Of a DNA stretch of 64,000 bases, positions 1 to 64,000 are shown one piece after another; within the stretch, counting starts at the first letter, position 1, and each line of letters opens with the position of its first letter. The notes beneath the pieces were generated by a model. It was not told the origin of the DNA and did no database searches. It was given only the letters and a program-made list of their open reading frames with translations. Source of the stretch: an uncultured Thermoleophilia bacterium (GTDB lineage: Bacteria > Actinomycetota > Thermoleophilia > RBG-16-64-13). The stretch lies in the NCBI GenBank assembly GCA_963749535.1, contig CAVVNF010000014.1:112878-176877 (forward strand), in the 5' to 3' direction. The translations under genes were made by a program, and so were the position numbers.

Positions 1-2
1 AC

Positions 3-901
3 GATCGGGGATACGTCCATGGCAACCCCATCGAGCCCACTGAGATGGGCATAAAGATGGCGGAAGCCTTGCAGGAGTTCGCCCCCCACATCGCCTCTCC
101 GGAGATGACGGCGCAGCTCGAGAAGGACATGGACCTCATCTCCGAGCGCGACCTCAAGAAGGAGGATGTGGTCACCATCTCCCGCGACCTGCTTCGGGAG
201 GCCTACAGTTCCTTGGAGCAGAACCGCGAGCAGGTGGCCGCTAAGATCTACGAGGGCATCACCGACGACCGTATCCTGGGCGATTGCAGCAAATGCGGCA
301 CGCACAAGCTGAGGATCATCCGCTCGAAGGCCACCAAGAAGCGTTTCGTAGGCTGCGAGGGCTACCCGGATTGCGATCAGACCTACCCTTGCCCCAGAGG
401 GGCGACATCATCGGCACCGGAGAGATCTGCGCCCAGTGCGGCACGCCGAAGATCAAGGTGCTGGGCGGCCGGAGACCATGGATACTGTGCCTTGATCCGT
501 ACTGCCCCACGAAGGCTGAGTACCGCGAGAAACAGGCTGCCAAGGCTGCGCGCAAGGGCGATTCCGCCAAGGCGACCGGTGCCGAGGCAGTGAGCGGCTC
601 GGCTGCCGCGAAGCCGGCCAGGGCCGCGAGGAAGACCGCGACCTCCGCCCGGAAGACTTCGACCACCCGCAAGCCAGCCGCGGCGACCGCTCGGAAATCC
701 TCAGCCAAAGCGACTACCGCTAAGCCGACGACTGCGAAGGCCGCCACCAAGGCGTCGACGGCGAAGACGGCGTCGGACGCGAAAACGCCTGTCTCGGCGC
801 CCGCGAAATCGCGCACCACCCCGCGTGCTGCAAAGGCTTCCCCTCCACTCCCGGCGGGAGACGAGACGCCACCGGGGGCAGGGCCGGACACCGCCGAGTA
901 G
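3..901 (+). CDS. topA: DNA topoisomerase I, C-terminal portion (N-terminus upstream of window); one apparent frameshift near 395
   Basis: The frame is open to the window edge. The topo IA domain end (MTAQLEKDMDLI) is followed by Cys4 zinc-ribbon repeats (CSKCG..GCEGYPDC; CAQCG..CLDPYC). ORF 45-593 continues in ORF 284-901 after a 1-nt shift at ccctt/gcccc. The protein ends in a roughly 110-aa Lys/Ala/Thr-rich basic tail. Confidence 0.8.
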
Positions 902-989
902 TGCGCCATGGGGCTGTTCCTAAAGTCTGGAGGCCGCTGAATGCCTGAAGCGAGTCCACCCGTCCGCCGACGCCACCCTGGACGATTCC

Positions 990-1640
990 GTGCTTGCCGG
1001 GCTGGGTAGTGCCACCAACGGCGTGTTCATCACCTTCGAGGGACTGGATGGCTGCGGCAAGTCCACTCAGATGGAGATGCTCGCCGCCGGTTTGGAGGCG
1101 CGGGGCTTCGTCGTGCTCATGACAAGGGAGCCCGGAGGCACTCCTTTGAGCGAGGCTGTGCGGGACATCTTGCTCGATCCCCGCCAACATGGCATGTCCG
1201 CGCGTGCCGAGGCGCTGCTGTATGCAGCCGCTCGGGCGCATCTCGTTGAGCAGGTCATCAGACCCGCCTTGGAAGACGGCCAGATAGTCCTCTGCGACCG
1301 CTATATCGATTCGTCGCTCGCCTATCAGGGCTATGGCCGAGGACTGGGCACCGACAACATCATGTCGATGAATGCCTGGGCCACCGACTGTCTGTTCCCA
1401 GATCTGACCCTGCTGCTCGACCTGGACGACTCCCTCCGGAGCAACCGGTTGGCGGCAGTGCCCGATCGCCTGGAGGCCGAAGACGACGGGTTTCACCAGC
1501 GGGTGGCCGAAGGGTATCGCGCATTGTTGATCGAGCACCGCCACCGGATGCGGAGGATCGACGCGTCGGGTGCGCCCGAGGATGTGCAGCAACGCGTGCG
1601 CGACGTCGTAGAGGAAGAGTTGGGGCTGTTCACCCATTAG
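990..1640 (+). CDS. tmk: thymidylate kinase
   Basis: Intact 216-aa ORF with P-loop FITFEGLDGCGKSTQ, REPGGT and DRYIDSSLAYQG motifs. Sits in tmk-holB-ricT synteny. Confidence 0.9.
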   Translation: MLAGLGSATNGVFITFEGLDGCGKSTQMEMLAAGLEARGFVVLMTREPGGTPLSEAVRDILLDPRQHGMSARAEALLYAAARAHLVEQVIRPALEDGQIVLCDRYIDSSLAYQGYGRGLGTDNIMSMNAWATDCLFPDLTLLLDLDDSLRSNRLAAVPDRLEAEDDGFHQRVAEGYRALLIEHRHRMRRIDASGAPEDVQQRVRDVVEEELGLFTH

Positions 1641-1692
1641 GCGTGTGATCCTGGCGGTGCCGCGGTCTTCAGCGGACCTGGGGAGGAATCAG

Positions 1693-2818
1693 ATGAGCAG
1701 TCTGTTCGAGGATATCGTCGGCCAGGAGCTCGCCGTGTCCATCCTCACCCGGGCGCTCGCCCAGGGTGCTTCCCACGCCTACCTCTTTTCGGGGCCCCCG
1801 GGAGTGGGGAAGAGCGATGCTGCTCTTGCCTTCGCGGCCGGTCTGGCTTGCCCGGACGCCGGGTGCGGCGATTGCACCACCTGCCGCCGGGCGCTCGAAG
1901 GACTCCATCCGGACGTGGAGATGGTGGTTCCCGAGGGATCCAGTCATCCTCATCGACCAGATCCGCGACATCAACTCTCACGTAGCCTATCGGCCCTTCG
2001 AGGCCCGGGCCAAGGTCTACATCCTCTTCGAGGCGGAGACCATGAATCCCCAGGCGGCGAACGCCTTTCTGCGCACTCTGGAGGAACCGCCGCCGCACGT
2101 GCACTTCGTGCTCGTCACCGACGCTGCCGACCGCATGCTGCCCACGATCGTCTCCCGATGCCAGCACGTGCCGTTCTCGCGCACGCCCATGCCCCTTATC
2201 GCGGAGCACCTGGAAAGGCGCTATCAGCCTCACTCGCGATGACGCTCGCCTCTACTCCCGGGCTTCGCAGGGCAGTCTGGCCTACGCGCGCGAGCTGGCC
2301 ACTTCCGAGGAGGCGCGGGAGCGTCGCCAGGTCTGATCGTATCCGGCGAGCAAGCTACCGGAATCGGATCTCCTCTCGACAGAACGGATGCTCGACGCAG
2401 ACGCTGTCGGCCGTGGAGAAGAAGGCGGACGAATCAGTGGGCGGGCTGGACGCGAGGCGGGACCAAGCGCTGGATTGGGCAGGGGACGCCCGCACCCGTT
2501 CCTGGGTCAACAAGACGGCACGATCAGCGCGTTAAGCGCGAGAGGCGCCGGGCGGTCGGATTGGGTCTCGAAGAGGTCACGGGCACGTTCGCCGGCTGGT
2601 ACCGCGACATGGCGGCCATCTCAGTTGGAGCAGAGGATGCCGTCCTCAACCAGGACTACCTGCCGCAGCTGCGTCTGGAGACCGTACCGGGACGGATGCT
2701 GGCATACCTCGAGGCCGTGCTGGCCGTGCGAAAGACGCAAGAGCGGCTCCGCTATAATGTCGATACCAGATGTGCCATCGGAGACATGTTTCGTGCCATC
2801 AAGGAGGCCCTGATTTAG
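1693..2818 (+). CDS. holB: DNA polymerase III delta-prime subunit; about 4 apparent frameshifts
   Basis: SD GGGAGG precedes ATG 1693. Motifs: GPPGVGKS, Cys4 module CPDAGCGDCTTC, LIDQIRDI, NAFLRTLEEPP, TIVSRCQ, C-terminal WYRDM domain. The homologous signal moves through frames 1-2-0-1-2, with switches near 1935, 2225, 2337 and 2515. Confidence 0.8.
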
Positions 2819-4243
2819 TGGCCGATGTTGTTGGGGTTGTTTTTCAGAACGGGATCAAGACCTACTACTTCGATCCTGCAGGACTTGAACTTGCTCAGGG
2901 GGATCGTGTCGTAGTACAGACGATCAGGGGCACGGAGATCGGCCAGGTGGTCGATCCCCCTCACACCATAGACGATTCCGAGTTGCCGGCTCCCCTCAAG
3001 AAAGTCACCCGGGTCGCCACCGAGAAAGACCTGGAGCTCTGTCGCCGCCAACGAGAGTCTGCGCCGCGAGGCCATGGCCACCTGCCGCCAGTTCGTCGAG
3101 CAGCACGGCTTGGACATGAAACTGGTGGGCGCCGACATCATGTTCGGCGGGGAGAAGATCACCTTCAGTTTCTATTCGGACGAACGCGTCGATTTTCGCG
3201 CGCTGGTGGGCGATCTGGCCAAAGCACTCAAGATGCGCATCGAACTCCGGCAGATCGGAGCCCGGGAGGAAGCGCGCATGGTAGGCGGACTTGGTCCGTG
3301 TGGACGGCATCTGTGCTGCACCCTGTTCCCCGGCGACGAGGACCCGGTCTCCATCCGCATGGCCAAGGAGCAGAATCTCCCGCTCAACCCCATGAAGATC
3401 TCGGGGTTGTGCGGGCGCCTTATGTGCTGCCTCAAGTACGAGCAGGAACAGTACGTCACGTTCCGCAAGGAGGCTCCGCCCAGGGGCACTCCGGTGAAGA
3501 CCTCCACTGGAGAAGGGGTCGTCACCGGCTACAACGTGCCCAAGGACTCCATCAGCGTCCGGTTCGAAGACGGCACCCACACGGATATCCGCCTTGCCGA
3601 CTGCCAGTGCGAGCATCGGGGCGGGATGATCACGGTCGCCGATACCGAGGAGGAGTCGTTCCTCGAGGCGGGAGACCGTCTCATGGCGGGAGATCGACCG
3701 GCGGCGTGTCCAGGCGCGACCCTGGCGGTGATCGAGGCCGCGGTGGTGATAGGCGAGGATGGCGAGGCCGTGGAGGTCATCGTGGCAGAAGGCTCTCTTC
3801 CACCCGGGCCACCGGGAGACATCACGGTCGCTGGAGCACCGACCTCCGAGGAGCCGCGGGTTGAGGGGGAAGGCTTAGGGCGTCGAGCCCGTTCGCGCGG
3901 TGGCCGCGGCCGACGCGGCAGGGGCAGAGGTCCCTCCGCCCAAGCGAGCGGCGAGCCCGGGACGGGGAGGAACCCCGGAGAGCAAACCGGGGACTCCGGC
4001 CGCGGCGCAGCCGGCGGCCGCGCCGGGATGCCGAGTGGCGGCACGGCGAGCGGAAGCGCAGACCGAGCGCAGACCGGTGGTTCGACAGGCGAAGCCTCAG
4101 AGGGCCCCGCCGGTCGTTCCCGTTCCTCACGACGGCGACGTCGGCCACGGCGGGCAGCCGAAGGCGGGAGTGGTGGCGCCGGGCCTGCCGGTAGCGGGAC
4201 TCCGGGTGCCGGCGCGAGCGGCGCAGGCGGGTCCGGCGAGTAG
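2818..4243 (+). CDS. ricT: PSP1-domain protein RicT/YaaT with long Gly/Arg-rich C-terminal tail; one apparent frameshift near 3040
   Basis: GTG 2818 overlaps the holB stop (taGTG), with SD AAGGAGG upstream. PSP1 core: KMRIELRQIGAREEARMVGGLGPCGRHLCC..GLCGRLMCCLKYE. ORF 2770-3864 joins ORF 3074-4243. The last ~190 aa or so are G/R/S/A low complexity. Confidence 0.8.
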
Positions 4244-4499
4244 ATCCGCGCTTCGAGCTTGGGGCTACACCGGGAAGCGCTCTGTGCAGAAGCTCCCGCG
4301 CTCGCCGCGCGATCTCCGAGGAAGGTCTCGCATCGGCCAGGTGGTCGCCATTAGCCAGCGGCGCTGTCGTCTTCATGGTCAACGGCGGACCCTGCGCCTT
4401 GTCAGCAGGTGGCACAGCTTCTAAACTAGGTGGCCGCCTGGAAGTCGAGCAGATTCCGGGTGAGCGGTGGAGCGGTTCCGGCCGCTTGCGGTTTTCCAG

Positions 4500-4572
4500 G
4501 CCGACGTAGCTCAGATGGCAGAGCGGCTCACTCGTAATGAGCAGGTCTGGGGTTCGATTCCCCACGTCGGCT
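4500..4572 (+). tRNA. tRNA-Thr (anticodon CGT)
   Basis: Cloverleaf read by hand: acceptor GCCGACG/CGTCGGC, D arm GCTC..GAGC, anticodon stem GCTCA/TGAGC with loop CTCGTAA, T arm TGGGG-TTCGATT-CCCCA, discriminator T. No encoded CCA. Confidence 0.9.
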
Positions 4573-4907
4573 TACGTTTTTACCTCTAAGAGACGTATTT
4601 TCCGGTAGCCACGACTGCCAATAAGGCTGCAACACGGCCGGTTGACAGCAATAATGACAGCACCACGCAGTTAAGCCGCTGCTACTAGCCCTACTCGCGA
4701 TGGCCAGCGTCCTTGGCTGTATCGCTCTCTCTCGGGCCAGCCAACGCCGCAGGCACCGGAGGTGCTATGCTGCCGTCATGCGCCGGTGCTCGCGCTCGTC
4801 TTTGCCATGGCGCTAGCCATTCCCCGCAGGCCGGGAAAAGGGCGGGCGTGAACGCGACTCCAGCGGGCGGCTTCTGGGGATCTTGACGCTAGTCAGAAAG
4901 AGGCAGC

Positions 4908-5237
4908 GTGGAAAGCCGTCAACACCGACGCAATTACGGGACCCTCTGGGGGATGCTCGTACTCGCGATCCTCTATATCGGGTTGCTTCACTACCTGCAC
5001 TCGGTGACCGGCATACGTTGGCTGGATGGCAGCATAGGGGTGGTCCTTGCCCTCTACATCTGCTCGCGTCCGGCCATCAATGCTTGGGAATGGCTGTTCT
5101 TCAGTCGTCCCCATCTGCGCCTGCTCGCAGCGAATTGGTCCGGAGTCGGATGGCTGGCGCTGAACACCCTCGTCCTGGTGGCGGGGTGGTTGGTTCTCTT
5201 TACTTCACTGACGCGAATCGTAGGCGCTGGCACTTAG
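4908..5237 (+). CDS. hypothetical small membrane protein (3-4 hydrophobic helices), island-borne
   Basis: 109-aa ORF with hydrophobic stretches (LWGMLVLAILYIGLL, GVVLALYICS, GWLALNTLVLVAGWLVLF). Lies in the lower-GC segment after tRNA-Thr. I recognise no family. Confidence 0.4.
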   Translation: MESRQHRRNYGTLWGMLVLAILYIGLLHYLHSVTGIRWLDGSIGVVLALYICSRPAINAWEWLFFSRPHLRLLAANWSGVGWLALNTLVLVAGWLVLFTSLTRIVGAGT

Positions 5238-5303
5238 ACGTTGTGACAGATCAGGCTTGGCGGCGCGTGCGTATACTCCCTTTAATGCCAAAAGAAAGAG
5301 GTT

Positions 5304-5624
5304 GTGATTGTGGACCATCCCCGATTCTCCGCCACTCAAGCAGTATCTCAATACCTCTACCTGACTTCCACCGAGAAATATCCGGACATTCATCCCTCGC
5401 GGGCGGTGGGCCAATGGCTCTGTGACCTTCAGGGGTCGGGAAAGATAGCGGATACCATGATTACGGAGCTGCGCAACCACCTGCCTTCGACGGATCAAGG
5501 CTTCTTCGCAAACGGCACCCTTGATGACGCCGTCCACGCCTACGCCATGAACCTGCTGGTGGCTCCTGACGAGGTTTCCACCGCTCAACTGCGAGAACTC
5601 CTGGCAGCGCTGAAGACTATCTAG
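5304..5624 (+). CDS. hypothetical protein, island-borne
   Basis: 106-aa ORF in the lower-GC segment with no motif I recognise. Confidence 0.3.
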   Translation: MIVDHPRFSATQAVSQYLYLTSTEKYPDIHPSRAVGQWLCDLQGSGKIADTMITELRNHLPSTDQGFFANGTLDDAVHAYAMNLLVAPDEVSTAQLRELLAALKTI

Positions 5625-5692
5625 GACCAATTCCTCAAGCTTCATCATCCGCCCATTACTATCTTCAAAATCGGTGCGAAGGGCACAAGGGC

Positions 5693-6430
5693 TTACACCT
5701 TGCGCATTGCCCCGGTTGTGATCATCAGGTCGATTTCTTCGTTTCTGCCGTTCAAGAGCCTCGTCTTGATGCCAACGCTCTTGCCGAAATCAGAAAATGC
5801 CTCGTTCTTATTGGTGTTATGGGCGATGAGCACTCCCCCCTTCTTGATTGCCGGCCATGCATTCTGAAACTCCCAGATCATGGTTTCATAGGTATGCTGG
5901 CTGTCGTGAAAGAACAGGTCTATCGCCCCCACTTCCTCCAATAAGGGAGCAAGTCTATCCGTGCTCTTGCCCGGAATCAGTTGCCACCGGCTGCGCAGGT
6001 AGTCAGGTATCATCCAGCCACTCTGCTCCTCTATCGCTCGCGGTACTAACTCGTCCTCTGTATACCGCGCTCTCCAATTCTCGGTGACCGTATACCAAGG
6101 CACATCTATGGAATACAACGTGCCTTTCTTGTTTGTATCTAGGGCCAATAGGATATGTGACGACGAGATGCCGCTGGCAACCCCGGTTTCCACCACGCTC
6201 TCAGGCTTCACTGTCCGGCATAAACCATATAACGCTAGGCAGGCCGTGAGGTCGATGCCTAGCGCCCGGAACGAAAAAGGCTTGATTCCGGAACCGTCGT
6301 CCCAATTGCGCGTGATGTCCTGGCGGAACTTGCTGTCCGGAGATATCTCAGAAAGATAGCTCTCGATCTCGGCGTCCTGGGCTCCCGTCAAAGTCAGCGA
6401 CAAAGTCCCGAATCGCCTGATACATCTCAT
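5693..6430 (-). CDS. class I SAM-dependent methyltransferase (O-methyltransferase/Methyltransf_24-like)
   Basis: 245-aa intact ORF. SAM-binding motif I VVETGVASGISS, followed by LYSIDV and a LFFHDSQH acidic/His region. GC is visibly lower than in the flanks. Confidence 0.6.
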   Translation of the reverse strand: MRCIRRFGTLSLTLTGAQDAEIESYLSEISPDSKFRQDITRNWDDGSGIKPFSFRALGIDLTACLALYGLCRTVKPESVVETGVASGISSSHILLALDTNKKGTLYSIDVPWYTVTENWRARYTEDELVPRAIEEQSGWMIPDYLRSRWQLIPGKSTDRLAPLLEEVGAIDLFFHDSQHTYETMIWEFQNAWPAIKKGGVLIAHNTNKNEAFSDFGKSVGIKTRLLNGRNEEIDLMITTGAMRKV

Positions 6431-7075
6431 CTGTCATGGTCATCGGCCTCATCAAGAGTGGGAGGGGGCGCTACAGTTGAGATGCGCCGTACTGCTCGCC
6501 GCCGCAGCTTAGGAGGCTGCTGAAGAACAGCGCCCCGGCCGTCAGAAGCGCACTGGGCGGCACGATAGCACGTCCTCGGTCGCGTCAATAGCGCTGCTAT
6601 TCACGCTTCCTGCGTCCTTCTCTCGCGCGTACCCATCGGGCTCTGGCGGCGAGGCGCCATTCTTCAGCAGCCTGTTAAAGCTGTCTGCTAGCGCACAGCC
6701 TCCAAGGACTCGCTGCCGATGGCTGGCCTGCCTTCGGGGACGGACTTCGCGCCCGCTGGATTCTACACGACGCCCAGCTCTAAACGCGGCCACCTGCACC
6801 GGTGTCGGCCTCCACATAGGTCAAAGAGTGAAGGCAGGTCTTGCATTTGTTGTTGACTAACGTAATACTTTCACACGGATAACGCTGACGCCATACAGCG
6901 TTTTCTCTATCTTCGCGCCTACCGGTGAGTGGCGTCTCAAATAACCGCCGGGTCGAACTTGCTCTAGCCCCGGGGACTGCTCTCCACTGAGGGTCCCCGG
7001 GGCGTTCTCTCATTCCAGACCACTACGCAGCCCCGCTCGAATAGCAGATGAGCGGCGGCGAGGGCTGTTCCTGGA

Positions 7076-7118
7076 ACTCACAATGAGCAGGTCTGGGTTC
7101 GATTCCCCATATCGGCTT
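7076..7118 (+). repeat. Direct repeat of the 3' half of tRNA-Thr(CGT); att-like island boundary
   Basis: AATGAGCAGGTCTGGGTTCGATTCCCCATATCGGCTT (7082-7118) matches AATGAGCAGGTCTGGGGTTCGATTCCCCACGTCGGCTT (4536-4573) in the same orientation, with 2 substitutions and one G missing. CTCAC of the anticodon stem is also present at 7076-7080. Confidence 0.8.
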
Positions 7119-7264
7119 TCTCAACCAGCCGCAACGGTTCTCACGTTTCCCTCTCCGCCCGCGCGATGGCTGTGCCGTCAATGGAGCAGCGTCCTTATCG
7201 GCCGTGCGGTATAGAATCAATGCGGCCACTACCCGAGCGGACGAGTTCAAACCCACACCCAAGG

Positions 7265-7978
7265 ATGGGCAGCATGGCGGCAGAGCGCGTAACCGAGCAT
7301 GTTTACAGGGTCAACGTGGGACCGGGGCAGGTGTTTCTCATCCTGCAGCCGGAGAAGCTCATCCTGATCGACGCCGGGGTCCCGGGCAGCGCCGCCGTGA
7401 TCTCCGAGGCGGTCCGCGGACTCGGGCGTCGTCCCGAGGAGATCTCCGACATCGTTGTCACGCATCCGCACCCCGACCACGCAGGTGGTCTCGCGGAGCT
7501 GAAGGAGCTGACGGGCGCGCGCGTCTGGATGCACGCGGAAGACGCTGCGCTGGTTCGGGCCGGTCGCGCGTTCCGTCCGTGGAAAGTGGCACCGGGCATT
7601 CGGAACCGCGTATTCGCGCGCTTCGTCATCCGCCGTTCGCCCACATCTTTCGAACCGGCGATGGTGGACAGCGAGGTCACGCCCGGACAAGAGTTGCCTT
7701 TCGCCGAGGGGCTTATCGCCCTGCACACTCCCGGCCACACCGCGGGTCACCTGGCTCTGCTCTGGCGCGGCGACGGGGGAGTGCTTTTCGCCGGCGACGC
7801 AGGCAATTACCGTCGCGGCCGCCTGGTGCCCAGCACGGTCAACGAGGACCTTGAGGTGGCTATGGAGAGCCTCCGGCTGCTGGCTCAGGAAGACTTCGAG
7901 ACGGTCTGCTTCGCACACGCGCTACCCATCGTCGGTGGCGCCTCGGCCCTGCTCCGGGAACAGTCGAAGCGTCTTTAG
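7265..7978 (+). CDS. MBL-fold metallo-hydrolase
   Basis: HxHxDH motif THPHPDHAGG, later HTPGHTAGH and a conserved D (FAGDAG). Intact. The ATG at 7265 was chosen within ORF 7166-7978. Confidence 0.8.
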   Translation: MGSMAAERVTEHVYRVNVGPGQVFLILQPEKLILIDAGVPGSAAVISEAVRGLGRRPEEISDIVVTHPHPDHAGGLAELKELTGARVWMHAEDAALVRAGRAFRPWKVAPGIRNRVFARFVIRRSPTSFEPAMVDSEVTPGQELPFAEGLIALHTPGHTAGHLALLWRGDGGVLFAGDAGNYRRGRLVPSTVNEDLEVAMESLRLLAQEDFETVCFAHALPIVGGASALLREQSKRL

Positions 7979-8030
7979 GGACTCTGGCCCCGGCGCTGTT
8001 CAGGTCTCGGCGCGGCCTTGCTTCGGCTTC

Positions 8031-8048
8031 GCCCCGCTCTTGCGGGGC
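8031..8048. terminator. GC hairpin between convergent MBL and iclR genes
   Basis: GCCCCGC-tctt-GCGGGGC followed by TT, in the 158-nt gap between two convergent stops. Confidence 0.35.
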
Positions 8049-8136
8049 TTGCGGCGGTGCGTCGGGAGGCAGACTCGCTTGGGCTTCGCGCCGAGACCCG
8101 TTCGCGTCTAGAGCCTCAGTGCCTAGGCCCGCCCCT

Positions 8137-9075
8137 TCACCTGGCGCCAGGCGCCGTCTTGGGGGGTGAGTAGCCCAGAAATCCGGAGAGGGACGCCGCG
8201 GCCGCCTTTACGGCCTCAGCGCAGTGGCGCCGCTCTTCGGGGCCAAAGCGACCGGTAGGGGCAACAACCGAGAGCGTGGCGATCACGGTGCCAAGTTGAT
8301 CGCGCACCGGCGCCGCCACGGCGCAGGTGCCGATGTTCCGCTCCTCGAGATCGAATCCGATGCCCTCTTGCTCCACTCGCTCCAGCTCGCGGCGAAGCGC
8401 AGCCGGGTCGGTGATCGTGCTGGGAGTCAACTGGGGAAGGGGCTGAGCGATGATGCTTTCCCGGTCCGCGGGCGCCTTGAAGGCCGCGAATACCTTTCCA
8501 TTGGCATTGGCCGTGTATCCGATGATCTGGCCCACGGCTATCTCTCGGCGGAACGGGCGCGAGGTGTCCACCATGTCGACGCTCACTGCCATTCCATCCA
8601 CCTCGACAGCCAGCGTGACCGACTCTCCCGTCGTCTTAGCCAGGGATTCCAGGTAGGGCCGCGCCGTCCTTTCCAGCTCGGAGTAGCCCTCGGAGAGATA
8701 CATCGCGGCCAGCAGAGCGGGGCCGAGGTGGTACCGATTGGTCACGACATCGCGTACCACATACGCCGCACTCTCCATCGTCCGGAGCATGCGGTACGCG
8801 GTCATCCGGGGCAGCCCGGTCTGCTCCGCGATCTGCTCCAGCGTCCATTCGCGGTGCTCCCCGTCGAAAAGACTGAGCACGAGGAGCCCTTTCGATAAAG
8901 CCCGTACCACGAATGCATCGTCCGCACGCTTCGGCGAGGTCTCGCGTAGTCCCGCTGCGCGCTGAGGTCTATCTGGTGTCGCCACGGTTCCCCTCCCAAC
9001 GGACGACCGACTATCCCGGCACAAGACATCATGATTCTTCGTGGATTCTAGCATCACGCGTGATCCCGGCGGCAA
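8137..9075 (-). CDS. IclR family transcriptional regulator (paralog 1)
   Basis: N-terminal wHTH (LSKGLLVLSLFDGEHREWTLEQIAEQTGLPRMTAYRMLRTM) plus an IclR effector domain (GESVTLAVEVDG.., GIGFDLEERNIGTCAVAAPV). The start is uncertain; an internal ATG at 9054 is possible. Confidence 0.85.
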   Translation of the reverse strand: MPPGSRVMLESTKNHDVLCRDSRSSVGRGTVATPDRPQRAAGLRETSPKRADDAFVVRALSKGLLVLSLFDGEHREWTLEQIAEQTGLPRMTAYRMLRTMESAAYVVRDVVTNRYHLGPALLAAMYLSEGYSELERTARPYLESLAKTTGESVTLAVEVDGMAVSVDMVDTSRPFRREIAVGQIIGYTANANGKVFAAFKAPADRESIIAQPLPQLTPSTITDPAALRRELERVEQEGIGFDLEERNIGTCAVAAPVRDQLGTVIATLSVVAPTGRFGPEERRHCAEAVKAAAASLSGFLGYSPPKTAPGAR

Positions 9076-9154
9076 CCCGTCCTTTGCCGGCGACCGTCCG
9101 CGTGAGCCCGACGCTGTCGTAGCCGGGGCCTTACAGGCCCAGGTTTCGAGCTAA

Positions 9155-9195
9155 GGTCTGGTATGTATCTTTTGTTTTATGGTACGATCATACCA
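9155..9195. promoter_or_regulatory. Composite conserved element GGTCTGGTATG-N11-TTATGGTA-N5-ATACCA (copy 1)
   Basis: Lies in the divergent iclR1/dehydrogenase intergenic region. The same blocks with identical spacing recur at 30082-30122. It contains the palindrome TGGTA-N6-TACCA and TGGTA motifs resembling an extended -10. Confidence 0.5.
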
Positions 9196-9353
9196 CTGTA
9201 GCTGCGTGTCGAAAGCGCCCTTGGCGCGTGCTTTTTTCGACGCGCCCCGGCCGTTCTTCATTTCACGGCCGGAAAGTGTGACACTGATGAAAGGGCCGCA
9301 TAAGCAGCTTACCGGCCGCATTGCCGAGTACAAATCGACTGCGAGGGACTCCA

Positions 9354-10323
9354 GTGAAGCTCGACGACATCAAGAAAGTCGCCATAATCGGCGCAGGGAC
9401 CATGGGCCCGGGTCTGGCTCAGGTGTTCGCCACCGCAGGCTACGACGTTTCGCTCTACTCGAGGAAAGCGGAGACTCTGGAAAAGGCGTTGTCCGTGGTG
9501 CGCGCGAACCTCGGGACATTTGTGGAACACGGCATGGTGCCGGCAGGGGACGTCGAAGGCATAATCGCCGGCATCAAACCCACCCAGTCGGTGGAGGAAG
9601 CGGGCACAGGCGCGGATCTCATCATCGAGAGCATCGCCGAGAAGGTGGACGCGAAGCGCGCGTGTTCGAGGAACTCGACAAGATGTGTCCCGAAGGCGCC
9701 ATCTTCACCAGCAACACCTCGTACCTCAACATCTACGAGCTCGTGCCGGAGAGGCGGCTTCCCGACACGATCATCGCCCACTGGTTCGCGCCGCCGCACA
9801 TCATCCCCCTGGTCGAGGTGGTCAAGGGCCCCGAGACCAGCCAGGAGACCGTCGACGTTCGTGGTGGAGCTCCTCAAGAAGGTCGACCGCGTGCCGACCG
9901 TGATGGAGAAGTTCGTGCCGGGCTTCTGCATCAACCGCTTCCTGCGCATCATCGGCCGCGAGGTCTTCTTCCTGCTGGACAACGGCTACATGACCGCCGA
10001 CCAGCTCGACCTCGCCGTGAAGGCGAGCATCATCCCCCGCGCCATGGTGCTCGGATTCGTGCAGCGCTACGACTTCACCGGCCTCGATCTCAGCTACGGC
10101 AACCTGCAGAACACGGCCTTCATCGAGGCTCCCATCGACAACGAGCCGCGCAGCCTGCTCGAGCGGGTCGAGACGCGGCGAGCTGGGCGTCAAGAGCGGC
10201 AAGGGCTTCTTCGACTACAGCGACCGCGACCTTGGAGGAAGTCCTCAAGAAGCGGGATGCCGCTCTCTCGAGGTCTTCAACGACGTCAAGAGATTCCGTG
10301 ATCTGAACGCCAGCCGCATCTAG
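9354..10323 (+). CDS. 3-hydroxyacyl-CoA dehydrogenase family protein (NAD-binding); about 5 apparent frameshifts
   Basis: GTG 9354 follows GAGGGA. Rossmann motif [29 protein letters not shown], and a C-terminal domain with [14 protein letters not shown]. The signal hops frames 0-2-0-1-2-1 near 9660, 9858, 10175, 10232 and 10268. Stop is TAG 10321-10323. Confidence 0.75.
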
Positions 10324-10340
10324 GAGCCGGAGGGGAGACC

Positions 10341-11193
10341 ATGAAACTTCCCGCAGGCAAAGTCATCATCACGGCCGCTCTCAACGGCGCGTTGGTCAAC
10401 AAAGAGATGAACCCGAACGTGCCGGAGCAGCCGGACGAGATCGCACAGGCTGCCCTCGACTGCTACAACGCAGGCGCGGCCATCGTCCACATCCACGCGC
10501 GTGACGAGGAGGGCAAGCCCATGCGGCACCAAGGAGAAGTTCGAGGAGATCCAGGCGGCAGTGCGCGGCAAGTGCCGAGAGATCATCATCCAGTTCTCCA
10601 CCGGCGGCGGCACCAACCTCACCATCGAGGAGCGAGTCTCGCTGCCTCGACGCCAATCCGGAGATGGCGTCGCTCAACATGGGCACCCTGATGCGCCAGA
10701 CCGGCGCCAATCGCCGGGCACGCCGTTCTCGAACATGACCAAAGACATCGAGGCGTGGGCGGCCAAGATGAAGGACCTCGAAGATCAAGCCTGAGATGGA
10801 GTGCTACTCCCAGAGCATGTACCGGGACGTGAACAACCTCATCAAGAAGGAGCTGATCAAGCCGCCGTACTACGTGAACTTCGTGCTCGGCATGCAGTAC
10901 CAGGGCGCCATCGAGGCCACGCCGGAGACGCTCGTGTCGATGTACCAGTTCCTGCCGGAGAACTGCCTCTTCAACACCACCGCCACGTGCGCCGCCCAAC
11001 TGCCGGTCACGACCATGGGGATGATCATGGGCGGCTGCGTGCGTGTCGGCCTGGAAGACAACATCTACTACTCCAGGGGCGTTCTCGCGCAGAGCAACGC
11101 TCAACTGGTCGAGCGGTCGGCGACGGATCGCCAGGGAGCTCAACCTGGAGCCGGCCACTCCGGACGAGGCCAGGCAGATCCTGGGCGTGGTGA
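10341..11193 (+). CDS. beta-keto acid cleavage enzyme (BKACE, DUF849); 5-6 apparent frameshifts
   Basis: SD GGAGGGGAG precedes the start. Motifs: [73 protein letters not shown]. The end is inferred at TGA 11191-11193, because the SDR has its own SD and ATG at 11226. Confidence 0.75.
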
Positions 11194-11225
11194 AGACGAT
11201 AGTCGACGACGAAGGAGGCCGGATC

Positions 11226-12000
11226 ATGGATGATCTGTTTTCACTCAAGGGCAAGAACGCCGTCGTCGTGGGCGGGGCCGGGGGCATTGGCCACGGGCTG
11301 GCCGAAGGGCTCGCCCGCTACGGCGCGCAGGTAGCCATCGCCGACGTGAATCCGGCCAGCCTCGAGCAGGTCTCCGCCGAGCTCGGTAAGGCTACCGGCG
11401 CGACGGTCAAGACCTACATCGTCGACTGCACGCAGGAGGCCAGCGTCCAGGAATTGGTCGCCAAGACCGTCTCCGACATGGGCCGGGTCGACATCCTCGT
11501 CAACGCCCTGGGCTACAACGCCAAGGCTCCGGCGACCGAGTTCCCCATGGACGAATGGGACAAGCTCTTCGCCGTCAACATCCGTGGCGTCATGATGAGC
11601 TGCAAGCACTACGCGGCGCACATGGCCGAGCGGGGCGGCGGCAAGATCATCAACCTCTCGTCGATCCGCGGGGCCAGAGGCGCCACCGGCGGCAACCTCG
11701 CGTACTGTGCGAGCAAGGGCGCGGTCAACATGCTTACGAAGCAGTTGGCTTGCGAGCTGGCCCCGAAGAACGTGCTGGTCAACGCCATCGCGCCGATCAT
11801 CACCATCACTCCGATGACCGCTGAGCGGATCAAGAATGAAGCGTCGCGCTACGAGCGCATGTTGCTCAACGTCCCCATGGGCCGGATGGGAACAGTGGCG
11901 GATCTCGATAGGGCCGGCCGTCTTTCTCGCCTCGCCGGCTTCTGATTTCGTCACCGGGACGATCTTGTATCCCGATGGCGGGATGTCGTCGTTCGTCTAG
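11226..12000 (+). CDS. SDR family oxidoreductase; one apparent frameshift near 11905
   Basis: SD GAAGGAGG precedes the start. Motifs: NAVVVGGAGGIGHG, catalytic YCASK, and a C-terminus FLASPASDFVTGTILYPDGG that is recovered in the +1 frame. Confidence 0.8.
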
Positions 12001-12073
12001 AGCCAGGAATTGTGTAGAGCCGGAAAGTCGTCTGGGGTGGAAGACTTGTTGATAGTCGGAAGCGGGATAACCA

Positions 12074-13268
<1,195 letters not shown>

Positions 13269-13308
13269 CTCCAGGTCCCCGACCCTCTCCGGCCGAAGTG
13301 TCCGGGAC

Positions 13309-13330
13309 TGTGGCGGTCGAGACCGCCACA
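13309..13330 (+). terminator. Hairpin 41 nt after the thiolase stop
   Basis: TGTGGCGGT-cgag-ACCGCCACA, a 9-bp perfect stem. There is no clear T tract. Confidence 0.45.
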
Positions 13331-13362
13331 ACCTATGCCGTTGTTCCTTATAGATGACCGTG

Positions 13363-13386
13363 ATACTCATCATAGTATGCTATAAT
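13363..13386 (+). promoter_or_regulatory. Extended -10 promoter TGcTATAAT with overlapping inverted repeat ATACT-N6-AGTAT
   Basis: TGCTATAAT at 13378-13386 is a near-consensus extended -10. The inverted repeat at 13363-13378 overlaps it. Confidence 0.4.
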
Positions 13387-13464
13387 CTCCCGGTGTCGCT
13401 GACGGCGGTGAAGCTTCATTTTGAGACGAGCTCTAAGGCCGGAGGGTCGTAGGAGACGCAGATC

Positions 13465-13632
13465 ATGAGTTGGGCAATGGTGACGAGCCTCGCGAAGTCC
13501 GCTAGCCGTCCCGCGGGTGTTGCGACTCGCCGGATCGATTTCCTTAGAAAAACTTTGCAACGCGTGGTAATCTGCATTTGCGGTTACACCGTCCCGCCTC
13601 GCGGCCTGATGTACCGCTCTGTGGAACGTTGA
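13465..13632 (+). pseudogene. Degenerate 5' fragment of a 4Fe-4S (PsrB/DmsB-type) subunit gene
   Basis: MSWAMVTSLAKSASRPAGVATRRIDFL aligns with the downstream subunit start MARWGMVINLAKCTRCHACVAACRIEHFL (13 of 27 identical). All four cluster Cys are replaced (S, R, G, R). AGGAGA lies 8 nt upstream of the ATG. Confidence 0.45.
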
Positions 13633-13664
13633 AGGCACAGATGTCGATATTCTTATCCCATTCT

Positions 13665-13698
13665 GCGGTACCGCAATATCATTATGGTGTGGTAGAAT
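13665..13698 (+). promoter_or_regulatory. Perfect palindrome GCGGTACCGC plus extended -10 TGgTAGAAT upstream of the Mo-enzyme operon
   Basis: GCGGTACCGC at 13665-13674. TTATGGTGTGGTAGAAT at 13682-13698, about 95 nt upstream of ATG 13794. It shares the TTATGGT block with the 9177 and 30104 elements. Confidence 0.35.
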
Positions 13699-13793
13699 CT
13701 CGCCGTTTGAGCATTGGACGCTGGAAGAGCCTCGAGGCCGGTCCCGGGCCGTCAGTGGGGACGAGCATTCCAGTCGAGGTATAGGAGAGGCCG

Positions 13794-14571
13794 ATGGCGA
13801 GATGGGGAATGGTAATCAACCTTGCGAAGTGCACCCGGTGCCACGCATGTGTCGCCGCCTGCAGGATCGAGCACTTCTTACCGTTGCGGGTCACCTGGCC
13901 GCGACTGATCGCCCTTGAGGTGGACGACGGCATCCGGGTGGACGTCTCGACGTACCCGGTCCGCTGCAATCAATGCAAAGACGCCCCGTGCGTCAAAGCC
14001 TGTCCCACGGAGGCCTCACACCAGCGCGAGGACGGCATCGTGGTCATCGATTCCGACAAGTGCTTCGGGTGCCGTTATTGCGTGATCGCCTGTCCCTATC
14101 AGAACCGCACGTTCTTGTCGAAAGACAAGAACCCCGACGTATTTTCCCGATCATGCCGAGACTTCCTTTGAGAAGAAGGGCAAGAAGCTCTACCCACACC
14201 AGGTGGGGACCACCGAGAAATGCAACTTCTGCGTGGAGCGGATAGACGCGGGGATGGCGAAAGGCCTGAAGCCCGGTGTCGATCGTGACGCCACGCCCGC
14301 CTGCGTCAACACCTGCCAGGCGCGAGCGCTCACCTTCGGCGATCTGGACGACCCGGAGAGCGAGGTGGCCAAACTGATCCGCGCCCGCGAGGGATTCCAG
14401 TTGCACGCGGAGTACGGCACCGACCCGTCGGTCTACTACGTCGACTACAAGCTGGGAGGCGCCCCGTCCAACAAGGCCCCCGTGCGTGACCGGACGGGCA
14501 GCCACATCCAGCATCTGAGCACAGTGTATGAGCCGGTCAAGGAGAAGCTGGCCAAAAAGAACTTCAAGTAG
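13794..14571 (+). CDS. 4Fe-4S dicluster subunit of a molybdopterin oxidoreductase (PsrB/DmsB-like); one apparent frameshift near 14138
   Basis: Motifs: CTRCHACVAAC, CNQCKDAPCVKACP, CFGCRYCVIACP, CNFCVERI..CVNTCQ. No signal peptide. ORF 13794-14171 joins ORF 14203-14571. Confidence 0.8.
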
Positions 14572-14586
14572 CCGGGAGACCGATAG

Positions 14587-15556
14587 ATGAACGCTAGAAC
14601 GGCCCGTCAATGGATGGTCACGCACGAGTGGATGGTCAAGCCCATGGCCCAGACCGAATGGATCCAGGGTCGAGGGCTCATGGTCTGGCTGGCTGAAGTG
14701 TTCTCGGCCCTCGGCGTCGGGGCTCTTCTTGGTCTCGCTCTTCCTCGCATAGCCTGGTGGGGAGCGCTGTTCGGATGGCTCTTGATCCTGCTGTTCAAGT
14801 TCCCCTTGCACCTGTTCTACCTCGGAAAGCCCGCGCGTTTCTGGAGGGCCTTCCCGCCTTTCAGCAAGGCCTGGAGGACGTCGTGGTTCGCGCGCGGTGT
14901 GGTCTTCACTGCATTGTTCGTCGGCTTCGGGGCGGTCCAATTGGTGACGAGGTACCTCTTGCACTACGACGTGATCTCCGGCTCTGCCGCGTCCACGATC
15001 AACGTCGTCAACTGGGTCATGATGATCCTGGCCGGCATTTTCATCGTCCTTACCGGGGTCTACGCCGGCTTCGCCATGAGCTACTGCAAGAGCGTCCCCT
15101 TCTGGAACACCGGCCTGTCTGCCCATCGTGTTCCTGATCATGGGCGTGGCGGACGGCCTCGCCCTTGTGATCGGGGTGGGGCTGGTGACCGGCGGGACAA
15201 CGCCGCGTCGGCTGGAGTCCGCCACCCGTATCGTCCTTATCGTCAACGCGCTGCTCATCCTCACGTACCTGATCAACGCCAGGTACCAGTCGGCCACGGC
15301 CGAGTTGTCGGTGAAAGAGCTGATCAGTCGGCCGTCTGGCCTGGTCTTCTGGGTGGGGATCGTGGTCCTGGGCATCACCGTGCCATTCGTGATCAGCATC
15401 GTCAGCCTGTTCGCCGGAGAAGCCTCACTGCCCATACTGGTCGTTGCCATCATCTGCCACACCATCGGCGCCTTCTCGCTCAAGTACTGCGTGCTCAAGG
15501 TCGGCATCTATCGGTCCGCTGCTTCCGAAAGCTTCTGCCTTCTAGGCAGTGCGTAG
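14587..15556 (+). CDS. NrfD/PsrC/DmsC-type polytopic membrane subunit; one apparent frameshift near 15115
   Basis: About 8 hydrophobic helices. It aligns along its length with the intact paralog at 41972-42889. ORF 14587.. joins ORF 15128-15556. Confidence 0.7.
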
Positions 15557-15573
15557 CACTCAAGGAGAAATCA

Positions 15574-17789
15574 ATGGCCAACCGCGAAGTCATCTACTCC
15601 ACCTGCAAGAGCTGTCACGGCGGCTGCGGCGTGAAGGTCACCAAGGAGGACGGCGTCGTCGTCCACATCGAGGGCAACCCGGATTCGCTGACCGGGGGCA
15701 CGATGTGCTCCAAGGGTCTCTCCAGCATCCAGCACATCGACAATCCCTACCGCATCAAGTACCCGATGAAGCAGGGCCGGCGCCAAGGGCGAGGGCAAGT
15801 GGAAGCGGATCTCCTGGGACGAGGCGCTGGACACCATCGCGGACAAGATGAAGGCCGCCATCAGGCGATCCGGGTCCGCAAAGCATCGCCATCTCCCAGG
15901 GCACGGGCCGGGGCTACAACCGCTACACCATGCGCCTGGCGCGCTCCCTCGGCACCGGCAACGCCATCACGCCCGGCTACGTCTGCCACAGTCCCCGCCT
16001 CGGCCTCTACGCCCTGGTGACCGGCTACGGCCGCCTGTACTGCGACTACCACGGCTGGGGCGGCGAATTCCCGAAGACCCAGATCATGTGGGCCAAGCAG
16101 CTCGAGATCAGCAGCGCCGACTCCGAGATGTGCTACTGGTATCATGAAGTCGCTGGACTACTGCAAGAACCTGATCATCATCGACCCGCGCGCCAGCGCG
16201 TATGCGACTCGCGCCACCCTCTGGATCCAGCCCCGGCCGGGCACCGACTGCGCGCTGGCCATGGGCATGATGAACGTCATCTTCGAAGAAGAGCTCTGGG
16301 ACAAGGAGTTCGTCGACAACTGGACCTACGGCTTCGACGAACTGCGCGAGCGCGTCAAGGAATGGACGCCCGAGAAGGTGTCCGACACCTGCTGGATCCC
16401 CAAGGAGCACGTCATCGAGGCGGCCCGCATGTGGGCCGTCGACACGCCGGGGACTGCATCCAGGTGGGCAGCTCGCTCGAACGGCAGGCCAACTGCGGCC
16501 ACACGCTGCGGGCCATCACCTGCCTCATGGGCCTGGCCGGCAACATCGAGCGCCCGGGCAGCATGGTCAGCTGGGTGCTTCCCGACACCGGTCTCATCGA
16601 GGACTTCAACCTCGAGCTGCCGATCACCGACGAGATGAAGAGCAAGATCATCGGCGGCGACCGGTTCAAGATGGGCGCCACCCGCACCTGCAACCCCGAC
16701 ACCATGGTCAAGAAGCTATCAACGCCGGCGAAGCCCCGATCAAGGTGTGGTTCAGCGTCGGCGGACAGCAGATCGTGCACATGGCCAACACCAAAGAGGT
16801 CGTCGCGGCCATCGAGAAGGTCGAGTTCATGTCGCACACCGACCTCTTCATGGGTCCGATGGCCGAAGCGGCCGACATCGTACTGCCGGCGGCCCACTGG
16901 CTGGAGCTGGACGACGTCTACGACATGCATCCGCGCTTCATGATCGAAGCTCACAACAAGGTGGTCGACCCGCCGGGCGAGGCGAAGATCCGATGCCTGG
17001 ATCTTCAACGAGATCGGCAGGCGCGTCGTCCCCGACAAGTGGTGGGACAACGATCGACGACATGCTCGACTACGAGGTACGCAGAGGTAAGGGACGGACG
17101 GCGGCCCGCTGACGTGGAAGGACTTCAGCGAGCGCCTGGTCAGCGGCTGCTGGGGCGACGACCAGGTCTATTACAAATACAAGACCGACTACTGGCGCGA
17201 AGGCGGCGGCTTCCCGACGCCCACCGGCAAGTTCGAGTTCTAGTCGAAGCATCTGGAGTCGCTTGGCTACGACCCGCTGCCCGTCTTCTGCGAGCCGGGG
17301 GAGAGCCCCGAGTCCACGCCGGAGCTCTTCAAGGAGTATCCGCTGGTGATGAGCAGCGGGTACCGCCAGCCTTTCTACTTCCTGGGCCAGTACCGCAACA
17401 TTCCCTGGCTGCGGAGCTTCATGGAGTTCCCGACCTGCCAGCTTCATCCCGAGACGGCCAAGCTCTATGGCGTCGAGGACGGCGACATCATCTGGATCGA
17501 GTCGCCCCGCGGCAGGATCCGGCAGAAGCTGAGGACCTTCCCCGGCATCAAGAAGGGCGTCCTCATGGCCACCGCCAACTGCTTCTACCCGGAGGAACCG
17601 GCCAAAGGCTATCACGGGCTGTTTATCTCCAATCCGAATGTCCTAACGAGCAATGACCATCTCGATCCGATGTACGGCTCGCCGGACCTGACCTGTCTGC
17701 TCTGCAAGGTCTACAAGGCCACGGACGATGAGCTGCAGGAAGAGGTGTTCAAGAGCGAGGAATACGGGTTCGTGCCTACCCCAGGGTAA
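15574..17789 (+). CDS. molybdopterin (bis-MGD) oxidoreductase catalytic subunit, PsrA/acetylene-hydratase-like; about 8 apparent frameshifts plus an in-frame TAG at 17241
   Basis: SD AAGGAG precedes the start. N-terminal FS0 motif CKSCHGGC..MCSKG and no RR signal. Motifs: ISWDEALD, PGYVCHSP, IIIDPRAS, RPGTDCALA, TPTGKFEF*SKHLESLGYDPLP, C-terminal barrel GDIIWIESPRGRI. Fragments lie in ORFs 14587-16020, 15848-16147, 15930-16943, 16144-16638, 16745-17656, 16747-17112 and 17346-17789. Confidence 0.75.
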
Positions 17790-17831
17790 GCCGGACTTGA
17801 TCTGGAGAAGTCCGTACGGGAGGAGAACAGC

Positions 17832-18227
17832 GTGGAGCGTAGAGCTATCAACCCTGGGACCTGGCAAGACCAGTTCGACTTCTCTCAAGCGATCGAGGTG
17901 GTCGGTTCCCAGAGAGTCCTTTTCTGTGCCGGCCAAACCTCGGCGGACGCCGACGGAGGACCACTCCACGCGGGGGACATGCTGGCCCAGTTCCACTGCG
18001 CGTTGGACAACCTCGAGACGGTGCTTGACCAGGCGGGCTTCAAGCTCGCCGACGTTGTGCGCCTTAACTACTACGTGACCGACGTTCCCGCGTTCTTGGA
18101 GGCGGTGCCCAAAGTCGGCGAGCGGTTGAAGGAGGCGGGGTGCAAACCCTCGTCCACGCTACTCGGAGTAGCTCGGCTCGCCGAGCCGACCTGGATGATC
18201 GAGATCGAGGCTACCGCGGTCGGTTGA
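17832..18227 (+). CDS. RidA/YjgF family protein
   Basis: 131 aa with GTG start after GGGAGGAG. YjgF-like core (LFCAGQTS.., VVRLNYYVTD, IEIEATA). Confidence 0.8.
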   Translation: MERRAINPGTWQDQFDFSQAIEVVGSQRVLFCAGQTSADADGGPLHAGDMLAQFHCALDNLETVLDQAGFKLADVVRLNYYVTDVPAFLEAVPKVGERLKEAGCKPSSTLLGVARLAEPTWMIEIEATAVG

Positions 18228-18333
18228 GGGACACGGATGTCTGGCCCACCCGACCGGGTGAGAAAATGAGGGTCCCACCAATCTGCTGGCGGGGCCCCCG
18301 GTCTTCGCGGCGATAGGGTCTATCGGGCGGTGT

Positions 18334-19158
18334 CTACCTGGAAAGTGGGATGTCCCCCAGGTTGAGGTCCTTTCCCGCGGTGCTCAGCTCGCCGAACGTC
18401 TTGGCCGCGAATCCCTCGGCCTCGATGGTGAGCGAGCACGAGTCTTCTGCCAGTCCGTGGAACCAGAAGTCGCCGAAGGCGTCGGTAGTGGCTGTCAGAG
18501 TCTTGCCGGCTGCTGCTGGGCCGGTGAGAGTGCAGGTGGCCCCGATGATGACTTCCTTGTCGATGGGGTCGTAGACCGTGCCGGCGACGAACTTCTTGGG
18601 AATGTTCAGGTAGTACACTCGGGGCTTCACGCCGAGTTCGGGCTTGAGTACCTCAGCCCTGGCGATCTCCGCCGTGAACTCGCTCTCTTCCCCGAACTTG
18701 ATGGCTTCCGTCGGGCACGAGTCGGCGCACCGGGGGATCTTCCATTCGCCACCGTCCAGGAGGTGGGCGCAGCCCGTGCACTTCTGGGCGAGGTTGAGGC
18801 TCTCGTTGAAGAAGATGGCGTCGTAAGGACAGGCGTCCACGCAGGCCTTGCAGCCGGTGCATTTGTCGGGGTCGATGATGACCAGCCCATCTTCCCGTTT
18901 GTAGATCGCGCCCTCGACCGGGCAGGCCGGCATACACGGAGCCTGGTCACAATGCTGGCACGGGGTGGGGACGAAGTGCATCTGCACCTTGGGCACGGTG
19001 CCGCGGATGAACTCGGTCTGCCTCAGCCAGAACTGCCCGGTATCAGGCTGGGGCTTGGCGATAGGCGACCAGTCGTTGCCGACATGCTCGTCTTTGCAGG
19101 CGATCTGGCAGCTGTAGCAGCCGTTGCAGACGCCGACGTCGATCACAAAGACCTTCAT
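18334..19158 (-). CDS. FeS small subunit of transhydroxylase-like Mo enzyme (locus 1), four complete Cys motifs plus C-terminal beta domain
   Basis: Motifs: CNGCYSCQIAC, CQHCDQAPCMPACP, CTGCKACVDACP, CTGCAHLL..RCADSCP. This is followed by a roughly 90-aa extra domain (KKFVAGTVYDP..FGDFWFHGL..LGDI). The ATG abuts the stop of the upstream large subunit. Confidence 0.85.
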   Translation of the reverse strand: MKVFVIDVGVCNGCYSCQIACKDEHVGNDWSPIAKPQPDTGQFWLRQTEFIRGTVPKVQMHFVPTPCQHCDQAPCMPACPVEGAIYKREDGLVIIDPDKCTGCKACVDACPYDAIFFNESLNLAQKCTGCAHLLDGGEWKIPRCADSCPTEAIKFGEESEFTAEIARAEVLKPELGVKPRVYYLNIPKKFVAGTVYDPIDKEVIIGATCTLTGPAAAGKTLTATTDAFGDFWFHGLAEDSCSLTIEAEGFAAKTFGELSTAGKDLNLGDIPLSR

Positions 19159-21783
19159 CTAGTCCAGCCCTCCTTCGATCCAGGCGTTGAAGCGCAGCCC
19201 GGCCGCTTGGTCGTATTCTCTCTCAAAGGCCTCGGGATAGTCCCTGCGCCATTGGTCCCATTCCTCGCCTCTCACTCTCTGCACGTCCACAAGATAACCG
19301 CTGGTAGCCTGGCCGCACGAGTTCTTGGACGTGATGCCGTTGGGAGCGATGGTGTTGATGGCCCCGCCGCGGTCCACTTTACCTGCAATGATCGGGTCGT
19401 GCCGAGCTCCGTGATCCACGTAGACCACTCCAGGCATGATCCTCTCCCAGACTCGCGCGCCTACCAGGACGATGCCCCGCTCGTTGAAGGCCTTTACGAT
19501 GTCGCCGTCCTTGATCCCGCGCTCCGCGGCGTCGCTGGGATTGATCCAGATGGGCTCGTAGCGGTAGCCGTCGATCCCTAAGACCTTACATGTCGGAGCC
19601 TCCCTCGTCCACGTGATGTCGTCACCTTGGGAGTGCGTACGCCACCGGCCGTGGTTGGACATCAGAAGCAGCGGGAACATGTCGGCCCGCTCGCTGGACA
19701 GCCGCTCGTCGTGAGTCTCACTGCGCTCCACCCATTTCGGGTGCGGCGGCCGCTCCTTGTCGTCGGGGAAGTGCTTCGCCAAAGTCTCGGAGTGGAACTC
19801 CAGCTTTCCGGTGGGCGTGGGGAGCGGATTGGCCACCGGATCGTCGTGGAACTTGCGGAAACCGGGCGGGTCGCTCTCCCAGTCCTTGGCCACCGGGAAG
19901 ACGAAGTACTTCTTGTCTTCGAACTCCTCCCACGTCAAGAAATCGGGCATCGACATGTTGTCGAAGACCTCTCGCTCCAGGTCCTTGGTGGTCTTGTTCT
20001 CGCTGAACCTGTCGCCCAAGCCCAACTTCTTGGCCACTTCCAGCACGATCTCGTAGTCGCTCATCGACTCGCCGATGGGCGGGATGGCCTGTTCCTGGAT
20101 GGCGATGCTCTGGAAGTGCGGGCCTTGCCGCGTGTTGGTGACGATGTCTTCCACTTCCAGCGTGGTGTTGGCCGGAAGGATCAGGTCGGCGTAGAGGCAG
20201 TCGTTCTCCAGCCAGGGATGCTGCGCGATGACGCACTCGATCTTCGGGTGCCGGAAGGCCTCGATAGTCCAGTTGCCGTGGTTCCAACAGGTGATGCGGC
20301 ACGGCGTGTCGGTCCAGATCATATGGATCTCGGTGCCGCCGTCTTCCTTGGCGATGGGGTAGTTGTACTTGATGAACTGGTCCTCGACGCCCGACTCCTG
20401 GCCGCCGCTGCCCATGAACGTGAGCGGCGGCTTGAGGATGGCGTCCTGGATGAGGGTCTTGGGGATGAGCTGCTTGCCCCAGGCGTCGATCGTCGTCCGG
20501 GCCGGCATGCGCAGACGCTCGCTGAGCGCCGGGTTGAAGAAGCGGACGCTCTTGAGGCCTTCGGCCCGGGGCATCCCGAAGTAGGTCATCTGGCACTGGT
20601 GGACGCCCGGGCCGCCCAGACCCTGCATGCCCAGAAGGATGCACTCCAGCCTGCCCGGCTCGTGCGAGAACGCCCCGCGGATGAAGGAGCCGCCGAAGTA
20701 GTGGAGGATGGAGGTGGTCTTCTTGGCGAATTCCCGGGCCAGAGCCTTGATGGTCCACTCGGGCACGCCGCATTTCTCCGACGCCCACTCGGGAGTCTTC
20801 GGCTATGCCGTCCTCCTTGCCGAGGACGTAGTCGGCGACTTGGTCCATACCCACGGCATGGGTCTCGACGTAATCCTTGTCCCAGGTGCCCTCGGTGAGC
20901 CACACGTAGATGATAGCGAGCTGAAGGGCCGCGTCCGTGTTCGGAAGGACCGGGATCCACTTGTCCGCGTGGATGGCGGCACCGTAGTTGAGATCGGGGC
21001 AGATGTATATCTGCTTGATGCCGGCCCGGCTCCAGAACTGGCAGATGCGGCTCGCGTACTGCCCGGTGAAGCCCCACGGAGTGGTCTCCGGGTCGCAGCC
21101 CCAGTAGAGGAGCATCTCGCTGTTCTCGGTGATGTCCTTGATGAGGTTCGCCGCCGGCGACATCATGCCCTGGAAGCCCTGGCCCCACACGTGCTTGGAT
21201 CCCCAGTACCAGCCTTCCCAGCTGTCGGGGTTTCTCACCTGCTGGGTAAAGCCGCCCATCATGTCGAGGAGTCTGGCCGAATGGCCGTGGGGAGTGTGGA
21301 TGGTCTTGCACTCGCCGTGGCCGTCGCCCTGCACGAGGATGCCAAGGGGACCATATTCCTCATGGACCCTCCTGATCTCGGCGGCAATGAGTCGGTGGCC
21401 TCATCCCAGGAGATCCTCTTGTACTTGCTCTTGCCCCGGTTCTGCGTGTTCCTGTCGCCCTCCGGATCCCAATCGACCCTCTTCATGGGGTACTTGATGC
21501 GGTTCGGGGAGAACGTCCTCTTCTTGTACGCGAGCGAGAACGGGCTGGGGAGGGCCTTCATAAGCGGTTCCAGCGTCTCGCCGTTCCTCTCCATCTTCCA
21601 GGGGTTGAATTCGTTGCCGTCATACTTCCAGTCGTAGTGGAACGGTCTGATCCTGACGGCCTTGCCATCCTTCACGTCGACGACGCACTCGCCGCCGCCG
21701 CCGAGCAGGCCGCCGAGGGCCAGGGACTTGATCACTGTCTTGTCCGGCCGGACATCGGCTTTCTTACGGTTTTCGTCGGTCAT
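19159..21783 (-). CDS. pyrogallol hydroxytransferase-like molybdopterin large subunit (locus 1); 2 apparent frameshifts (about 21391 and 20800)
   Basis: No N-terminal Cys cluster motif and no Tat signal. Motifs: VVDVKDGKAVRIRP, YPMKRVDWDPEGDRN, ISWDEATD, NPDSWEGWYWG, KTPEWASEKCGVPEWTIKALAREFAKK, IPPIGESMSDYEI, DRGGAINTI. Fragments are ORFs 21259-21783, 19718-21334 and 19159-20766. Confidence 0.85.
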
Positions 21784-21880
21784 CTCAATCGCTGTCCTTT
21801 CGGGTGTCTTCTTGACCAGTGCCGCGTCGCGGCCGGGAGCACCGGATCGCCTTTCACGTCATCGTGCACGAGTATCTGAA

Positions 21881-21896
21881 CTACAGAAACCTGTAG
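21881..21896. promoter_or_regulatory. 16-bp palindrome CTACAG-aaac-CTGTAG upstream of TH-like locus 1 / EamA divergent pair
   Basis: Perfect 6-bp arms, about 100 nt upstream of the large-subunit ATG (21783, minus strand). Confidence 0.25.
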
Positions 21897-22082
21897 ATGG
21901 TCGAGGGTCTTTAAGCGTGCCATTGCCGTGTGTCCGTTAGTGTCGTGGTGACCGGCGATAATCAAGGGCTGCGTACCCTGGAGAATCCACTGGAGTCTGC
22001 CGGCCGGAGAGGAGTCCGCGTTGGAACGATGCGCTACTCTTGCGGGCATGCAGTTGCGAACGGGACACGACCGATTGTGCGG

Positions 22083-23039
22083 ATGCCGGTGAACGGAGGG
22101 TCGCAGCGTCTCCGCGCCCTCGGCGCGAAGCCCGGATCCAAGCGACTTGCCGTGGGAGCCTTGGTCCTTCTGGCCCTCATTTGGGGCTACGCCTGGGTCG
22201 CCATGAAAGTCGCCCTCGGTTACGCCGAACCCTTCACGTTCGCGGCCATGCGCGCGGTGCTCTCGGCGGTATTTCTCATGCTGGTTTTGGTGGTCTCGCG
22301 CCGGCCGCTGAAGCCGAGCGCACTTGGGCTGACCGCTCTTCTCGGTCTGCTTCAGACCACCGGCTTCGCGGGTCTTGTGATGTGGGCACTGCATTCCGGA
22401 GGTGCGGGGCGCACGTCCGTACTCACCTACACCATGCCCTTCTGGCTTCTGCTGATGGCGTGGGCCGCTCTCGGCGAAAGGCTGCGCGGCCTCCAATGGG
22501 TAGCGGTCGCGCTGGCCCTCGGGGGCCTGGTCTTCATCCTGAGCCCGTGGCGGCTCCATGGCTTTGCGAGCAGCATGCTGGCGGTGGGTGGAGGATTCTG
22601 CTGGGCGCTGAGTGCCGTAGTGGCCAAGTTGATCCACAAGCGTCACACGGTGGATCTGCTGTCGCTGACTGCCTGGCAGATGATCCTGGGGGCCGTGCCC
22701 CTGGTCGTCATCGCCGTGCTCACCGCCACCAAGGCACCGGTGTGGACCGGGTCGTTCATCTGGGCGCTCGGCTACAACGTCGTGCTCGCGAACGGCCTCG
22801 CCTGGGTGCTGTGGCTCTTTGTTCTCAAAGCCTTGCCCGCCGGGACAAGCGGAGTCTCGAGCCTGGCCAACCCCGTGCTGGGTGTGATCTTCGCCTGGAT
22901 CCAGCTCGGGGAGCGACCCGGGCGCATCGACGCCGTCGGCATGAGCCTCGTCGTCGTGGGGCTTGCGGTGCTCACCGCCTGGGAGCTCATTCGCAGAACC
23001 CCGCAAGCGGCACCCGAGCTCCCGCCGCGAAGGGGATAG
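22083..23039 (+). CDS. EamA/DMT family transporter
   Basis: About 10 hydrophobic helices in two EamA-like halves (LIWGYAWVAMK.., FCWALSAVVAK..). The start was chosen at ATG 22083; 22029 and 21930 are also possible. Confidence 0.75.
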   Translation: MPVNGGSQRLRALGAKPGSKRLAVGALVLLALIWGYAWVAMKVALGYAEPFTFAAMRAVLSAVFLMLVLVVSRRPLKPSALGLTALLGLLQTTGFAGLVMWALHSGGAGRTSVLTYTMPFWLLLMAWAALGERLRGLQWVAVALALGGLVFILSPWRLHGFASSMLAVGGGFCWALSAVVAKLIHKRHTVDLLSLTAWQMILGAVPLVVIAVLTATKAPVWTGSFIWALGYNVVLANGLAWVLWLFVLKALPAGTSGVSSLANPVLGVIFAWIQLGERPGRIDAVGMSLVVVGLAVLTAWELIRRTPQAAPELPPRRG

Positions 23040-23083
23040 CGCCGCCGTTAGCCCGGACTTTGTGATCGGTGTCACCGAGCGGT

Positions 23084-23842
23084 CTATCGTTGCACCCCCG
23101 GTTTCCAGCCCAGGTAGGCAGAGAGTGACGCCGTCGTGGCCTTGACTGCCTTGGCGCAGCTCTCCCGTTCGGCCGGGCCGAAGCGTCCCGAGGGTCCTAC
23201 CACGGATATGGCCGCGACCACCGAGCCCATTTGATCGCGGACCGGGCATCCCACGGCGCACGTGCCCAGATAGAGACCCTCGATGTCGTAGGCCACTCCT
23301 TCGCGCGAGATGCGATCCAGCTCTTCGCCGATCGCAGCCGGGTCGGTGAGAGTGTAGGGGGTCAACGGTTCGTGGGGTCCGGCTAAGATCTTGTCCTTCT
23401 CCGCCGGCGGCTTGAAGGCCGCGAAAAGCTTGCCGTGCACGGATGCGGTACCCCCGATGATGCGTCCCGGCGCCGTCTGGCGCTTGAACGGCCGGGTGGT
23501 GTTGATCATGTCGACACAGACGGGCACGCCGTCCACCTCGACGGCCAGGGTGACCGATTCGCCCGTCTTCTCGACGAGAGATTCGAGGAAGGGACGGACT
23601 ACCTTCACGAAGTCGGAATGGTCGTCGGAGACGTAGCTCATGGCGAGAGTAGCCGGTCCAAGGTGATATCGGTTGGTAGCCGAGTCGCGGATGAGGAATC
23701 CATCCGCCTCCAGGGTGCGCACCATGCGGTACGCCGTCATGCGCAAGAGTCCGGTGCCCTGCGCTATCTCGTCGATGGTCCACTCTCGATGGTCCACGTC
23801 GAACAAGCGAAGGATGGCGAGCCCCCGAGCGAGCGCACGCAC
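23084..23842 (-). CDS. IclR family transcriptional regulator (paralog 2)
   Basis: Aligns throughout with the 8137-9075 protein (LARGLAILRLFDVDHREWTIDEIAQGTGLLRMTAYRMVRTL; GESVTLAVEVDG; GVAYDIEGLYLGTCAVGCPV). GTG start. Confidence 0.85.
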   Translation of the reverse strand: MRALARGLAILRLFDVDHREWTIDEIAQGTGLLRMTAYRMVRTLEADGFLIRDSATNRYHLGPATLAMSYVSDDHSDFVKVVRPFLESLVEKTGESVTLAVEVDGVPVCVDMINTTRPFKRQTAPGRIIGGTASVHGKLFAAFKPPAEKDKILAGPHEPLTPYTLTDPAAIGEELDRISREGVAYDIEGLYLGTCAVGCPVRDQMGSVVAAISVVGPSGRFGPAERESCAKAVKATTASLSAYLGWKPGVQR

Positions 23843-24002
23843 AAGGAACGGATCGGCCTCAGACGCAGGTCTCGAGAACGTCGTTCCCTGGGTCTTTGCC
23901 CCCGCCTCTCAGTGGTTGCTTTGTCGCCGCCATCCGTTCTCCCGTCAGTGCACGACGTCGCGCGATCAGCGTGTTTCGGCCGGTTCGTTCACTCGCTAGC
24001 CC

Positions 24003-24042
24003 ATGATACCGGGATTGCTATCTGATGATATCATGATATCGT
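24003..24042. promoter_or_regulatory. AT-rich operator/promoter candidate: three ATGATA(C/T)C repeats including the perfect 14-bp palindrome GATATCATGATATC
   Basis: Repeats at 24003-24010, 24025-24032 and 24033-24040. Palindrome at 24027-24040. TGaTATCGT (24034-24042) looks like an extended -10, 63 nt upstream of ATG 24105. Confidence 0.4.
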
Positions 24043-24104
24043 TCTGAAATAGACAAGACGCGATGGCTAGACTCGTCCGCGACCGACAGAGGAGCCGATG
24101 ACAT

Positions 24105-26663
24105 ATGTCTGAGCAGGTGTTCACGAACTGCACCGTCGGGGGCCCCGTTCGGGTGCATGTTGAGGAGGGCAAGATCACGCGGGTGAGGCCGTTGATCTTG
24201 GGCGAGGGCGACGCCAAGCCGTGGACCATCGAAGCCAGGGGAGAGAAGTTTTCCCCTCCGCATAGGACGACGGTCGCCCCGCCCATCCTTGCCGAGCGGC
24301 AGCGCGTCTACTCGAGCGACAGGGTCCGGTACCCGATGGTGCGCGAAGACTTCGACCCGAAGGGGGAGCGCAACCCGCAGAACCGGGGCAAGTCGGGCTA
24401 TCGACGCGTCAGCTGGGATGAGGCGCTGGATCTTGTTGCAAGCGAGATCACCCGAGTGCAAAGCACGTACGGGCAGGAGGCCCTCACGGCCATCACCTCA
24501 TCGCACCACAACTGGGGCCTGGTGCACTACAAGGCCAGCCCTTTCCGGCGATTCTTCTCGATGCTGGGCTATACCGGCGTCTTCGATAATCCCGACAGCT
24601 GGGAAGGGTTCCACTGGGGTGGGCCCCATATGTACGGTTATTTCTGGCGGCTTGGCTGCCCCGAGGCCTACGACCTGCTCGAAGACTGCCTTCAGAACAC
24701 CGACATGATCGTGCACTGGTCCAACGATCCCGACACCATCCGCGGCGGCTACTGCGCGCAGGAGTCCGCCATCTGGCGGGTCTGGATGCGCAAGCTCGGC
24801 ATCAAGATGGTTTATATAGACCCCTTCTGCAACTCGACCGCCGTCAAGGACGCCGACAAATGGCTGGCCCCCCGGCCGGGCACCGATACCGCAATGGCTG
24901 AGGCTATCGCCTATGTGTGGCTCACCGAAGGTACGTACGACAAGGATTTCATCGAGCGGAAAAGCCTCGGTTTCGACACCTGGGTGGATCACATCCTGGG
25001 CAAGAGCGACGGCAAGCCCAAGACGCCCGAATGGGCCGCGGAGCTGACGGGCCTCAGAGCGGCCATGATCAAGGCCTTGGCCAGAGAATGGGCCAAGAAG
25101 AAAGTGATGCTGGCCTGCGGGGCCCGGGGCGGCTTCGGAGGGGCTCACCGGACGGCCTACGGTCACGAATGGGCGCGACTCATGATCGCCCTGTCCGCCA
25201 TGCAGGGCTGGGGCAAACCCGGCAGTAATCTCTGGGGAGCTGCACTGGGCGCACCCACCGACTGCAGTCTCAAGTTCCCCGGCTACGCCGATGCGACTGC
25301 GAACATCGCCAGTGGGCTGATCGCCGACAATGAGATCGTCAATCCGGTCAAGCAACGGCTCTACCGCAACTGGATGCCGGACGCCATCCTCAACCCGCCG
25401 TTCTCATGGCTGGGGGAAGGCTTTTGCGGCAAGTCCATCGAGCAGCAGTTCGTCCCCTACACCTACCCGGCCGAGGGCTGCTCCGAAGTGAAGATGTTCT
25501 ACCGCTACGGCGGCTCCTTCTTCGGCACCATGTCCGAGACCAACGACTGGGTGCGGATGTACCAGAGCCCGAAGCTGGAATGCATCGTCAATCAGTCCAT
25601 CTGGATGGAAGGCGAGTCGCTCTTCGCCGACGTTATCCTGCCGGCGTGCACCAACTTCGAGCGGAACGATATCGGCGAGTTCGCGAGCACCGGCGGCTAC
25701 TCCAATCACGGCTACTCCGGCAACAACTACCGGGTGATCGTCTATCAGCACAAGTGCGTGGAGCCGGTGGGCGAGTCGAAGTCCGACTACGATATCTTCA
25801 CGGCTCTTTCTGAGCGGATGGGACTCGGCGAGACCTACACCGAGGGCAAGGTCGAAGAGGACTGGATCAAGCGGGTCTATGAGGCCTCAGACATGCCGTC
25901 GGTGATGACCTACGAGGAGTTCAAGGAACGCGGCTACTACACGGTTCCCGTGCCCGACGACTACAAGCCGACTCCGGCGCTGCGCTGGTTCTACGAAGAC
26001 CGGGCGTGCGACACCCCCGATCACAATCCGTACAAAGACGACCCGGAGCGGAACCACGGCCTGGGCACGTTGAGCGGCAAGATCGAGTTCGTGTCCGAAA
26101 GCCTCAAGAAGTTCACGCCCGAGGACAACGAGCGGGCGCCGATGCCGCGGTACCAGGACAGTTGGGAAGGCCACCTTTCGCCCGGTTTCGCGCGGTTTCC
26201 GTTGCAGCTCATTTCGCCGCATCCCCGCTATGCCTATCACACGCACTACGACCAGCACTGCTCCTGGCTGTGGGAGATCCCCGAGCATCGGGTGATAAAG
26301 GAAGACGGGCACCCGTACTGGGTGGTGCGGATCCATCCTCAGGTCGCGGCCGAGCGGGGTATCGCAGAGGGCGATCTGGTCAAGCTGTTCAACGATCGGG
26401 GCGAGGTCGTCTGCGTGGCGCGGCTCACCGAGCGTGTGCCCCACAACGTCATACACTCGTACTGCTCCTCGGGGATGTACGCGCCGTACGACCCCGGCAG
26501 TCCGACGAGCCCGGACCGGGGCGGATGCGTGAACATCCTCACTCCCAAGCGGCCCATGTCCAAGCAAGTGGCCGGTTTTGCCCCGAACTCCTGTCTTATC
26601 GACATAGTGAAGTGCCCGTTTCAGGTTGGCGCCTCGCAGACAGGGCGTGATCGGCATGCGTGA
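24105..26663 (+). CDS. pyrogallol hydroxytransferase (transhydroxylase) large subunit-like molybdoenzyme (locus 2), intact
   Basis: 852 aa with no FS0 Cys motif and no Tat signal. Motifs: GGPVRVHVEEGKITRVRP, KPWTIEARGEKFSPP, YPMVREDFDPKGERNPQNRG, NPDSWEGFHWGGPHMYG, KPKTPEWAAELTG, ILPACTNFERNDIGEFA, CVEPVGESKSDYDI, DRGGCVNILTP. Confidence 0.9.
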   Translation: MSEQVFTNCTVGGPVRVHVEEGKITRVRPLILGEGDAKPWTIEARGEKFSPPHRTTVAPPILAERQRVYSSDRVRYPMVREDFDPKGERNPQNRGKSGYRRVSWDEALDLVASEITRVQSTYGQEALTAITSSHHNWGLVHYKASPFRRFFSMLGYTGVFDNPDSWEGFHWGGPHMYGYFWRLGCPEAYDLLEDCLQNTDMIVHWSNDPDTIRGGYCAQESAIWRVWMRKLGIKMVYIDPFCNSTAVKDADKWLAPRPGTDTAMAEAIAYVWLTEGTYDKDFIERKSLGFDTWVDHILGKSDGKPKTPEWAAELTGLRAAMIKALAREWAKKKVMLACGARGGFGGAHRTAYGHEWARLMIALSAMQGWGKPGSNLWGAALGAPTDCSLKFPGYADATANIASGLIADNEIVNPVKQRLYRNWMPDAILNPPFSWLGEGFCGKSIEQQFVPYTYPAEGCSEVKMFYRYGGSFFGTMSETNDWVRMYQSPKLECIVNQSIWMEGESLFADVILPACTNFERNDIGEFASTGGYSNHGYSGNNYRVIVYQHKCVEPVGESKSDYDIFTALSERMGLGETYTEGKVEEDWIKRVYEASDMPSVMTYEEFKERGYYTVPVPDDYKPTPALRWFYEDRACDTPDHNPYKDDPERNHGLGTLSGKIEFVSESLKKFTPEDNERAPMPRYQDSWEGHLSPGFARFPLQLISPHPRYAYHTHYDQHCSWLWEIPEHRVIKEDGHPYWVVRIHPQVAAERGIAEGDLVKLFNDRGEVVCVARLTERVPHNVIHSYCSSGMYAPYDPGSPTSPDRGGCVNILTPKRPMSKQVAGFAPNSCLIDIVKCPFQVGASQTGRDRHA

Positions 26664-26877
26664 GACGAGGACACAGGGAGCGCTCGTAGCACTCGCGCTG
26701 TTCCTTCCCCCTGAAGGGAGCCGTCGTGTTCCGCGAAACCTCACACTTGCGGTTGAGCGGAACGGCGCGGCGACCAGTGCGCTACGCGTGCGACTGAGGG
26801 CGAAGAATCACGCCGCCCAGTGCGGTCTGTCGGCCGAGGTTCATTCTGAAACGGGCTCCAAGTGGGAGGGACGATAG

Positions 26878-27780
26878 ATGGCTCGCTACGGGTTGATCAT
26901 AGACGTTGAGAAATGCAACGGCTGCTACAACTGCTTCCTGGCGTGCAAAGACGAGCATTGCGGCATCGACCATATGCCCCTAGCAGCGGGGCAGCCGGAG
27001 TTGGGCCAGTACTGGATCGACGTGGACGAGCGGGAGAGGGGCAGCTACCCCAAGGTCAAAGTCGCCAGCATCCCGATCACGTGCATGCAGTGCGACGACC
27101 CGCCCTGCATGAAGGCCGCGGAGGACGCGAGCGCGGCCGGCGACGCCAGCCAGGCCTCCCCCCGGGGCGCCGGTTCGGCGGACGGTGCGTTGTATAAGCG
27201 CGCGGACGGCATCGTGATCATCGACCCTGTCAAGGCCAAAGGCCACAAGGAAGTTGTGGATGCCTGCCCGCACGGCGTCATCTTCTGGAACGAGAAGGCG
27301 AGCCTGCCTCAGAAATGCACGATGTGCGCACATCTGCTCGACCAGGGGTGGAGCGAGCCCCGGTGCGTCGAGGCATGCCCGACCGGAGCCTTGATATTCG
27401 GCGACCTCGACGATCCGGGAAACGAGATCTCACGGATCGCCGCCACGGCGGCACTCGAGGAGCTAAGCCCGGAAAGTGCTGCCATCGGTACGGTGAAGTA
27501 TGTCGGCCTTCCGAAGCGCTTCGTCGCTGGGACGGTGTACCTGCGGGACATCGAGGAAGAGTGCGCCGAGGGCTGCGAGGTGGTGCTGCGCGGACCAGAC
27601 GGGGAACTGCGTGCTCTCACGAACTTCTTCGGAGACTTCGAATTCGAAGGTCTTGCCGCCGACACGCGCTATGAGGTCGACATTGCCAAGGATGGGTACG
27701 CCCGCCAGACGCTCTCGGCGACTACCGCCAAGGACGTCTACCTAGGGGACATCTACCTTAACCTAGAGGCCTCTCCTTAG
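26878..27780 (+). CDS. transhydroxylase small (FeS) subunit-like (locus 2), three-cluster type with C-terminal beta domain
   Basis: Motifs: CNGCYNCFLAC; CMQCDDPPC without the fourth Cys; degenerate third motif DPVKAKGHKEVVDACP; CTMCAHLL..RCVEACP. C-terminal domain: RFVAGTVYL..FFGDFEFEGL..LGDIYL. A low-complexity insert EDASAAGDASQASPRGAGSAD is present. Confidence 0.9.
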   Translation: MARYGLIIDVEKCNGCYNCFLACKDEHCGIDHMPLAAGQPELGQYWIDVDERERGSYPKVKVASIPITCMQCDDPPCMKAAEDASAAGDASQASPRGAGSADGALYKRADGIVIIDPVKAKGHKEVVDACPHGVIFWNEKASLPQKCTMCAHLLDQGWSEPRCVEACPTGALIFGDLDDPGNEISRIAATAALEELSPESAAIGTVKYVGLPKRFVAGTVYLRDIEEECAEGCEVVLRGPDGELRALTNFFGDFEFEGLAADTRYEVDIAKDGYARQTLSATTAKDVYLGDIYLNLEASP

Positions 27781-27922
27781 AACAGCCGGGCCTGCCAGGC
27801 AGCGCACGCCCCCGTCGAGTGGTGCGTGCTGTGAGGGCGTGTGTGCTTCAAGCTCGTTTCAAAATGAAGCTTTGGCTGCCGAATTCACGCTGGTCGGCAC
27901 GATGCGGCGTTCTCAGTCGCCC

Positions 27923-27939
27923 CCGTAGCGCTGCTACGG
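27923..27939 (-). terminator. Hairpin 19 nt downstream of the sucD stop
   Basis: CCGTAGC-gct-GCTACGG, a 7-bp stem with no U tract. Confidence 0.3.
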
Positions 27940-27957
27940 AGTCTCCCTGCGTACTGC

Positions 27958-28827
27958 TCAGCGCGCGAGGGCGGCGAGTGTCTTTGCCATTTCCTCTGTG
28001 CTATCGGCCACGCTCACCCCAGCGCCTGTGAGTGCTTTGACCTTTTCCGCGGCCGTTCCGCGCCCTGCTGAAACGATGGCGCCGGCGTGCCCCATGCGCT
28101 TGTCGGCCGGCGCGGTCTTCCCCGCGATGAACGCGACGACGGGTTTTGTGATCTCGGAGGCTATGAACTCCGCCGCCTGCTCCTCGTCGGTCCCGCCGAT
28201 CTCTCCGATGAGGGCGATGAACTCGGTGTCCGGGTCGCGCTCGAACATCGCGAGCACGTCGATGAACGAGGATCCGACGATCGGATCGCCGCCGATGCCG
28301 ACGCAGGTGGATTGGCCCACGCTGTTGGCGGCGAGTTCTCCTGCCACCTCGTACGTGAGGGTCCCGCTCCGCGAGACCATGCCCACCGGCCCTGGGATGT
28401 AGACGCTCTCGGGCATGATCCCCACTTTGCACTGCCGGGGCGTGATGAGACCGGGGCAGTTCGGCCCGATCAGGCGGCTGCCTAGCCGGTGCACGTAGGC
28501 GTACACCTTGACCATGTCGAGGACAGGTATGCCTTCGGTGATGCAGACGATGAGGCGGATCCCGGCGTCCGCAGCCTCGACTATCGCATCGGCTGCATAG
28601 GGGCCGGGGACGAAGATGATGGATGCCTCCGCCCCACTGGCCGCAACCGCGCGAGCGACGGAGTTGAACACGGGTACATCCGAGACCGACTCGCCCTCGT
28701 GGCCCGGGGCGGTACCCGCGACCACCTTGGTGCCGTATCTGACCATCCGGGCGGCGTGGAACTGCCCTTCATGACCGGTGATGTTCTGGACGAGGACCTT
28801 GGTGTCTGAGTCGACGAGAATGCTCAT
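27958..28827 (-). CDS. sucD: succinyl-CoA synthetase alpha subunit
   Basis: Motifs: [26 protein letters not shown], phospho-His loop MGHAGAIV. Intact 289 aa. Confidence 0.95.
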
Positions 28828-29990
28828 TCGGCCACCACCTTCGGTTCACGAGCCTTGGGCTCTCGAGCGAGTTCGACCGCCTTCTCCGCGGCTTCCGACA
28901 TGGTCTCCGTGATTCCTATGTGGGCGGCCTCCATTATCCGACGCCCTTCGGCCTCATTGGTGCCCGTGAGTCTGGCCACCACGGGTACCGCGGACCCGGT
29001 CTCCCGGAGAAAGTCCACGAGGCCCTGGGCCACCGCGTCGCACCGGGTGATACCGGCGAAGATGTTGATGAACACCGCCTTCACGTCCGCGTCCATCAGC
29101 ACTATCTTCAGCGCCGCGACAACGGACTCCGCACTCGCCCCGCCCCCGATGTCCAGGAAGTTAGCCGGCTCTCCCCCATGGAGCTTGATGGCGTCCATGG
29201 TCGCCATCGCGAGCCCGGCGCCGTTCACGAGGCAGCCGACGTTGCCGCTGAGTTTGACATAGCTTAGTCCGAGCTCTCGAGCCTCTGTCTCCGCCGGGTC
29301 ATCCTCGCTAAGGTCTCTCATGGCGAAGAGCTCAGGCTGCCGCCACGCGGCGCTGTTGTCGATGACCATCTTGGAGTCGAGGGCTACGAAATCGCCCTTG
29401 TCTGTGAGAGCCAGCGGGTTTATCTCCACCAGGGAGCAATCCCGCTCGATGAAAGCCTTGAAGAGTGCGAGCGCGATGGTAGCGAACGGAGTCGCCTGTT
29501 GCTTCGTGCAGCCGACGCCGAACGCAAGATCCCGCGCCTGATAGTCGGCTAGACCGAGCATCGGGTCGGCGGTGACTTTGACGATGCTCCCAGGGGATGT
29601 GGCCGCCACCTCTTCGATGTCCACCCCGCCGACCCCGCTCGCCATGAGGGTGACCGCCTTCTTCGCCCGGTCCAGCGTCGCGCCCAGATAGAATTCCTTG
29701 GCGATCGTGACCGCCTGGACCACGAGCACTTTGTGTACTGTGCTTTCTTTGACCCGCGAGCCAAGAAGAACGGCAGCATGTTCACGTGCTTCAGCCCCGG
29801 ACGCCGCCAGTTTGACTCCGCCGGCCTTTCCGCGCCCTCCCGCCAAGATCTGAACCTTCACCGCGACTTTCCCGCCCAAGCCCTCGGCGGCAGCCTCTGC
29901 TTCGTCCGGCGTGGTCGCGACCGAGCCAGGAGGGAAGGCGACCCCGTAGCCGGCTAGGATCTCGCGTGCCTGGTATTCGTGGAGCTTCAT
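28824..29990 (-). CDS. sucC: succinyl-CoA synthetase beta subunit
   Basis: Starts [15 protein letters not shown]-grasp region [16 protein letters not shown] and [25 protein letters not shown]. Overlaps sucD by 4 nt. The ATG at 29990 was chosen inside ORF 28824-30068. Confidence 0.95.
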
Positions 29991-30081
29991 GTGCTTGCCC
30001 TCGCAACGTCTGAACGGTGGCCGAAGGGTCGGCGAAGAACGTATGCGGCCCGGGCTCGCGCCGACCACTCGAGCAGTTCCG

Positions 30082-30122
30082 GGTCTGGTATGAAGACCGT
30101 GAGTTATGGTAAAAGAATACCA
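30082..30122. promoter_or_regulatory. Composite conserved element GGTCTGGTATG-N11-TTATGGTA-N5-ATACCA (copy 2)
   Basis: Same blocks and spacings as 9155-9195. Located 92 nt upstream of the sucC start (minus strand) and 397 nt upstream of the SBP ATG. Confidence 0.5.
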
Positions 30123-30518
30123 GAATTCAGGCGATTACCCTTGGGACGCCACCCTCACGTGGCATGCGAGGGGTAGACACGTTCCCTGGGTACCTCCAAT
30201 ACTGTGGGGCTATTGCCCCAGAGCCTCCACCCTGGTCTAATAGCGGAGACGAGTTTTCCTTTTTCGTCCGAAGAAGTGAGGGGGGCCTCTTGACCGACGG
30301 ATCCTGTCCCAGTCATCGCCATGTGACCAGTTTGTCGGTCGCCGCCCCAATCTCGCGCCGTCGGTACCTCCCGTGCCGGCGGTCTCCTTGTTTGCGGGAC
30401 ATTCTGGGACCGATGCGGAGCTGCATCGAAGCGGAAGGAGGGGGCTGAACACGAAGTGACGCCGGGGCGAAGCCTTGGCACGTGGGTGTTTAGTGGGGTT
30501 TGGGACCTGGAGGGGTCG

Positions 30519-32006
30519 ATGGACGAGCATATTGATAAGGCCAATGACGAGCAAACAGACGCTGGCTCGGGTGCCGGCCGACAGCTGAGCCGGAGAGATT
30601 TTCTCAAGATAGCCGGCGCAGCGGGAGCGACCATCGGATTGGGTGCGGGATTGGGCGGCCTGGTGGCGGCTTGCGGCGGCACCACCACGACTACCACGGC
30701 TTCGACGGCGGGGACGACTACGACCGCGGCCGCCAGCACCACCACCACGGCGGCTGGGAGCACCACGACGGTCTCCGCGGCCGCGCAGGCCGGGCGGCCG
30801 GTCATCATCGGCGCGGTCTCCCCGCTTACCGGTTCGCTGGCCGCCTTCGGGGGACCGGACAAATGGATCACCAGCTACGTGCTGGCAGCCACCAAGGACG
30901 GCGTGGTCTGCGGCGACGGCAAGAACCATCCCATTACCATCAACCAGCAAGATTCGCAATCCAACCCGAACCGGGTGGCCCAGGTTACCGGCGACCTTAT
31001 CTTCAACGCCAAGGCCGACATCATCGTGGCCTCGTCGAGTCCGGACACGGTCAATCCGGCCGCCGACCAGTGCGAGGCCAATGGTGTCCCCTTCTTGGCG
31101 AACTTCGTCCCCTGGCAGCCGTTCTTCTTCGGCCGAAAGGCTACGCCTGCCACGCCGTTCAAGTGGACCTGGATGTTCCACTTCGGGCTGGAAGACGCGG
31201 CCGCGGTCAGGATCGGGGCGTGGAATCAGATCCCGACCAATAAGTCGGTCAACCTCCTGTTCCCCAACGACGCGGATGGCGTCGCTTGGGCGGACGCGAA
31301 ATCGGGTCTAGGGGTGGCGCTGACGGCGGGCGGCTATAAGATCGCCGCGCAGCCGCCCTTGTTCCAGTCGCCGGCCGACGACTTCACTGCTCAGATATCC
31401 CAATTCAAGAAGGACGGAGCCGAGATCGTCTCTGGAATCGCGGTTCCGCCCGACTACGTCAACTTCTACAACCAGGCGATGCAACAAGGTCTCAGACCGA
31501 AGATATTCTCGATTGCGAAGGCCGGCCTCTTCCACGAAACGATCGAGGCGATCGGCGACAACGCGGTCAATACTTCCGACCATAACGTCTGGCACCCCAC
31601 CTATCCTTATGCCAGCGCGCTGACGGGGCAGACCTGCCAGCAATACGCGGACCAGTATACGGCGGAGACAGGCAAGCAATGGACCCAGCCCCTGGGACAG
31701 TTGGGAAAATACGAGTGGGCCATCGACGTACTCAAGCGTATGCCCAGTGTAGATGACAAGTCGTCCTTCCCAACGATCGTCGCGCAGACCAAGTTCGCCA
31801 ATATCAATGGGCCTATCGACTTCACGGAGCCGGTGAAGCTCGGGACGACCCACCCGGTGCTGAACGTGTTCAAGATCAAGATCGCCTACGGCCAGTGGAT
31901 CAAGCTACCCGCGGGCAGCAAATACAAGTACGACCAGGTCTTGGTGTTCGCGCAGGATCCAGGCATGCCTGTCAAAAACACTCTTCAGCCAATGAAATAC
32001 GCGTAG
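30519..32006 (+). CDS. ABC-type solute-binding lipoprotein (branched-chain amino acid/amide-type, Peripla_BP_6-like) with Tat signal; orphan
   Basis: Twin-arginine SRRDFLK, hydrophobic region, lipobox LVAAC, Thr/Ala-rich linker, then IIGAVSPLTGSLAAFG. No permease or ATPase genes are nearby. Confidence 0.8.
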   Translation: MDEHIDKANDEQTDAGSGAGRQLSRRDFLKIAGAAGATIGLGAGLGGLVAACGGTTTTTTASTAGTTTTAAASTTTTAAGSTTTVSAAAQAGRPVIIGAVSPLTGSLAAFGGPDKWITSYVLAATKDGVVCGDGKNHPITINQQDSQSNPNRVAQVTGDLIFNAKADIIVASSSPDTVNPAADQCEANGVPFLANFVPWQPFFFGRKATPATPFKWTWMFHFGLEDAAAVRIGAWNQIPTNKSVNLLFPNDADGVAWADAKSGLGVALTAGGYKIAAQPPLFQSPADDFTAQISQFKKDGAEIVSGIAVPPDYVNFYNQAMQQGLRPKIFSIAKAGLFHETIEAIGDNAVNTSDHNVWHPTYPYASALTGQTCQQYADQYTAETGKQWTQPLGQLGKYEWAIDVLKRMPSVDDKSSFPTIVAQTKFANINGPIDFTEPVKLGTTHPVLNVFKIKIAYGQWIKLPAGSKYKYDQVLVFAQDPGMPVKNTLQPMKYA

Positions 32007-32057
32007 AGGCCTCGGCCGCCGGCTCGCCAATGGTGCTCGGCGATCGCATGACCTTTC

Positions 32058-32092
32058 GGGGGCGGCCGCGACTGCGGCCGCCCCCGCATTTT
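32058..32092 (+). terminator. Rho-independent terminator after the SBP gene
   Basis: GGGGGCGGCCGC-gact-GCGGCCGCCCCC (12-bp stem) followed by GCATTTT. Confidence 0.75.
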
Positions 32093-32256
32093 GAGCGCCG
32101 CCGCAAGAGTCCGCGAAGTCCTCGCGCCGATGTGGGTTACGAGATCGTAATCTGGTGCTAACCAGCACGTACTTCTGGGAACCTAGGCTGGACACGGATG
32201 CAACCAACAGCAGGCGCGCCGTGAGGTTTGGCGAGTCAATGTGATCGGAGACGGCG

Positions 32257-34257
32257 ATGAAACCATCTCGACAGCTCGTCGGTCGCGTGATCGAATCTGC
32301 CAGGACGGTCGGCCGGCGGTGGACGGATGGCTTCCGCGGTCGGCCTCGGTGGTCGTTGCTCGCGTTGGCCGGCGTCGCGGTGCTCGCAGCCGCTCTGTAC
32401 ACCTGGGGTCTCTCGCGCAATGGGATGGGCAACAGCTACTACGCCGCCGCGGTCAAGAGCGGGTCTGTCAGCTGGAAGGCTTTCTTCTTCGGTTCTCAGA
32501 TCCTGGGTCGTTCATCACCGTCGACAAGCTGCCGGCGTCCCTGTGGGTGCCGGAGCTCTTCGCCCGTGTCTTTGGATTCTCGAGTTGGAGCATCCTGCTG
32601 CCCCAGGCATTGGCTGGTCTGGCCTCGGTTCTGATCCTGTACCGGTTGGTGAGACGCTGGATGGGAGAGATCGCAGGGCTCCTGGCGGCGCTGGCCCTGT
32701 GCCTCACCCCCGTGGCCGTCGTGATGTTCCGGTTCAACAATCCCGATGCCTTTCTCACCCTCTTTCTCCTGGCCGCGGCCTGGGCGTTCTGGTCGGCGCT
32801 CGAACGGAACTCGGCGTGGAAGCTGGCGCTCGCCGGTGGATTCATCGGCTTGGCCTTTACCGCGAAGATGCTCGAAGCCTTCGTAGCGCTTCCGGCTTTC
32901 GCGCTCGTCTATCTAGTTTGTGGGCGACCCAAACTCGGCCGCCGCATAGTCCAGGTGCTCGCTGGCCTGCTGGCCCTTGTCATCTCCAGTAGTTGGTGGG
33001 TCGCGATCGTCGAACTCTGGCCCAAAGCCAGCCGCCCCTACGTCGGGGGAAGCTCGAACGATTCGGCGCTCAACCTGATCTTCAGCCGTAGCGGCGGGTA
33101 TTTCGGCAACGCCACGGGGCCCAACTTCAGCGGCAGTGCTGGATGGCTGCGGATGTTCAACGAGCAACTGGGAGGCCAGATCTCGCTGGCTCATCCCGCT
33201 CGCTCTGGCCGGACTGATCGCGGGTCTTTGGATCACCCGTCGGGGGCCTCGAAGCGACAAGAAGCGGGCCGGATTCCTGTTCTGGGGAGGATGGTCGCTG
33301 CTATACCTCGTTGTCTTCAGTCTCGCGAAAGGAGTGCTCCACCCGTATTACACGGTGGTGCTCGCTCCCTCCCTGGCCGCGCTGGTGGGCGGCGGTTCGG
33401 TCGCTCTTTGGCAGGTGAGCCGCACTCGAGCTTGGCTGGCCTGGCTCTTGCCCCTGGCGGTACTCGGGACCGGCGTGTGGTCGTCCGTGCTCTTGAGCCG
33501 GACTTCTGGGTATGCTCCCGGGCTCTCTACTGCGGTCGTGGTCGTCGGCGCTGGGGCGGCGGTCGCGCTCGTCCTTGTGCTGGCTCACGTTGTCGAGCTG
33601 AAGGTCCTATCGCTAGCGGCAGCTGCGCTTGCGATTGTGTGCGTGCTTGCAGGGCCGTTCGCCTACTCGGTGAGCACGGTCTCCCGCAGCGTCACCGGCT
33701 CGTTCGCGGCAGCGGGGCCAACTTCCGCGGCGCTTGCTTCAGCGGGCGGTCCCGGTGGAGGCTTTCCTATGGTGGCGGCACTGGCAGGCGACTCCGGCTC
33801 TGGCGGGGCGCCTCCGGCGGGCGGCGGGCCCGGCGGCGGCGGTCCAACGGCCGCTGGGCCGAGCGGCGATGCACAACAGGTAGACCAAGGTCTCGTCAGC
33901 TACCTGGTCTCGCACAGGGGGACCGCCACCTATTTGGTTGCGGTGGAGGGGTCAGAGGCTGCCGTTCCAATAATCCTGGCCACAGGCCGACCGGTGATCG
34001 CCATGGGCGGATTCAACGGCGCCGACCCCAGTCCGACTCTGAAGGAGTTCGAAGCAATGGTCGCATCCGGGCAAGTCCACTACGTGCTGGTAGGTGGGCA
34101 GGGACCCGGTGTCGGTGGCGGCCCGGGAGGTGGCGGCCCCGGGGGCAGCGGCGCACAGAACGCTATCCTTCAGTGGGTCGTAGCTAATGGCACGGTGGTT
34201 TCAAGTGCGGACTATGGCGGCGGGGCAAGCAGCGCCGTACTCTACTACCTGCAGTGA
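32257..34257 (+). CDS. glycosyltransferase family 39 (ArnT/PMT-like) membrane protein; 2 apparent frameshifts (about 32497 and 33185)
   Basis: Motifs: NSYYAAAVKSGSVSWKAFFFGS/DPGSFITVDKLPASLW, multiple TM helices, soluble C-terminal domain (RGTATYLVAVEGS..PVIAMGGFNGADP). ORFs 32257-32634, 32241-34187 and 33136-34257 are joined. Confidence 0.75.
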
Positions 34258-34411
34258 CCGTGCGTGCAGCGTCCACGCGGTGAAGCCTCGTCTTGCGGTT
34301 CCCGTCCGACGATCGTGCCTTTCGCGGGATCGCGCCATCGCCCCGGCGGAGGTGCTGGAGTATCCTAGTAGTGCCTTCGGAATGGTTGGTGATCTATCGC
34401 ATGGATGGTGA

Positions 34412-34660
34412 TTGATGTTTGGTTTCTTGTTCCTGGTACTGGTCCTCGTCCTCATCTTCAGCTGGCGCCCGTGGCATGCCCGCGGCTACTGGCAAGATCA
34501 CTACTGGCACGCGCATCCCACCGACCGACCTCCCATGGGATCGCCGCCGGCCGCCCCGACTCAGAAGACATCTCTCCAGGTCCTCGATGAGCGCTACGCC
34601 CGGGGAGAGATCGAACGCGAGGATTACCTGCAAAGAAGGCAGGACCTAAAAGGCAGCTGA
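34412..34660 (+). CDS. SHOCT-domain membrane protein
   Basis: N-terminal TM helix (FGFLFLVLVLVLIF) and C-terminal LDERYARGEIEREDYLQRRQDL, which matches the SHOCT pattern. Confidence 0.55.
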   Translation: MMFGFLFLVLVLVLIFSWRPWHARGYWQDHYWHAHPTDRPPMGSPPAAPTQKTSLQVLDERYARGEIEREDYLQRRQDLKGS

Positions 34661-34790
34661 ACCCGATGGGCCGTCGAGTGTACGTGGACCGGTCCTCGCC
34701 AGTCTGCCCTTTCTCGCGTACCTTGGTGTCGAAGCCTCGGGCACGGACGCTCAAGGTCTTAGCGACAGGTCGCCAACATAGGAGGGACTG

Positions 34791-35513
34791 ATGTCTCCCG
34801 ACCCTTCCCGCATTCTCGACAAGCTATCAATCGTCACGCCGCTTATCGGTTTGTACGATGCGCCGGACCCCCGTCCGTTCGGTCCGCTGGTCGAACCGGG
34901 AGCCAGACAGTGCGTCTTCGCCTCCCTCAAACGCTGGCAGGAAGGGAAGACCCTTCACCTGACCCGTGAGAAGCATGGCTGTGGTGCCGGCCACCTGCTA
35001 GGCGTCGATATGCGACCGCGCGAAGATATGGTTCGCTTTCTCTGTGACGAGGAGGGCCTGAGGGCGTCGCACGAACTGATGGACCTTTGGCTGGATGCCA
35101 CGGGCCACTACGAGCCTCGCCACGAGCACCTGCTCATCGGGCCGCTCCGCGAGGGCCAATACGAATACCTTCGCACGGTGACCTTCTATGTGAACGCCGA
35201 TCAATTGGCCTCCCTCTGCACTGGCGCCACGTACTACAGCAAGCCTTCCGACCCTCCTCCGATCATCGCTCCCTTCGGATCTGGCTGCATGCAACTCATA
35301 TCTCTGTTCGATGACCTGGACGTGCCGCAGGCCATGATCGGAGCGACCGACCAGGCCATGCGCAAGCACCTGGAGCCTTGGATGATGGCGTTCACCGTGA
35401 CCCGGCCCATGTTCGACCTGTTGTGCCGCTGGAGCGAAGACCCGCGCAGCTCGCTGCACACGGGCTTCTTCGAGAGTCTCCTCAAGTCGCGTGGAGGTTC
35501 CCTCGCTAGTTAG
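34791..35513 (+). CDS. DUF169-like protein (tentative)
   Basis: 240 aa with SD GGAGGGA. The pattern around QCVFASLKRW..KHGCGAGHLLG and PFGSGCMQL resembles DUF169 as I recall it. Not verified. Confidence 0.4.
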   Translation: MSPDPSRILDKLSIVTPLIGLYDAPDPRPFGPLVEPGARQCVFASLKRWQEGKTLHLTREKHGCGAGHLLGVDMRPREDMVRFLCDEEGLRASHELMDLWLDATGHYEPRHEHLLIGPLREGQYEYLRTVTFYVNADQLASLCTGATYYSKPSDPPPIIAPFGSGCMQLISLFDDLDVPQAMIGATDQAMRKHLEPWMMAFTVTRPMFDLLCRWSEDPRSSLHTGFFESLLKSRGGSLAS

Positions 35514-35606
35514 GGGCGTTGTGCTACCCTCGGCGCCTCGGCTCGGCTCGGCTCGCGGGCCGGTTCGACGACCGGGCACGTGAACTACTGAAGGGACCCG
35601 AAAGCC

Positions 35607-37370
35607 ATGACGTCGCTCCAGAATCTGGGCCGGGTTATCTCCGCCGATATCCTGGTAGTGGGAGGTGGGATCGGGGGGCTGGCGGCGGCGATCTCCGCTA
35701 AAGAATCGTGCCCTGAGGCGGATGTGCTCGTGGTTGAGAAGAATGTCAGCGGCTGGGCCGGTCTGGCGAACAAGGGACACGGTCATCTCTGGTTCTTGGC
35801 CCCCGAGGCTGATGCAGCGGCGTTTCTCGATTTTCACGTACGTCACATCGGCATGTTCCTTGAGGACCAGCAACTGCTTTCCGAATTCGCCAGGGAGAGC
35901 CACGAGACGCTCGAGCGCTTCGATGCTTGGGGCGCGGGACTATGCAGGGACAAGAACGGCAGTTTCTTCAAGGAGCCGATCAAACCCAGCCTTCCGTGGA
36001 GCATGACCGTCGCCGATCTGGACATGCTTATGCCGGTCTACAGACGCGCGATCCGGTTGGGCGTGCGATTCATCGACAAGACTGCGGTGGTCGATCTGCT
36101 GAAGGACGGCAGCGCGGTGACCGGGGCGGTCGGGTTCAGCGTGCTCGACGGCACCTGTCTCCTGCTTACGGCCCGGGCTACGGTCCTCGCCGCCGGCGGG
36201 CAGAGCTTCCGCATCCTGAATGGGTGGAGCTCACAGAGGGGCGACGGCATCGCCGCTGCGTATCGAGCGGGCGCCGAGATGAGAAGCGCGGAATTTGGTT
36301 CCTCCATCGAGTTCGTGGACAGCAGGAGCAAGCGTCCCGTGGACGGCGCCGAGGAGGCCCTGTACGACGCCACGGGTCAGCTGATCACTCCTCTGGCCGG
36401 CCGAGAGTCCGAGTCGGCGCTGGGGGTGCAGGACGCGGTGGCCTGGTACAGGGCGACTCTGGTGGGCAACGGACCCATCGTCACTCATCACGATGAGAAC
36501 CCGCTCATGTGCCAGGGCACGGGAGTGCAGGGCGAGGGTGGATCGACGTCGGGCGGCGGCAAGTTCACGCTAGGTGCGAGCGGCCCCATGCCGTGCGAAG
36601 CCGCATGCGAGCGGCCCCGTTTCGATGCTTATCGCGAGCGCCAGGCTCGCAAGGCGAGGGCGGTCGAGGGCGCGGGCCGGGTCGCGGAAGTGCTGCCGGG
36701 TATGGCCTCCGAGCTCTCCCCGGTCAAGGTGGATCATACGATGGCAACGACCGTTCCCGGACTCTTCGCTATCGGCAACACCTGTTACACGGGCTCTGCG
36801 ATCGTGGGAGCCGTTCCGGCTTCTCCGGGCCGCATGCACGGGAGTGGTTTGACCGGTGCCCTCTGGATGGGGATGAGGGCCGGCGTCTCGGCTGTAGCTT
36901 TCGCCCGGTCTGCGCCGGAGCCCACAACCGATTCGGACCACGTAGCCGTGCTGAAACATCGGGCCTTCGCGCCGCTGGACCGCGCCCAGGGAGTGACTCC
37001 ACTCCAGCTGGTGGAAGAGGTAAAGGCCACCATGAGCCCCATCGGCTACTCGGTGTTCAGAAGCCGTTGGCGTATGGAGGAGGCTTTGGCCAAAGTCCTT
37101 ACGGTGGGCGAGAAGATCGGCTCGCTGGTCGCTGGCGACCCCCATCATCTTGCTGCGTGCAATGAAGCGAGAAGCATGGTCCTATGCGCGGAGATGTTCT
37201 ACAGGTCCTCGCTCCAACGGAAGGAATCCCGGGGCTGGTTCGTGAGGGAAGACTATCCAGAGCGTGACGATCGCGAATGGCTCAAGTGGATCGTGCTGAA
37301 GGACGCGCACGGGGCGATGACCGTCGCAACGGAGCCCGTCCCTATCGAAGATTACCCGGTGAGGCCGTAA
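35607..37370 (+). CDS. FAD-binding SdhA/FrdA/AprA-like flavoprotein (paralog 1)
   Basis: N-terminal dinucleotide fold ADILVVGGGIGGLAAA. C-terminal RKESRGWFVREDYPERDD, typical of the succinate dehydrogenase/fumarate reductase/APS reductase flavoprotein family. Aligns end to end with 47659-49359. Confidence 0.8.
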   Translation: MTSLQNLGRVISADILVVGGGIGGLAAAISAKESCPEADVLVVEKNVSGWAGLANKGHGHLWFLAPEADAAAFLDFHVRHIGMFLEDQQLLSEFARESHETLERFDAWGAGLCRDKNGSFFKEPIKPSLPWSMTVADLDMLMPVYRRAIRLGVRFIDKTAVVDLLKDGSAVTGAVGFSVLDGTCLLLTARATVLAAGGQSFRILNGWSSQRGDGIAAAYRAGAEMRSAEFGSSIEFVDSRSKRPVDGAEEALYDATGQLITPLAGRESESALGVQDAVAWYRATLVGNGPIVTHHDENPLMCQGTGVQGEGGSTSGGGKFTLGASGPMPCEAACERPRFDAYRERQARKARAVEGAGRVAEVLPGMASELSPVKVDHTMATTVPGLFAIGNTCYTGSAIVGAVPASPGRMHGSGLTGALWMGMRAGVSAVAFARSAPEPTTDSDHVAVLKHRAFAPLDRAQGVTPLQLVEEVKATMSPIGYSVFRSRWRMEEALAKVLTVGEKIGSLVAGDPHHLAACNEARSMVLCAEMFYRSSLQRKESRGWFVREDYPERDDREWLKWIVLKDAHGAMTVATEPVPIEDYPVRP

Positions 37371-37531
37371 CCGGGCCGCTCGACTTCAACGCCCCGCTCG
37401 CGCTCACTAACACCATGGCGCCGCGATTGCGGTCCGCACGGTCGGTGACGAGGGCGTGGTGCCCGAATCGGTCCTCTATCTCACTTGTTGCGGTGTAGGA
37501 TGGGAATCGATCAGCCGGTGAGGCTGGCGTC

Positions 37532-38236
37532 ATGCTAGAGAAACAGGAAGGAAACGGCTTGAGCACCAAGCCCGGGCTAGTTGGGGGCGGGCGGTCGGCA
37601 TCACGCATGACCGCGGAGCAGCGGAAGGCTCAGATCATCGACGTCACTCTGCGCCTCGTGGACAAGCACGGCGTGCAGGGCACGACGACCGCGCGTATCG
37701 CCGCCGCCGCCGGCGTGACGGAGCCGACCCTCTACAAGTATTTCGAGAACAGACGCGAGATATTGATGGCTGCTCTGGACGTCGTGTTCGACCAAGCGGT
37801 GGATGTCATCCGTTCGTCGCAGGAGCCGAACGTGGTCGAGCGCCTGCGCAAGATCGGTCAGCACCACACGGAGCTGACGTTCTCGAAGAGTTCCGGTTTT
37901 GTGAATCCGTTGTTCGAGTTCGTGGTCGCGCCTGCCGAGCTTGGGCTGCGTAGCCGGGTGCGCGCCAGAAACGTCGCCATCGCCGAAGCTCTGGCCTCGA
38001 TGGTGAAGGAAGGTATCGCCCAGGGCTCCATCCGGGCGGATGTCGACCCGCAGTTGACGGCCTGGAGGGTGTTGGGTTTCTACTGGTTCGAAGACGTCTC
38101 CTTCCTCATGGACCTCGATGAGGTGGTCACCCTGGGAGTCTCCACAGACCTTTTGGAACGGGTATTGGCCGACATCGCGGTCGAGCCGGGGGCCGAGGCG
38201 CCCGACGCCGTGTCAGAAGGCGAGCGAAGAGGGTGA
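37532..38236 (+). CDS. TetR/AcrR family regulator (paralog 1)
   Basis: HTH GVQGTTTARIAAAAGVTEPTLYKYF. Paralogous to 43191-43805 and 51346-51975. An alternative ATG exists at 37607. Confidence 0.85.
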   Translation: MLEKQEGNGLSTKPGLVGGGRSASRMTAEQRKAQIIDVTLRLVDKHGVQGTTTARIAAAAGVTEPTLYKYFENRREILMAALDVVFDQAVDVIRSSQEPNVVERLRKIGQHHTELTFSKSSGFVNPLFEFVVAPAELGLRSRVRARNVAIAEALASMVKEGIAQGSIRADVDPQLTAWRVLGFYWFEDVSFLMDLDEVVTLGVSTDLLERVLADIAVEPGAEAPDAVSEGERRG

Positions 38237-38250
38237 TCGCATCTTCGCCC

Positions 38251-38288
38251 TTGTCGGTTAGCGGTCACTAAGGTAGCATACGCTAACC
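38251..38288 (+). promoter_or_regulatory. Promoter-like TTGTCG-17-TAGCAT overlapped by TTAG-N6-CTAA inverted repeats
   Basis: TTAGCGGTCACTAA at 38258-38271, (G)TAGCATACGCTAA at 38273-38286, and outer arms GGTTAGCG/CGCTAACC at 38256-38263 and 38281-38288. Lies between tetR1 and the MoaD-like gene. Confidence 0.4.
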
Positions 38289-38330
38289 TAGGTCGGAAGG
38301 CGCGGAAACGCCAAGAAGGGAGACACCAGG

Positions 38331-38630
38331 GTGACCCCACCCACTATCGAGGTAGAGCTGTACGGGGTCGTCCGGGACCTCGTGAAGGAAAGCCATGTCC
38401 AGGTGACTCTGCCTGAGGGGGAGGGGGCCACGTTCCGGGATGTCCTCGAGAGCATGGTAGACCGGTTCGGTCCTGCGTTCCGGGAGCGCTTATTCGGTCG
38501 TGAGGGCCTTTTGAGTTTCGTGAAGGTCTACGCCGGGGGGAGAATGATCACCGATCTCGACGAGACAGTGCCTTCCAAGGAAGGCGAAGGGGTGCGGGTC
38601 ATCGTATTCGCCGCCGCGGGCGGCGGATAG
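38331..38630 (+). CDS. MoaD/ThiS-family beta-grasp protein ending in Gly-Gly-Gly
   Basis: 99 aa, with GTG start 8 nt after GAAGGGAG. C-terminus VIVFAAAGGG-stop. Immediately upstream of a Mo enzyme operon. Confidence 0.55.
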   Translation: MTPPTIEVELYGVVRDLVKESHVQVTLPEGEGATFRDVLESMVDRFGPAFRERLFGREGLLSFVKVYAGGRMITDLDETVPSKEGEGVRVIVFAAAGGG

Positions 38631-38714
38631 TGAGTGTTTCCGGAGGGCCACGGCCCGAAGGAAAAGGAGGCCCCATCGGGGCTGGTTCAATCTGGCGAAA
38701 CGGGAGTCTGACTC

Positions 38715-41292
38715 ATGCAAAAAGAAACAGTTCAAGAAGACGTATGGATAACGTCGGTCTGCTCCAACTGCTTTTCCTTCTGTCCCATAAAGGCCCATCG
38801 GGTCAATGGGGTGGTCACGAAGATCGAAGGCAATCCTGACGATCCGTTGACAAAGGGACGGATCTGCGCACGGGGCTTGAGCGGCATCAACATCCTTTAC
38901 GACCCAAACCGTCTCGACTACCCGGTAAAGCGGACCAACCCAGAGAAGGGCATCGGGATAGACCCCAAGTGGGAGCGCATCTCATGGGACGAGGCGCTGG
39001 ATACCATCACTGGGAAGCTCAAAGCCGTCCGCGACGACGACCCGCGCAAGTTCATCGCCAGTTTTGGGGTGAACGGTGGCGCGCAGTCCTACACGTTGGA
39101 AGCGTTCGCCGTGGCGTTTGGGACGCCGAACCTCTTCGTGGGCGGTGCCGGAAACCACTGCGCGAGCGGCAAACACTTCATCGGCGGTCTCACGCACGCG
39201 GCGTGGGTGTGTCAGCCCGACTTCAACTACTGCAACTACTTCCTCAACTTCGGCGTACCGGTGGGCACCGGGGCATACTACGGGGTGAACACCACGGTCC
39301 GGAAGATGGCCGAAGCGCGCGCCCGCGGAATGAAGCACGTCGTGCTCGACCCTTGGAAGGGCATGCCGGCACAGAGCGCGGACGAATGGGTGCCCATCCG
39401 ACCGGGAACCGACGCCGCGGTGGCTCTGGCTATGGCCAACCTCCTCCTGAACGAGTACGGCATATTCGACCGGGAGTACTTGGAGCACGACACGAACGCG
39501 CCCTACCTCGTCAAGGAGGACGGCCGCTACTTCCGTGGCGCCGACGACAAGCCACAGATGTGGGACGCAGCCGACGGCATGGCCAAGCCGTACGACGCTA
39601 AGTTCGGCCACATTGCCCTCGACGTGGACGAGACCATCGGCGGCCAGCGGGTTCGGACCGCTTTCAGCCTCATCAAGGACCACGTCAAGAGCTACACGCC
39701 GGAGATGGCAGCCGAGATCAGCGGCATACCGGCCGATACCATCCGGCGGCTCGCCCGCGAGATCGGGGATGCCGCGCGCATCGGCGAGACCATCGAGTTG
39801 GAGGGCCGCACGCTTCCCTTCCGCCCGGTGGCGATCTCCTACTTCAAGGGCGCCCAGGCGCACAAGCACTCGTCACAGACCAGCATGGCGCTCGAACTGC
39901 TCAGCGCCGTTCTCGGTGTCCGTTCGGTGCCAGGAAGCTATGTGGGGATCAACGCCCGCTCGGTGGGCCGTCCGGACACGGGGTACCCGAAGTGGTCGCC
40001 GTACGAAGGCCCCGATGGCCTCCTCGTGACGGGCCGCTGGGTGGTGCCGCCGTCGCAGCCTTGGCCTCCGGTCTACCCGAAGAAGCCTACGGACCTCGGC
40101 CTGGCCCAGCTCATCCCCCCATCTCACGGCAACACGCCGATGCTCCCCCTCGTCGCGCAAGACCCGGCGAAGTACGGCATCGACTACAAGCCCGAAGTCC
40201 ACATCATGGTGTCCACGAACTTCGCGCATGAGCCTGTCCGATCCGGACGTGGTGCAGGAGTTCTTCAAGGACATCTTCACCGTCAACATCAACATCTTCC
40301 TCGATGAGTCGGCCGAACTGTCGGATATCGTGCTGCCGGACACCAGCTACCTGGAGCGCCTGGACATCAACGCCGACTGGATGGCCAACGGGTGTGCCAC
40401 CGACTACTGGTCGTATCCGCTTCGCCAGCCTGTGGTGGAGCCGATCCACGAGCGCCGGCAGGCCACCGCCGTCTTCCTCGAACTCGCCGACCGGCTGGGT
40501 ATGCGCGCCGACCTGAACGCGGTCACCAACGTGTCGTTCTCGTTCCGCGAGCCACATCTGCTCGAGGGCGATACCAAATACACCGTGGAAGATCTTACCG
40601 ATCGCCGTTACAAATCTTGGTTCGGGGATCAGTACGGCTTGGACTATATGAGGGAACACGGGATCATCGCGTGGCCGAAGAAGGCCGAAGAGATGTATTG
40701 GGATCCGTACGTAAAATCTCGCATCCCCGTCTACTTCGAGCACTTCCTGACTTTCAAGGAGACTCTGCAGGATATCCAGAAGGAGACCGGCCTGTACGAG
40801 TACTTGGATCTGGAAGACTATCAGCCGATGCCGGACTGGCGGCCGTGCCCATCTCACACCGAGACGCGGCCCGAGTTCGACATGACCGCTACCTACTTCC
40901 GGCTGCCCTTCCAGTCATTCACGATGACGGGTGACAACGGGTGGCTGGACGAGGTGTCGAGCATCGACTCATACGCGAACGCCATCAATATCAACGCGGA
41001 GACCGCCGGCAAGAAAGGCATCGCCACCGGCGACTGGGTGGAGTTGGAATCGGCGGCCAACGGCCAGACCGTGCGTGGGAAGGCCAGACTCACCGAGGCG
41101 CTGCATCCTGACGTCGTGATGGTCTCGGGTCATGGCGGCCACTGGGCGAAAGGTCTGCCCCTGGCAAGCAAGCCGGGCAAAGGCATCAACTTCAACCGCC
41201 TGCTCAAGCAGGACTTCGAGCACATGGACACCCTTTCCTTGAACCTCGACCTGTGTGTGAAGGTCAAGGTCACCAAGGTGACGGGGCCGTGA
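38715..41292 (+). CDS. molybdopterin (bis-MGD) oxidoreductase catalytic subunit A2; one apparent frameshift near 40230
   Basis: FS0 motif CSNCFSFC..RICARG and no RR signal. Motifs: ISWDEALD, GNHCASGKHF, RPGTDAAVALA, C-terminal barrel GDWVELESAANGQTVRGKARL. ORF 38715-40307 joins ORF 40228-41292. Confidence 0.85.
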
Positions 41293-41342
41293 CCGGTACC
41301 GGCTCAAGTCCCCGGCCTTGCTGAAAGGAGAAGACTGCAGTT

Positions 41343-41951
41343 ATGCGATATGGAATGGTCATCGATCTGAAGCGGTGCATCAGTTGTTATGCCTGCCAGA
41401 TAGCCTGTAAGTCTGAGAACGCGACGCCCCCGGGCGTCCTCTATGCCTGGGCTTTCCGGGTAGAACGGGGCGAATACCCGGACACGGAGCAGGTCTACCT
41501 GCCGATGCTCTGCAATCACTGCGCCGAGCCCAGTTGTGTGGACGTCTGCCCCACCGGGGCTACGTACAAGCGGGAGGAAGACGGTATCGTCGTCGTGGAC
41601 GCGGACAAATGTGTGGGTTGCCGCTCATGTATGACCGCGTGCCCCTATCACGCCCGTTACTACCTGGATCAGATCCGCGCCTACTATCCCGGGCAGGGCC
41701 TCACTCCCTACGAGGAAGTGGGCTACAAACGGCATAGCGCCGGTACGGTCGAGAAATGCAACTTCTGTGTGGACCGAGTGGAGAAGGGCGAAGAACCGGC
41801 CTGCGTGTCGAATTGCCCGTCGGTCGCACGTATCTTCGGCGATCTCGACGATCCCGACAGTGAAGTGAGCAAGCTGGTGAAGCGCGGTCACGCCTTCCAG
41901 TTGCTCGTGGAAATGGGCACCCAGCCCTCCGTCTACTACTTGCCCGCATAG
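41343..41951 (+). CDS. 4Fe-4S dicluster subunit B2 (PsrB/DmsB-like), intact
   Basis: Motifs: CISCYACQIAC, CNHCAEPSCVDVCP, CVGCRSCMTACP, CNFCVDRV..CVSNCP. No signal peptide. Confidence 0.9.
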   Translation: MRYGMVIDLKRCISCYACQIACKSENATPPGVLYAWAFRVERGEYPDTEQVYLPMLCNHCAEPSCVDVCPTGATYKREEDGIVVVDADKCVGCRSCMTACPYHARYYLDQIRAYYPGQGLTPYEEVGYKRHSAGTVEKCNFCVDRVEKGEEPACVSNCPSVARIFGDLDDPDSEVSKLVKRGHAFQLLVEMGTQPSVYYLPA

Positions 41952-41971
41952 CGGCAGCCGAAGGAGTCGCG

Positions 41972-42889
41972 ATGAGTCAGCAGACACTTGACCTCTATGC
42001 GGACCTCGAGGCCCTCTACCGCCCGCAGCGAGTATGGGCGCAAGGTAGGGGTATCCTCCTGGTAGCGGCCCACTTCCTTTCCGGAGTGGGCGCGGGAGCG
42101 TGGCTCTTGGGCCTGGTCCTGCACTTTCCTCTGGCCTCTCTCATGGGGCTGTTCGCTGTGGTCTTGGGCGGGGTGGTCCACCTGGGCTTTCTCGGCCATC
42201 CCGAACGGGCGTGGAAGATGATCATGAAACCACGGAGCTCCTGGATCAGCCGGGGTCTGTGGGCCATCATGATCTTCGTGCCTTCGGCCGCTCTTTACAT
42301 CGCGCCGGCATATTTCCACGGCGCGCCTTGGACCACCACGTCAGCCTTCGGCGTGATCATGCTGGTGGTCTCGCTCATCGGCATGGCCGGAGTCTTCCTC
42401 TACAAAGGCTTTGTGTACGCCGTGGCTAGGGCGGTGGCGTTGTGGCATTCGCCGATCCTACCCGTGGAGTACATCGCCGTCGGCATCCGCGGCGGAGCGG
42501 CGCTGGCCCTCATCGGTCTTCCCTTTGTTTCTAAGGCCTTCGGACACCAGGTACAGCTCTGGTGGCTTGCGGCGACCGTGGCGACCATCTTCCTCTTCCT
42601 GATGGAAGTAGCCATGAGCCGGAGCGACGAGACCGTGTCCCGGTCGCTCGCGATCTTCTTACGCGGCCGCAATGCCCTCCTCTTCTGGATAGGCGTCGTG
42701 GCCATCGGGGTCGTAGTCCCGGCGATCCTCGTCATCGTGAGCTATCCGGTGGCCCTCGGCGGCGCGGGCCTCTTCGTGGCCGGCGTGCTGTCGCTGGTGG
42801 GCGATCTTCTCTACAAGTACTGCATGAACGACGCGGGCACTTACGTGCCGTTCGTGGGGATCGCCCGCGCAAACATCACGGGCCGGTAG
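41972..42889 (+). CDS. NrfD/PsrC/DmsC-type membrane subunit C2, intact
   Basis: 305 aa with about 8 TM helices. Paralog of 14587-15556. Confidence 0.8.
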   Translation: MSQQTLDLYADLEALYRPQRVWAQGRGILLVAAHFLSGVGAGAWLLGLVLHFPLASLMGLFAVVLGGVVHLGFLGHPERAWKMIMKPRSSWISRGLWAIMIFVPSAALYIAPAYFHGAPWTTTSAFGVIMLVVSLIGMAGVFLYKGFVYAVARAVALWHSPILPVEYIAVGIRGGAALALIGLPFVSKAFGHQVQLWWLAATVATIFLFLMEVAMSRSDETVSRSLAIFLRGRNALLFWIGVVAIGVVVPAILVIVSYPVALGGAGLFVAGVLSLVGDLLYKYCMNDAGTYVPFVGIARANITGR

Positions 42890-42982
42890 AGCGGATGACT
42901 ACCCCTTTGACTGAATAAGGGGGAAACCGAGGGGCCCGTACGAGTGATTGGCATCGAGGAGGTACAGCCCCATGCGTGCTTG

Positions 42983-43016
42983 GGCCGCGCCTTTTCCCTC
43001 CGAGGGAGGCGCGGCC
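42983..43016 (+). terminator. GC-rich compound hairpin about 95 nt after the C2 stop
   Basis: GGCCGCG..CCCTCC-ga-GGGAGG..CGCGGCC. No T tract. Confidence 0.3.
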
Positions 43017-43190
43017 GCCTGCGCCCCACTCCCGCTTCTATTCCGGCAGGGCCGAGCCGCGACGCCGAGTTTCGCGGGGAAACGGTCTCCGCGTCCGGCA
43101 AAGCTCGGCATATGGCTGAGGCAAAGTGGTACTCTCCGACTACGGGTGGGCACATCCATGAGAGGGTAGCGGGATCATAAGATCGGAACA

Positions 43191-43805
43191 TTGACGGCGA
43201 AAGATGCGGCCCCCAAGCGCATGACAGGGGCGGAGCGAAAGAAGCAGATCGTCATGGTCACCTTAGACCTTGTGGCCAAACATGGGGTCCAGGGCACCAC
43301 CACCGCGCGCATCGCGTATGCCGCGGGAGTCTCGGAGAAGACCCTCTACAAGCACTTCGCGAGCAGGAGAGACCTGCTGGTTGCGGCCTTGGACGTGGCT
43401 TTCGACCGCGCCAATCATGCCGTCGTCTCCCGCCGGGAGACAGGCGCCTTGGAGCGTCTTCGCTCGATAGGGCGCTCTCACTGGGCGACGGTCCTTTCCG
43501 AGGAAGACGGGTTCATCTATCCGCTGTTCGAGTTCGTCGCCGCTCCTCCAGAAGCGGGTCTGAGAGACCGTCTGAGGGTCAGGCAGCTGGCCAGCATCCA
43601 CGCGTTAGCCGCTATTGTCGAGGACGGTAAGACTCAACGCGAGATCCGCCCAGACACTGATTCCGAGCAGATCGCGTGGGAGCTGATGGGTGTCTACATG
43701 TCCGAGGACATCTCTTTTCTCATGGGCGTGGAGGAGTTCGCGACTGCCGGGCGCTCGGCGACGATGCTGGAGCGCATCCTTCGAGACATCTCCGTCGACG
43801 TCTGA
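43191..43805 (+). CDS. TetR/AcrR family regulator (paralog 2)
   Basis: HTH GVQGTTTARIAYAAGVSEKTLYKHF. TTG start in the ORF track; an alternative ATG exists at 43221. Confidence 0.85.
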   Translation: MTAKDAAPKRMTGAERKKQIVMVTLDLVAKHGVQGTTTARIAYAAGVSEKTLYKHFASRRDLLVAALDVAFDRANHAVVSRRETGALERLRSIGRSHWATVLSEEDGFIYPLFEFVAAPPEAGLRDRLRVRQLASIHALAAIVEDGKTQREIRPDTDSEQIAWELMGVYMSEDISFLMGVEEFATAGRSATMLERILRDISVDV

Positions 43806-44067
43806 GGCGGTTCTCGTGGCGGCGCGTTCCGGTCTGCGCCTCTGGGGTACCCGAGTTCATCGCGTGTGGTCGGCGTTCTATTGACACGCCAACTCGCAGC
43901 GTGGTACTAGTCAGTCAGTACTGGCTGATTGCCGCCCGCGCAGCGGATGCGAGTGCGACGATGTCGGTGCAACAATCTATGGGAAGGAGGGGGCAAGAGG
44001 ACTTCGGAGGGGCAAGTACTCTGGAAACACTAACGTCTAACGCTTCTGATCGCGCGAGGAGGAGCTG

Positions 44068-45531
44068 ATGTCCGAGAAGCCAAAAGAAACTTCCCAAGAG
44101 GGCGGGGAAACCGGTCTCCTGCAGGGCAAACAAGTCAGTCGCCGCGAATTTATGAAGCTCGCGGGTATAGCAGGTGCCGCGGTCGGGATGGGCGCCGGCC
44201 TTGGCGGTCTGGTGGCTGCCTGCGGCGGCACCACCACTACGACGACCACCGCCCCGGCCTCCACTACCAGCACCAGCGTCGCTGCCAGCACGACCACCGT
44301 CACGGCTGCCCCGGAAACCGGGGCTGAGATAAAGATCGGTTTCATAACGCCCAAAACCGGCGGATTGGCGTCGTTCGGCGTGCCTGACGGCTATACCGTC
44401 GACCGGGTGACCGCATGGATCGGGGACGGCCAGGTGCTGGGGGATAGCAAGAAGCACCCGATCACGATAAGCGTGCAGGACAGCCAGTCCGACACCGCTC
44501 GGGTCGGGCAGGTGGCGGGTACCCTCATCGGTGACGGCATCGACATCATGTGCGTCGCTTCCGGGCCAGACACCGTGAACCCGACTGCCGCCCAGTGCGA
44601 GGCGAACGGGGTGCCCATGGTGGCGACCGACGACCCGTGGGAGGCCTTCATCGGTAGCGCTCCCACCGGGGGAGTGTTCAAGTGGTGCTACCTCTACTTC
44701 TTCGGGGTGGAGGACATCGTGGCCGACTACGTGAGCGTATGGAGCGCGATCTCGACCAACAAGGTCATGGGCGCGATGTGGCCGAACGACGCCGATGGCG
44801 CGGCCTTCTCTGACCCGAAAACGGGTTTCCCGCCGGTCATCACTGGGGCCGGGTTCAAGCTGATCGACGCGGGGCGTTGGCAAGATGGCACCGAGGACTT
44901 CACGGCTGAGATCTCCAAGTTCAAGTCCGCGGGCTGTGAGGTGCTTTCGGGTGTGTTCAACCCGCCCGATTTCACGAACTTCTGGAAGCAGTGCAAGCAA
45001 CAGGGGTGGAGCCCGAAAATCGCTACGATCGACAAGGCCATCCTCTTCCCACAGTCCATCGAGGCCCTGGGTCCCCCTCCGATAGGTATCGGCCTCATCA
45101 GCGGCGACTGGTGGGATCCGAAGCGTCCGTGGAAGTCGTATCTCACCGGCGACACATGCCAGCAGTGGGCGGACGACTACTCGACCAAAACAGGTCAGCA
45201 ATGGACTCAGCCTTTGATGCATGTAGTGACCTTTGAGATGGCCATCTGGGCGCTGCAGCACGCGACCGATCCCACGAGCAAAGACGCGATCCTGGCGGCT
45301 ATCAAGCAGATGAAGTTCACGAGCATCGGGGGCGACATGGACTTCAGCGCTCCGGTGCCCGCGACGACCACGGTGGGGCAGAACCACGTTCATCCCAACG
45401 TCTACAAGTCGCCCGCCTGCGCCGGGCAGTGGGTTAAAGGGACCACGAACCAATACGACTACGTGGTGGTCAACAACACGGCTGCTCCCATGGTCTCGGT
45501 GGAGGCCCAGCAGATTGCGGTACCGGCCTGA
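44068..45531 (+). CDS. ABC-type solute-binding lipoprotein with Tat signal (paralog of 30519-32006); orphan
   Basis: SRREFMK, lipobox LVAAC, poly-Thr linker, KIGFITPKTGGLASFG. Aligns along its length with the first SBP. Confidence 0.8.
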   Translation: MSEKPKETSQEGGETGLLQGKQVSRREFMKLAGIAGAAVGMGAGLGGLVAACGGTTTTTTTAPASTTSTSVAASTTTVTAAPETGAEIKIGFITPKTGGLASFGVPDGYTVDRVTAWIGDGQVLGDSKKHPITISVQDSQSDTARVGQVAGTLIGDGIDIMCVASGPDTVNPTAAQCEANGVPMVATDDPWEAFIGSAPTGGVFKWCYLYFFGVEDIVADYVSVWSAISTNKVMGAMWPNDADGAAFSDPKTGFPPVITGAGFKLIDAGRWQDGTEDFTAEISKFKSAGCEVLSGVFNPPDFTNFWKQCKQQGWSPKIATIDKAILFPQSIEALGPPPIGIGLISGDWWDPKRPWKSYLTGDTCQQWADDYSTKTGQQWTQPLMHVVTFEMAIWALQHATDPTSKDAILAAIKQMKFTSIGGDMDFSAPVPATTTVGQNHVHPNVYKSPACAGQWVKGTTNQYDYVVVNNTAAPMVSVEAQQIAVPA

Positions 45532-45569
45532 ACCAAGCCGGCATACGTATAGAGCATCCCTGAACGCGA

Positions 45570-45607
45570 GGCCGCAACCCGCGCGAGCGCGGGTTGCGGC
45601 CCTTTTT
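45570..45607 (+). terminator. Rho-independent terminator after SBP2
   Basis: GGCCGCAACCCGCG-cgag-CGCGGGTTGCGGCC (14-bp perfect stem) followed by CTTTTT. Confidence 0.8.
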
Positions 45608-45666
45608 GGCCTTGGGCCCGAACGGTTGCCCGGGCATGAGTCGGAGTCGAAGACGGAGGGACCCGG

Positions 45667-47391
45667 ATGTACACGAAGACTCTCAAGCCGGAGATCATGG
45701 CCACCATCCTCTCCGAGGATTTTCCGGCGGAGAAACTTTCCCAGCCGAGCTTCAAGATGGTGGTGGACAAAGACGTGATGGTCACCATGCGCGACGGCAC
45801 GCGGGTGGCCGTCGATGTCTATCGGCCGGATGCTCCCGGCAGATTCCCCGCTCTCTATGCCAGCTCGCCTTTTCAGAAGGATCTCGTGCATCTCCCTCAA
45901 TGGCCTGCCTTCCACTTTCGTGAGACGAATGACATGGAGTGGTTCGTATCGCGCGGCTATGCGTACGTCAGTCACGACATCCGGGGCACGGGTAAGTCTA
46001 TTGAGGGCCAGTACCAGTTCTTCAGTCAAGAAGAGCAGAACGACTTCTACGATGTGATCGAGTGGATCGCCACGATGCCCTGGTGCAACGGCAACATCGG
46101 CATGATCGGAGAGTCCTACTACGGCTGGACCCAGTGGTTCGCCGCGGCTACTCAGCCGCCGCATCTCAAGTGCATCGCCCCGTTCGACGGGGGCGCGGAC
46201 ATGTATCGGGACATCAACTATCACGGCGGCATCCTGGCCGTGGGTTTTCCCGCCATCTGGTACACGTCGGAGATGCGCGGTAACCATTTCCTGGGGCCCA
46301 ACCCGCCCGCCTCACCCGACCTGTGCCGGTGGGACATGCCCTGGGAAGTGATCCACCATCCGACGCTCGACGAGTTCTGGAAGGTCCGTGTGCCGGATCT
46401 GACGAAGATCCTATGCCCCGTCTTCAGTATCGGGATCCTCCACAAGACGGGCACGCACCTCCGCGGCAACGTGCGCGGCTACGAGGAAGTCGATGTGCCG
46501 AAGAAGTTCATGCTCTGCCACGGGGATTTCGAGGGCGACGAGATGGCCATCTTCAACTCTCCCGAGCTTCGTCAGCTGCTTCTACGCTGGTACGATCACT
46601 GGCTGAAGGGGAACGACACCGGATTCATGGAAGAAGACCCGGTGCGCGTGTTCGTCCGCGGCGCGGAGACGTACCGCCCCGAGAAGGAATGGCCGCTGGC
46701 CCGGACGGACTATCGCAAGCTCTACCTGAAGGCGGGCCCCAGCGGTGCGGTGGAGTCGTTGAACGACGGCATACTTACGTGGGAGCAGCCCGTTGTCGGC
46801 GACAGCTCCACCACCTACAGCTATCCCGACCCCGACTGGTCTCACTTCTCGGGTTGCGGCACGGCAGTGATGGAAGACGGGATCCTTCACCCCACGAAGA
46901 AGATCCTCACCTTTACGTCCGCTCCACTCAATGAAGACGTCGAGGTCATCGGGAGTCCGGTGCTCGTCGTGTTCGCGGCCACCGATCAGACGGACACGGA
47001 CTTCCACGTGCGTATCTGGGACCAGCATCCGGACGCCGATCAGGTGCCGGGCATGCCGCCGAAGGGACGCCTGCTAACCCACGGTCGTCTCAAGGCCTCG
47101 CACGCGTGTACCAAGGACGACGGGCTGAGCAGGCCGCACCGTCCCTACTACCGCCACGATGTTCCCCAGCCGATCGAGCCCGGCGCCGTGAACAAGTATG
47201 AAGTCGAGATCTGGGCCACCTCCTGTCGTTTCAAGGCCGGTCACCGCATCCGCATCGACCTCGCCTGCTACGATTCGAATGCTCTCGACTTCGGCGGTCA
47301 CTTCCTGAGCCTGAGAGTGGGCAAGGACACCATCTACCATGAGCGGGATCACGGCTCGTACCTCATGCTGCCGGTGATCCCAGCGAGTTAA
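45667..47391 (+). CDS. CocE/NonD family (S15 X-Pro dipeptidyl-peptidase-like) alpha/beta hydrolase 1
   Basis: Motifs: MRDGTRVAVDVYRP, GYAYVSHDIRGTGKS, nucleophile elbow GMIGESYYG. C-terminal jelly-roll domain (GHRIRIDLACYD). Intact 574 aa. Confidence 0.85.
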   Translation: MYTKTLKPEIMATILSEDFPAEKLSQPSFKMVVDKDVMVTMRDGTRVAVDVYRPDAPGRFPALYASSPFQKDLVHLPQWPAFHFRETNDMEWFVSRGYAYVSHDIRGTGKSIEGQYQFFSQEEQNDFYDVIEWIATMPWCNGNIGMIGESYYGWTQWFAAATQPPHLKCIAPFDGGADMYRDINYHGGILAVGFPAIWYTSEMRGNHFLGPNPPASPDLCRWDMPWEVIHHPTLDEFWKVRVPDLTKILCPVFSIGILHKTGTHLRGNVRGYEEVDVPKKFMLCHGDFEGDEMAIFNSPELRQLLLRWYDHWLKGNDTGFMEEDPVRVFVRGAETYRPEKEWPLARTDYRKLYLKAGPSGAVESLNDGILTWEQPVVGDSSTTYSYPDPDWSHFSGCGTAVMEDGILHPTKKILTFTSAPLNEDVEVIGSPVLVVFAATDQTDTDFHVRIWDQHPDADQVPGMPPKGRLLTHGRLKASHACTKDDGLSRPHRPYYRHDVPQPIEPGAVNKYEVEIWATSCRFKAGHRIRIDLACYDSNALDFGGHFLSLRVGKDTIYHERDHGSYLMLPVIPAS

Positions 47392-47398
47392 GGGCGCC

Positions 47399-47641
47399 AT
47401 GAACGACATCAGGATAGATTTCGACGTGTGCAACGGGTGCAAGACCTGTTACAAGGCCTGCTTCGTGGATGTCTTCCGCTGGAACGACGAGCAGAAGAAG
47501 CCGGTGGTGGCTTACCCGGAGGACTGCGTGGGTTGCAACATGTGCGAGATCAACTGCCCGGAAGACTGCCTGGAAGTGGTCATCGATTGGGACGCGTACT
47601 TTCCGCCTCTCATCGAGCGAGACTTCCCGTACCACGTCTAG
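47399..47641 (+). CDS. 2x[4Fe-4S] ferredoxin
   Basis: 80 aa with CNGCKTCYKAC and CVGCNMCEINCP. Starts 8 nt after the hydrolase stop and ends 17 nt before the flavoprotein start. Confidence 0.8.
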   Translation: MNDIRIDFDVCNGCKTCYKACFVDVFRWNDEQKKPVVAYPEDCVGCNMCEINCPEDCLEVVIDWDAYFPPLIERDFPYHV

Positions 47642-47658
47642 GATAGAAGGAGCTGAAC

Positions 47659-49359
47659 TTGACCGGTCTGAGGCAGCTGGGAAGGGTGCTTTCTACGGAC
47701 ATCCTCATCATCGGGGGAGGTCTCGGAGGCATGACGGCCGCGATCTCCGCGAAAGAAGCCTCCCCGGACGTGGATGTCCTCATCGTCGAGAAGAACACGA
47801 GCGGCTGGGCGGGCCAGGCCAACAAGGGTCACGGGCACTTCGGGTACCTCGATCACGAGAACAGCCCCGATGAGTTCGTCGAATTCCACGTGCGAAACAT
47901 AGGTATCTTCCTGGAAGACCAGGAGATGCTTGCCGAGTCCGCCAGGGAGAGCCGCGCGACCGTGGAGCGCTTCGACGGATGGGGTGGATCGTTGTGCAGG
48001 GACGGTGAAGGCGGTTTCGCCCACGTGCCTTTCAAGCCGGGCATGCCCTGGAGCATGGCGGCGGCCGATCTGACCTTGCTTCTTCCCTTACATCGGCGGG
48101 CGAAGAAACTCGGCGTGAAGTTCCTAGACAAGGTCGTCATCGTGGATCTTCTCAAGGACGCCGACCGGGTCGTCGGCGGCATCGGCTTCAGCGCGCTCGA
48201 CGGTACGTGCCACATCGTCAAAGCCAAGGCGACCATCATCGCCACTGGCGGTCAGGGGTTCCGGATCCTGGGCCTTTGGAGCTGCATGCGTGGCGACGGC
48301 GCGGCGGCGGCGTACCGCGCCGGCGCCGAGATGAGGTCCGCAGAATTCGGCCCGTATCTGCAATTCGCCAACAAGCGCAGCAAACTGCCGATAATGGGAG
48401 CCCAAGAGGCTCTCTATAACGCCAAGGGAGAGAATATCTCCAAGCGCTTCGTGGTCGAGGGAGAACCGGACATCTCGCCCATGGCGGCCGTTGTCTGGTA
48501 CGAGGAGATGAAAGCGGGCAACGGGCCGATCTACACGCGCCACGCCGAGAACTCCTTCCTGCAGAACGCGGCCATGGTGGGGGAACGCGCCATCTGGAAG
48601 CGGCCGTTCCACGACCGATTCCACGACAGGATGAAGGTGAAGGCTGCGTCCGTGGACGGACGCGGCGAGCTTGCCGAGGTGTTCCCGGGCTGCGTGGGCG
48701 AGCTTTCGCCCATACGGGTCGATAGGTGCATGGCCACGAGCCTTCCCGGGCTCTACGCGATAGGAGCGGCGAGCTACAGCGGATCCGCCATGGTTGGCGC
48801 GGTTCCCGCCCCGCCTGGACGTTGGCACGGAAGTGGGCTGTTCGGTACCACGTGGATGGGGATGCGGGTAGGGCCGCATGCCGCCGCGTACGCGGCGGCA
48901 GCGTCCGAAGCCCAGGTAGACGCTGCGCAGGCCGAGGCGCTCAAGGAACGGTTCTCCGCACCCAGCCGGCGGGTGGCCGGGCTGCATCCCATGGAACTGG
49001 TCAAGGCTGTTCAGGCGGCGTTCAATCCGATCGGCTATTCGGTGTACAAGAGTCAGGAACGCATGGAAGAGGCGCTGGGAATGATCCACGCGGTCAAGGA
49101 GAAGCTGGGCCGACTGTCTGCGACCGATCCCCATCACCTGGTGGCGTGCAACGAAGTAGCGAGCATGGTCTTGAGCGCGGAGCTCTTCTATCGGGCGTCG
49201 CTCGAGCGCAAGGAATCGAGGGGATGGCATTTGCGCGAAGACTATCCCGAGCGCGACGACAGCAACTGGTTGAAATGGATCATCCTCAAGGACACGAACG
49301 GCGAGATGGCGCTGTCCACCGAGGACGTACCCCTGGAGAGATATACCGTCAAACCATAG
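47659..49359 (+). CDS. FAD-binding SdhA/FrdA/AprA-like flavoprotein (paralog 2)
   Basis: TTG start after GAAGGAG. Motifs: TDILIIGGGLGGMTAA and RKESRGWHLREDYPERDD. Collinear with 35607-37370. Confidence 0.8.
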   Translation: MTGLRQLGRVLSTDILIIGGGLGGMTAAISAKEASPDVDVLIVEKNTSGWAGQANKGHGHFGYLDHENSPDEFVEFHVRNIGIFLEDQEMLAESARESRATVERFDGWGGSLCRDGEGGFAHVPFKPGMPWSMAAADLTLLLPLHRRAKKLGVKFLDKVVIVDLLKDADRVVGGIGFSALDGTCHIVKAKATIIATGGQGFRILGLWSCMRGDGAAAAYRAGAEMRSAEFGPYLQFANKRSKLPIMGAQEALYNAKGENISKRFVVEGEPDISPMAAVVWYEEMKAGNGPIYTRHAENSFLQNAAMVGERAIWKRPFHDRFHDRMKVKAASVDGRGELAEVFPGCVGELSPIRVDRCMATSLPGLYAIGAASYSGSAMVGAVPAPPGRWHGSGLFGTTWMGMRVGPHAAAYAAAASEAQVDAAQAEALKERFSAPSRRVAGLHPMELVKAVQAAFNPIGYSVYKSQERMEEALGMIHAVKEKLGRLSATDPHHLVACNEVASMVLSAELFYRASLERKESRGWHLREDYPERDDSNWLKWIILKDTNGEMALSTEDVPLERYTVKP

Positions 49360-49388
49360 GACCGGGCAAGCGGAGATCAGGAGGCGCC

Positions 49389-51148
49389 ATGAGTGCGGAA
49401 GAAGCCACCTACACGATGATCCAGGAATTCGACCACATGGTCCCCATGCGGGACGGTGTCAGGTTGGCTACGGACGTCTTTCGACCGGATGCTCCGGGCA
49501 AGTTCCCGGTTCTCTATACCTGCGCCGTGCACAACAAAGACCTCCAGCGCCCTGAGGTCGCAGAGGTCATCCCGCCGCAGCCGTCGTACTCGCCGCTTTG
49601 GTACGGAGTCATCGAGAGCGGTGACACCAAGTTCTTCGTAGCCAACGGCTACGTTCACGTCCATTGCCAGCTGCGCGGTGTCGCGAAGTCTGAGGGCAAT
49701 TACAGCGAGGACAAGACCGATCATTACGACATGATCGAGTGGATCACCAAGCAGCCGTGGTGCGATGGCAACGTGGGCATGGTGGGGATCTCGGCCTTCG
49801 GCGGCGAGCAGTTCCGCGCGGCCCTTCAGGGTCACCCGGCGCTCAAGGCCATTTTCCCGTACGATCCCATGGGCGCCTACGGTGGGATGTGGAGCTTCAG
49901 GGAGTTCAATCCCGGCGGCGTCATCCACACCATGATGTACTACCTGTACCCGCTGGGCACCGTCCACGAGCCGTGCGGCGCGCCCGGACCACTGTCTCCG
50001 GAGGAAGAGGAGAAGTGGCAGTGGGCCATCAACAATCGCGACTACAAGATGTACGCGCATCTGTGGAGCATCCTCACCCAGCGCGGCCAGAGGAACGGCG
50101 GCATGTACGAGATCCTCGTCGATCCGTACGACGACCCGAAGGCGCTGGCGGAGAGCGAAGAGAACTTCAAGCAGATAAGGATCCCCTTCTACACCGGATC
50201 GGGGCAGTACTCGTACTCGTACAAGCTCCATTGGCAGGGTATGCAGCACTGGTTCCAGAACGTGCAGGGCGTGCCGAAGAAGATGATCATCAACGACCCC
50301 TCGCACATGGAGCGCCCGTTCTGGGAGATGCACGGGGAGATCCTCCGCTGGTACGACTACTGGCTGAAGGGCAAGGAAACCGGCATCTTGGACGACCCGC
50401 CGGTGAAATACTGGGTGATGGGCGAGAACGTCTACCGCACCGCCGAAGACTGGCCCATCCCCGGCACTCAGTGGACCAAGTATTACCTGGACACCTGGGA
50501 GCGGCTCAAGACCACGCCCACGCCACCGGCAAGCCAGAGTCAGTCCGTGGACAAGGAACCGGACGCTTTCGTGCAGATGCCGCCCACCAAGACCATGAAG
50601 ATAGAGCGGCTCCGCTACATGACGCCCCCGCTGGCGAAAGACACACTCGTCGCGGGTCCCATCTCGCTCACGCTCTACGCTGAGATCGACCAGGAAGACA
50701 CTAACTGGATCGTTATCCTGAAGGACGTGGGGCCGGACGTGTCGGTGCGCACGCAGCGGGAAGGCGAACGGCTCGTGCCCCGAAGACTCTGCCGGAGCGC
50801 GAGCTGACACGGGGCTGGCTGAAAGCGTCGCACCGGGCCGTCGACGAGTCACGGTCGAAGCCCTGGGCGCCCTGGCACCCGTTGACCAAGGAGGCCCAAC
50901 AGCCGGTGGTGCCCGGCGAGATCAACGAGTACAAGATCGAAGTCTTGTCGACGGCGAACATGTTCAAAGCCGGACACCGGATCTGTCTCGACATCACGTG
51001 CCTGGACCTGGCCACCGGCACCGGCGGTCTGACGAACATCGAGTACTTCGCTCCCCACATATGCAGCAGCAAGACCACACTCCACAAGGTCCATCACAAC
51101 GCGGAATACCCGTCGCACTTGCTGCTACCGATCATCCCGCTGGACTGA
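49389..51148 (+). CDS. CocE/NonD family alpha/beta hydrolase 2; one apparent frameshift near 50780
   Basis: ATG 49389 follows AGGAGG. Motifs: MRDGVRLATDVFRP, nucleophile elbow GMVGISAFG. The C-terminal domain continues in ORF 50882-51148 (GHRICLDITCLD). Confidence 0.8.
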
Positions 51149-51186
51149 ACAGCGGTCGATCGAGCAGGTATGTCCTCCTGTATTTC

Positions 51187-51229
51187 GTGGGGCCCGGCCC
51201 AGGCCGGGCCCCACGGCGCGACGCCGTGG
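51187..51229 (+). terminator. Two overlapping GC hairpins after the hydrolase operon
   Basis: GTGGGGCCCGGCC/GGCCGGGCCCCAC at 51187-51214, and CCACGGCG-cga-CGCCGTGG at 51211-51229. No downstream T tract. Confidence 0.45.
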
Positions 51230-51345
51230 GAGGCCTCCGCTCCTTTGGCCATGTGTTACCCTCGGTGGCGGGGTGAGCGCATCGACCAGGCTTGAGATCA
51301 GGGCCTGAAATCGCCCTCATCGGGGGCAGGAGTTGGACGGTTTGC

Positions 51346-51975
51346 ATGGACGAACATGCAAGTAATGTAGGGGCAAGAAAGAATCCCCCGCGGCTGAAAA
51401 AGTCGGAGAGGCGGACTCAGATCATCGACGCCACCTTGCGTCTTGTGGCTGCGCACGGCGTCCAAGGCACCACCACCGCGCGCATTGCCGCCGCCGTTGG
51501 TCTGAGTGAGCCGGCGCTCTACCGGCATTTTGCCAACAGGAAAGAGATGCTGTTGGCCGCGCTCGAGGTGGTTTTCGACCGGGTGCTCGGGGCGGTCACC
51601 GTATCCCAAGAAGGCAACGCCCTGGAGCGCCTGCGGCGGATCGGGCAACACCACACGGAGACGCTTTCCTCGGACGAGCCCTGGTTCGTGAGTCCGCTTT
51701 TCGACTTTGTCGTTGCCCCCGAACAAGAGGGGCTGCGTGAGCGTGTGAGGACCCTTTCACTGAGGACTGCCGGTGCCGTCGCCTCCATCATCGAGGATGG
51801 GAAAGTCGAGGGCAGCGTGCGTCCCAACGTCGATGCGCAACGCATGGCGCTGCGCGTAATGGCCTTCTTCTGGTCGGAGGACGTCGCCTACCTGATGGGC
51901 ATCCCCGAGTTCGTCACCACCGGGCTCTCCACGGAGACACTCGAAGGGGTCCTTGCCGAGATAGCGTCCGCGTAG
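51346..51975 (+). CDS. TetR/AcrR family regulator (paralog 3)
   Basis: HTH GVQGTTTARIAAAVGLSEPALYRHF. The ATG at 51346 was chosen inside ORF 51292-51975. Confidence 0.85.
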   Translation: MDEHASNVGARKNPPRLKKSERRTQIIDATLRLVAAHGVQGTTTARIAAAVGLSEPALYRHFANRKEMLLAALEVVFDRVLGAVTVSQEGNALERLRRIGQHHTETLSSDEPWFVSPLFDFVVAPEQEGLRERVRTLSLRTAGAVASIIEDGKVEGSVRPNVDAQRMALRVMAFFWSEDVAYLMGIPEFVTTGLSTETLEGVLAEIASA

Positions 51976-52099
51976 CTGCGTGGAGCCGGACAGGCTCTGC
52001 CTCTTTCGCCTCAGTCCGCGTGCCCGGCAGGCTGCCTTCCCTGCCAGTCAGACCGGACGCCCTGGTCTGGGCACGAAGCTCCGCATCGGTGAACAAAAC

Positions 52100-52144
52100 T
52101 TGACGCGGGCGCATTATGCGCTAAACTTGTTAGTACCCGCTAAC
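52100..52144 (+). promoter_or_regulatory. Promoter-like TTGACG-16-TAAACT with palindrome GCGCATTATGCGC in the spacer and TTAG-N6-CTAA just downstream
   Basis: TTGACG at 52100-52105, GCGCATTATGCGC at 52109-52121, TAAACT at 52122-52127, GTTAGTACCCGCTAAC at 52129-52144. Lies between tetR3 and the catabolic operon. Confidence 0.4.
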
Positions 52145-52289
52145 ATGATTTCTGCTTTCCACGATCTGAGAACGCTACAGACTGGATGCAAAAGAGACTG
52201 AGGCCCGCGAGAGGCGATCGGGCCGAGTCGTTCTTCACAAGTTTGGGCGGGATGACAGATGCGGAATCCAACCTCTGAGAGGAGTTGAC

Positions 52290-53183
52290 GTGGGTAAAGT
52301 CGGTTTCCTGGGCATGGGAGTCATGGGGTCAAGAATGGCCACCCGGCTTGTTGCCGCGGGCCACGAGGTGACGGTCTGGAACCGTACACCGGCGAAGTGC
52401 GACGCCCTGGTCGCGAAGGGCGCCCGCGTGGCGAACACTCCGGCGGAGGCCGCGGCGGGCAAGGATATCGTTCTGACGAACCTGACGGACGGACCGGCGC
52501 TCAAGAGTGTGGTCATGGGCAAGGACGGGGTCCTCGAGGCCGATCCTCTGCCCACGTTGCTCGTGGACATGGCCACCGTGGCGCCGGCTGAGTCGGCAGA
52601 GATCGCGGCAGCCGTCGAGCCTCGGGGCATCGGTTTCTTGCGTGCGCCAGTGAGCGGCACCATCATGGTGGCCGAGGCGGGGAAGCTGACCGTCCTTGCC
52701 TCCGGCGAGAGGGACGTCTTCGACGCGGCCGAACCCTACCTGGCTGTGCTCGGTGAGACCCGTTACTACGTGGGTCTGGGCGAGAGCTCGCGGTATCTCA
52801 AGCTGATCCATCAGATGATGATCGGCGCGAACATGCAGGTGTGGGCCGAAGGACTCGTGATGGGTGAAAAGGCCGGACTGGACTGGCAGATCATGCTTGA
52901 CGTGCTCGCGAACAGCGCAGTCGGTTCGGGCGTGGTGAAAGGCAAGATCCCGTCGCTTTCCGCACGCATCTACGACAACCCGGCCATGAGCCTGCACAAC
53001 ATCGTGAAAGACCTGGACCTCGCGCTCACCGCGGCGGATGGCGTAGGGGTCGAGTTGCCCGCCACCAAGCGGGTGCGGGAGCTTTACGAGTGGGCCATGG
53101 ATGATGGGTACGAATGGAAGGATTACTCGGCGCTCGTCCTCGAGTTGGAAAAGCGCGCCGGGTTGGAGCCAAAAGAGGGTTGA
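52290..53183 (+). CDS. NAD(P)-dependent beta-hydroxyacid dehydrogenase (3-hydroxyisobutyrate dehydrogenase family)
   Basis: GTG start. Motifs: VGFLGMGVMGSRMATRL, RAPVSGT, catalytic-region LKLIHQMM. Intact 297 aa. Confidence 0.85.
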   Translation: MGKVGFLGMGVMGSRMATRLVAAGHEVTVWNRTPAKCDALVAKGARVANTPAEAAAGKDIVLTNLTDGPALKSVVMGKDGVLEADPLPTLLVDMATVAPAESAEIAAAVEPRGIGFLRAPVSGTIMVAEAGKLTVLASGERDVFDAAEPYLAVLGETRYYVGLGESSRYLKLIHQMMIGANMQVWAEGLVMGEKAGLDWQIMLDVLANSAVGSGVVKGKIPSLSARIYDNPAMSLHNIVKDLDLALTAADGVGVELPATKRVRELYEWAMDDGYEWKDYSALVLELEKRAGLEPKEG

Positions 53184-53247
53184 TGGATCGTTATTACGCG
53201 CTGCAGGCGCCAAGTCTGCCCGCCTTGTGTGAGAGCGGCGGCTACTA

Positions 53248-54501
53248 ATGGCAAAACTCTTAGAGCATCAAGGTAAAGGCTGGCTTCGCGCGGCGGGTTT
53301 GCCGGTCCCGCGGGGCCGGGTGGCCTCCACTCCGGAGGAGGCCGCGGCTATCGCCGAAGAGCTCGGGTGCCCGGTGGTGGTGAAAGCTCAGGTCCATGCC
53401 GGCGGGCGAGGTAAGTCCGGCGGTCTGGCCATGGCCGACACTCCCGAGCAAGCGGCGCTTGCGGCCTCTTCGCTTCTGGGCCGCGAGTTCAAAGGCGCTG
53501 TCCTGCGCGAGGTTCTCGTGGAGGAGAAGCTCGACATCGCGAGCGAGTTCTACGCAAGCTACACGGTAAACTCGAGCCGGGACGCGCGCTGTCCCATGCT
53601 CATGTTCAGCTCCGAGGGCGGCGTTGACATCGAGAGCGTTCCCGAAGAGAAGCTGTTCCGGCTGCTCGTCTCGCCTACGAAAGGGCCGGATGTGTCGGCT
53701 CTCCTCGATGCTCTTCGCCAGGCCGGGATACGTGGCGTTCAGCAGAATGTGCTGGCGGGTTTTCTGGTCGATCTCTTCGAGGCTTATCACGCCTACGACT
53801 GCTTCACTCTCGAGATCAACCCGATCGTGGCGACCCCACTGGGCGATATTTACGCCGCCGATTGCAAGATGGAGATCGACAACAGCTCCGTCTTCAGGCA
53901 CCCGGAGATGGGTATCGAGGTAGCCCGCGATTTCGGTCACGAGCCGACGGAGCTAGACCTCATCGGCTGGGGCATCGAGGAGTTCGACCAACGTGGTTCG
54001 GGTTTCCTCATGAGCATGGGCTTCGACGAGAAGAGCCCGGGCTACATCGGCTACCACCCCATCGGGGGCGGCTCGGCGATGGTCGGCATGGACGCGCTGC
54101 GCAAAGTAGGGCTCAAGGTGGCCAATTATGCCGATACCAGCGGCAATCCGGTGGCCTCCAAGATATACCGGGTGGCTAAAGTGGTCCTTTCCCAGCCCGG
54201 CATAGAGGGCTACCTCCTCGCGGGCTTCATGATGGCCAACCAGGAGCAGTGGCACCACGCCCATGCCATCGTGAAAGCCTTGCGCGAGGTCTTGCCCTAC
54301 CGGCCCGGCCTGCCTTGCTTGCTCCTGCTGTGCGGCAACAAAGAGGAGGAGTCGCTCGCCATCCTGCGTGAAGGTCTCGCGGACGTGCCCGGCGGGGAGC
54401 GCATCGAGATATTCGGCCGGGAATACGTCACCGACACCGGGTTCATCGCCCAGAGGATGCTCGCCATGGTCGAGGACTACCATCGGGCGATGGGCGGGTG
54501 A
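53248..54501 (+). CDS. ATP-grasp acid-CoA ligase beta subunit-like protein (succinyl-CoA synthetase beta / citryl-CoA synthetase-like)
   Basis: Starts MAKLLEHQGKGWL, with VVKAQVHAGGRGKSGG and EINPI. The C-terminal CoA-ligase domain is divergent. Clearly distinct from the canonical sucC at 28824. Confidence 0.75.
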   Translation: MAKLLEHQGKGWLRAAGLPVPRGRVASTPEEAAAIAEELGCPVVVKAQVHAGGRGKSGGLAMADTPEQAALAASSLLGREFKGAVLREVLVEEKLDIASEFYASYTVNSSRDARCPMLMFSSEGGVDIESVPEEKLFRLLVSPTKGPDVSALLDALRQAGIRGVQQNVLAGFLVDLFEAYHAYDCFTLEINPIVATPLGDIYAADCKMEIDNSSVFRHPEMGIEVARDFGHEPTELDLIGWGIEEFDQRGSGFLMSMGFDEKSPGYIGYHPIGGGSAMVGMDALRKVGLKVANYADTSGNPVASKIYRVAKVVLSQPGIEGYLLAGFMMANQEQWHHAHAIVKALREVLPYRPGLPCLLLLCGNKEEESLAILREGLADVPGGERIEIFGREYVTDTGFIAQRMLAMVEDYHRAMGG

Positions 54502-54511
54502 GGAGATAAGC

Positions 54512-55789
54512 ATGCTCTCATTCTCAGAAAGAACAGTGACCGTCTCCATCGACACGGGCAGATGCCCCGAGTGCGTGAGCAAGGCCTGCGTGGCCGCCTG
54601 TCACAAGTATGCCCGCGGCATCCTCGAACTGAAGGACGGCATCCCATCCGTGGCCCATCTGGACGCCGAAGGAGTGAAGCGCGGCGGCACCGAGTGTCTG
54701 GCGTGCGAATACGAGTGCTGGTTTCGCGGCCGCCAGGCGATTTCAATCGACGTGCCTATCAAAGGCCTGCCGGAGTATCTGGCCAAGCGCGGGCTCCCGC
54801 AGACCGGCGCGCCCTCCGTTCGGGGACGAGTCCGGCCCGCCCAGCGAATCCCGCGGAACAGACGAGTGCCGCGGCGCGGCCGAAGGACGGTCGTAGCCAT
54901 GGGCATACTCATCGACAGAAACGTGAAGGTGATGGTGCAGGGGATCACCGGCCGCGAAGGCTCCCTGCGCGCTCAGTTCATGAAGGACTACGGCACTCGC
55001 GTCGTCGCGGGCACCAGCCCCGGCAAGAGCGGCGACCAGGTGTGCGGCATCCCGGTTTACGACACCGTAGAAGAGGCGATCGCCGCCCAGGGCCAGGTGG
55101 ATTTCAGCGTGATCTTCGTGCCGGGGCGCACCCTTCTGCCCGCCGTGAAAGAGGCGGCGGACGCCGGGGTCCCAAACCTCGTAGCCTGCGTGGAATCGGT
55201 GCCTATCCAGGACATCATGGTGATGGTCGAGTACTGCAGGGAGCGGGGCACTCGCCTGCTCGGCCCGGGGACCATCGGGATGATCACGCCCGGCGAGGCG
55301 GTCGTGGGTTGGCTCGGTGGCAGCGTGGAATGGGCGAACACGTTCTTCGCCCCCGGTCCCATCGGAGTCTTCTCGAGGAGCGGCGGCCAGTCCGGCACCA
55401 TACCCTGGGTGTTGAGCCGCGCCGGCTTCGGCGTCTCCACGGTGGTCCACACCGGCACGGAACCGGTGATCGGCACGTCCATGGCCGACCTGCTGCCGCT
55501 CTTTGAAGCCGATCCCAAGACCAAAGCGGTCGCCGTCTTTTCGGAGATCGGCGGCTCTCAGGAAGAGGAATGTGCGGAAGTCATCGCCTCGGGCGGCTTC
55601 ACAAAGCCATTCGTCATTTTCGTAGCCGGCTCCTGGGCACCGGAGGGCCAGCGCTTCTCGCACGCCTCCAGCATCGTGGAGAGAGGCCGTGGCTCGGCCA
55701 AGAGCAAGATGGAGGCCATCGAAAAAGCCGGCGGCTACGTGGCCGAGAGTCCCAACGACATCCCCCGCATCCTAACGGAGCTCTTATAG
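54512..55789 (+). CDS. Cys-rich ferredoxin-like N-terminal domain fused (as assembled) to a succinyl-CoA synthetase alpha-like CoA-binding subunit
   Basis: N-terminus: [21 protein letters not shown] (7 Cys). An Arg/Pro-rich linker covers 54790-54898. The alpha-like part starts at [21 protein letters not shown] (ATG 54899, preceded by GAAGGA), with SRSGGQSG and a conserved His in FSHASSIV. This could be two genes if an indel hides a stop. Confidence 0.65.
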
Positions 55790-55930
55790 GGAGTCGCAGA
55801 GAGCAGCGCCGGGAAACAGACCGTATGCGACACCGCCGGATATCGGCGTTCGCGCAAGAGCTATCCGAGTCGCGACAAACCCGAATAACGACCAACCAGA
55901 ATAACGATCAAAGGAGTCACCTTGGCTGTC

Positions 55931-56813
55931 ATGCGTTCCGTTCTATATGTCCCCGGTAACAACGAGAAGATGATCGGCAAGGCTTACGGCCTCTCTGCCG
56001 ACATCGTCACTCTCGATCTAGAGGATTCGGTCCCGCCTGCCGAGAAGGCCCGCGCCCGCGAGATCTCGGCGGCCGCTCTTCTCGAAGTGGGCAAAGCCGG
56101 TTCCGAGGTGTACGTGCGCCTTAACAACTGGGAGACCCTCATGACCGACGACGATCTACGAGGCGGTCGTCCACAAGGGTCTGGCCGGGGTCACTTTGGC
56201 CAAATGCGGGCATCCCGACGACGTGAAACGGCTCGACTGGAAGCTGGATGAGTTGGAGCGTCGCCGCGGCCTCGAACGGGGGAGTATCAAGATCTCGCTC
56301 CTCCTTGAGACCGCCAAAGGGGTCATCCATGCATATCCGTCGTGCGGAGCCAGCCCGCGGGTCGTGAGCGCCATCTTCGGCGCCGTCGATTATACGAAAG
56401 ACATGCGGGTGAAGCTGACCTCCGAGGGTGAGGAGCAGAGGTACGCCCGCCGGCACATCGCCGTGGCAGCACGCGCCGCCGGCGTCGTGGCTATCGACGC
56501 TCCCTTCGTCGCCTACCAGGACATGGAAGCCTTCGAAGCCAACCTCCGCGACGGGCGCCAGATGGGCTACGAGGGCCGGATGATCATCCACCCGAGCCAG
56601 ATCGAAGTGTGCAACCGGCTTTACGCGCCCGATCCCGACGACGTGATCTGGGCCCAAGGGGTCGTGAAAGCGTTCGAAGAAGAAGCCATCGCCAAGGGCT
56701 CGGCGTCCATCTCATACAACGGTAAGATGGTCGACACTCCTGTCTACCTCAATGCGAAGGACATCCTGAGCGCTCATGAGGAGATCGAAGCCAAGAACGC
56801 GGGCAAGAACTAA
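55931..56813 (+). CDS. CitE/HpcH-family acyl-CoA lyase (citrate lyase beta / malyl- or citramalyl-CoA lyase-like); one apparent frameshift near 56155
   Basis: Motifs: RSVLYVPGNNEKM, DIVTLDLEDSV, LLETAKGV, FGAVDY, GRMIIHPSQI. ORF 55922-56251 joins ORF 56196-56813. Confidence 0.8.
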
Positions 56814-56857
56814 CCGAGAGTTAAGCGAGAGCAGATCCGAAAGATCGGGAGAAGAAC

Positions 56858-58066
56858 ATGGCTGATCCAGTTCCAGTAGCCGCGGTCGAGAGACTCGTCC
56901 AGAGCATCTCCACGGCCGAACTCGAGCGCCGGTGGGCAGCGACGCGGGAGATGATGAAGGAACACGGGCTCGACTACCTCGTGATGCAGAACAACGAGGA
57001 GTACCTCGGAGGGACGCCTCGTTGGTTCACCGACTTCGCCGCTCGTCACCAGTACCCCATGACCGTCATCTTCCCGGTGGATGGCGAGATGACCGTCATC
57101 AACTGCGGCATGGAGCCGCCCGCCGCGACGCCATTCCCGCCGATGTCGGCCGCCCGCGGCATCGGGAAGTCCCTGGGTGCGGTCTACTTCCCCACCACCC
57201 ACTACTCGAGTACGATCGAGGCCAAGCTGGCAGTGGACGTCCTCAAGGAGAAGAGGAACCCGACCATCGGCTGGGTGGACAGGACGTTCATCCCGGTGAC
57301 CTTCCATGAGTACGTGGTGGACAATCTGCCCGGGGCCGTCTTCGTGGACGCCACCGACTGGGTGGACCGGCTGAAAGTGGTGAAGAGCGCCGAGGAGATA
57401 GAGCTGATCCGAGCCTGTGCGCGCATCCAGGACGGGTGTGTGGAACACCTGACCCAGACCATCGTGCCAGGCATGCACGATTACGACGTCTACGCCGAGG
57501 CTCACTATTACTGCTCAAAGCACGGCAGTTCACGGGGCATCGTGCAGGTGGGTTCCGGGCCGTTGGGGACATGCGTGCCCTTCGATGTCTACCGGATGCA
57601 GAATCGCGTCATCGGCCACGGGGACCAGGTCTCGGTCTTGATCGAGACGAACGGTCCGGCCGGGTACTACTCGGAGCTCGTGAAGATCTTTACCGTGGGG
57701 GCTGAGCCGCCGAAATCGCTGCTGGATGCGTTCGCCACTTCTCTAGAGTGCCAGCACATGATCGCCAAGGCGATGGTTCCCGGTGCCGACCCCGGCGAAC
57801 TGTGGACGATGCACTGTGATTTCCTCACGGAAAGAGGCTACTTCTTACCGGGTCGGTCTTTCTCGCATGGGCAAGGTCTGTCGCTGGTGGAAAGGCCGAA
57901 CATCCGGCCGGAAGAGCCCTGGAAGCTCGAGAAGGGGATGAACATCGCGGTGCATCCGTCGGTCGTGCAGAAGAACGTGTGGGCCACCGTCTGCGACGGC
58001 TATATCGTCGGGGAAAACGGGGCTGAGAGGCTCCACAAGACCCCTCAGACGATCGCCCGGGTGTGA
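56858..58066 (+). CDS. M24 family (creatinase/Xaa-Pro peptidase fold) hydrolase, probably non-peptidase
   Basis: Creatinase_N-like N-terminal half plus a pita-bread C-terminal half (SAEEIELIRACARI, GDQVSVLIETNGPAGYYSE, SHGQGLSLVERP). By-eye alignment suggests several canonical metal ligands are substituted. Intact 402 aa. Confidence 0.75.
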   Translation: MADPVPVAAVERLVQSISTAELERRWAATREMMKEHGLDYLVMQNNEEYLGGTPRWFTDFAARHQYPMTVIFPVDGEMTVINCGMEPPAATPFPPMSAARGIGKSLGAVYFPTTHYSSTIEAKLAVDVLKEKRNPTIGWVDRTFIPVTFHEYVVDNLPGAVFVDATDWVDRLKVVKSAEEIELIRACARIQDGCVEHLTQTIVPGMHDYDVYAEAHYYCSKHGSSRGIVQVGSGPLGTCVPFDVYRMQNRVIGHGDQVSVLIETNGPAGYYSELVKIFTVGAEPPKSLLDAFATSLECQHMIAKAMVPGADPGELWTMHCDFLTERGYFLPGRSFSHGQGLSLVERPNIRPEEPWKLEKGMNIAVHPSVVQKNVWATVCDGYIVGENGAERLHKTPQTIARV

Positions 58067-58137
58067 ATCTCGTCCAACCACGCCGCGATGGCTGCGTTTC
58101 AACGATCCGTCGATAGAGAGCCCAAAAGGAGCGAGGG

Positions 58138-58935
58138 ATGAGTAAGAGGCTAGAAGGAAAGGTGGCCGTCATCACCGGTGGCGGCGGTGTGGGCCAGGCC
58201 ATCGTGGAGAAGTTCGTCCGGGAAGGGGCGACAGTCGCGGTTGTCGATTTCAGCCAGGCCAATATCGACCTGACCCTGAAAGCGATCGAGGCGCTGGGCG
58301 GCACCGGCATGGGTGTGCTCACCGACGTCAGCAACGAGCAGGCCGTCATCGACATGGCCGCTGCGGTGGCAAAGGCCTACGGCAAGATCGATGTCCTTGT
58401 GAACACGGCTGCGGTGCCCGATCCCACGGCCGCCCTGATCGATCTCAAGCTGGAGGATTGGAACAAGATCTTCGCCGTGGATCTCGTCGGTACGATGCTC
58501 TGCTCGAGAGAAGTTGTCAGGTTCATGATCCCTGCGAAGAGCGGGAGCATCATCAACATCGGGGCCGAAGGAGGCCGCGCCGGAGACGGTCGTGGCGGCT
58601 ACCCGATGCGGGCCGGCTACTGCTCCGCCAAAATGGGCGTGATCGGTCTTACCGAGACGCTCTCCCGCGAAGTGGGCAAGGACGGCATCCGCGTGAATTG
58701 CGTGAGTCCCGCCGGCGTCAACGGCGAGCGTTTCCGGACCGTGGTCATCGGGGGCAGGGCGAAGGCCCAAGGTATCTCCTACGAGGCGGCTCTCGCCGAC
58801 GAAGTAAGCAAATACTCGCTTGGCAGGGTGGTGGAGCCCATGGAGATAGCGAATCTCGTCGCCTTCCTGGCCTCCGACGAAGCGAGTGGGATCACCGGCC
58901 AGACTATCCCGGTGAACTGCGGTCTTCACTGGTAG
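58138..58935 (+). CDS. SDR family oxidoreductase
   Basis: Motifs: VAVITGGGGVGQA, NTAAV, catalytic YCSAK, PAGV. Intact 265 aa. Confidence 0.85.
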   Translation: MSKRLEGKVAVITGGGGVGQAIVEKFVREGATVAVVDFSQANIDLTLKAIEALGGTGMGVLTDVSNEQAVIDMAAAVAKAYGKIDVLVNTAAVPDPTAALIDLKLEDWNKIFAVDLVGTMLCSREVVRFMIPAKSGSIINIGAEGGRAGDGRGGYPMRAGYCSAKMGVIGLTETLSREVGKDGIRVNCVSPAGVNGERFRTVVIGGRAKAQGISYEAALADEVSKYSLGRVVEPMEIANLVAFLASDEASGITGQTIPVNCGLHW

Positions 58936-58956
58936 CTTCCTTGGGGGTTTGATCGC

Positions 58957-59205
58957 GTGAATCTCACCCTTGTTGCACATGCCGGTCTGCTCGGTCCGCC
59001 CGCTGAGGCCAAGACCCGGTTCTCCGAGCGCCGCCATCTGGAGTTCGAGTCGACTGAGGTCAGCGTGGCGACGGTTCTCGAGCAGGTCGGTCTGGACCGA
59101 GACGCCGTGGGAGTCATGCTGGTCGAGGGAGAACCCGTGGGCATCGACGATCTGCTGGCCGACGGCGCGCAGTTGGACCTGTACCCATTCTTCGGCGGTG
59201 GATGA
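58957..59205 (+). CDS. small ubiquitin-like (ThiS/MoaD/Mut7-C-type beta-grasp) protein ending in Gly-Gly-Gly
   Basis: 82 aa with GTG start 21 nt after the SDR stop. C-terminal half VATVLEQVGLDRDAVGVMLVEGEPVGIDDLLADGAQLDLYPFFGGG-stop. Confidence 0.45.
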   Translation: MNLTLVAHAGLLGPPAEAKTRFSERRHLEFESTEVSVATVLEQVGLDRDAVGVMLVEGEPVGIDDLLADGAQLDLYPFFGGG

Positions 59206-59313
59206 GCGGCGGGCTCGCCGATCCTCGGTGAGCCGGCTCGCGGCGAGCAGGGGCGCGCCCACGACGCCCTGAATGCGTCGTTGAAGTGCGCCCTGTCCGG
59301 CCCTCGGGCTTTG

Positions 59314-59342
59314 TTGAAATGCCTCTGCCCTTCGGGTATCAT
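59314..59342 (+). promoter_or_regulatory. Sigma70-type promoter TTGAAA-17-TATCAT upstream of the tRNA cluster
   Basis: TTGAAA at 59314-59319 and TATCAT at 59337-59342, 30 nt before tRNA-Tyr. Confidence 0.5.
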
Positions 59343-59372
59343 CCGAGTTCGCCTCGGCGCGGCTTCGCGTGT

Positions 59373-59457
<85 letters not shown>

Positions 59458-59512
59458 TCACAGCAGGCCGGTGTTCGAAGGCGATGGCAGTCGAATGGCG
59501 GCTGTCGGATGG

Positions 59513-59585
59513 GCCTCCATAGCTCAGTTGGCAGAGCACTTCCATGGTAAGGAAGGGGTCTTCGGTTCAAATCCGAATGGGGGCT
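59513..59585 (+). tRNA. tRNA-Thr (anticodon GGT)
   Basis: Acceptor GCCTCCA/TGGGGGC, D arm GCTC..GAGC, anticodon stem CTTCC/GGAAG with loop ATGGTAA, T arm TTCGG-TTCAAAT-CCGAA. Confidence 0.9.
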
Positions 59586-59595
59586 TATGGTCCGT

Positions 59596-59669
59596 GGCGG
59601 CGTAGCTCAGCTGGTCAGAGCAGCGGAATCATAATCCGCGTGTCGGAGGTTCGAGTCCCCCCGCCGCTA
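59596..59669 (+). tRNA. tRNA-Met, elongator type (anticodon CAT)
   Basis: Acceptor GGCGGCG/CGCCGCT (G1-U72), anticodon stem GCGGA/TCCGC with loop ATCATAA, T arm GGAGG-TTCGAGT-CCCCC (one A-C mismatch). Confidence 0.8.
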
Positions 59670-59720
59670 CCTGTTTGTGGTAGCATTCTTGGGCTATTTT
59701 GACGAGGAAGTGGTGAAGTA

Positions 59721-59870
59721 ATGCGCGTACGAGTGACCATGGCTTGCCAAGAGTGCAAGCGGCGTAATTACAATACGATGAAGAACAAGCGGAACGATCC
59801 GGAGCGTATCGAGTTGCGCAAATACTGCAAGTGGTGTGACATGGTCACGCTTCACAAAGAGACCAAGTAA
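59721..59870 (+). CDS. rpmG: 50S ribosomal protein L33
   Basis: Hand translation gives [49 protein letters not shown] (49 aa; CxxC..CxxC). It is below the ORF-track size cut-off. Position between tRNA-Met and tRNA-Trp is the classic arrangement. Confidence 0.9.
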
Positions 59871-59883
59871 GTAGGGTGGGCGC

Positions 59884-59959
59884 AGGGCAGTAGCTCCAAC
59901 GGTAGAGCGCCGGTCTCCAAAACCGGTTGTTGGGGGTTCGAATCCCTCCTGCCCTGCCA
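59884..59959 (+). tRNA. tRNA-Trp (anticodon CCA), CCA encoded
   Basis: Acceptor AGGGCAG/CTGCCCT, anticodon stem CCGGT/ACCGG with loop CTCCAAA, T arm GGGGG-TTCGAAT-CCCTC, GCCA end. Confidence 0.9.
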
Positions 59960-59991
59960 ACTTTCCCTTCAAGAGGAAAGAGAAGCAGGCG

Positions 59992-60312
59992 ATGGCGAAG
60001 AGCGTAAGTGACAAAGGGAGTAAGTCTTCGGCGAAGTCGTCGGGAGTACTCAAGGGCGCCATTTCCCGCCCCGCTGCGTCCGTACGCCCCAGCTCGGCCC
60101 CTAGGGGTACTGTGAGCGCTAAGCCGGTCGGCCGGACGCGCGAGTTCTTGCGCGAAGTTCGCATAGAAATGACCAAGGTCACGTGGCCGCCGCGTAGGGA
60201 ACTGCTGCAGGCCACTGGGGTGGTTATCATCGCGTGCGTCATCGCCGCCGCCTACATCGGTCTGTTCGACTATATCTGGACCGTCATCGTCAAAGCCGCG
60301 GGGCTGGGGTAA
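59992..60312 (+). CDS. secE: preprotein translocase subunit SecE
   Basis: A basic/Ser-rich N-terminal extension is followed by FLREVRIEMTKVTWPPRRELLQATGVVII, a single TM helix. Directly precedes nusG. Confidence 0.9.
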   Translation: MAKSVSDKGSKSSAKSSGVLKGAISRPAASVRPSSAPRGTVSAKPVGRTREFLREVRIEMTKVTWPPRRELLQATGVVIIACVIAAAYIGLFDYIWTVIVKAAGLG

Positions 60313-60357
60313 CCCACGAACGCCGCCGGTCCATCATTTTCAGGAGCAACGCTTTCT

Positions 60358-60882
60358 ATGGATTCCAAGTGGTATGTCATCAACACGTACTCGGGGCACG
60401 AGAACAAAGCTCGGGCTAACTTGGAGCACCGTATCCAATCGATGAACCAGACCGAGTACTTCGACGAGATCGTGGTCCCAACCGAGCAGGTGGTCGAGAC
60501 CAAGGGCGGCGAAAAGGTGCAGGTGGAGAAACGGATCTTCCCGGGTTACCTGCTCGTGAGGATGATCCTTACCGACGACTCCTGGTCCTTGGTCAAGAAC
60601 ACCCCTGGGGTCACCGGTTTTGTGGGTTCTGAGAACAAGCCCACCCCGTTGATGCCGTCGGAGGTGGATCGCATCCTCCATACGTCCACGGTCGAGAAGC
60701 CCAAGGCCAAAGCGGAGTTCGTGGTGGGTGACCAGGTGCGCGTGGTGAGCGGACCGCTCACCGACTTCACCGGCGAGGTGTCGGAAGTCAATGTCGAGCA
60801 GAGCAAGCTCAAGGTGATGGTGTCCATATTCGGGCGGGATACTCCCACCGAGCTGGGCTTCGAACAGGTCAAGAAGATATAG
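60358..60882 (+). CDS. nusG: transcription termination/antitermination factor NusG
   Basis: Motifs: [23 protein letters not shown], and KOW motif [18 protein letters not shown]. Confidence 0.95.
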
Positions 60883-60904
60883 CGATAGAGGACGGAGAGC
60901 TAAG

Positions 60905-61327
60905 GTGGCCAAGAAGGTTCGGGCGATAGTAAAGCTGCAGATAGTCGGGGGGAAAGCAAGCCCGGCTCCCCCGGTAGGCCCTGCGCTGGGTCAGCATGGT
61001 GTCAACATCATGGAATTCTGCAAAGCGTACAACGCGGCGACCCAAGACCGGATCGACCAAGTAGTGCCGGTCGAGATCACCGTCTTCGAGGACCGCTCGT
61101 TCACGTACGTCCTAAAGACGGCTCCCGCAGCAGTCCTCATCCGCCAAGCGGCGGGCATCGCGAAGGGTTCCAAGAGCCCGCGCAAGGAGAAGGTCGGCAA
61201 GATCAGCCAGGATCAGCTTCGCCAGATAGCGGAAGTAAAGATGCCAGACCTCAACGCCAACGACATCGATGCGGCCATGCGCATCCTAGCCGGTACCGCC
61301 CGGAGCATGGGTGTCACTGTGGAGTAG
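60905..61327 (+). CDS. rplK: 50S ribosomal protein L11
   Basis: Motifs: [37 protein letters not shown] start. Confidence 0.95.
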
Positions 61328-61460
61328 GCTTTCCTCGGCGCGAGCCGTCGAATGGCGCGGCGCCGGCGAAAGCAGTGCAAGAATGAATAAGGTCCGCACG
61401 AAACGCGGGCATGAGCGGTGGGAGGGCGTCTGGCCCGATTGACCACCAGGAGGCATCGAC

Positions 61461-62174
61461 ATGAGTAGGGATTCCAAGCGCTTCAAGGAAGCGAAGCGCG
61501 CCGTCGAACCGGGCCGGGTTTACACCCCGCTGGAAGCTGCCAAGCTTCTCAAGTCGCTCGAAACGGCCAACTTCGACGAGACCGTCGAAATCCACATGAA
61601 GCTCGGCGTCAATCCAAGGCATGCGGATCAACTGGTGCGCGGCACCCTCATGCTCCCTCACGGCACAGGCAAGACCATCCGCGTGGCAGTGTTCGCCAAA
61701 GGTGAGAAGGTCACGGAGGCCGAAGAGGCCGGCGCGGACGTGGTCGGCTCCGAAGACCTCGCGGCTAAGATCGAAGGCGGTTGGCTCGACTTCGACGCGG
61801 CCATCGCCACTCCCGACATGATGGGCGTAGTGGGTAAGCTGGGGCGGGTTCTGGGTCCTCGCGGCCTCATGCCCAACCCGAAGGCCGGCACGGTGACCTT
61901 CGAAGTGGGCAAGGCTGTCAAGGATATGAAAGCCGGCAAGGTGGAATACCGCACCGACAAGTTCGGCGTGGTGCACCTCATCATCGGCAAGAAGTCCTTC
62001 GACGCGGATAAGCTCGTAGCCAATTACAGCGAGATCCTGGGCGAGATCATCCGGGCCAAGCCGGCTGCAGCCAAGGGTAAGTACCTGCGCAGCGTGACCA
62101 TGACCACCACGATGGGTCCCGGCGTGCCTCTCGACACGACCAAGACCCGGGCGCTTCTGGAAGACGAGGGATAG
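61461..62174 (+). CDS. rplA: 50S ribosomal protein L1
   Basis: Motifs: [46 protein letters not shown]. Confidence 0.95.
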
Positions 62175-62458
62175 CCGGCGCACGGCCGGCAGCGCCGCGC
62201 TTGCGCGCCTGACGTCCGCACCCGGCAGTGTCGCGGCTGGCGTCTCCCGGTAGAGCGAGGTGCGTGTTATACTGACCGGCGCTGATCGCCAAAGACAGCT
62301 GGTGCCGCCGCAGGCGGCATAAGCGGTGAAGGTCAAACGACCGTCCCGCCAGCCGAGGCAGAGTGATAGTGACATAAGGGTCCCGTAGGACCGGCAAAGT
62401 CATCGTCCGTCTCTGTTCTCGGAGATGGACGATTTGTTTTCGAAGGAGGTGAGAGAGT
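62175..62458 (+). promoter_or_regulatory. rplJ 5' leader region (probable L10/L12 autoregulatory leader) with TATACT -10-like box
   Basis: 284-nt structured GC-rich gap between rplA and rplJ. The segment GCCAAAGACAGCTGGTGCCGCCGCAGGCGGCATAAGCGGTGAAGG resembles ribosomal-protein L10 leaders as I recall them. Not verified by a covariance model. Confidence 0.4.
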
Positions 62459-62983
62459 ATGCCCAAACCGGATAAGGTCGCGGCGGTGAAGGAGATCGCC
62501 GAAGCATTGCAGTCGACGGACGTCTATTTCGTTGTCGACTACCGGGGTCTGACGTTCCACGAGGCCACCGATCTCCGTGGCCGCCTTGCGAAGTCCGGCG
62601 CGAGCCTGAGCGTGGTCAAGAACACTCTGGCCAAGATCGCGGCGGCGCAGGTGGGGGTGGAAGGGCTCGACGAGCTGCTGCAAGGCCCCACGGCCATCGC
62701 CTACGTGCACGGCGACGCGGTAAAAGTGGCCAAGACCATCCAGGATTTCATCAAGGAAAAGAAGAAGGCATCCATTCGCGGCGGCAAGCTGCAGCGCTCC
62801 GTGCTCAGCGCTACCGACATAGAGGCCCTGGCGGCCTTGCCGAGTCGCGAACAGCTCTTTGCGAGAGCGCTCGGCGCCATCGCCGGCCCGCTGTACGGTC
62901 TTGCGAACGTCATGAACGGGCCGCTGCGCGGAATGGCAGTCGTGCTCGGGCAGGTACAGGAACAGAAGAGTAAGGCTGCCTAG
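62459..62983 (+). CDS. rplJ: 50S ribosomal protein L10
   Basis: SD GAAGGAGG precedes the start. Motifs: VDYRGLTFHEATDLRGRL, VVKNTL. Confidence 0.95.
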   Translation: MPKPDKVAAVKEIAEALQSTDVYFVVDYRGLTFHEATDLRGRLAKSGASLSVVKNTLAKIAAAQVGVEGLDELLQGPTAIAYVHGDAVKVAKTIQDFIKEKKKASIRGGKLQRSVLSATDIEALAALPSREQLFARALGAIAGPLYGLANVMNGPLRGMAVVLGQVQEQKSKAA

Positions 62984-63044
62984 GCAACGAGGGCGGCGAG
63001 TCGTGCGAGTAGTGGGAACATGTTCCCGGAAGGAGTGAGGCGCT

Positions 63045-63422
63045 ATGACACCTCAAGAGGTTCTAGAAGAAGTCAAGAAGTGGACCGTGATGGAACTGGC
63101 CGACTTCGTCAAGCTCGTGGAGACCGAGTTCGGCGTTAGCGCCGCCATGCCGATGGCAGCGGCCGCGGCCCCCGCCGCCGGCGGCGCCGCGGCGGTCGAG
63201 GAGGAAGAGCAGACCGAATTCGACGTCATCCTCAAGGAAGCCGGCGAGAAGAAGATCCAGGTGATCAAGGTTGTGCGTGCGATCACCGGCCTGGGTCTCA
63301 AGGAGGCCAAAGACCTGGTAGACGGCGCTCCGAACCCGGTCAAGCAAGCTATCGCCAAGAACGAAGCCGAAGACATCAAGAAACAGCTTGAAGAAGTCGG
63401 CGCGGTTATCGAGGTAAAATAG
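63045..63422 (+). CDS. rplL: 50S ribosomal protein L7/L12
   Basis: N-terminal dimerisation helix, Ala-rich hinge, [35 protein letters not shown]. Confidence 0.95.
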
Positions 63423-63445
63423 CGGTATCTTAGGAGCCGCGTTTG

Positions 63446-63468
63446 GCGGGTCTGCAGGACTGACCCGC
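63446..63468 (+). terminator. Attenuator-type hairpin after rplL
   Basis: GCGGGTC-tgcaggact-GACCCGC, 24 nt after the rplL stop. No T tract. Confidence 0.3.
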
Positions 63469-63529
63469 TCAAGAGCGAAGAACGAGCCTGACTGCGGGAT
63501 CTTCTCTTTCGAGAAGCCCGCGGTCTGGC

Positions 63530-63558
63530 TTGTTGCGCGCGCGCGTGCATGTTAGCAT
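63530..63558 (+). promoter_or_regulatory. Promoter-like TTGTTG-17-(TGt)TAGCAT upstream of rpoB
   Basis: TTGTTG at 63530-63535, TG at 63550-63551, TAGCAT at 63553-63558. Confidence 0.35.
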
Positions 63559-63614
63559 ACAAGTTTGCGCGTCGACCCCTGTGCAAAACCCTGCTATGTG
63601 AGGAGTGATCCCGT

Positions 63615-64000
63615 TTGGACGCAAGGAAGACTCCCAGACCGCGTAAATCCTTCTCCAAGTTATCGCAAATCCTTGACGTTCCCAACCTCATTGCAGTCCA
63701 GACCGAATCGTTCGAATGGTTCAGGACCAAGGGACTTCGGGAGACGATCGATGACATAAACCCCATCGAGGACTACACCGGCAACTATGCTGTCGAGTTC
63801 GGGGATTATCAGTTCTACGAACCGCCGCTCTCCCTAAAAGAGTGCCGCGACAAGGACCAGACCTACGCGGCCCCCCTGTTCATCACGGTCCGCTTCGTGA
63901 ACCGTGAGACCGGGGAGATCAGGGAACAGAACGTCTTCATGGGCGACTTCCCGATGATGACCGAGCAGGGGACGTTTATCATAAACGGCACGGAGCGGGT
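63615..64000 (+). CDS. rpoB: DNA-directed RNA polymerase beta subunit, N-terminal part (runs off the window)
   Basis: TTG 63615 lies 9 nt after AGGAG, following an in-frame TGA at 63606. Sequence: [72 protein letters not shown]. Confidence 0.9.
   Translation, partial: [128 protein letters not shown]

Follow-up and report, generated by a model that had tools for sequence, protein, structure and literature searches.

Does a 52-kb stretch of the genome of an uncultured soil actinobacterium (class Thermoleophilia) encode one pathway that grew by duplication, or several pathways side by side? A sequence-only reading of positions 7265–59205 of the window (the whole 64-kb stretch of DNA analysed here) had proposed a tRNA-bounded supercluster for anaerobic polyphenol degradation. 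We favour a different reading, with a probability of about 0.6: the region is a mosaic in which six or more operons are regulated separately, with a hydroxybenzene-catabolic left block, an uncharacterised right block, old paralogues and frameshifts that are errors.

Boundaries and make-up of the region

The region begins near the start of a gene for an MBL-fold metallohydrolase (7274) and ends with the stop codon of the last beta-grasp gene (59205). On the right the tRNA boundary stands: genes for tRNA-Tyr, Thr(GGT), Met and Trp (59373–59959, forward strand; ARAGORN, Rfam) lead into the core genes secE-nusG-rplKAJL-rpoB. On the left, where the core-gene locus is tmk-holB-PSP1-tRNA, it does not; tRNA-Thr(CGT) (4499–4573, forward; ARAGORN, Rfam) lies 2.7 kb outside the region, beyond a methyltransferase gene and unannotated open reading frames. 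As a meaningful feature the tRNA bounds fail altogether, as neither an integrase nor an att repeat nor a shift in GC accompanies them. Over the entire window the GC content stays level at 0.61–0.66, as the claim that the region resembles the rest of the genome would have it. A related long-read MAG (L005) is syntenic with window positions 14261–36988 at 84–90% nucleotide identity, which is vertical conservation.

The contents of the region do not fit one coherent 52-kb polyphenol cluster. SucD and SucC (27958–29990, reverse) form a genuine ADP-forming succinyl-CoA synthetase, a housekeeping enzyme that passes the NCBIfam equivalogs (SucC 491 bits, cut-off 370; SucD 427, cut-off 336). Genes for a PMT_2/YkcB-type glycosyltransferase and a SHOCT protein (32241–34660, forward; Pfam) interrupt the region and have no relation to catabolism, and the modules are ordered differently in three relatives (L011, L012 and L019). 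It is on these observations that the mosaic reading rests; the presence of five regulators (two IclR and three TetR) also speaks against a single cluster. Next to sucCD lies SBP1 (30519–32006, forward), a Tat-lipoprotein binding protein with Pfam Peripla_BP_6 and TAT_signal matches and a lipobox, for which the window holds no ABC permease or ATPase.

Two transhydroxylase-type enzymes

The clearest functional assignment is that of THL2 (24105–26663, forward), an intact large subunit of 852 amino acids. It matches the pyrogallol–phloroglucinol transhydroxylase structure 4v4c_A with E=2.4e-254 (49% identity over 829 positions), keeps H144, W147, Y152, D174, S175, Y404 and Y560, with R153K as a substitution, and clusters with a homologue (L008) that is itself 82% identical to the Pelobacter enzyme. 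The small subunit, THs2 (26878–27780, forward), matches 4v4c_B with E=1.8e-52. Because of both structural matches, the conserved catalytic and substrate residues and the clustering, the THL2/THs2 pair is, on sequence grounds, an orthologue-grade match to the transhydroxylase of Pelobacter acidigallici.

A second enzyme of the TH/RhL family is encoded on the reverse strand. Its large subunit, THL1 (19159–21783; 4v4c_A, E=4.9e-133), carries two frameshift errors and keeps H144, D174 and S175 without W147, Y152, R153, Y404 and Y560; it belongs to a separate TH clade (TH1) with a changed pocket. The small FeS subunit THs1 (18334–19158, reverse; Pfam Fer4_11 and CarboxypepD_reg) is 45% identical to THs2 and 65% identical to its counterpart in a Desulfobacteraceae MAG (L104). 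An EamA/DMT transporter gene (22083–23039, forward) and a gene for IclR regulator 2 (23084–23842, reverse), both assigned by Pfam, separate the two enzymes.

A third molybdenum enzyme, linked to TH1

To the left of the TH1 genes, on the forward strand, lie PsrB1 (13794–14571), a four-cluster FeS subunit without a signal peptide (Pfam Fer4_11); PsrC1 (14587–15556), an NrfD-type membrane subunit that interacts with quinone (Pfam NrfD, two fragments); and PsrA1 (15574–17789), a Tat-less bis-MGD catalytic subunit of 737 amino acids. PsrB1 and PsrC1 each have one frameshift error and were examined as stitched sequences; PsrA1 has about ten such errors and is 96% identical to an intact homologue (P0121). 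The best PDB match of PsrA1 is acetylene hydratase (2e7z, E=1.9e-82, full length), which as its best solved relative beats Psr by 36 orders of magnitude; the Cys ligand aligns with that of acetylene hydratase and a His replaces its Asp13. PsrA1 thus appears nearest to acetylene hydratase, in a clade that includes the catechol dehydroxylases, a placement set by the acetylene hydratase comparison and extended to Dadh, Cldh and Dodh not by direct alignment but through a published phylogeny in which catechol dehydroxylases are its sister group (PMC7028382). A RidA/L-PSP family gene (17832–18227, forward; Pfam Ribonuc_L-PSP, 1.1e-21) follows PsrA1, a position that hints at nitrogen-containing substrates for some modules.

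The PsrB-PsrC-PsrA1 genes accompany TH1-type genes in four genomes. In the window and in L005 the two sets lie side by side and converge; L019 has them pointing away from each other across an intervening block of IclR-SDR-BKACE-3HCDH genes; and in the Desulfobacteraceae MAG they form one same-strand run of five genes (56–80% identity). In L020 and L021, PsrBCA1 adjoins L and S genes of a third TH type. PsrB1 is 64–86% identical to its partners in L104, L105 and L019. Co-occurrence of modules in relatives, which the sequence-only reading had asked for, is thus found for TH1, PsrBCA1 and the SDR/BKACE/3HCDH set. The gene linkage suggests that PsrB1-PsrC1-PsrA1 and THL1/THs1 make up one conserved functional unit, with a chemistry that we can only infer.

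Frameshifts in the region

About 20–30 single-base indels break 11 genes in the region, a feature absent from the first account of this DNA, and several proteins were therefore examined as computationally stitched sequences. The indels are densest at 9.3–17.8 kb (about 2.6 per kb, vs about 0.2 per kb elsewhere), which could mean that the shifts are genuine and that the left block (9.3–21.8 kb) is a decaying, non-functional relic. The reference contigs also leave some room for this idea: two independent short-read contigs (L012 and L013, 95% nucleotide identity) are intact at the single-nucleotide insertions of the window at 33186 (glycosyltransferase; L012) and 40226 (PsrA2), and both sites compared lie outside 9.3–17.8 kb. 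We nevertheless consider a relic very improbable. The damage consists of indels alone, and where references exist the insertions are confined to the window. L005 is also frameshifted but at other positions, and its proteins are 86–93% identical to those of the window, at least as high as the nucleotides (86%). Over 737 columns, stitched PsrA1 has 33 differences from an intact 735-amino-acid homologue, and roughly half of these fall at shift sites; elsewhere the two are about 97.5% identical. Since the short-read contigs are intact, L005 is broken elsewhere and stitched PsrA1 matches its intact homologue, the frameshifts are sequencing or assembly errors.

Genes for a putative lower pathway

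The left end of the region carries, all forward except the regulator, a set of catabolic genes. The MBL-fold metallohydrolase (7274–7978; Pfam Lactamase_B, 2.8e-31) is lineage-restricted: the search gave a single close relative (L022, 72%), which also neighbours an IclR1-like gene. IclR regulator 1 (8137–8880, reverse; Pfam) is 59% identical to IclR2 and 70% identical to the IclR that adjoins the SDR-BKACE-3HCDH set in L019. The 3-hydroxyacyl-CoA-dehydrogenase-family enzyme (9321–10320; Pfam 3HCDH_N/3HCDH over two frames, stitched, at least three frameshift errors) is 57% identical to its L019 homologue and is a candidate 3-hydroxy-acid dehydrogenase. A beta-keto acid cleavage enzyme (BKACE, 10341–11200; two Pfam fragments, several frameshift errors) scores, once stitched, below the NCBIfam cut-offs of both the lysine-pathway model Kce (289 bits, cut-off 382) and the triacetate (TAL) model NF053538 (210 bits, cut-off 430), Kce being the higher. 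SDR 1 (11187–11945; Pfam adh_short), 65% identical to the SDR of the corresponding L019 set, has generic best matches in PDB and NCBIfam, with no specific affinity to a named reductase, and is a candidate ring reductase. The thiolase (acetyl-CoA C-acyltransferase, 12074–13268; Pfam, one frameshift error) exceeds the NCBIfam TIGR01930 cut-off (477 bits vs 240) and adjoins TH2-type genes in one Bacillota and one Actinomycetes MAG (L001 and L002).

A second, unnamed molybdenum complex

Beyond the TetR regulator 1 gene (37607–38236; Pfam) lies, also on the forward strand, bg1 (38331–38630), a MoaD/ThiS-like beta-grasp protein with a GGG C terminus. It is directly upstream of PsrA2 homologues in five relatives (L011, L012, L013, L014 and L018), and a bg1-type domain is fused to the N terminus of four PsrA2 family members; this linkage marks bg1 as a dedicated partner of PsrA2. 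PsrA2 itself (38715–41292), a Tat-less bis-MGD catalytic subunit of 858 amino acids with the insertion error noted above, is 98% identical to an intact homologue (P0001); its 2,447 homologues are all unnamed, and its best PDB match is Psr (2.9e-39, N-terminal 250 amino acids only). PsrB2 (FeS) and PsrC2 (NrfD) follow (41343–42889; Pfam), under every NCBIfam cut-off save for a marginal DsrO score. PsrA2BC is a widespread unnamed family; it and PsrBCA1 are two membrane-linked molybdenum enzyme systems in the region that are uncharacterised.

An ordinary respiratory role is conceivable for both complexes, as reductases of polysulfide, thiosulfate, tetrathionate, arsenate or a comparable acceptor; their A+B+C architecture with an NrfD subunit and weak matches to the PhsA, ArrA, TtrB and DsrO models would allow it. 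We regard this as highly doubtful. No Mo enzyme reaches the cut-off of the NCBIfam polysulfide, thiosulfate, tetrathionate or arsenate reductase models (the sequence-only reading had named polysulfide and tetrathionate respiration among its non-aromatic alternatives), and the catalytic subunits score far under the equivalog cut-offs (PhsA 188 vs 694). As that reading had stated, the Mo and FeS subunits all lack a twin-arginine motif, and this extends to 237 homologues (0 of 119 in the PsrA1 family, 0 of 118 in the PsrA2 family). PsrA1, moreover, resembles acetylene hydratase far more than Psr, and the complexes are linked with TH genes and catabolic regulators.

The right half of the region

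The remaining forward-strand genes, assigned by Pfam, comprise a DUF169 protein and the SdhA/AprA-like flavoprotein FAD1 (587 amino acids; 34791–37370); TetR regulator 2 and the Tat-lipoprotein SBP2 (43221–45531); CocE/NonD hydrolase 1, an 80-amino-acid 2x[4Fe-4S] ferredoxin, FAD2 and CocE/NonD hydrolase 2, which has one frameshift error (45667–51148; also PDB); and TetR 3, a HIBDH-like dehydrogenase, SucC2/SucD2, a CitE/HpcH-type lyase with one frameshift, a creatinase/prolidase-like M24 protein, SDR 3 and bg2 (51346–59205). SucC2/SucD2 are divergent, SucD2 having a Cys-rich N-terminal extension, and all proteins of this last block score under the NCBIfam cut-offs. Nothing points to the esterase-like hydrolases as tannase-type enzymes; their closest structures are cocaine esterase/CocE-NonD enzymes (about 1e-41 to 1e-46). 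No aromatic-specific signal was found at 34.8–59.2 kb.

The right half, and possibly the RidA-linked Mo enzymes too, may instead serve the catabolism of non-aromatic or nitrogen-containing compounds, with amides, esters, cyclic amides or peptide-derived acids as candidate substrates. S15/CocE and M24 enzymes would hydrolyse these, ferredoxin-dependent flavoproteins would oxidise the products, and the HIBDH-like enzyme, together with the SCS-like ligase and CitE-like lyase, would process the resulting C3–C6 acids. The families themselves (Peptidase_S15/PepX_C, M24/Creatinase_N, tartronate-semialdehyde-reductase-like, CitE and SCS-like) fit such a scheme, as do the neighbours of right-half relatives: isochorismatase, hydantoinase, racemase, RidA or glycerate-kinase genes. 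In L011, PsrA2BC is followed by isochorismatase, Asp/Glu racemase, nitroreductase and hydantoinase A/B genes; in L016, an FAD1-type gene lies directly 3′ of a PsrA2-type gene, with RidA beside this Mo-FAD pair as it is beside PsrA1 in the window; and in L102 a glycerate-kinase-type MOFRL gene follows Fdx-FAD. The Fdx-FAD-CocE triad is kept in L103. However, scores under every curated cut-off assign no function, the neighbours vary between genomes, and PsrA2BC also adjoins two TH1-type genes in L011, so we hold this reading to be possible but improbable. Of these neighbours, the isochorismatase, hydantoinase and racemase genes found close to PsrA2-module relatives by themselves hint at nitrogen-containing substrates for some modules.

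Old paralogues

Much of the paralogy previously listed was recovered by Pfam, NCBIfam and tblastn: two IclR (59% identity) and three TetR regulators (50–56%), two TH-type L+S pairs (L about 37%, S 45%), two Peripla_BP_6 Tat-lipoproteins (SRRDFLK/SRREFMK and a LVAACGG lipobox; 44%), two SdhA/AprA-like flavoproteins (55%) and two CocE/NonD hydrolases (30–36%). Other sets held in part. There are two A+B+C Mo complexes with NrfD subunits, but their catalytic subunits are not close paralogues, PsrA1 being acetylene-hydratase-like and PsrA2 Psr-like at its N terminus only; one of the two SucCD-type pairs (33–43%) is the housekeeping enzyme; and the two small GGG-ending proteins, bg1 and bg2, have no detectable similarity to each other. 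Only two adh_short SDRs exist rather than three (11187–11945 and 58138–58935, 28–30% identical), the remaining dehydrogenases being of 3HCDH and NAD_binding_2 types. That nearly every family appears twice was overstated, as about 13 are single: MBL, 3HCDH, BKACE, thiolase, RidA, EamA, PMT_2 glycosyltransferase, SHOCT, DUF169, the 80-amino-acid ferredoxin, HIBDH-like, CitE-like and M24.

These data bear on the proposal that the entire 52 kb is one anaerobic supercluster for gallate, pyrogallol, phloroglucinol and tannin, expanded by module duplication, with tannase-like CocE/NonD enzymes and four aromatic-acting Mo enzymes. Its TH-family, acetylene-hydratase-clade and phloroglucinol-like lower-pathway genes are real, paralogues within the window are mutual best matches, and the L011 linkage joins PsrA2BC to TH1-type genes. 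Yet paralogues across the region are 28–59% identical, without DNA-level repeats (the longest is 174 nt at 71–74%), which makes them old family members, not recent duplications. CocE, FAD, SucC2D2, CitE and M24 have no tie to aromatics and non-aromatic neighbours in relatives; housekeeping sucCD, the glycosyltransferase and SHOCT genes lie inside; modules assort independently among relatives; and gallate decarboxylase, tannase and flavonoid genes were not found in the window, nor was DPGC. We judge the proposal unlikely.

A model for the region and its relation to known systems

In the mosaic that we favour, the left block (7.3–27.8 kb) would be an O2-independent hydroxybenzene catabolic unit, rounded off by two IclR regulators and the EamA transporter, that very probably breaks down trihydroxybenzenes of plant origin without oxygen. 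Like the Pelobacter enzyme, THL2/THs2 would isomerise pyrogallol to phloroglucinol. In the TH1/PsrA1 unit, a hydroxyl-transferring TH-family enzyme would be paired with a Mo enzyme of the acetylene hydratase/catechol dehydroxylase clade; PsrB1 and PsrC1 may hold PsrA1 on the cytoplasmic membrane face, and the unit may hydroxylate and/or reductively dehydroxylate di-, tri- or tetra-hydroxybenzenes, exchanging electrons with menaquinone. SDR, the 3HCDH-type dehydrogenase, BKACE and thiolase could then yield acetoacetate and acetyl-CoA from a ring-opened, reduced product, following the logic of the phloroglucinol pathway, with the ring hydrolase as a gap for which the MBL gene is a weak candidate. 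The right block would consist of three TetR-controlled operons of uncharacterised enzymes: DUF169-FAD1 plus beta-grasp-PsrA2B2C2, SBP2-CocE-Fdx-FAD2-CocE and HIBDH-SucC2D2-CitE-M24-SDR.

Polyphenol degradation as first proposed is thus partly supported: the TH2 orthologue, TH1, the acetylene-hydratase-clade enzyme and the lower-pathway-like set agree with it, and the right half, DPGC and the TAL model do not. Its 'anaerobic' label suits the O2-independent chemistry; an anaerobic host is an assumption. The characterised phloroglucinol cluster has five components, including ring opening by the DPGC 'cyclase' (PMC10470551), the canonical enzyme for this step, which is encoded nowhere within the 64 kb. 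THL2 differs from the Pelobacter acidigallici transhydroxylase at R153K and shares its other active-site residues at 49% overall identity, and the window matches four of the five component families of the phloroglucinol cluster, whose lower pathway the 3HCDH-BKACE-SDR-thiolase set parallels at the level of gene families.

Genomic setting and gene order

The region sits between two core-genome loci, given the thymidylate kinase, DNA polymerase III delta'-like protein and PSP1 protein of its left flank and the SecE, NusG, L11, L1, L10 and start of RpoB of its right flank. tRNA genes stand at both ends (tRNA-Thr(CGT) at 4499–4573; tRNA-Tyr/Thr/Met/Trp at 59373–59959), and we considered a genomic island acquired horizontally at a tRNA. 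This candidate was rejected: no integrase occurs among the Pfam matches of the scanned ORFs, the window contains no flanking or att-like repeats of a tRNA end, GC content is flat (61–66% throughout the window), and synteny is shared with L005, a related long-read Thermoleophilia metagenome-assembled genome (MAG). The 'tRNA-bounded' character stressed by the sequence-only reading thus has no mechanistic meaning, there being no compositional break; its statement that GC content is like that of the core genome, with no recent import, is borne out. An Rfam scan of the window returned tRNAs only, with no Moco riboswitch and no other RNA elements.

The gene inventory comes from Pfam and NCBIfam scans of all plausible ORFs. 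The left block opens with an MBL hydrolase, IclR1 (−), a 3HCDH-type dehydrogenase, a BKACE, SDR1 and a thiolase; PsrB1, PsrC1 (NrfD), PsrA1 and RidA follow, then THs1 (−) and THL1 (−), EamA, IclR2 (−), THL2 and THs2. SucD (−) and SucC (−), the binding protein SBP1, a PMT_2/YkcB glycosyltransferase and SHOCT lead to DUF169, FAD1, TetR1, the beta-grasp protein bg1, PsrA2, PsrB2 and PsrC2. Next come TetR2, SBP2, CocE1, an 80-amino-acid ferredoxin, FAD2 and CocE2, and the series ends with TetR3, an HIBDH-like dehydrogenase, SucC2, SucD2, a CitE-like lyase, M24, SDR3 and the beta-grasp protein bg2.

Paralogue identities, taken from tblastn of every product against the window, are 59% for IclR1/IclR2, 50–56% for TetR1/2/3, 55% for FAD1/FAD2, 44% for SBP1/SBP2, 45% for THs1/THs2, about 37% for THL1/THL2, 43–46% for PsrB1/PsrB2, 28% for PsrC1/PsrC2, 30–36% for CocE1/CocE2, 43% for SucD/SucD2, 33% for SucC/SucC2 and 28–30% for SDR1/SDR3; bg1 and bg2 did not match each other in this search. 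The longest DNA repeat in the window is 174 nt at 71–74% identity, over the TetR helix-turn-helix region. Because of these identities and the shortness of the repeat, the pairs are best regarded as old family members, and recent in-place duplication, which would have to be reconciled with DNA repeats of at most 174 nt at about 72% identity, was rejected.

The picture of a duplicated supercluster also loses ground on gene content. Only two adh_short SDRs are present, where three had been counted, and about 13 families are single-copy, where nearly every family had been said to occur at least twice. The low paralogue identities and short repeats are joined by sucCD, the glycosyltransferase and SHOCT lying inside the region, and by the rearrangement of the modules in relatives. 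SucCD at 27958–29990 exceeds the NCBIfam equivalog cut-offs (SucC 491 versus 370, SucD 427 versus 336) and, because these curated models are passed, is assigned as an ADP-forming succinyl-CoA synthetase of ordinary central metabolism; the second ligase pair (53248–55789) stays below the same cut-offs (215 versus 370, 264 versus 336). The glycosyltransferase and SHOCT have no relation to catabolism. Within the glycosyltransferase, a Gly/Pro-rich low-complexity stretch at 33770–34150 has 3–9-nt indels relative to L005.

The window order from 14.3 to 37 kb is kept in L005 at 84–90% nucleotide identity. L011 instead carries two TH1-type genes, MFS, TetR, SBP, bg and PsrA2BC, followed by isochorismatase, an HIBDH-like gene, racemase, nitroreductase and hydantoinase, and L019 has TH1, IclR, SDR-BKACE-3HCDH, PsrBCA1, MFS, POR and ACS. 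With order kept in L005 and rearranged in L011, L012 and L019, the arrangement is therefore stable over a short evolutionary range and modular over a longer one. Gene content also varies at close range: the L012 strain, 95% identical to the window in DNA, has an extra 495-amino-acid binding-protein gene between FAD1 and TetR1 (L012:5295–6782) that is absent at window 37370–37607, a gene-content polymorphism.

Frameshifts

The reading frame changes in 11 genes of the window, as detected by a frame-by-frame coding-potential scan and by split Pfam domains; the sequence-only reading makes no mention of this. Single-base indels number about 20–30. Frameshift-tolerant stitching placed about 31 shifts, 22 of them at 9.3–17.8 kb, where indel density is about 2.6 per kb compared with about 0.2 per kb elsewhere; stitched proteins are approximate within a few residues of each shift. 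Indel sites lie at 9300–21800 and also at 2770–4243, 33186, 40226, about 50776 and about 56153, and homopolymers are not their sole location. The PSP1 gene of the left flank is apparently split as well.

Two independent short-read soil contigs, L012 and L013 (95% nucleotide and 96–99% amino acid identity), are intact at 33186 (the glycosyltransferase) and 40226 (PsrA2), where the window has 1-nt insertions, and over 10.4 kb all single-base differences from them are an extra base in the window. The closest genome match, L005 ('uncultured Thermoleophilia bacterium MFD01299.bin.2.213'), has many indels in other places. Once repaired, PsrA2 matches a database protein at 98% identity and to the exact length, and PsrA1 differs from an intact 735-amino-acid protein in 33 of 737 columns, roughly half of which lie at shift sites. 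The frameshifts are therefore assembly errors, and their pattern looks like a local low-quality consensus of a long-read assembly. Pseudogenes were rejected, as the short-read contigs are intact where the window has insertions and repaired PsrA1 is near-identical to its intact homologue. Functional reasoning below takes all frameshifted genes as intact.

A predicted pyrogallol-phloroglucinol transhydroxylase and its neighbours

THL2, the intact 852-amino-acid large subunit of one of the two transhydroxylase (TH)-family molybdenum enzymes, matches the large subunit of the Pelobacter acidigallici pyrogallol hydroxytransferase over essentially its whole length (E = 2.4e-254, residues 6–836 against 7–866, 49% identity) and carries the Pfam AhtL-like_1st domain. 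In the P. acidigallici transhydroxylase, we take Ser175 to be the Mo ligand and His144, Asp174, Tyr404 and Arg153 to be substrate-binding or catalytic residues (Messerschmidt et al. 2004). THL2 keeps His144, Trp147, Tyr152, Asp174, Ser175, Tyr404 and Tyr560, and has Lys in place of Arg153. The best match of its small subunit, THs2, is the Pelobacter small subunit (4v4c_B, E = 1.8e-52); Fer4_11 and CarboxypepD_reg Pfam domains occur in both THs1 and THs2, and inspection of the N-termini found no Tat signal on either transhydroxylase subunit. THL2/THs2 can thus be assigned by homology as a new member of the pyrogallol-phloroglucinol transhydroxylase family (PgtL/AthL + BthL).

In an alignment of 12 TH-family proteins, THL2 groups with proteins of L001 (a Bacillota MAG, 74%), L003 (60%) and L008. 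The L008 large subunit (L008:10001–12571, in the MAG 'uncultured Actinomycetota bacterium MFD04716.bin.2.261') shares 82% of its residues with the Pelobacter enzyme, many more than the window copy does, and this similarity may be read as another sign of transhydroxylase gene transfer between phyla. TH2-type genes in other phyla are accompanied by a thiolase and, in L002, also by sucCD.

The anaerobic phloroglucinol cluster of Clostridium scatologenes comprises PGR (an SDR), DPGC (a 'cyclase'), the 3HCDH-like TfD, TAL (a BKACE) and a thiolase (PMC10470551). Window 9.3–13.3 kb has all of these families in a row (3HCDH-type, BKACE, SDR and thiolase) except the cyclase, and SDR-BKACE-3HCDH with IclR is kept in L019. 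The matches to 3HCDH_N/3HCDH and Thiolase_N/C are at family level only, with the thiolase passing TIGR01930. The fifth family, the Mn-dependent cyclase-type DPGC, was found in no ORF scanned over 4.9–59.2 kb and does not accompany the homologous gene set in L019 either. We considered the BKACE as TAL and retain family membership only: the stitched protein scores 210 bits against a cut-off of 430 on NF053538 (TAL; 3,5-dioxohexanoate:acetyl-CoA acetone transferase) and scores higher, though again below the cut-off, on the lysine-pathway Kce (289 versus 382), and the L019 BKACE scores 177 bits on NF053538. The best PDB and NCBIfam matches of SDR1 are generic (gluconate 5-dehydrogenase, glucose 1-dehydrogenase and others), with only generic SDRs and no PGR among the 60 structure matches listed. 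No CoA-transferase is present in the window. The MBL protein has one close relative in a metagenome scan, the remaining matches being at most 39% identical; lying near the 3HCDH-BKACE-SDR set, it is a possible ring hydrolase, and we found no description of an MBL-type dihydrophloroglucinol hydrolase in the literature searched. Judging from sequence, we conclude that the 3HCDH-BKACE-SDR-thiolase set would work like a phloroglucinol lower pathway, and we do not class it as a member of that pathway.

A conserved pairing of two molybdoenzymes

THL1 (stitched, 874 amino acids) also belongs to the TH family (E = 4.9e-133, 36% identity to the P. acidigallici enzyme). Of the eight pocket residues checked, only His144, Asp174 and Ser175 remain; the other five are lost (W147 to C, Y152 to T, R153 to P, Y404 to F or to R according to the alignment used, and Y560 in a gap). 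We therefore reject THL1 as a pyrogallol transhydroxylase and assign it to the TH family only. Its pocket pattern recurs in its clade, where it clusters at 50–71% identity with proteins from Desulfobacteraceae (L104), Thermoleophilia relatives (L011), Dehalococcoidia (L006) and Adlercreutzia (L007). THL1 thus represents a distinct clade with a different pocket, and for that reason its substrate is probably a different phenolic.

Its neighbour PsrA1, the bis-MGD catalytic subunit of the first Psr-like complex (stitched, 737 amino acids), has acetylene hydratase (2e7z) as its best solved relative (E = 1.9e-82 over the whole chain), with FdhF next (2e-50) and Psr at 2.6e-46. The sequence-only reading had called both complexes PsrABC-like: the build of A, B and C (NrfD) stands for both, and a Psr-like identity for PsrA1 does not, acetylene hydratase being far closer. 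The Cys of its GYVCHSPR motif aligns with the metal ligand Cys141 of acetylene hydratase, and the FS0 CxxCxxxC motif lies at residues 11–18. PsrA1 has His at the position of the catalytic Asp13, next to the second FS0 cysteine, and acetylene hydratase was rejected as its function on this substitution. The PsrA1 family shows 68–96% identity across MAGs labelled Thermoleophilia, Desulfobacteraceae, Dehalococcoidales and Proteobacteria.

The two enzymes travel together. In the window and in L005, PsrB1-C1-A1-RidA is convergent with THs1-THL1. In L019 (91% identity), THL1-THs1, IclR, SDR-BKACE-3HCDH and PsrB-NrfD-PsrA all fall within 12 kb, and in L020/L021 (70%) PsrB-NrfD-PsrA, with flavoprotein and ferredoxin genes behind it, runs divergently from a TH L/S pair that comes with a NarJ-like chaperone. 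The L020 chaperone (NarJ/TorD-type, Nitrate_red_del) and a 194-amino-acid protein without a family lie beside TH L/S at L020:6763–8039; the window has no NarJ/TorD-type chaperone gene. In the Desulfobacteraceae MAG L104 (GCA_021737545.1), PsrB, NrfD, PsrA, TH-L and TH-S form one intact same-strand run at 8228–15763 with gaps of −1 to 100 nt, sharing, in gene order, 64, 56, 80, 71 and 65% identity with window 13794–21783, and its TH-L belongs to the TH1 clade. Altogether, TH L/S lies near a PsrA1-type gene in four of the five informative contexts; the fifth, L105, ends at a contig edge. The L104 run suggests lateral transfer of a complete two-molybdoenzyme unit, and we infer that TH1 + PsrBCA1 is a single functional unit that moved between phyla.

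A predicted cytoplasm-facing molybdoenzyme family with a beta-grasp partner

By Pfam, both complexes have the set of A (bis-MGD), B (four-cluster FeS) and C (NrfD). The likeness of PsrA2 (858 amino acids once repaired) to Psr and ArrA is confined to its first ~250 residues (2.9e-39), and this N-terminal part scores below the equivalog cut-offs for PhsA (188 versus 694), ArrA (120 versus 1600) and TtrA (48 versus 1750). The 2,447 homologues of PsrA2 at E ≤ 1e-30 include none with a functional name. Respiratory membership of the Psr/Phs/Ttr/Arr type was considered for both complexes, which share the Psr build, and was rejected on the missing Tat signal and these cut-offs.

No twin-arginine motif occurs in PsrA1, PsrA2, PsrB1 or PsrB2, nor in any of 119 PsrA1-family and 118 PsrA2-family members (0/237), and the first FeS cysteine motif (FS0) begins at a median of residue 11 or 17 in the two families. 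The absence of the motif together with this early start indicates that the Tat-less state is a family property, and the claim that the Mo enzymes are Tat-less holds across subunits A and B and all 237 family members. In the further claim that all the chemistry is cytoplasmic, 'cytoplasmic' is better read as the cytoplasmic face of the membrane, since NrfD subunits imply that the complexes are attached to the membrane and coupled to quinone. By analogy, a Tat-less PsrABC-like complex is not unprecedented, since the transhydroxylase is itself cytoplasmic and SoeABC-type complexes face the cytoplasm.

The beta-grasp protein bg1 (38331–38630) is MoaD/ThiS-like and ends in GGG, and a bg1-like small gene lies upstream of a PsrA2-type gene in L011, L012, L013, L014 and, twice, in L018. 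In four family members of ~950 amino acids (P0025, P0030, P0047 and P0057), the Mo subunit begins with a fused beta-grasp domain, and residues 8–99 of bg1 align to the first ~95 residues of these fused proteins (E 4e-8 to 6e-12). Because the Gly-Gly is internal in the fused forms, bg1 is more likely to be a structural partner than to carry sulfur as a thiocarboxylate. The L014 homologue ends in GGSS rather than GG. At L016:8001–12451, a PsrA2-type gene (70% identical, 896 amino acids) overlaps the start of a 587-amino-acid FAD1-type flavoprotein, PsrB/PsrC genes are absent and RidA lies nearby on the opposite strand, which points to a second, soluble way of arranging this catalytic subunit, as a Mo-flavoprotein.

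Other genes of the right half

The triad of ferredoxin, FAD2 and CocE2 (window 47399–51148) is kept in a distant genome (L103:1–3757, 53–69% identity); in a closer relative (L102:9727–13009), ferredoxin and flavoprotein are followed by a MOFRL/glycerate-kinase-type gene. The nearest structures to FAD2 are APS/PAPS-reductase alpha and SdhA/FrdA (~1e-22), and those to CocE1 are cocaine esterase/CocE-NonD (1e-41 to 1e-46). SucC2/D2, CitE, the HIBDH-like protein and M24 all fall below curated NCBIfam cut-offs. SucD2 (54536–55789) has a ~120-amino-acid Cys-rich N-terminal extension, including CLACEYEC, that resembles a ferredoxin-type domain and that genuine SucD lacks. SBP1 (30519–32006) and SBP2 (44068–45531) have long Thr/Ser-rich linkers past the lipobox, and they count as orphan binding proteins, since genes for an ABC permease or ATPase are absent from the 64-kb window. 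The right-half genes carry no aromatic-specific signal; in relatives, some neighbouring genes, namely those for isochorismatase, hydantoinase, racemase and RidA, hint at amide or N-containing substrates.

Proposed function and significance

Two modes of action can be envisaged for the TH1 + PsrBCA1 unit. The TH1 enzyme might hydroxylate a phenol with water, as resorcinol hydroxylase does, with electrons passing through the FeS subunits to NrfD and menaquinone. Alternatively, TH1 hydroxylation might be coupled to reductive dehydroxylation by the acetylene-hydratase-clade enzyme, giving transhydroxylation without a tetrahydroxybenzene co-substrate. For Pelobacter massiliensis, sequential transhydroxylations from hydroxyhydroquinone to phloroglucinol are described in work cited in PMC3971608.

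We propose that PsrB-PsrC-PsrA1 and TH1-L/S form one undescribed five-subunit machine and, in addition, that beta-grasp-PsrA2B2C2 is a new, widespread class of cytoplasm-facing molybdoenzyme in which the MoaD-like protein is a structural subunit and not a sulfur carrier. This joint proposal is speculative, and we put the chance that both parts are right at roughly one in five. In the five-subunit machine, the TH/resorcinol-hydroxylase-family enzyme would add a ring hydroxyl from water and give off electrons, and the catechol-dehydroxylase-clade enzyme would use electrons to take off a ring hydroxyl. FeS chains and the quinone site of NrfD would join the two Mo enzymes at the cytoplasmic face of the membrane. 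Acting on di- to tetra-hydroxybenzenes, the machine would then be a 'split' transhydroxylase or hydroxylase buffered by quinone, and would have spread laterally among Actinomycetota, Desulfobacterota and Chloroflexota.

Much soil carbon is present as hydroxylated benzenes derived from tannins, flavonoids and lignin, whose O2-independent breakdown is known from only a few anaerobes in culture. Multiple TH operons per genome and acetylene-hydratase-like genes were reported from uncultured Chloroflexi in 2013 and 2016 and interpreted as pyrogallol or plant-polymer use (PMC3971608, PMC4959651), so the general idea is not new, and an orthologue-grade transhydroxylase in soil Thermoleophilia is by itself incremental because similar genes had already been noted in those MAGs. 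More useful is the linkage, across phyla, of a TH-family gene to an acetylene hydratase/catechol-dehydroxylase-type enzyme with FeS and NrfD subunits and no export signal. The unit bears on two questions: the natural electron partner of TH/resorcinol-hydroxylase-type enzymes, and the purpose of FeS clusters in a redox-neutral transhydroxylase. The analysis also delimits a molybdoenzyme family, as yet without a name, that counts over 2,400 homologues and has a beta-grasp partner of its own. In the literature searched, we found no description of a TH1-clade enzyme linked to a Tat-less, NrfD-anchored acetylene-hydratase-clade enzyme, or of the beta-grasp-PsrA2BC family.

Overall, we see here a variation on known kinds rather than a category of its own. 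What can be defended has three parts: an orthologue of the transhydroxylase, in Thermoleophilia, with a gene set resembling the phloroglucinol lower pathway; a five-gene unit that is conserved and comprises two molybdoenzymes; and a large unnamed molybdoenzyme family predicted to face the cytoplasm. The sequence-only reading is confirmed in part as observation and supported in part as interpretation, and its picture of a supercluster built by duplication is best given up.

Comparison with known systems

THL2/THs2 shares with the P. acidigallici transhydroxylase a full-length match, the Ser ligand and pocket residues, the lack of Tat, and a small subunit that has FeS clusters and ends in an Ig-like domain. 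It differs in its Lys for Arg153 and in its host, an actinobacterium rather than a fermenting deltaproteobacterium. THL1/THs1 stands further off, as a separate clade at 36% identity with five of eight pocket residues lost. As in the C. scatologenes pathway, SDR, 3HCDH-like, BKACE and thiolase genes are clustered, here adjoining the genes of a predicted phloroglucinol-making enzyme; the differences are that no cyclase-family DPGC and no CoA-transferase accompany them, the BKACE is below the TAL cut-off and SDR1 has only generic matches.

Likened by description, the SoeABC complexes have the same three-subunit A + B + NrfD-type build with Tat-less A and B. PsrA2 homologues differ in their dedicated MoaD-like beta-grasp partner, fused in some; to our knowledge, such a partner has not been described for SoeABC. 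SoeABC belongs to the bSreA/SoeA lineage of complex iron-sulfur molybdoenzymes (PMC10100899).

Resorcinol hydroxylase, a cytoplasmic TH-family Mo enzyme with a Ser ligand, uses water to hydroxylate a phenol and must hand electrons to an acceptor (PMC10100899, PMC10084136). Compared by description, the resorcinol hydroxylase of Aromatoleum/Azoarcus anaerobium (RhLS/RehLS) is a plausible model for a TH1-type enzyme wired to PsrB/PsrC. Its pathway differs in BtdLS (hydroxyhydroquinone dehydrogenase) and the HBQ dehydrogenase, of which no homologue was seen in the window.

PsrA1 resembles acetylene hydratase in length (737 versus 727 amino acids), FS0 motif and Cys metal ligand. Acetylene hydratase has as its sister group the catechol dehydroxylases of gut Actinobacteria; those of Eggerthella (Dadh, Cadh, Hcdh) possess a Tat signal together with an FeS subunit and membrane anchor, and those of Gordonibacter (Dodh, Cldh) are Tat-less and soluble (PMC7028382). 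PsrA1 is Tat-less like the Gordonibacter enzymes and has an FeS subunit and membrane anchor like the Eggerthella enzymes, and so differs from both types, compared here by description, in combining a Tat-less catalytic subunit with an NrfD subunit, in the order B-C-A. It also has His in place of the Asp13 of acetylene hydratase, and its complex is physically linked to a TH-family enzyme.

Follow-up and report, generated by a model that had tools for sequence, protein, structure and literature searches.

A ferredoxin-flavoprotein pair flanked by CocE/NonD hydrolases in an uncultured Thermoleophilia bacterium points to an unstudied variant of the anaerobic plant-polyphenol pathway

Four genes on one strand, named here Hyd1, Fd, Flav and Hyd2, were found in a 64,000-nt stretch of a contig (hereafter, the window; contig C14 of its genome) from an uncultured Thermoleophilia bacterium (Table 1). 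They encode two CocE/NonD hydrolases, one on each side of a small ferredoxin and a flavoprotein. Taken together, the data point to a hitherto unstudied variant of an anaerobic plant-polyphenol pathway. As a whole, the best explanation, to which we give a probability of about 0.5, is a cytoplasmic catabolic operon in which an Fd-Flav reductase and CocE/NonD hydrolases would act on a polyphenol-derived substrate.

Table 1. Features of the four-gene locus and its surroundings (positions within the window)
Feature	Position	Strand	Basis
DUF169 gene	34791..35513	+	PF02596 57 bits
Flav2, 587-aa Flav paralog	35607..37370	+	57% identical to Flav; all family-invariant residues kept
TetR2 regulator	43191..43805	+	TetR_N 46 bits, TetR_C_13
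SBP2, LivJ-type (Peripla_BP_6) solute-binding protein	44068..45531	+	Peripla_BP_6 119 bits
Intrinsic-terminator-like hairpin, SBP2/Hyd1 interval	45570..45601	+	14 pairs, 12 G-C, then T-run CTTTTTGG
Hyd1, CocE/NonD serine hydrolase, 574 aa	45667..47391	+	TIGR00976 CocE_NonD 312 bits, cut-off 66.3
Fd, 80-aa 2x[4Fe-4S] ferredoxin	47399..47641	+	two CxxCxxCxxxC motifs; Fer4 family matches
Flav, 566-aa FAD flavoprotein, SdhA/FrdA/AprA superfamily	47659..49359	+	TTG start; FAD_binding_2, Succ_DH_flav_C
Hyd2 N-terminal part, CocE/NonD, GISAFG elbow	49389..50781	+	TIGR00976 195 bits, cut-off 66.3
Hyd2 frameshift site	50777..50790	+	two extra bases vs every relative examined
Hyd2 C-terminal part, shifted frame	50783..51148	+	open-frame reading; tblastn 94-98% to L001, L003
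12-bp G+C hairpin 3' of Hyd2	51187..51214	+	no U-tract; not called by terminator scan

The gene coordinates of the original prediction and its intergenic gaps of 7, 17 and 29 nt match the window sequence. The prediction had also placed the four genes after a TetR2-SBP2 unit; the position is correct, but a strong terminator-like hairpin separates the two groups and lies 5' of the Hyd1 ribosome-binding site (GGAGGGA), so the four genes probably form a transcription unit of their own, apart from TetR2-SBP2. At the other end, the hairpin 3' of Hyd2 may mark the end of the operon, and the fold of 51149-51260 reaches -62.1 kcal/mol (z = -3.7). A contig from a metatranscriptome library (X19 record 12) bridges the end of Hyd1, Fd and the start of Flav, and the four-gene order is identical in a related locus, L001, with 88% DNA identity across 11.3 kb. 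The tie of TetR2 to the operon is positional only; an ortholog (85% identical) occupies the same position in locus L003. SBP2 presents a weak match to Tat-signal, and solute-binding proteins of the Peripla_BP_6 type are also found near Fd-Flav in L001, L002, L023, L039 and contig C31 of the same genome. SBP2 or TetR2 may have some part in the pathway. Contigs related to this locus were observed in peat, permafrost and wetland runs, and are mostly 90-99% identical. The source organism is a peat-soil actinobacterium.

Both hydrolases carry Peptidase_S15 and PepX_C domains, and no signal peptide is evident in Hyd1, whose description as a CocE/NonD enzyme with a GESYYG elbow is borne out by its TIGR00976 score. 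The solved structures closest to Hyd1 are 3ib3 (E 5e-46) and cocaine esterase, CocE (1ju3, E 1e-41). Hyd1 and Hyd2 have in common with them the TIGR00976 family, the aligned Ser elbow and the PepX_C beta-domain, but the identity is about 30% or less over the aligned parts. The nucleophilic Ser of both proteins aligns with that of CocE (the GESYYG Ser of Hyd1 with Ser117) and candidate His residues are present, while the alignment placed no equivalent of the acid (Asp) of the CocE Ser-Asp-His triad. A further difference lies in the oxyanion residue CocE Tyr44, which is replaced by Phe in Hyd1 and by His in Hyd2.

The closing gene had been described as a hydrolase with a GISAFG elbow; its CocE/NonD identity stands, but it is not a single open frame in the window, since it is frameshifted. 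The frame that begins at 49389 is open only to a stop at 50807, and by tblastn the C-terminal part is contiguous with the N-terminal part in L001 and L003, where the Hyd2 frame runs uninterrupted through the shift site. A blastn comparison with these two loci shows a surplus of two bases in the window, within GTGCCCCGAAGACTCTGCC, and the contigs of three peat/permafrost runs from different studies (X1, X2, X3) have one base fewer at 50782 and one at 50787. Because the extra bases are missing from all of these relatives, the frameshift is probably an assembly error.

For the second and third genes, the expected 80-aa 2x[4Fe-4S] ferredoxin and 566-aa flavoprotein with an FAD fold and a C-terminal signature were recovered by motif and domain matches, the latter including the motif ESRGWHLREDYPERDD. 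Fd is presumed to be the electron-transfer subunit of Flav, and bears a subfamily signature, RW...P..aYpEdC, conserved in 47 copies. Flav belongs to an uncharacterised subfamily within the SdhA/FrdA/AprA superfamily. Its best NCBIfam match is PRK08275 (191 bits, cut-off 587), and the predicted absence from characterised families was upheld by the profiles, all curated scores being far below their cut-offs. Among the models that had been proposed for checking, those for fumarate reductase, NadB, AprA and TcuA do not reach cut-off, and no KstD model appears among the best 25 NCBIfam matches of Flav. The dehydrogenases SdhA, TcuA and NadB are among the curated matches to Flav or Flav2, again below cut-off. 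The AF2 model (pLDDT 85) is predicted to have the superfamily fold: Foldseek superposes it on FrdA, AprA and PAPS reductase with TM values of 0.76-0.83 and sequence identities near 22%.

We considered each of these families for Flav. The best superposition is on FrdA/SdhA (1kf6, 7d6v; TM 0.82-0.83), and the C-terminal ESRG...DYPERDD region is kept together with the equivalent of FrdA Arg390. Assignment to FrdA/SdhA was rejected on the scores (TIGR01812, 152 bits vs 567; TIGR01176, 122 vs 933) and on the residues. The position of E. coli FrdA His44, which bears the covalent 8-alpha-N3-histidyl FAD, aligns with the family-invariant Gly52. In a profile alignment to 3p4p and 7d6v, FrdA His232, Arg287 and His355 correspond to Leu234, Met246 and Val346; together with Arg390 we assume these to be the dicarboxylate-binding and catalytic residues, and only Arg390, as Arg388, is kept (one of four). 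The conservation of fumarate-reductase Arg/His residues that was to be looked for is thus not seen, with three of the four site residues replaced. The partner also differs, being the 80-aa Fd instead of a three-cluster protein of the FrdB/SdhB type, and neither FrdB-type nor membrane-anchor genes accompany Flav. NadB (TIGR00551, 100 bits vs 453) and TcuA (NF006130, outside the best 25 matches for Flav; 30 bits vs 369 for Flav2) were likewise discarded.

AprBA (1jnr, 2fja) and the AprBA-like PAPS reductase of Methanothermococcus thermolithotrophicus (8a8o) present the same two-gene layout as Fd-Flav, a small 2x[4Fe-4S] protein plus a flavoprotein, likewise without His at the covalent-FAD position, and they share the fold (TM 0.76) and are the best PDB sequence matches of Flav (8a8o, PAPS reductase alpha subunit, E 1.4e-22; 1jnr, AprA). 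Nevertheless, the identity is about 22% and the aprA cut-offs are missed by far (TIGR02061, 90.7 vs 641.75; NF005331, 126 vs 557), so Flav was rejected as AprA; Fd, for its part, resembles PsaC and generic ferredoxins, not AprB. Of the residues that we assume to bind APS in AprA (Asn74, Arg265, His398 and others), Asn74 lies in an AprA-specific insertion relative to Flav, and the middle part of AprA falls outside the alignment. The genomic partners expected of an AprA are genes of sulfate reduction or oxidation, namely sat, qmo and dsr; a search of the genome that contains the window (84% complete) turned up neither ATP sulfurylase (PF01747) nor any AprA match that reaches cut-off, in agreement with the reported lack of sulfur-metabolism genes.

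The paralog Flav2 was also as described: it follows the DUF169 gene and lacks a ferredoxin, since the search of contig C14 for ferredoxins matches at 47399 alone. The tree joins Flav2 to Flav and L001 (SH-aLRT 83). A tblastn search with the 34791-35513 protein found no DUF169 gene beside other family members in the fetched loci.

The relatives of Flav comprise at least 120 protein clusters (47-93% identity), none of them with a specific name. In 44 of the 46 loci, an Fd gene immediately precedes the Flav homolog. The conserved unit is this pair and not the hydrolase-ferredoxin-flavoprotein triad of the original prediction. Within 1 kb, a same-strand gene of the PF18089 PhlG/phloretin-hydrolase type is present in 20 of the 27 well-flanked loci; CocE/NonD takes its place in 2/27, and none of the 27 has both. 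In addition, homologs of genes from the phloroglucinol cluster of Clostridium scatologenes (SDR, 3HCDH, cyclase or BKACE; PMC10470551) are present in ten of the 27. The usual partner of Fd-Flav is a PhlG/phloretin-hydrolase-type C-C hydrolase, often next to genes for phloroglucinol degradation, with CocE/NonD as a minority replacement. The triad does recur elsewhere (L001, L022, L039, L060).

The Fd-Flav-PhlG modules (L002, L016-L020, L023-L054 and contigs C4 and C7 of the same genome) have orthologous Fd and Flav, 36-60% identical and in one clade (SH-aLRT 100); as in the window, Fd is directly upstream and the hydrolase gene adjoins the pair on the same strand. They differ in having a PF18089 PhlG-fold enzyme, a zinc enzyme, instead of two CocE/NonD alpha/beta-hydrolases flanking the pair, and the immediate operon in the window has no phloroglucinol-pathway genes. 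The group is separated with SH-aLRT 100 from relatives having the ferredoxin gene downstream; here Fd lies 17 nt upstream of Flav. Within a clade of ten (SH-aLRT 97: Flav, Flav2, L001, L002, L022-L026 and C4), Fd-Flav-PhlG occurs in L002, L023, L024, L026 and C4. In the window, L001 and L022 the arrangement is Fd-Flav-CocE/NonD, the hydrolase filling the PhlG slot at an unchanged spacing of 29-48 nt, and the L025 sequence is too short to be assigned. The L022 hydrolase gene is 48 nt downstream of its own Flav and 58% identical to Hyd2. L022 apart, the CocE/NonD genes near Fd-Flav elsewhere, as in L039 and L060, are only 25-31% identical to Hyd1/Hyd2, which indicates an association at the superfamily level that arose at least twice. 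No PhlG-type gene stands beside Flav or Flav2 in the window, the nearest on C14 being at 74729-75523, outside it. The genome has Fd-Flav-PhlG on C4 and C7 and a full phloroglucinol cluster on C26, and transhydroxylase-type loci are found elsewhere in the window. The polyphenol link guessed at originally fits these neighbourhoods. We found no paper describing either the PhlG or the CocE/NonD form.

Could the four genes be neighbours without a common function? Fd-Flav might be a mobile two-gene cassette inserted between two esterase genes, each with its own substrate. A deletion allele in L003 has lost Fd and Flav and keeps both hydrolases; paralogs of Hyd1/Hyd2 occur without Flav on C1, C6 and C28, and the CocE/NonD neighbours in other loci are mostly distant relatives. 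The C28 paralog of Hyd2 (65-73% identical) lies in an unrelated operon with Fe-ADH and LarA-like genes, which means that Hyd2-type enzymes are not tied to Flav. But the last 48 codons of Flav remain in L003, and this remnant makes the four-gene form ancestral to that allele. Moreover, the order Fd-Flav-Hyd2-type is seen again in L022, with a Flav only 53% identical, CocE/NonD sits exactly in the PhlG slot and never beside PhlG, and the tight gaps and the RNA-library contig from Hyd1 to Flav speak against independent genes. We therefore regard an uncoupled cassette as unlikely.

We hold it no more probable that the same operon and complex work oxidatively, with a KstD- or TcuA-like Flav desaturating or oxidising the hydrolase product and passing the electrons to Fd. 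The superfamily does include dehydrogenases (SdhA, TcuA, NadB), two hydrolases flanking redox genes could supply a substrate, and the CocE/NonD pair of C28 lies on either side of Fe-ADH and LarA-like enzymes that seem suited to processing a product. Against it, the operon has no quinone- or membrane-linked partner, and a clostridial-type 2x[4Fe-4S] ferredoxin is ill suited to taking up the electrons of a C-C desaturation, at about 0 mV. Nor would the products of the PhlG-linked relatives need desaturation, if they are those of the Phy reaction, phloroglucinol and a saturated acid (PMC13515148). Much less probable is a sulfur substrate for Fd-Flav in the manner of AprBA or PAPS reductase, with the hydrolases as accessory esterases; sulfite might, for instance, be released from an aromatic ester that carries a sulfate or sulfonate group. 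The closest solved structures, the gene order and the Gly at the FrdA His44 position would suit this reading, but the aprA scores, the equally good fold match of FrdA, the placement of Asn74 within an AprA-specific insertion of the alignment, the lack in the genome of AprA matches above cut-off and of ATP sulfurylase, and family neighbours that belong to PhlG and phloroglucinol metabolism rather than to sulfur metabolism argue otherwise. Peptide or amino-acid catabolism, in which S15-family Hyd1/Hyd2 would free an amino acid for anaerobic oxidation by a NadB-like Flav via Fd, deserves equally little credence. The Peptidase_S15 and PepX_C domains, the presence of NadB in the superfamily and the LivJ-type SBP2 are compatible with it; the Xaa-Pro dipeptidyl-peptidase models (77 and 59 bits vs 642), the nadB score, the polyphenol context of the family and the replacement in Flav of the FrdA-type His and Arg, which we take to be common to NadB, are not.

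We thus favour the reductive polyphenol reading, in which Hyd1-Fd-Flav-Hyd2 would be a single cytoplasmic catabolic operon. Fd and Flav would be the two subunits of an oxidoreductase that has the layout of AprBA/PAPS reductase and a chemistry that is probably neither sulfur nor fumarate; electrons would pass from the 2x[4Fe-4S] Fd, whose own donor is not encoded within the operon, to a non-covalent FAD. Enzymes of the FAD_binding_2 type, among them KstD, Cgr2 and the reductases of fumarate and urocanate, typically add hydrogen to the alpha,beta bond next to a carbonyl or remove it from there. The substrate of Flav may accordingly be a compound derived from plant polyphenols whose carbonyl-conjugated C=C is saturated by FAD; Hyd1/Hyd2 may hydrolyse this compound, or what the reduction makes of it, at an ester, lactone or acyl bond. 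Substrate, direction and order of steps are guesses. The proposed order, hydrolysis and then redox, is unsupported, and the reverse is equally so; in the gut pathway of Eubacterium ramulus, reduction by Fcr, the flavanone/flavanonol-cleaving reductase, comes first and hydrolysis by Phy, the phloretin hydrolase, next (PMC13515148, PMC10470551). The likeness is one of proposed logic, with reduction first and a hydrolase then freeing fragments of a flavonoid-type compound: Fcr is NADH-dependent, of another family and without a homolog in the operon, and Phy is PhlG-type, unlike the CocE/NonD hydrolases of the window.

In the relatives, the PhlG-type C-C hydrolase would feed the anaerobic phloroglucinol pathway, and in the lineage of the window CocE/NonD hydrolases would take its place. 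More tentatively, and with some doubt, Fd-Flav plus a hydrolase could work as a module for the anaerobic decay of polyphenols, reducing first and hydrolysing second, with the bond to be broken set by the type of hydrolase: PhlG-type partners would release phloroglucinol from C-acyl compounds, and the CocE/NonD form would be directed to ester- or lactone-linked peat phenolics such as coumarins, depsides and hydroxycinnamoyl esters. If this is true, both the enzyme family and its pathway branch in the carbon turnover of peat and permafrost would be new.

The operon Hyd1-Fd-Flav-Hyd2 comprises two CocE/NonD hydrolases (Hyd1 and Hyd2), an 80-aa 2x[4Fe-4S] ferredoxin (Fd) and a 566-aa flavoprotein (Flav), and we consider it, with a probability of roughly 70%, to be a less common form of a ferredoxin-flavoprotein-hydrolase system that is widespread, unpublished and serves anaerobic polyphenol breakdown. 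The gene parts and their order, the conserved pairing of Fd with Flav, the swap of the hydrolase and the polyphenol context were all observed. Pfam and NCBIfam bore out the domain calls of the original prediction, and the four-gene operon that it described is real, with the qualification that Hyd2 is frameshifted in the assembly.

Features of the operon region and of the upstream Flav paralog (Flav2)
Feature	Position	Strand	Remarks
Flav2	35607-37370	+	57% identical to Flav; directly after a DUF169 gene; without its own ferredoxin gene
Hairpin with T-run	45570-45601		14 bp; between SBP2 and Hyd1
Hyd1	45667-47391	+	open frame; CocE/NonD, TIGR00976 312 bits (cut-off 66)
Fd	47399-47641	+	open frame; eight Cys in two CxxCxxCxxxC motifs
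Flav	47659-49359	+	open frame; FAD_binding_2 and Succ_DH_flav_C domains
Hyd2	starts 49389	+	CocE/NonD, TIGR00976 195 bits (cut-off 66); frame interrupted

Hyd1, Fd and Flav are co-directional, in a window of ~63% G+C, with spacers of 7 nt (Hyd1-Fd), 17 nt (Fd-Flav) and 29 nt (Flav-Hyd2). Given the hairpin and T-run that separate Hyd1 from the gene of the solute-binding protein SBP2, and a G+C hairpin of 12 bp 3' of Hyd2, the four genes look like a unit of their own, separate from SBP2. A sigma-70 scan found no promoter 5' of Hyd1, an Rfam search of positions 30000-56000 gave no match, and near the operon there is no gene for an electron donor to Fd. A contig from a metatranscriptome library in which DNA carry-over is possible spans the end of Hyd1, Fd and the start of Flav. 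The TTG start of Flav (47659) is GTG in related-strain contigs of three of the four runs compared.

The novelty claim required Flav to lie outside the characterised families, and the comparison with the curated NCBIfam equivalogs agrees, since every score was far under its cut-off (score/cut-off 191/587 for PRK08275, 152/567 for sdhA_frdA, 91/642 and 126/557 for aprA, 100/453 for nadB). On curated-model scores a bona fide AprA, NadB or TcuA was rejected, and so was a bona fide FrdA, whose active-site residues are also mostly replaced. Profile alignment pairs FrdA His44 (covalent FAD), His232, Arg287 and His355 with Gly52, Leu234, Met246 and Val346 of Flav. The conservation of fumarate reductase substrate Arg/His residues, proposed earlier as a check, thus failed for His232, Arg287 and His355; the sole residue kept of those aligned is Arg390 (Flav Arg388), invariant in the family. 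The best solved relatives by sequence were the PAPS reductase alpha subunit (8a8o), AprA and FrdA/SdhA, with E close to 1e-22 in each case, and an AF2 model of Flav (pLDDT 85) superposed on them about equally (TM 0.76-0.83, ~22% identity). Sulfur-metabolism genes had been reported absent, and indeed a search of the organism's own genome (84% complete) found neither an AprA match above cut-off nor an ATP sulfurylase. Taken together, the low scores, the replaced FrdA residues and the lack of AprA and ATP sulfurylase make Flav a superfamily member whose active site is a different one. The proposed mimicry of AprBA by Fd and Flav stands for the architecture and only for it. Fd matches PsaC and generic ferredoxins, and sequence comparison did not show it to be specifically AprB-like.

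In the protein database, at least 120 clusters show 47-93% identity to Flav, named solely in generic terms ('succinate dehydrogenase/fumarate reductase flavoprotein' or 'FAD-dependent oxidoreductase'); an ESM Atlas search also returned generic names only. The family set was fetched from genomes and 80 metagenome contigs, with 52 family genes analysed, and neighbourhoods were obtained from related-locus and genome searches, ORF calling, tblastn and neighbour clustering. In 44 of the 46 loci with room for it, a small ferredoxin gene of the same strand directly precedes the Flav homolog, and Fd has its own conserved signature between its cluster motifs; therefore, Fd-Flav is the unit that is conserved, which fits a two-subunit enzyme. 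As to the hydrolase-Fd-Flav triad in other genomes, the unit that is conserved is Fd-Flav alone, and the CocE/NonD-partnered form recurs in two fetched loci, L001 (from a related Thermoleophilia MAG) and L022. No fused longer Flav forms (at least 992 aa) were found, which is weak evidence. Distant relatives of Flav (25-32% identical), used as the tree outgroup, have the ferredoxin gene downstream; in L057-L063 and L076-L099 it is directly downstream, and these belong to a separate unnamed family. Metagenomes of sediment, wetland, peat and gut are rich in members of the Fd-Flav family, which is consistently tied to anaerobic phloroglucinol routes. No function has been reported for it: we found no paper combining phloretin hydrolase and fumarate reductase, and nothing relevant for phloretin hydrolase with ferredoxin and flavoprotein.

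According to de novo clustering of neighbours and subsequent tblastn, Fd-Flav is most often accompanied by a protein with the PF18089 'DAPG hydrolase PhlG' domain (PhlG), of the family of phloretin hydrolase. Among the 27 loci with good flanks, 20 have a PhlG-type gene within 1 kb and on the same strand as Flav, and 10 carry phloroglucinol-pathway homologs (SDR, 3-hydroxyacyl-CoA-dehydrogenase-like, cyclase-family, BKACE); all four enzyme types have been characterised in Clostridium scatologenes (PMC10470551). Phloretin hydrolase is noted for some clusters in the same paper, which makes no mention of a flavoprotein. Published anaerobic routes to phloroglucinol rely on FLR, CHI, Fcr and Phy of gut bacteria (PMC10470551, PMC13515148), the only enzymes listed in a 2026 review of the route, and the alphitonin-splitting enzyme is still hypothetical, a step without an assigned enzyme (PMC11170127). 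In the own genome, Fd-Flav-PhlG is also present on contigs C4 and C7. Contig C26 (192647-196575) carries the complete set of phloroglucinol-pathway homologs in one cluster (BKACE, SDR, 3HCDH-like, cyclase-family), 52-65% identical to those adjoining Fd-Flav in other loci. On C31 (1777-6890; L102), an Fd-Flav paralog has a PanB-family gene before it and, after it, genes for an acylating acetaldehyde dehydrogenase and an HMGL/DmpG-like aldolase; the partner there is a C-C lyase instead of a hydrolase.

In the family tree, PhlG adjacency occurs on all deep branches (26 labelled rows). The Flav of the window falls within a 10-row clade (SH-aLRT 97) in which L023, L024, L026, L002 and the own C4 locus carry PhlG 32-168 nt downstream of Fd-Flav; L025 was not scored, as its contig ends 86 nt past Flav. 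The window, L001 and L022 present a Hyd2-type CocE/NonD gene 29-48 nt 3' of Flav and no PhlG there, and no Fd-Flav locus has both. We read the CocE/NonD gene in the PhlG slot as a non-homologous replacement of the hydrolase partner. In L039 and L060, CocE/NonD genes that are unrelated lie upstream of Fd-Flav, which indicates that the association arose at least twice. In L039, the CocE/NonD gene and Fd-Flav are separated by a gene (8689-9648), adjoining the ferredoxin gene, for a protein with a flavodoxin domain and a 4Fe-4S motif that is a possible electron donor; genes for a LivHMGF-type ABC transporter and an SBP come next.

The hydrolases are also found apart from the redox pair. In L003, a 96-kb contig of the same bin as L001, a clean deletion at the stop codon of Hyd1 has taken out Fd and most of Flav, and this codon directly abuts the last ~48 Flav codons (L003:7966-8144, window 47388-49217), with Hyd2 intact; the 13-kb L001 has the full four-gene form. 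The difference reflects either a population presence/absence polymorphism or a strain mix in the bin. On own contig C28 (21373-30728; L108:5373-14728), there is another operon of the same design, in which a divergent TetR gene is followed by SBP, CocE/NonD, Fe-ADH, EamA transporter, LarA-like and Hyd2-like CocE/NonD genes, the last 65-73% identical to Hyd2. This paralog and the deletion allele thus show that the hydrolases can exist without Fd-Flav, and the placing of 'processing' enzymes between two CocE/NonD genes seems to recur in this genome. On C1 (14126-22100; L106), three Hyd1 paralogs in tandem, 64-69% identical, stand beside CobW, a B12-binding corrinoid protein and a URO-D-family methyltransferase, a set that resembles a corrinoid-dependent (O-)demethylase system. 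A CocE/NonD paralog on C6 (14391-16097; L109:5413-7104) has Cys for the nucleophile Ser (GICYFS vs GxSxxG); the acid and His residues of the Hyd1 and Hyd2 triads were not placed by alignments.

The Hyd2 frame ends at a stop at 50807, and the conserved C-terminus resumes in another frame (50783-51148). This may represent a strain-specific pseudogene, and an assembly error is the most likely explanation. Compared with L001 and L003, the window has two extra bases that lie nine bases apart, and contigs of three peat/permafrost runs from different studies omit exactly both (50782 and 50787). The own assembly (41 contigs, 84% complete) splits further genes as well, among them the Flav paralogs on C4 and C7, several SBP genes and a molybdoenzyme in the window, and local frame errors are present in L001 too. 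The molybdoenzyme, a molybdopterin oxidoreductase large subunit at 38715-41292, lies in two overlapping frames (38715-40307 and 40228-41292), probably through an indel error or as a pseudogene.

Regarding the chemistry, Fd would dock on Flav and relay electrons to a non-covalent FAD, by analogy with AprB and AprA. Flav would then saturate a C=C bond adjoining a carbonyl, the usual chemistry of its superfamily, and Hyd1 and Hyd2 would act on the same compound by breaking an ester, lactone or acyl bond in it; a 'reduce, then hydrolyse' order of this kind has a published precedent in Fcr followed by Phy. Candidate substrates are unsaturated lactones (coumarins), hydroxycinnamoyl esters and depsides, to which acylphloroglucinols could be added if the serine hydrolases perform C-C cleavage. 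We regard this specific ene-reduction-plus-hydrolysis mechanism as possible rather than probable for the operon.

Peat, permafrost and wetland runs contain related contigs, which over the operon are mostly 90-99% identical; the habitat evidence comes from four sequencing runs (X1, X2, X3 and X19), word shares under 0.2 not being counted. The carbon stores of peat and permafrost persist in part because phenolics are thought to be resistant to breakdown in the absence of oxygen. The alleles of L001 and L003 offer a natural with/without pair for comparison. In peat Thermoleophilia, as the window shows, the Fd-Flav redox pair has acquired serine hydrolases as new partners, which opens a second, testable way into the chemistry of this enzyme.
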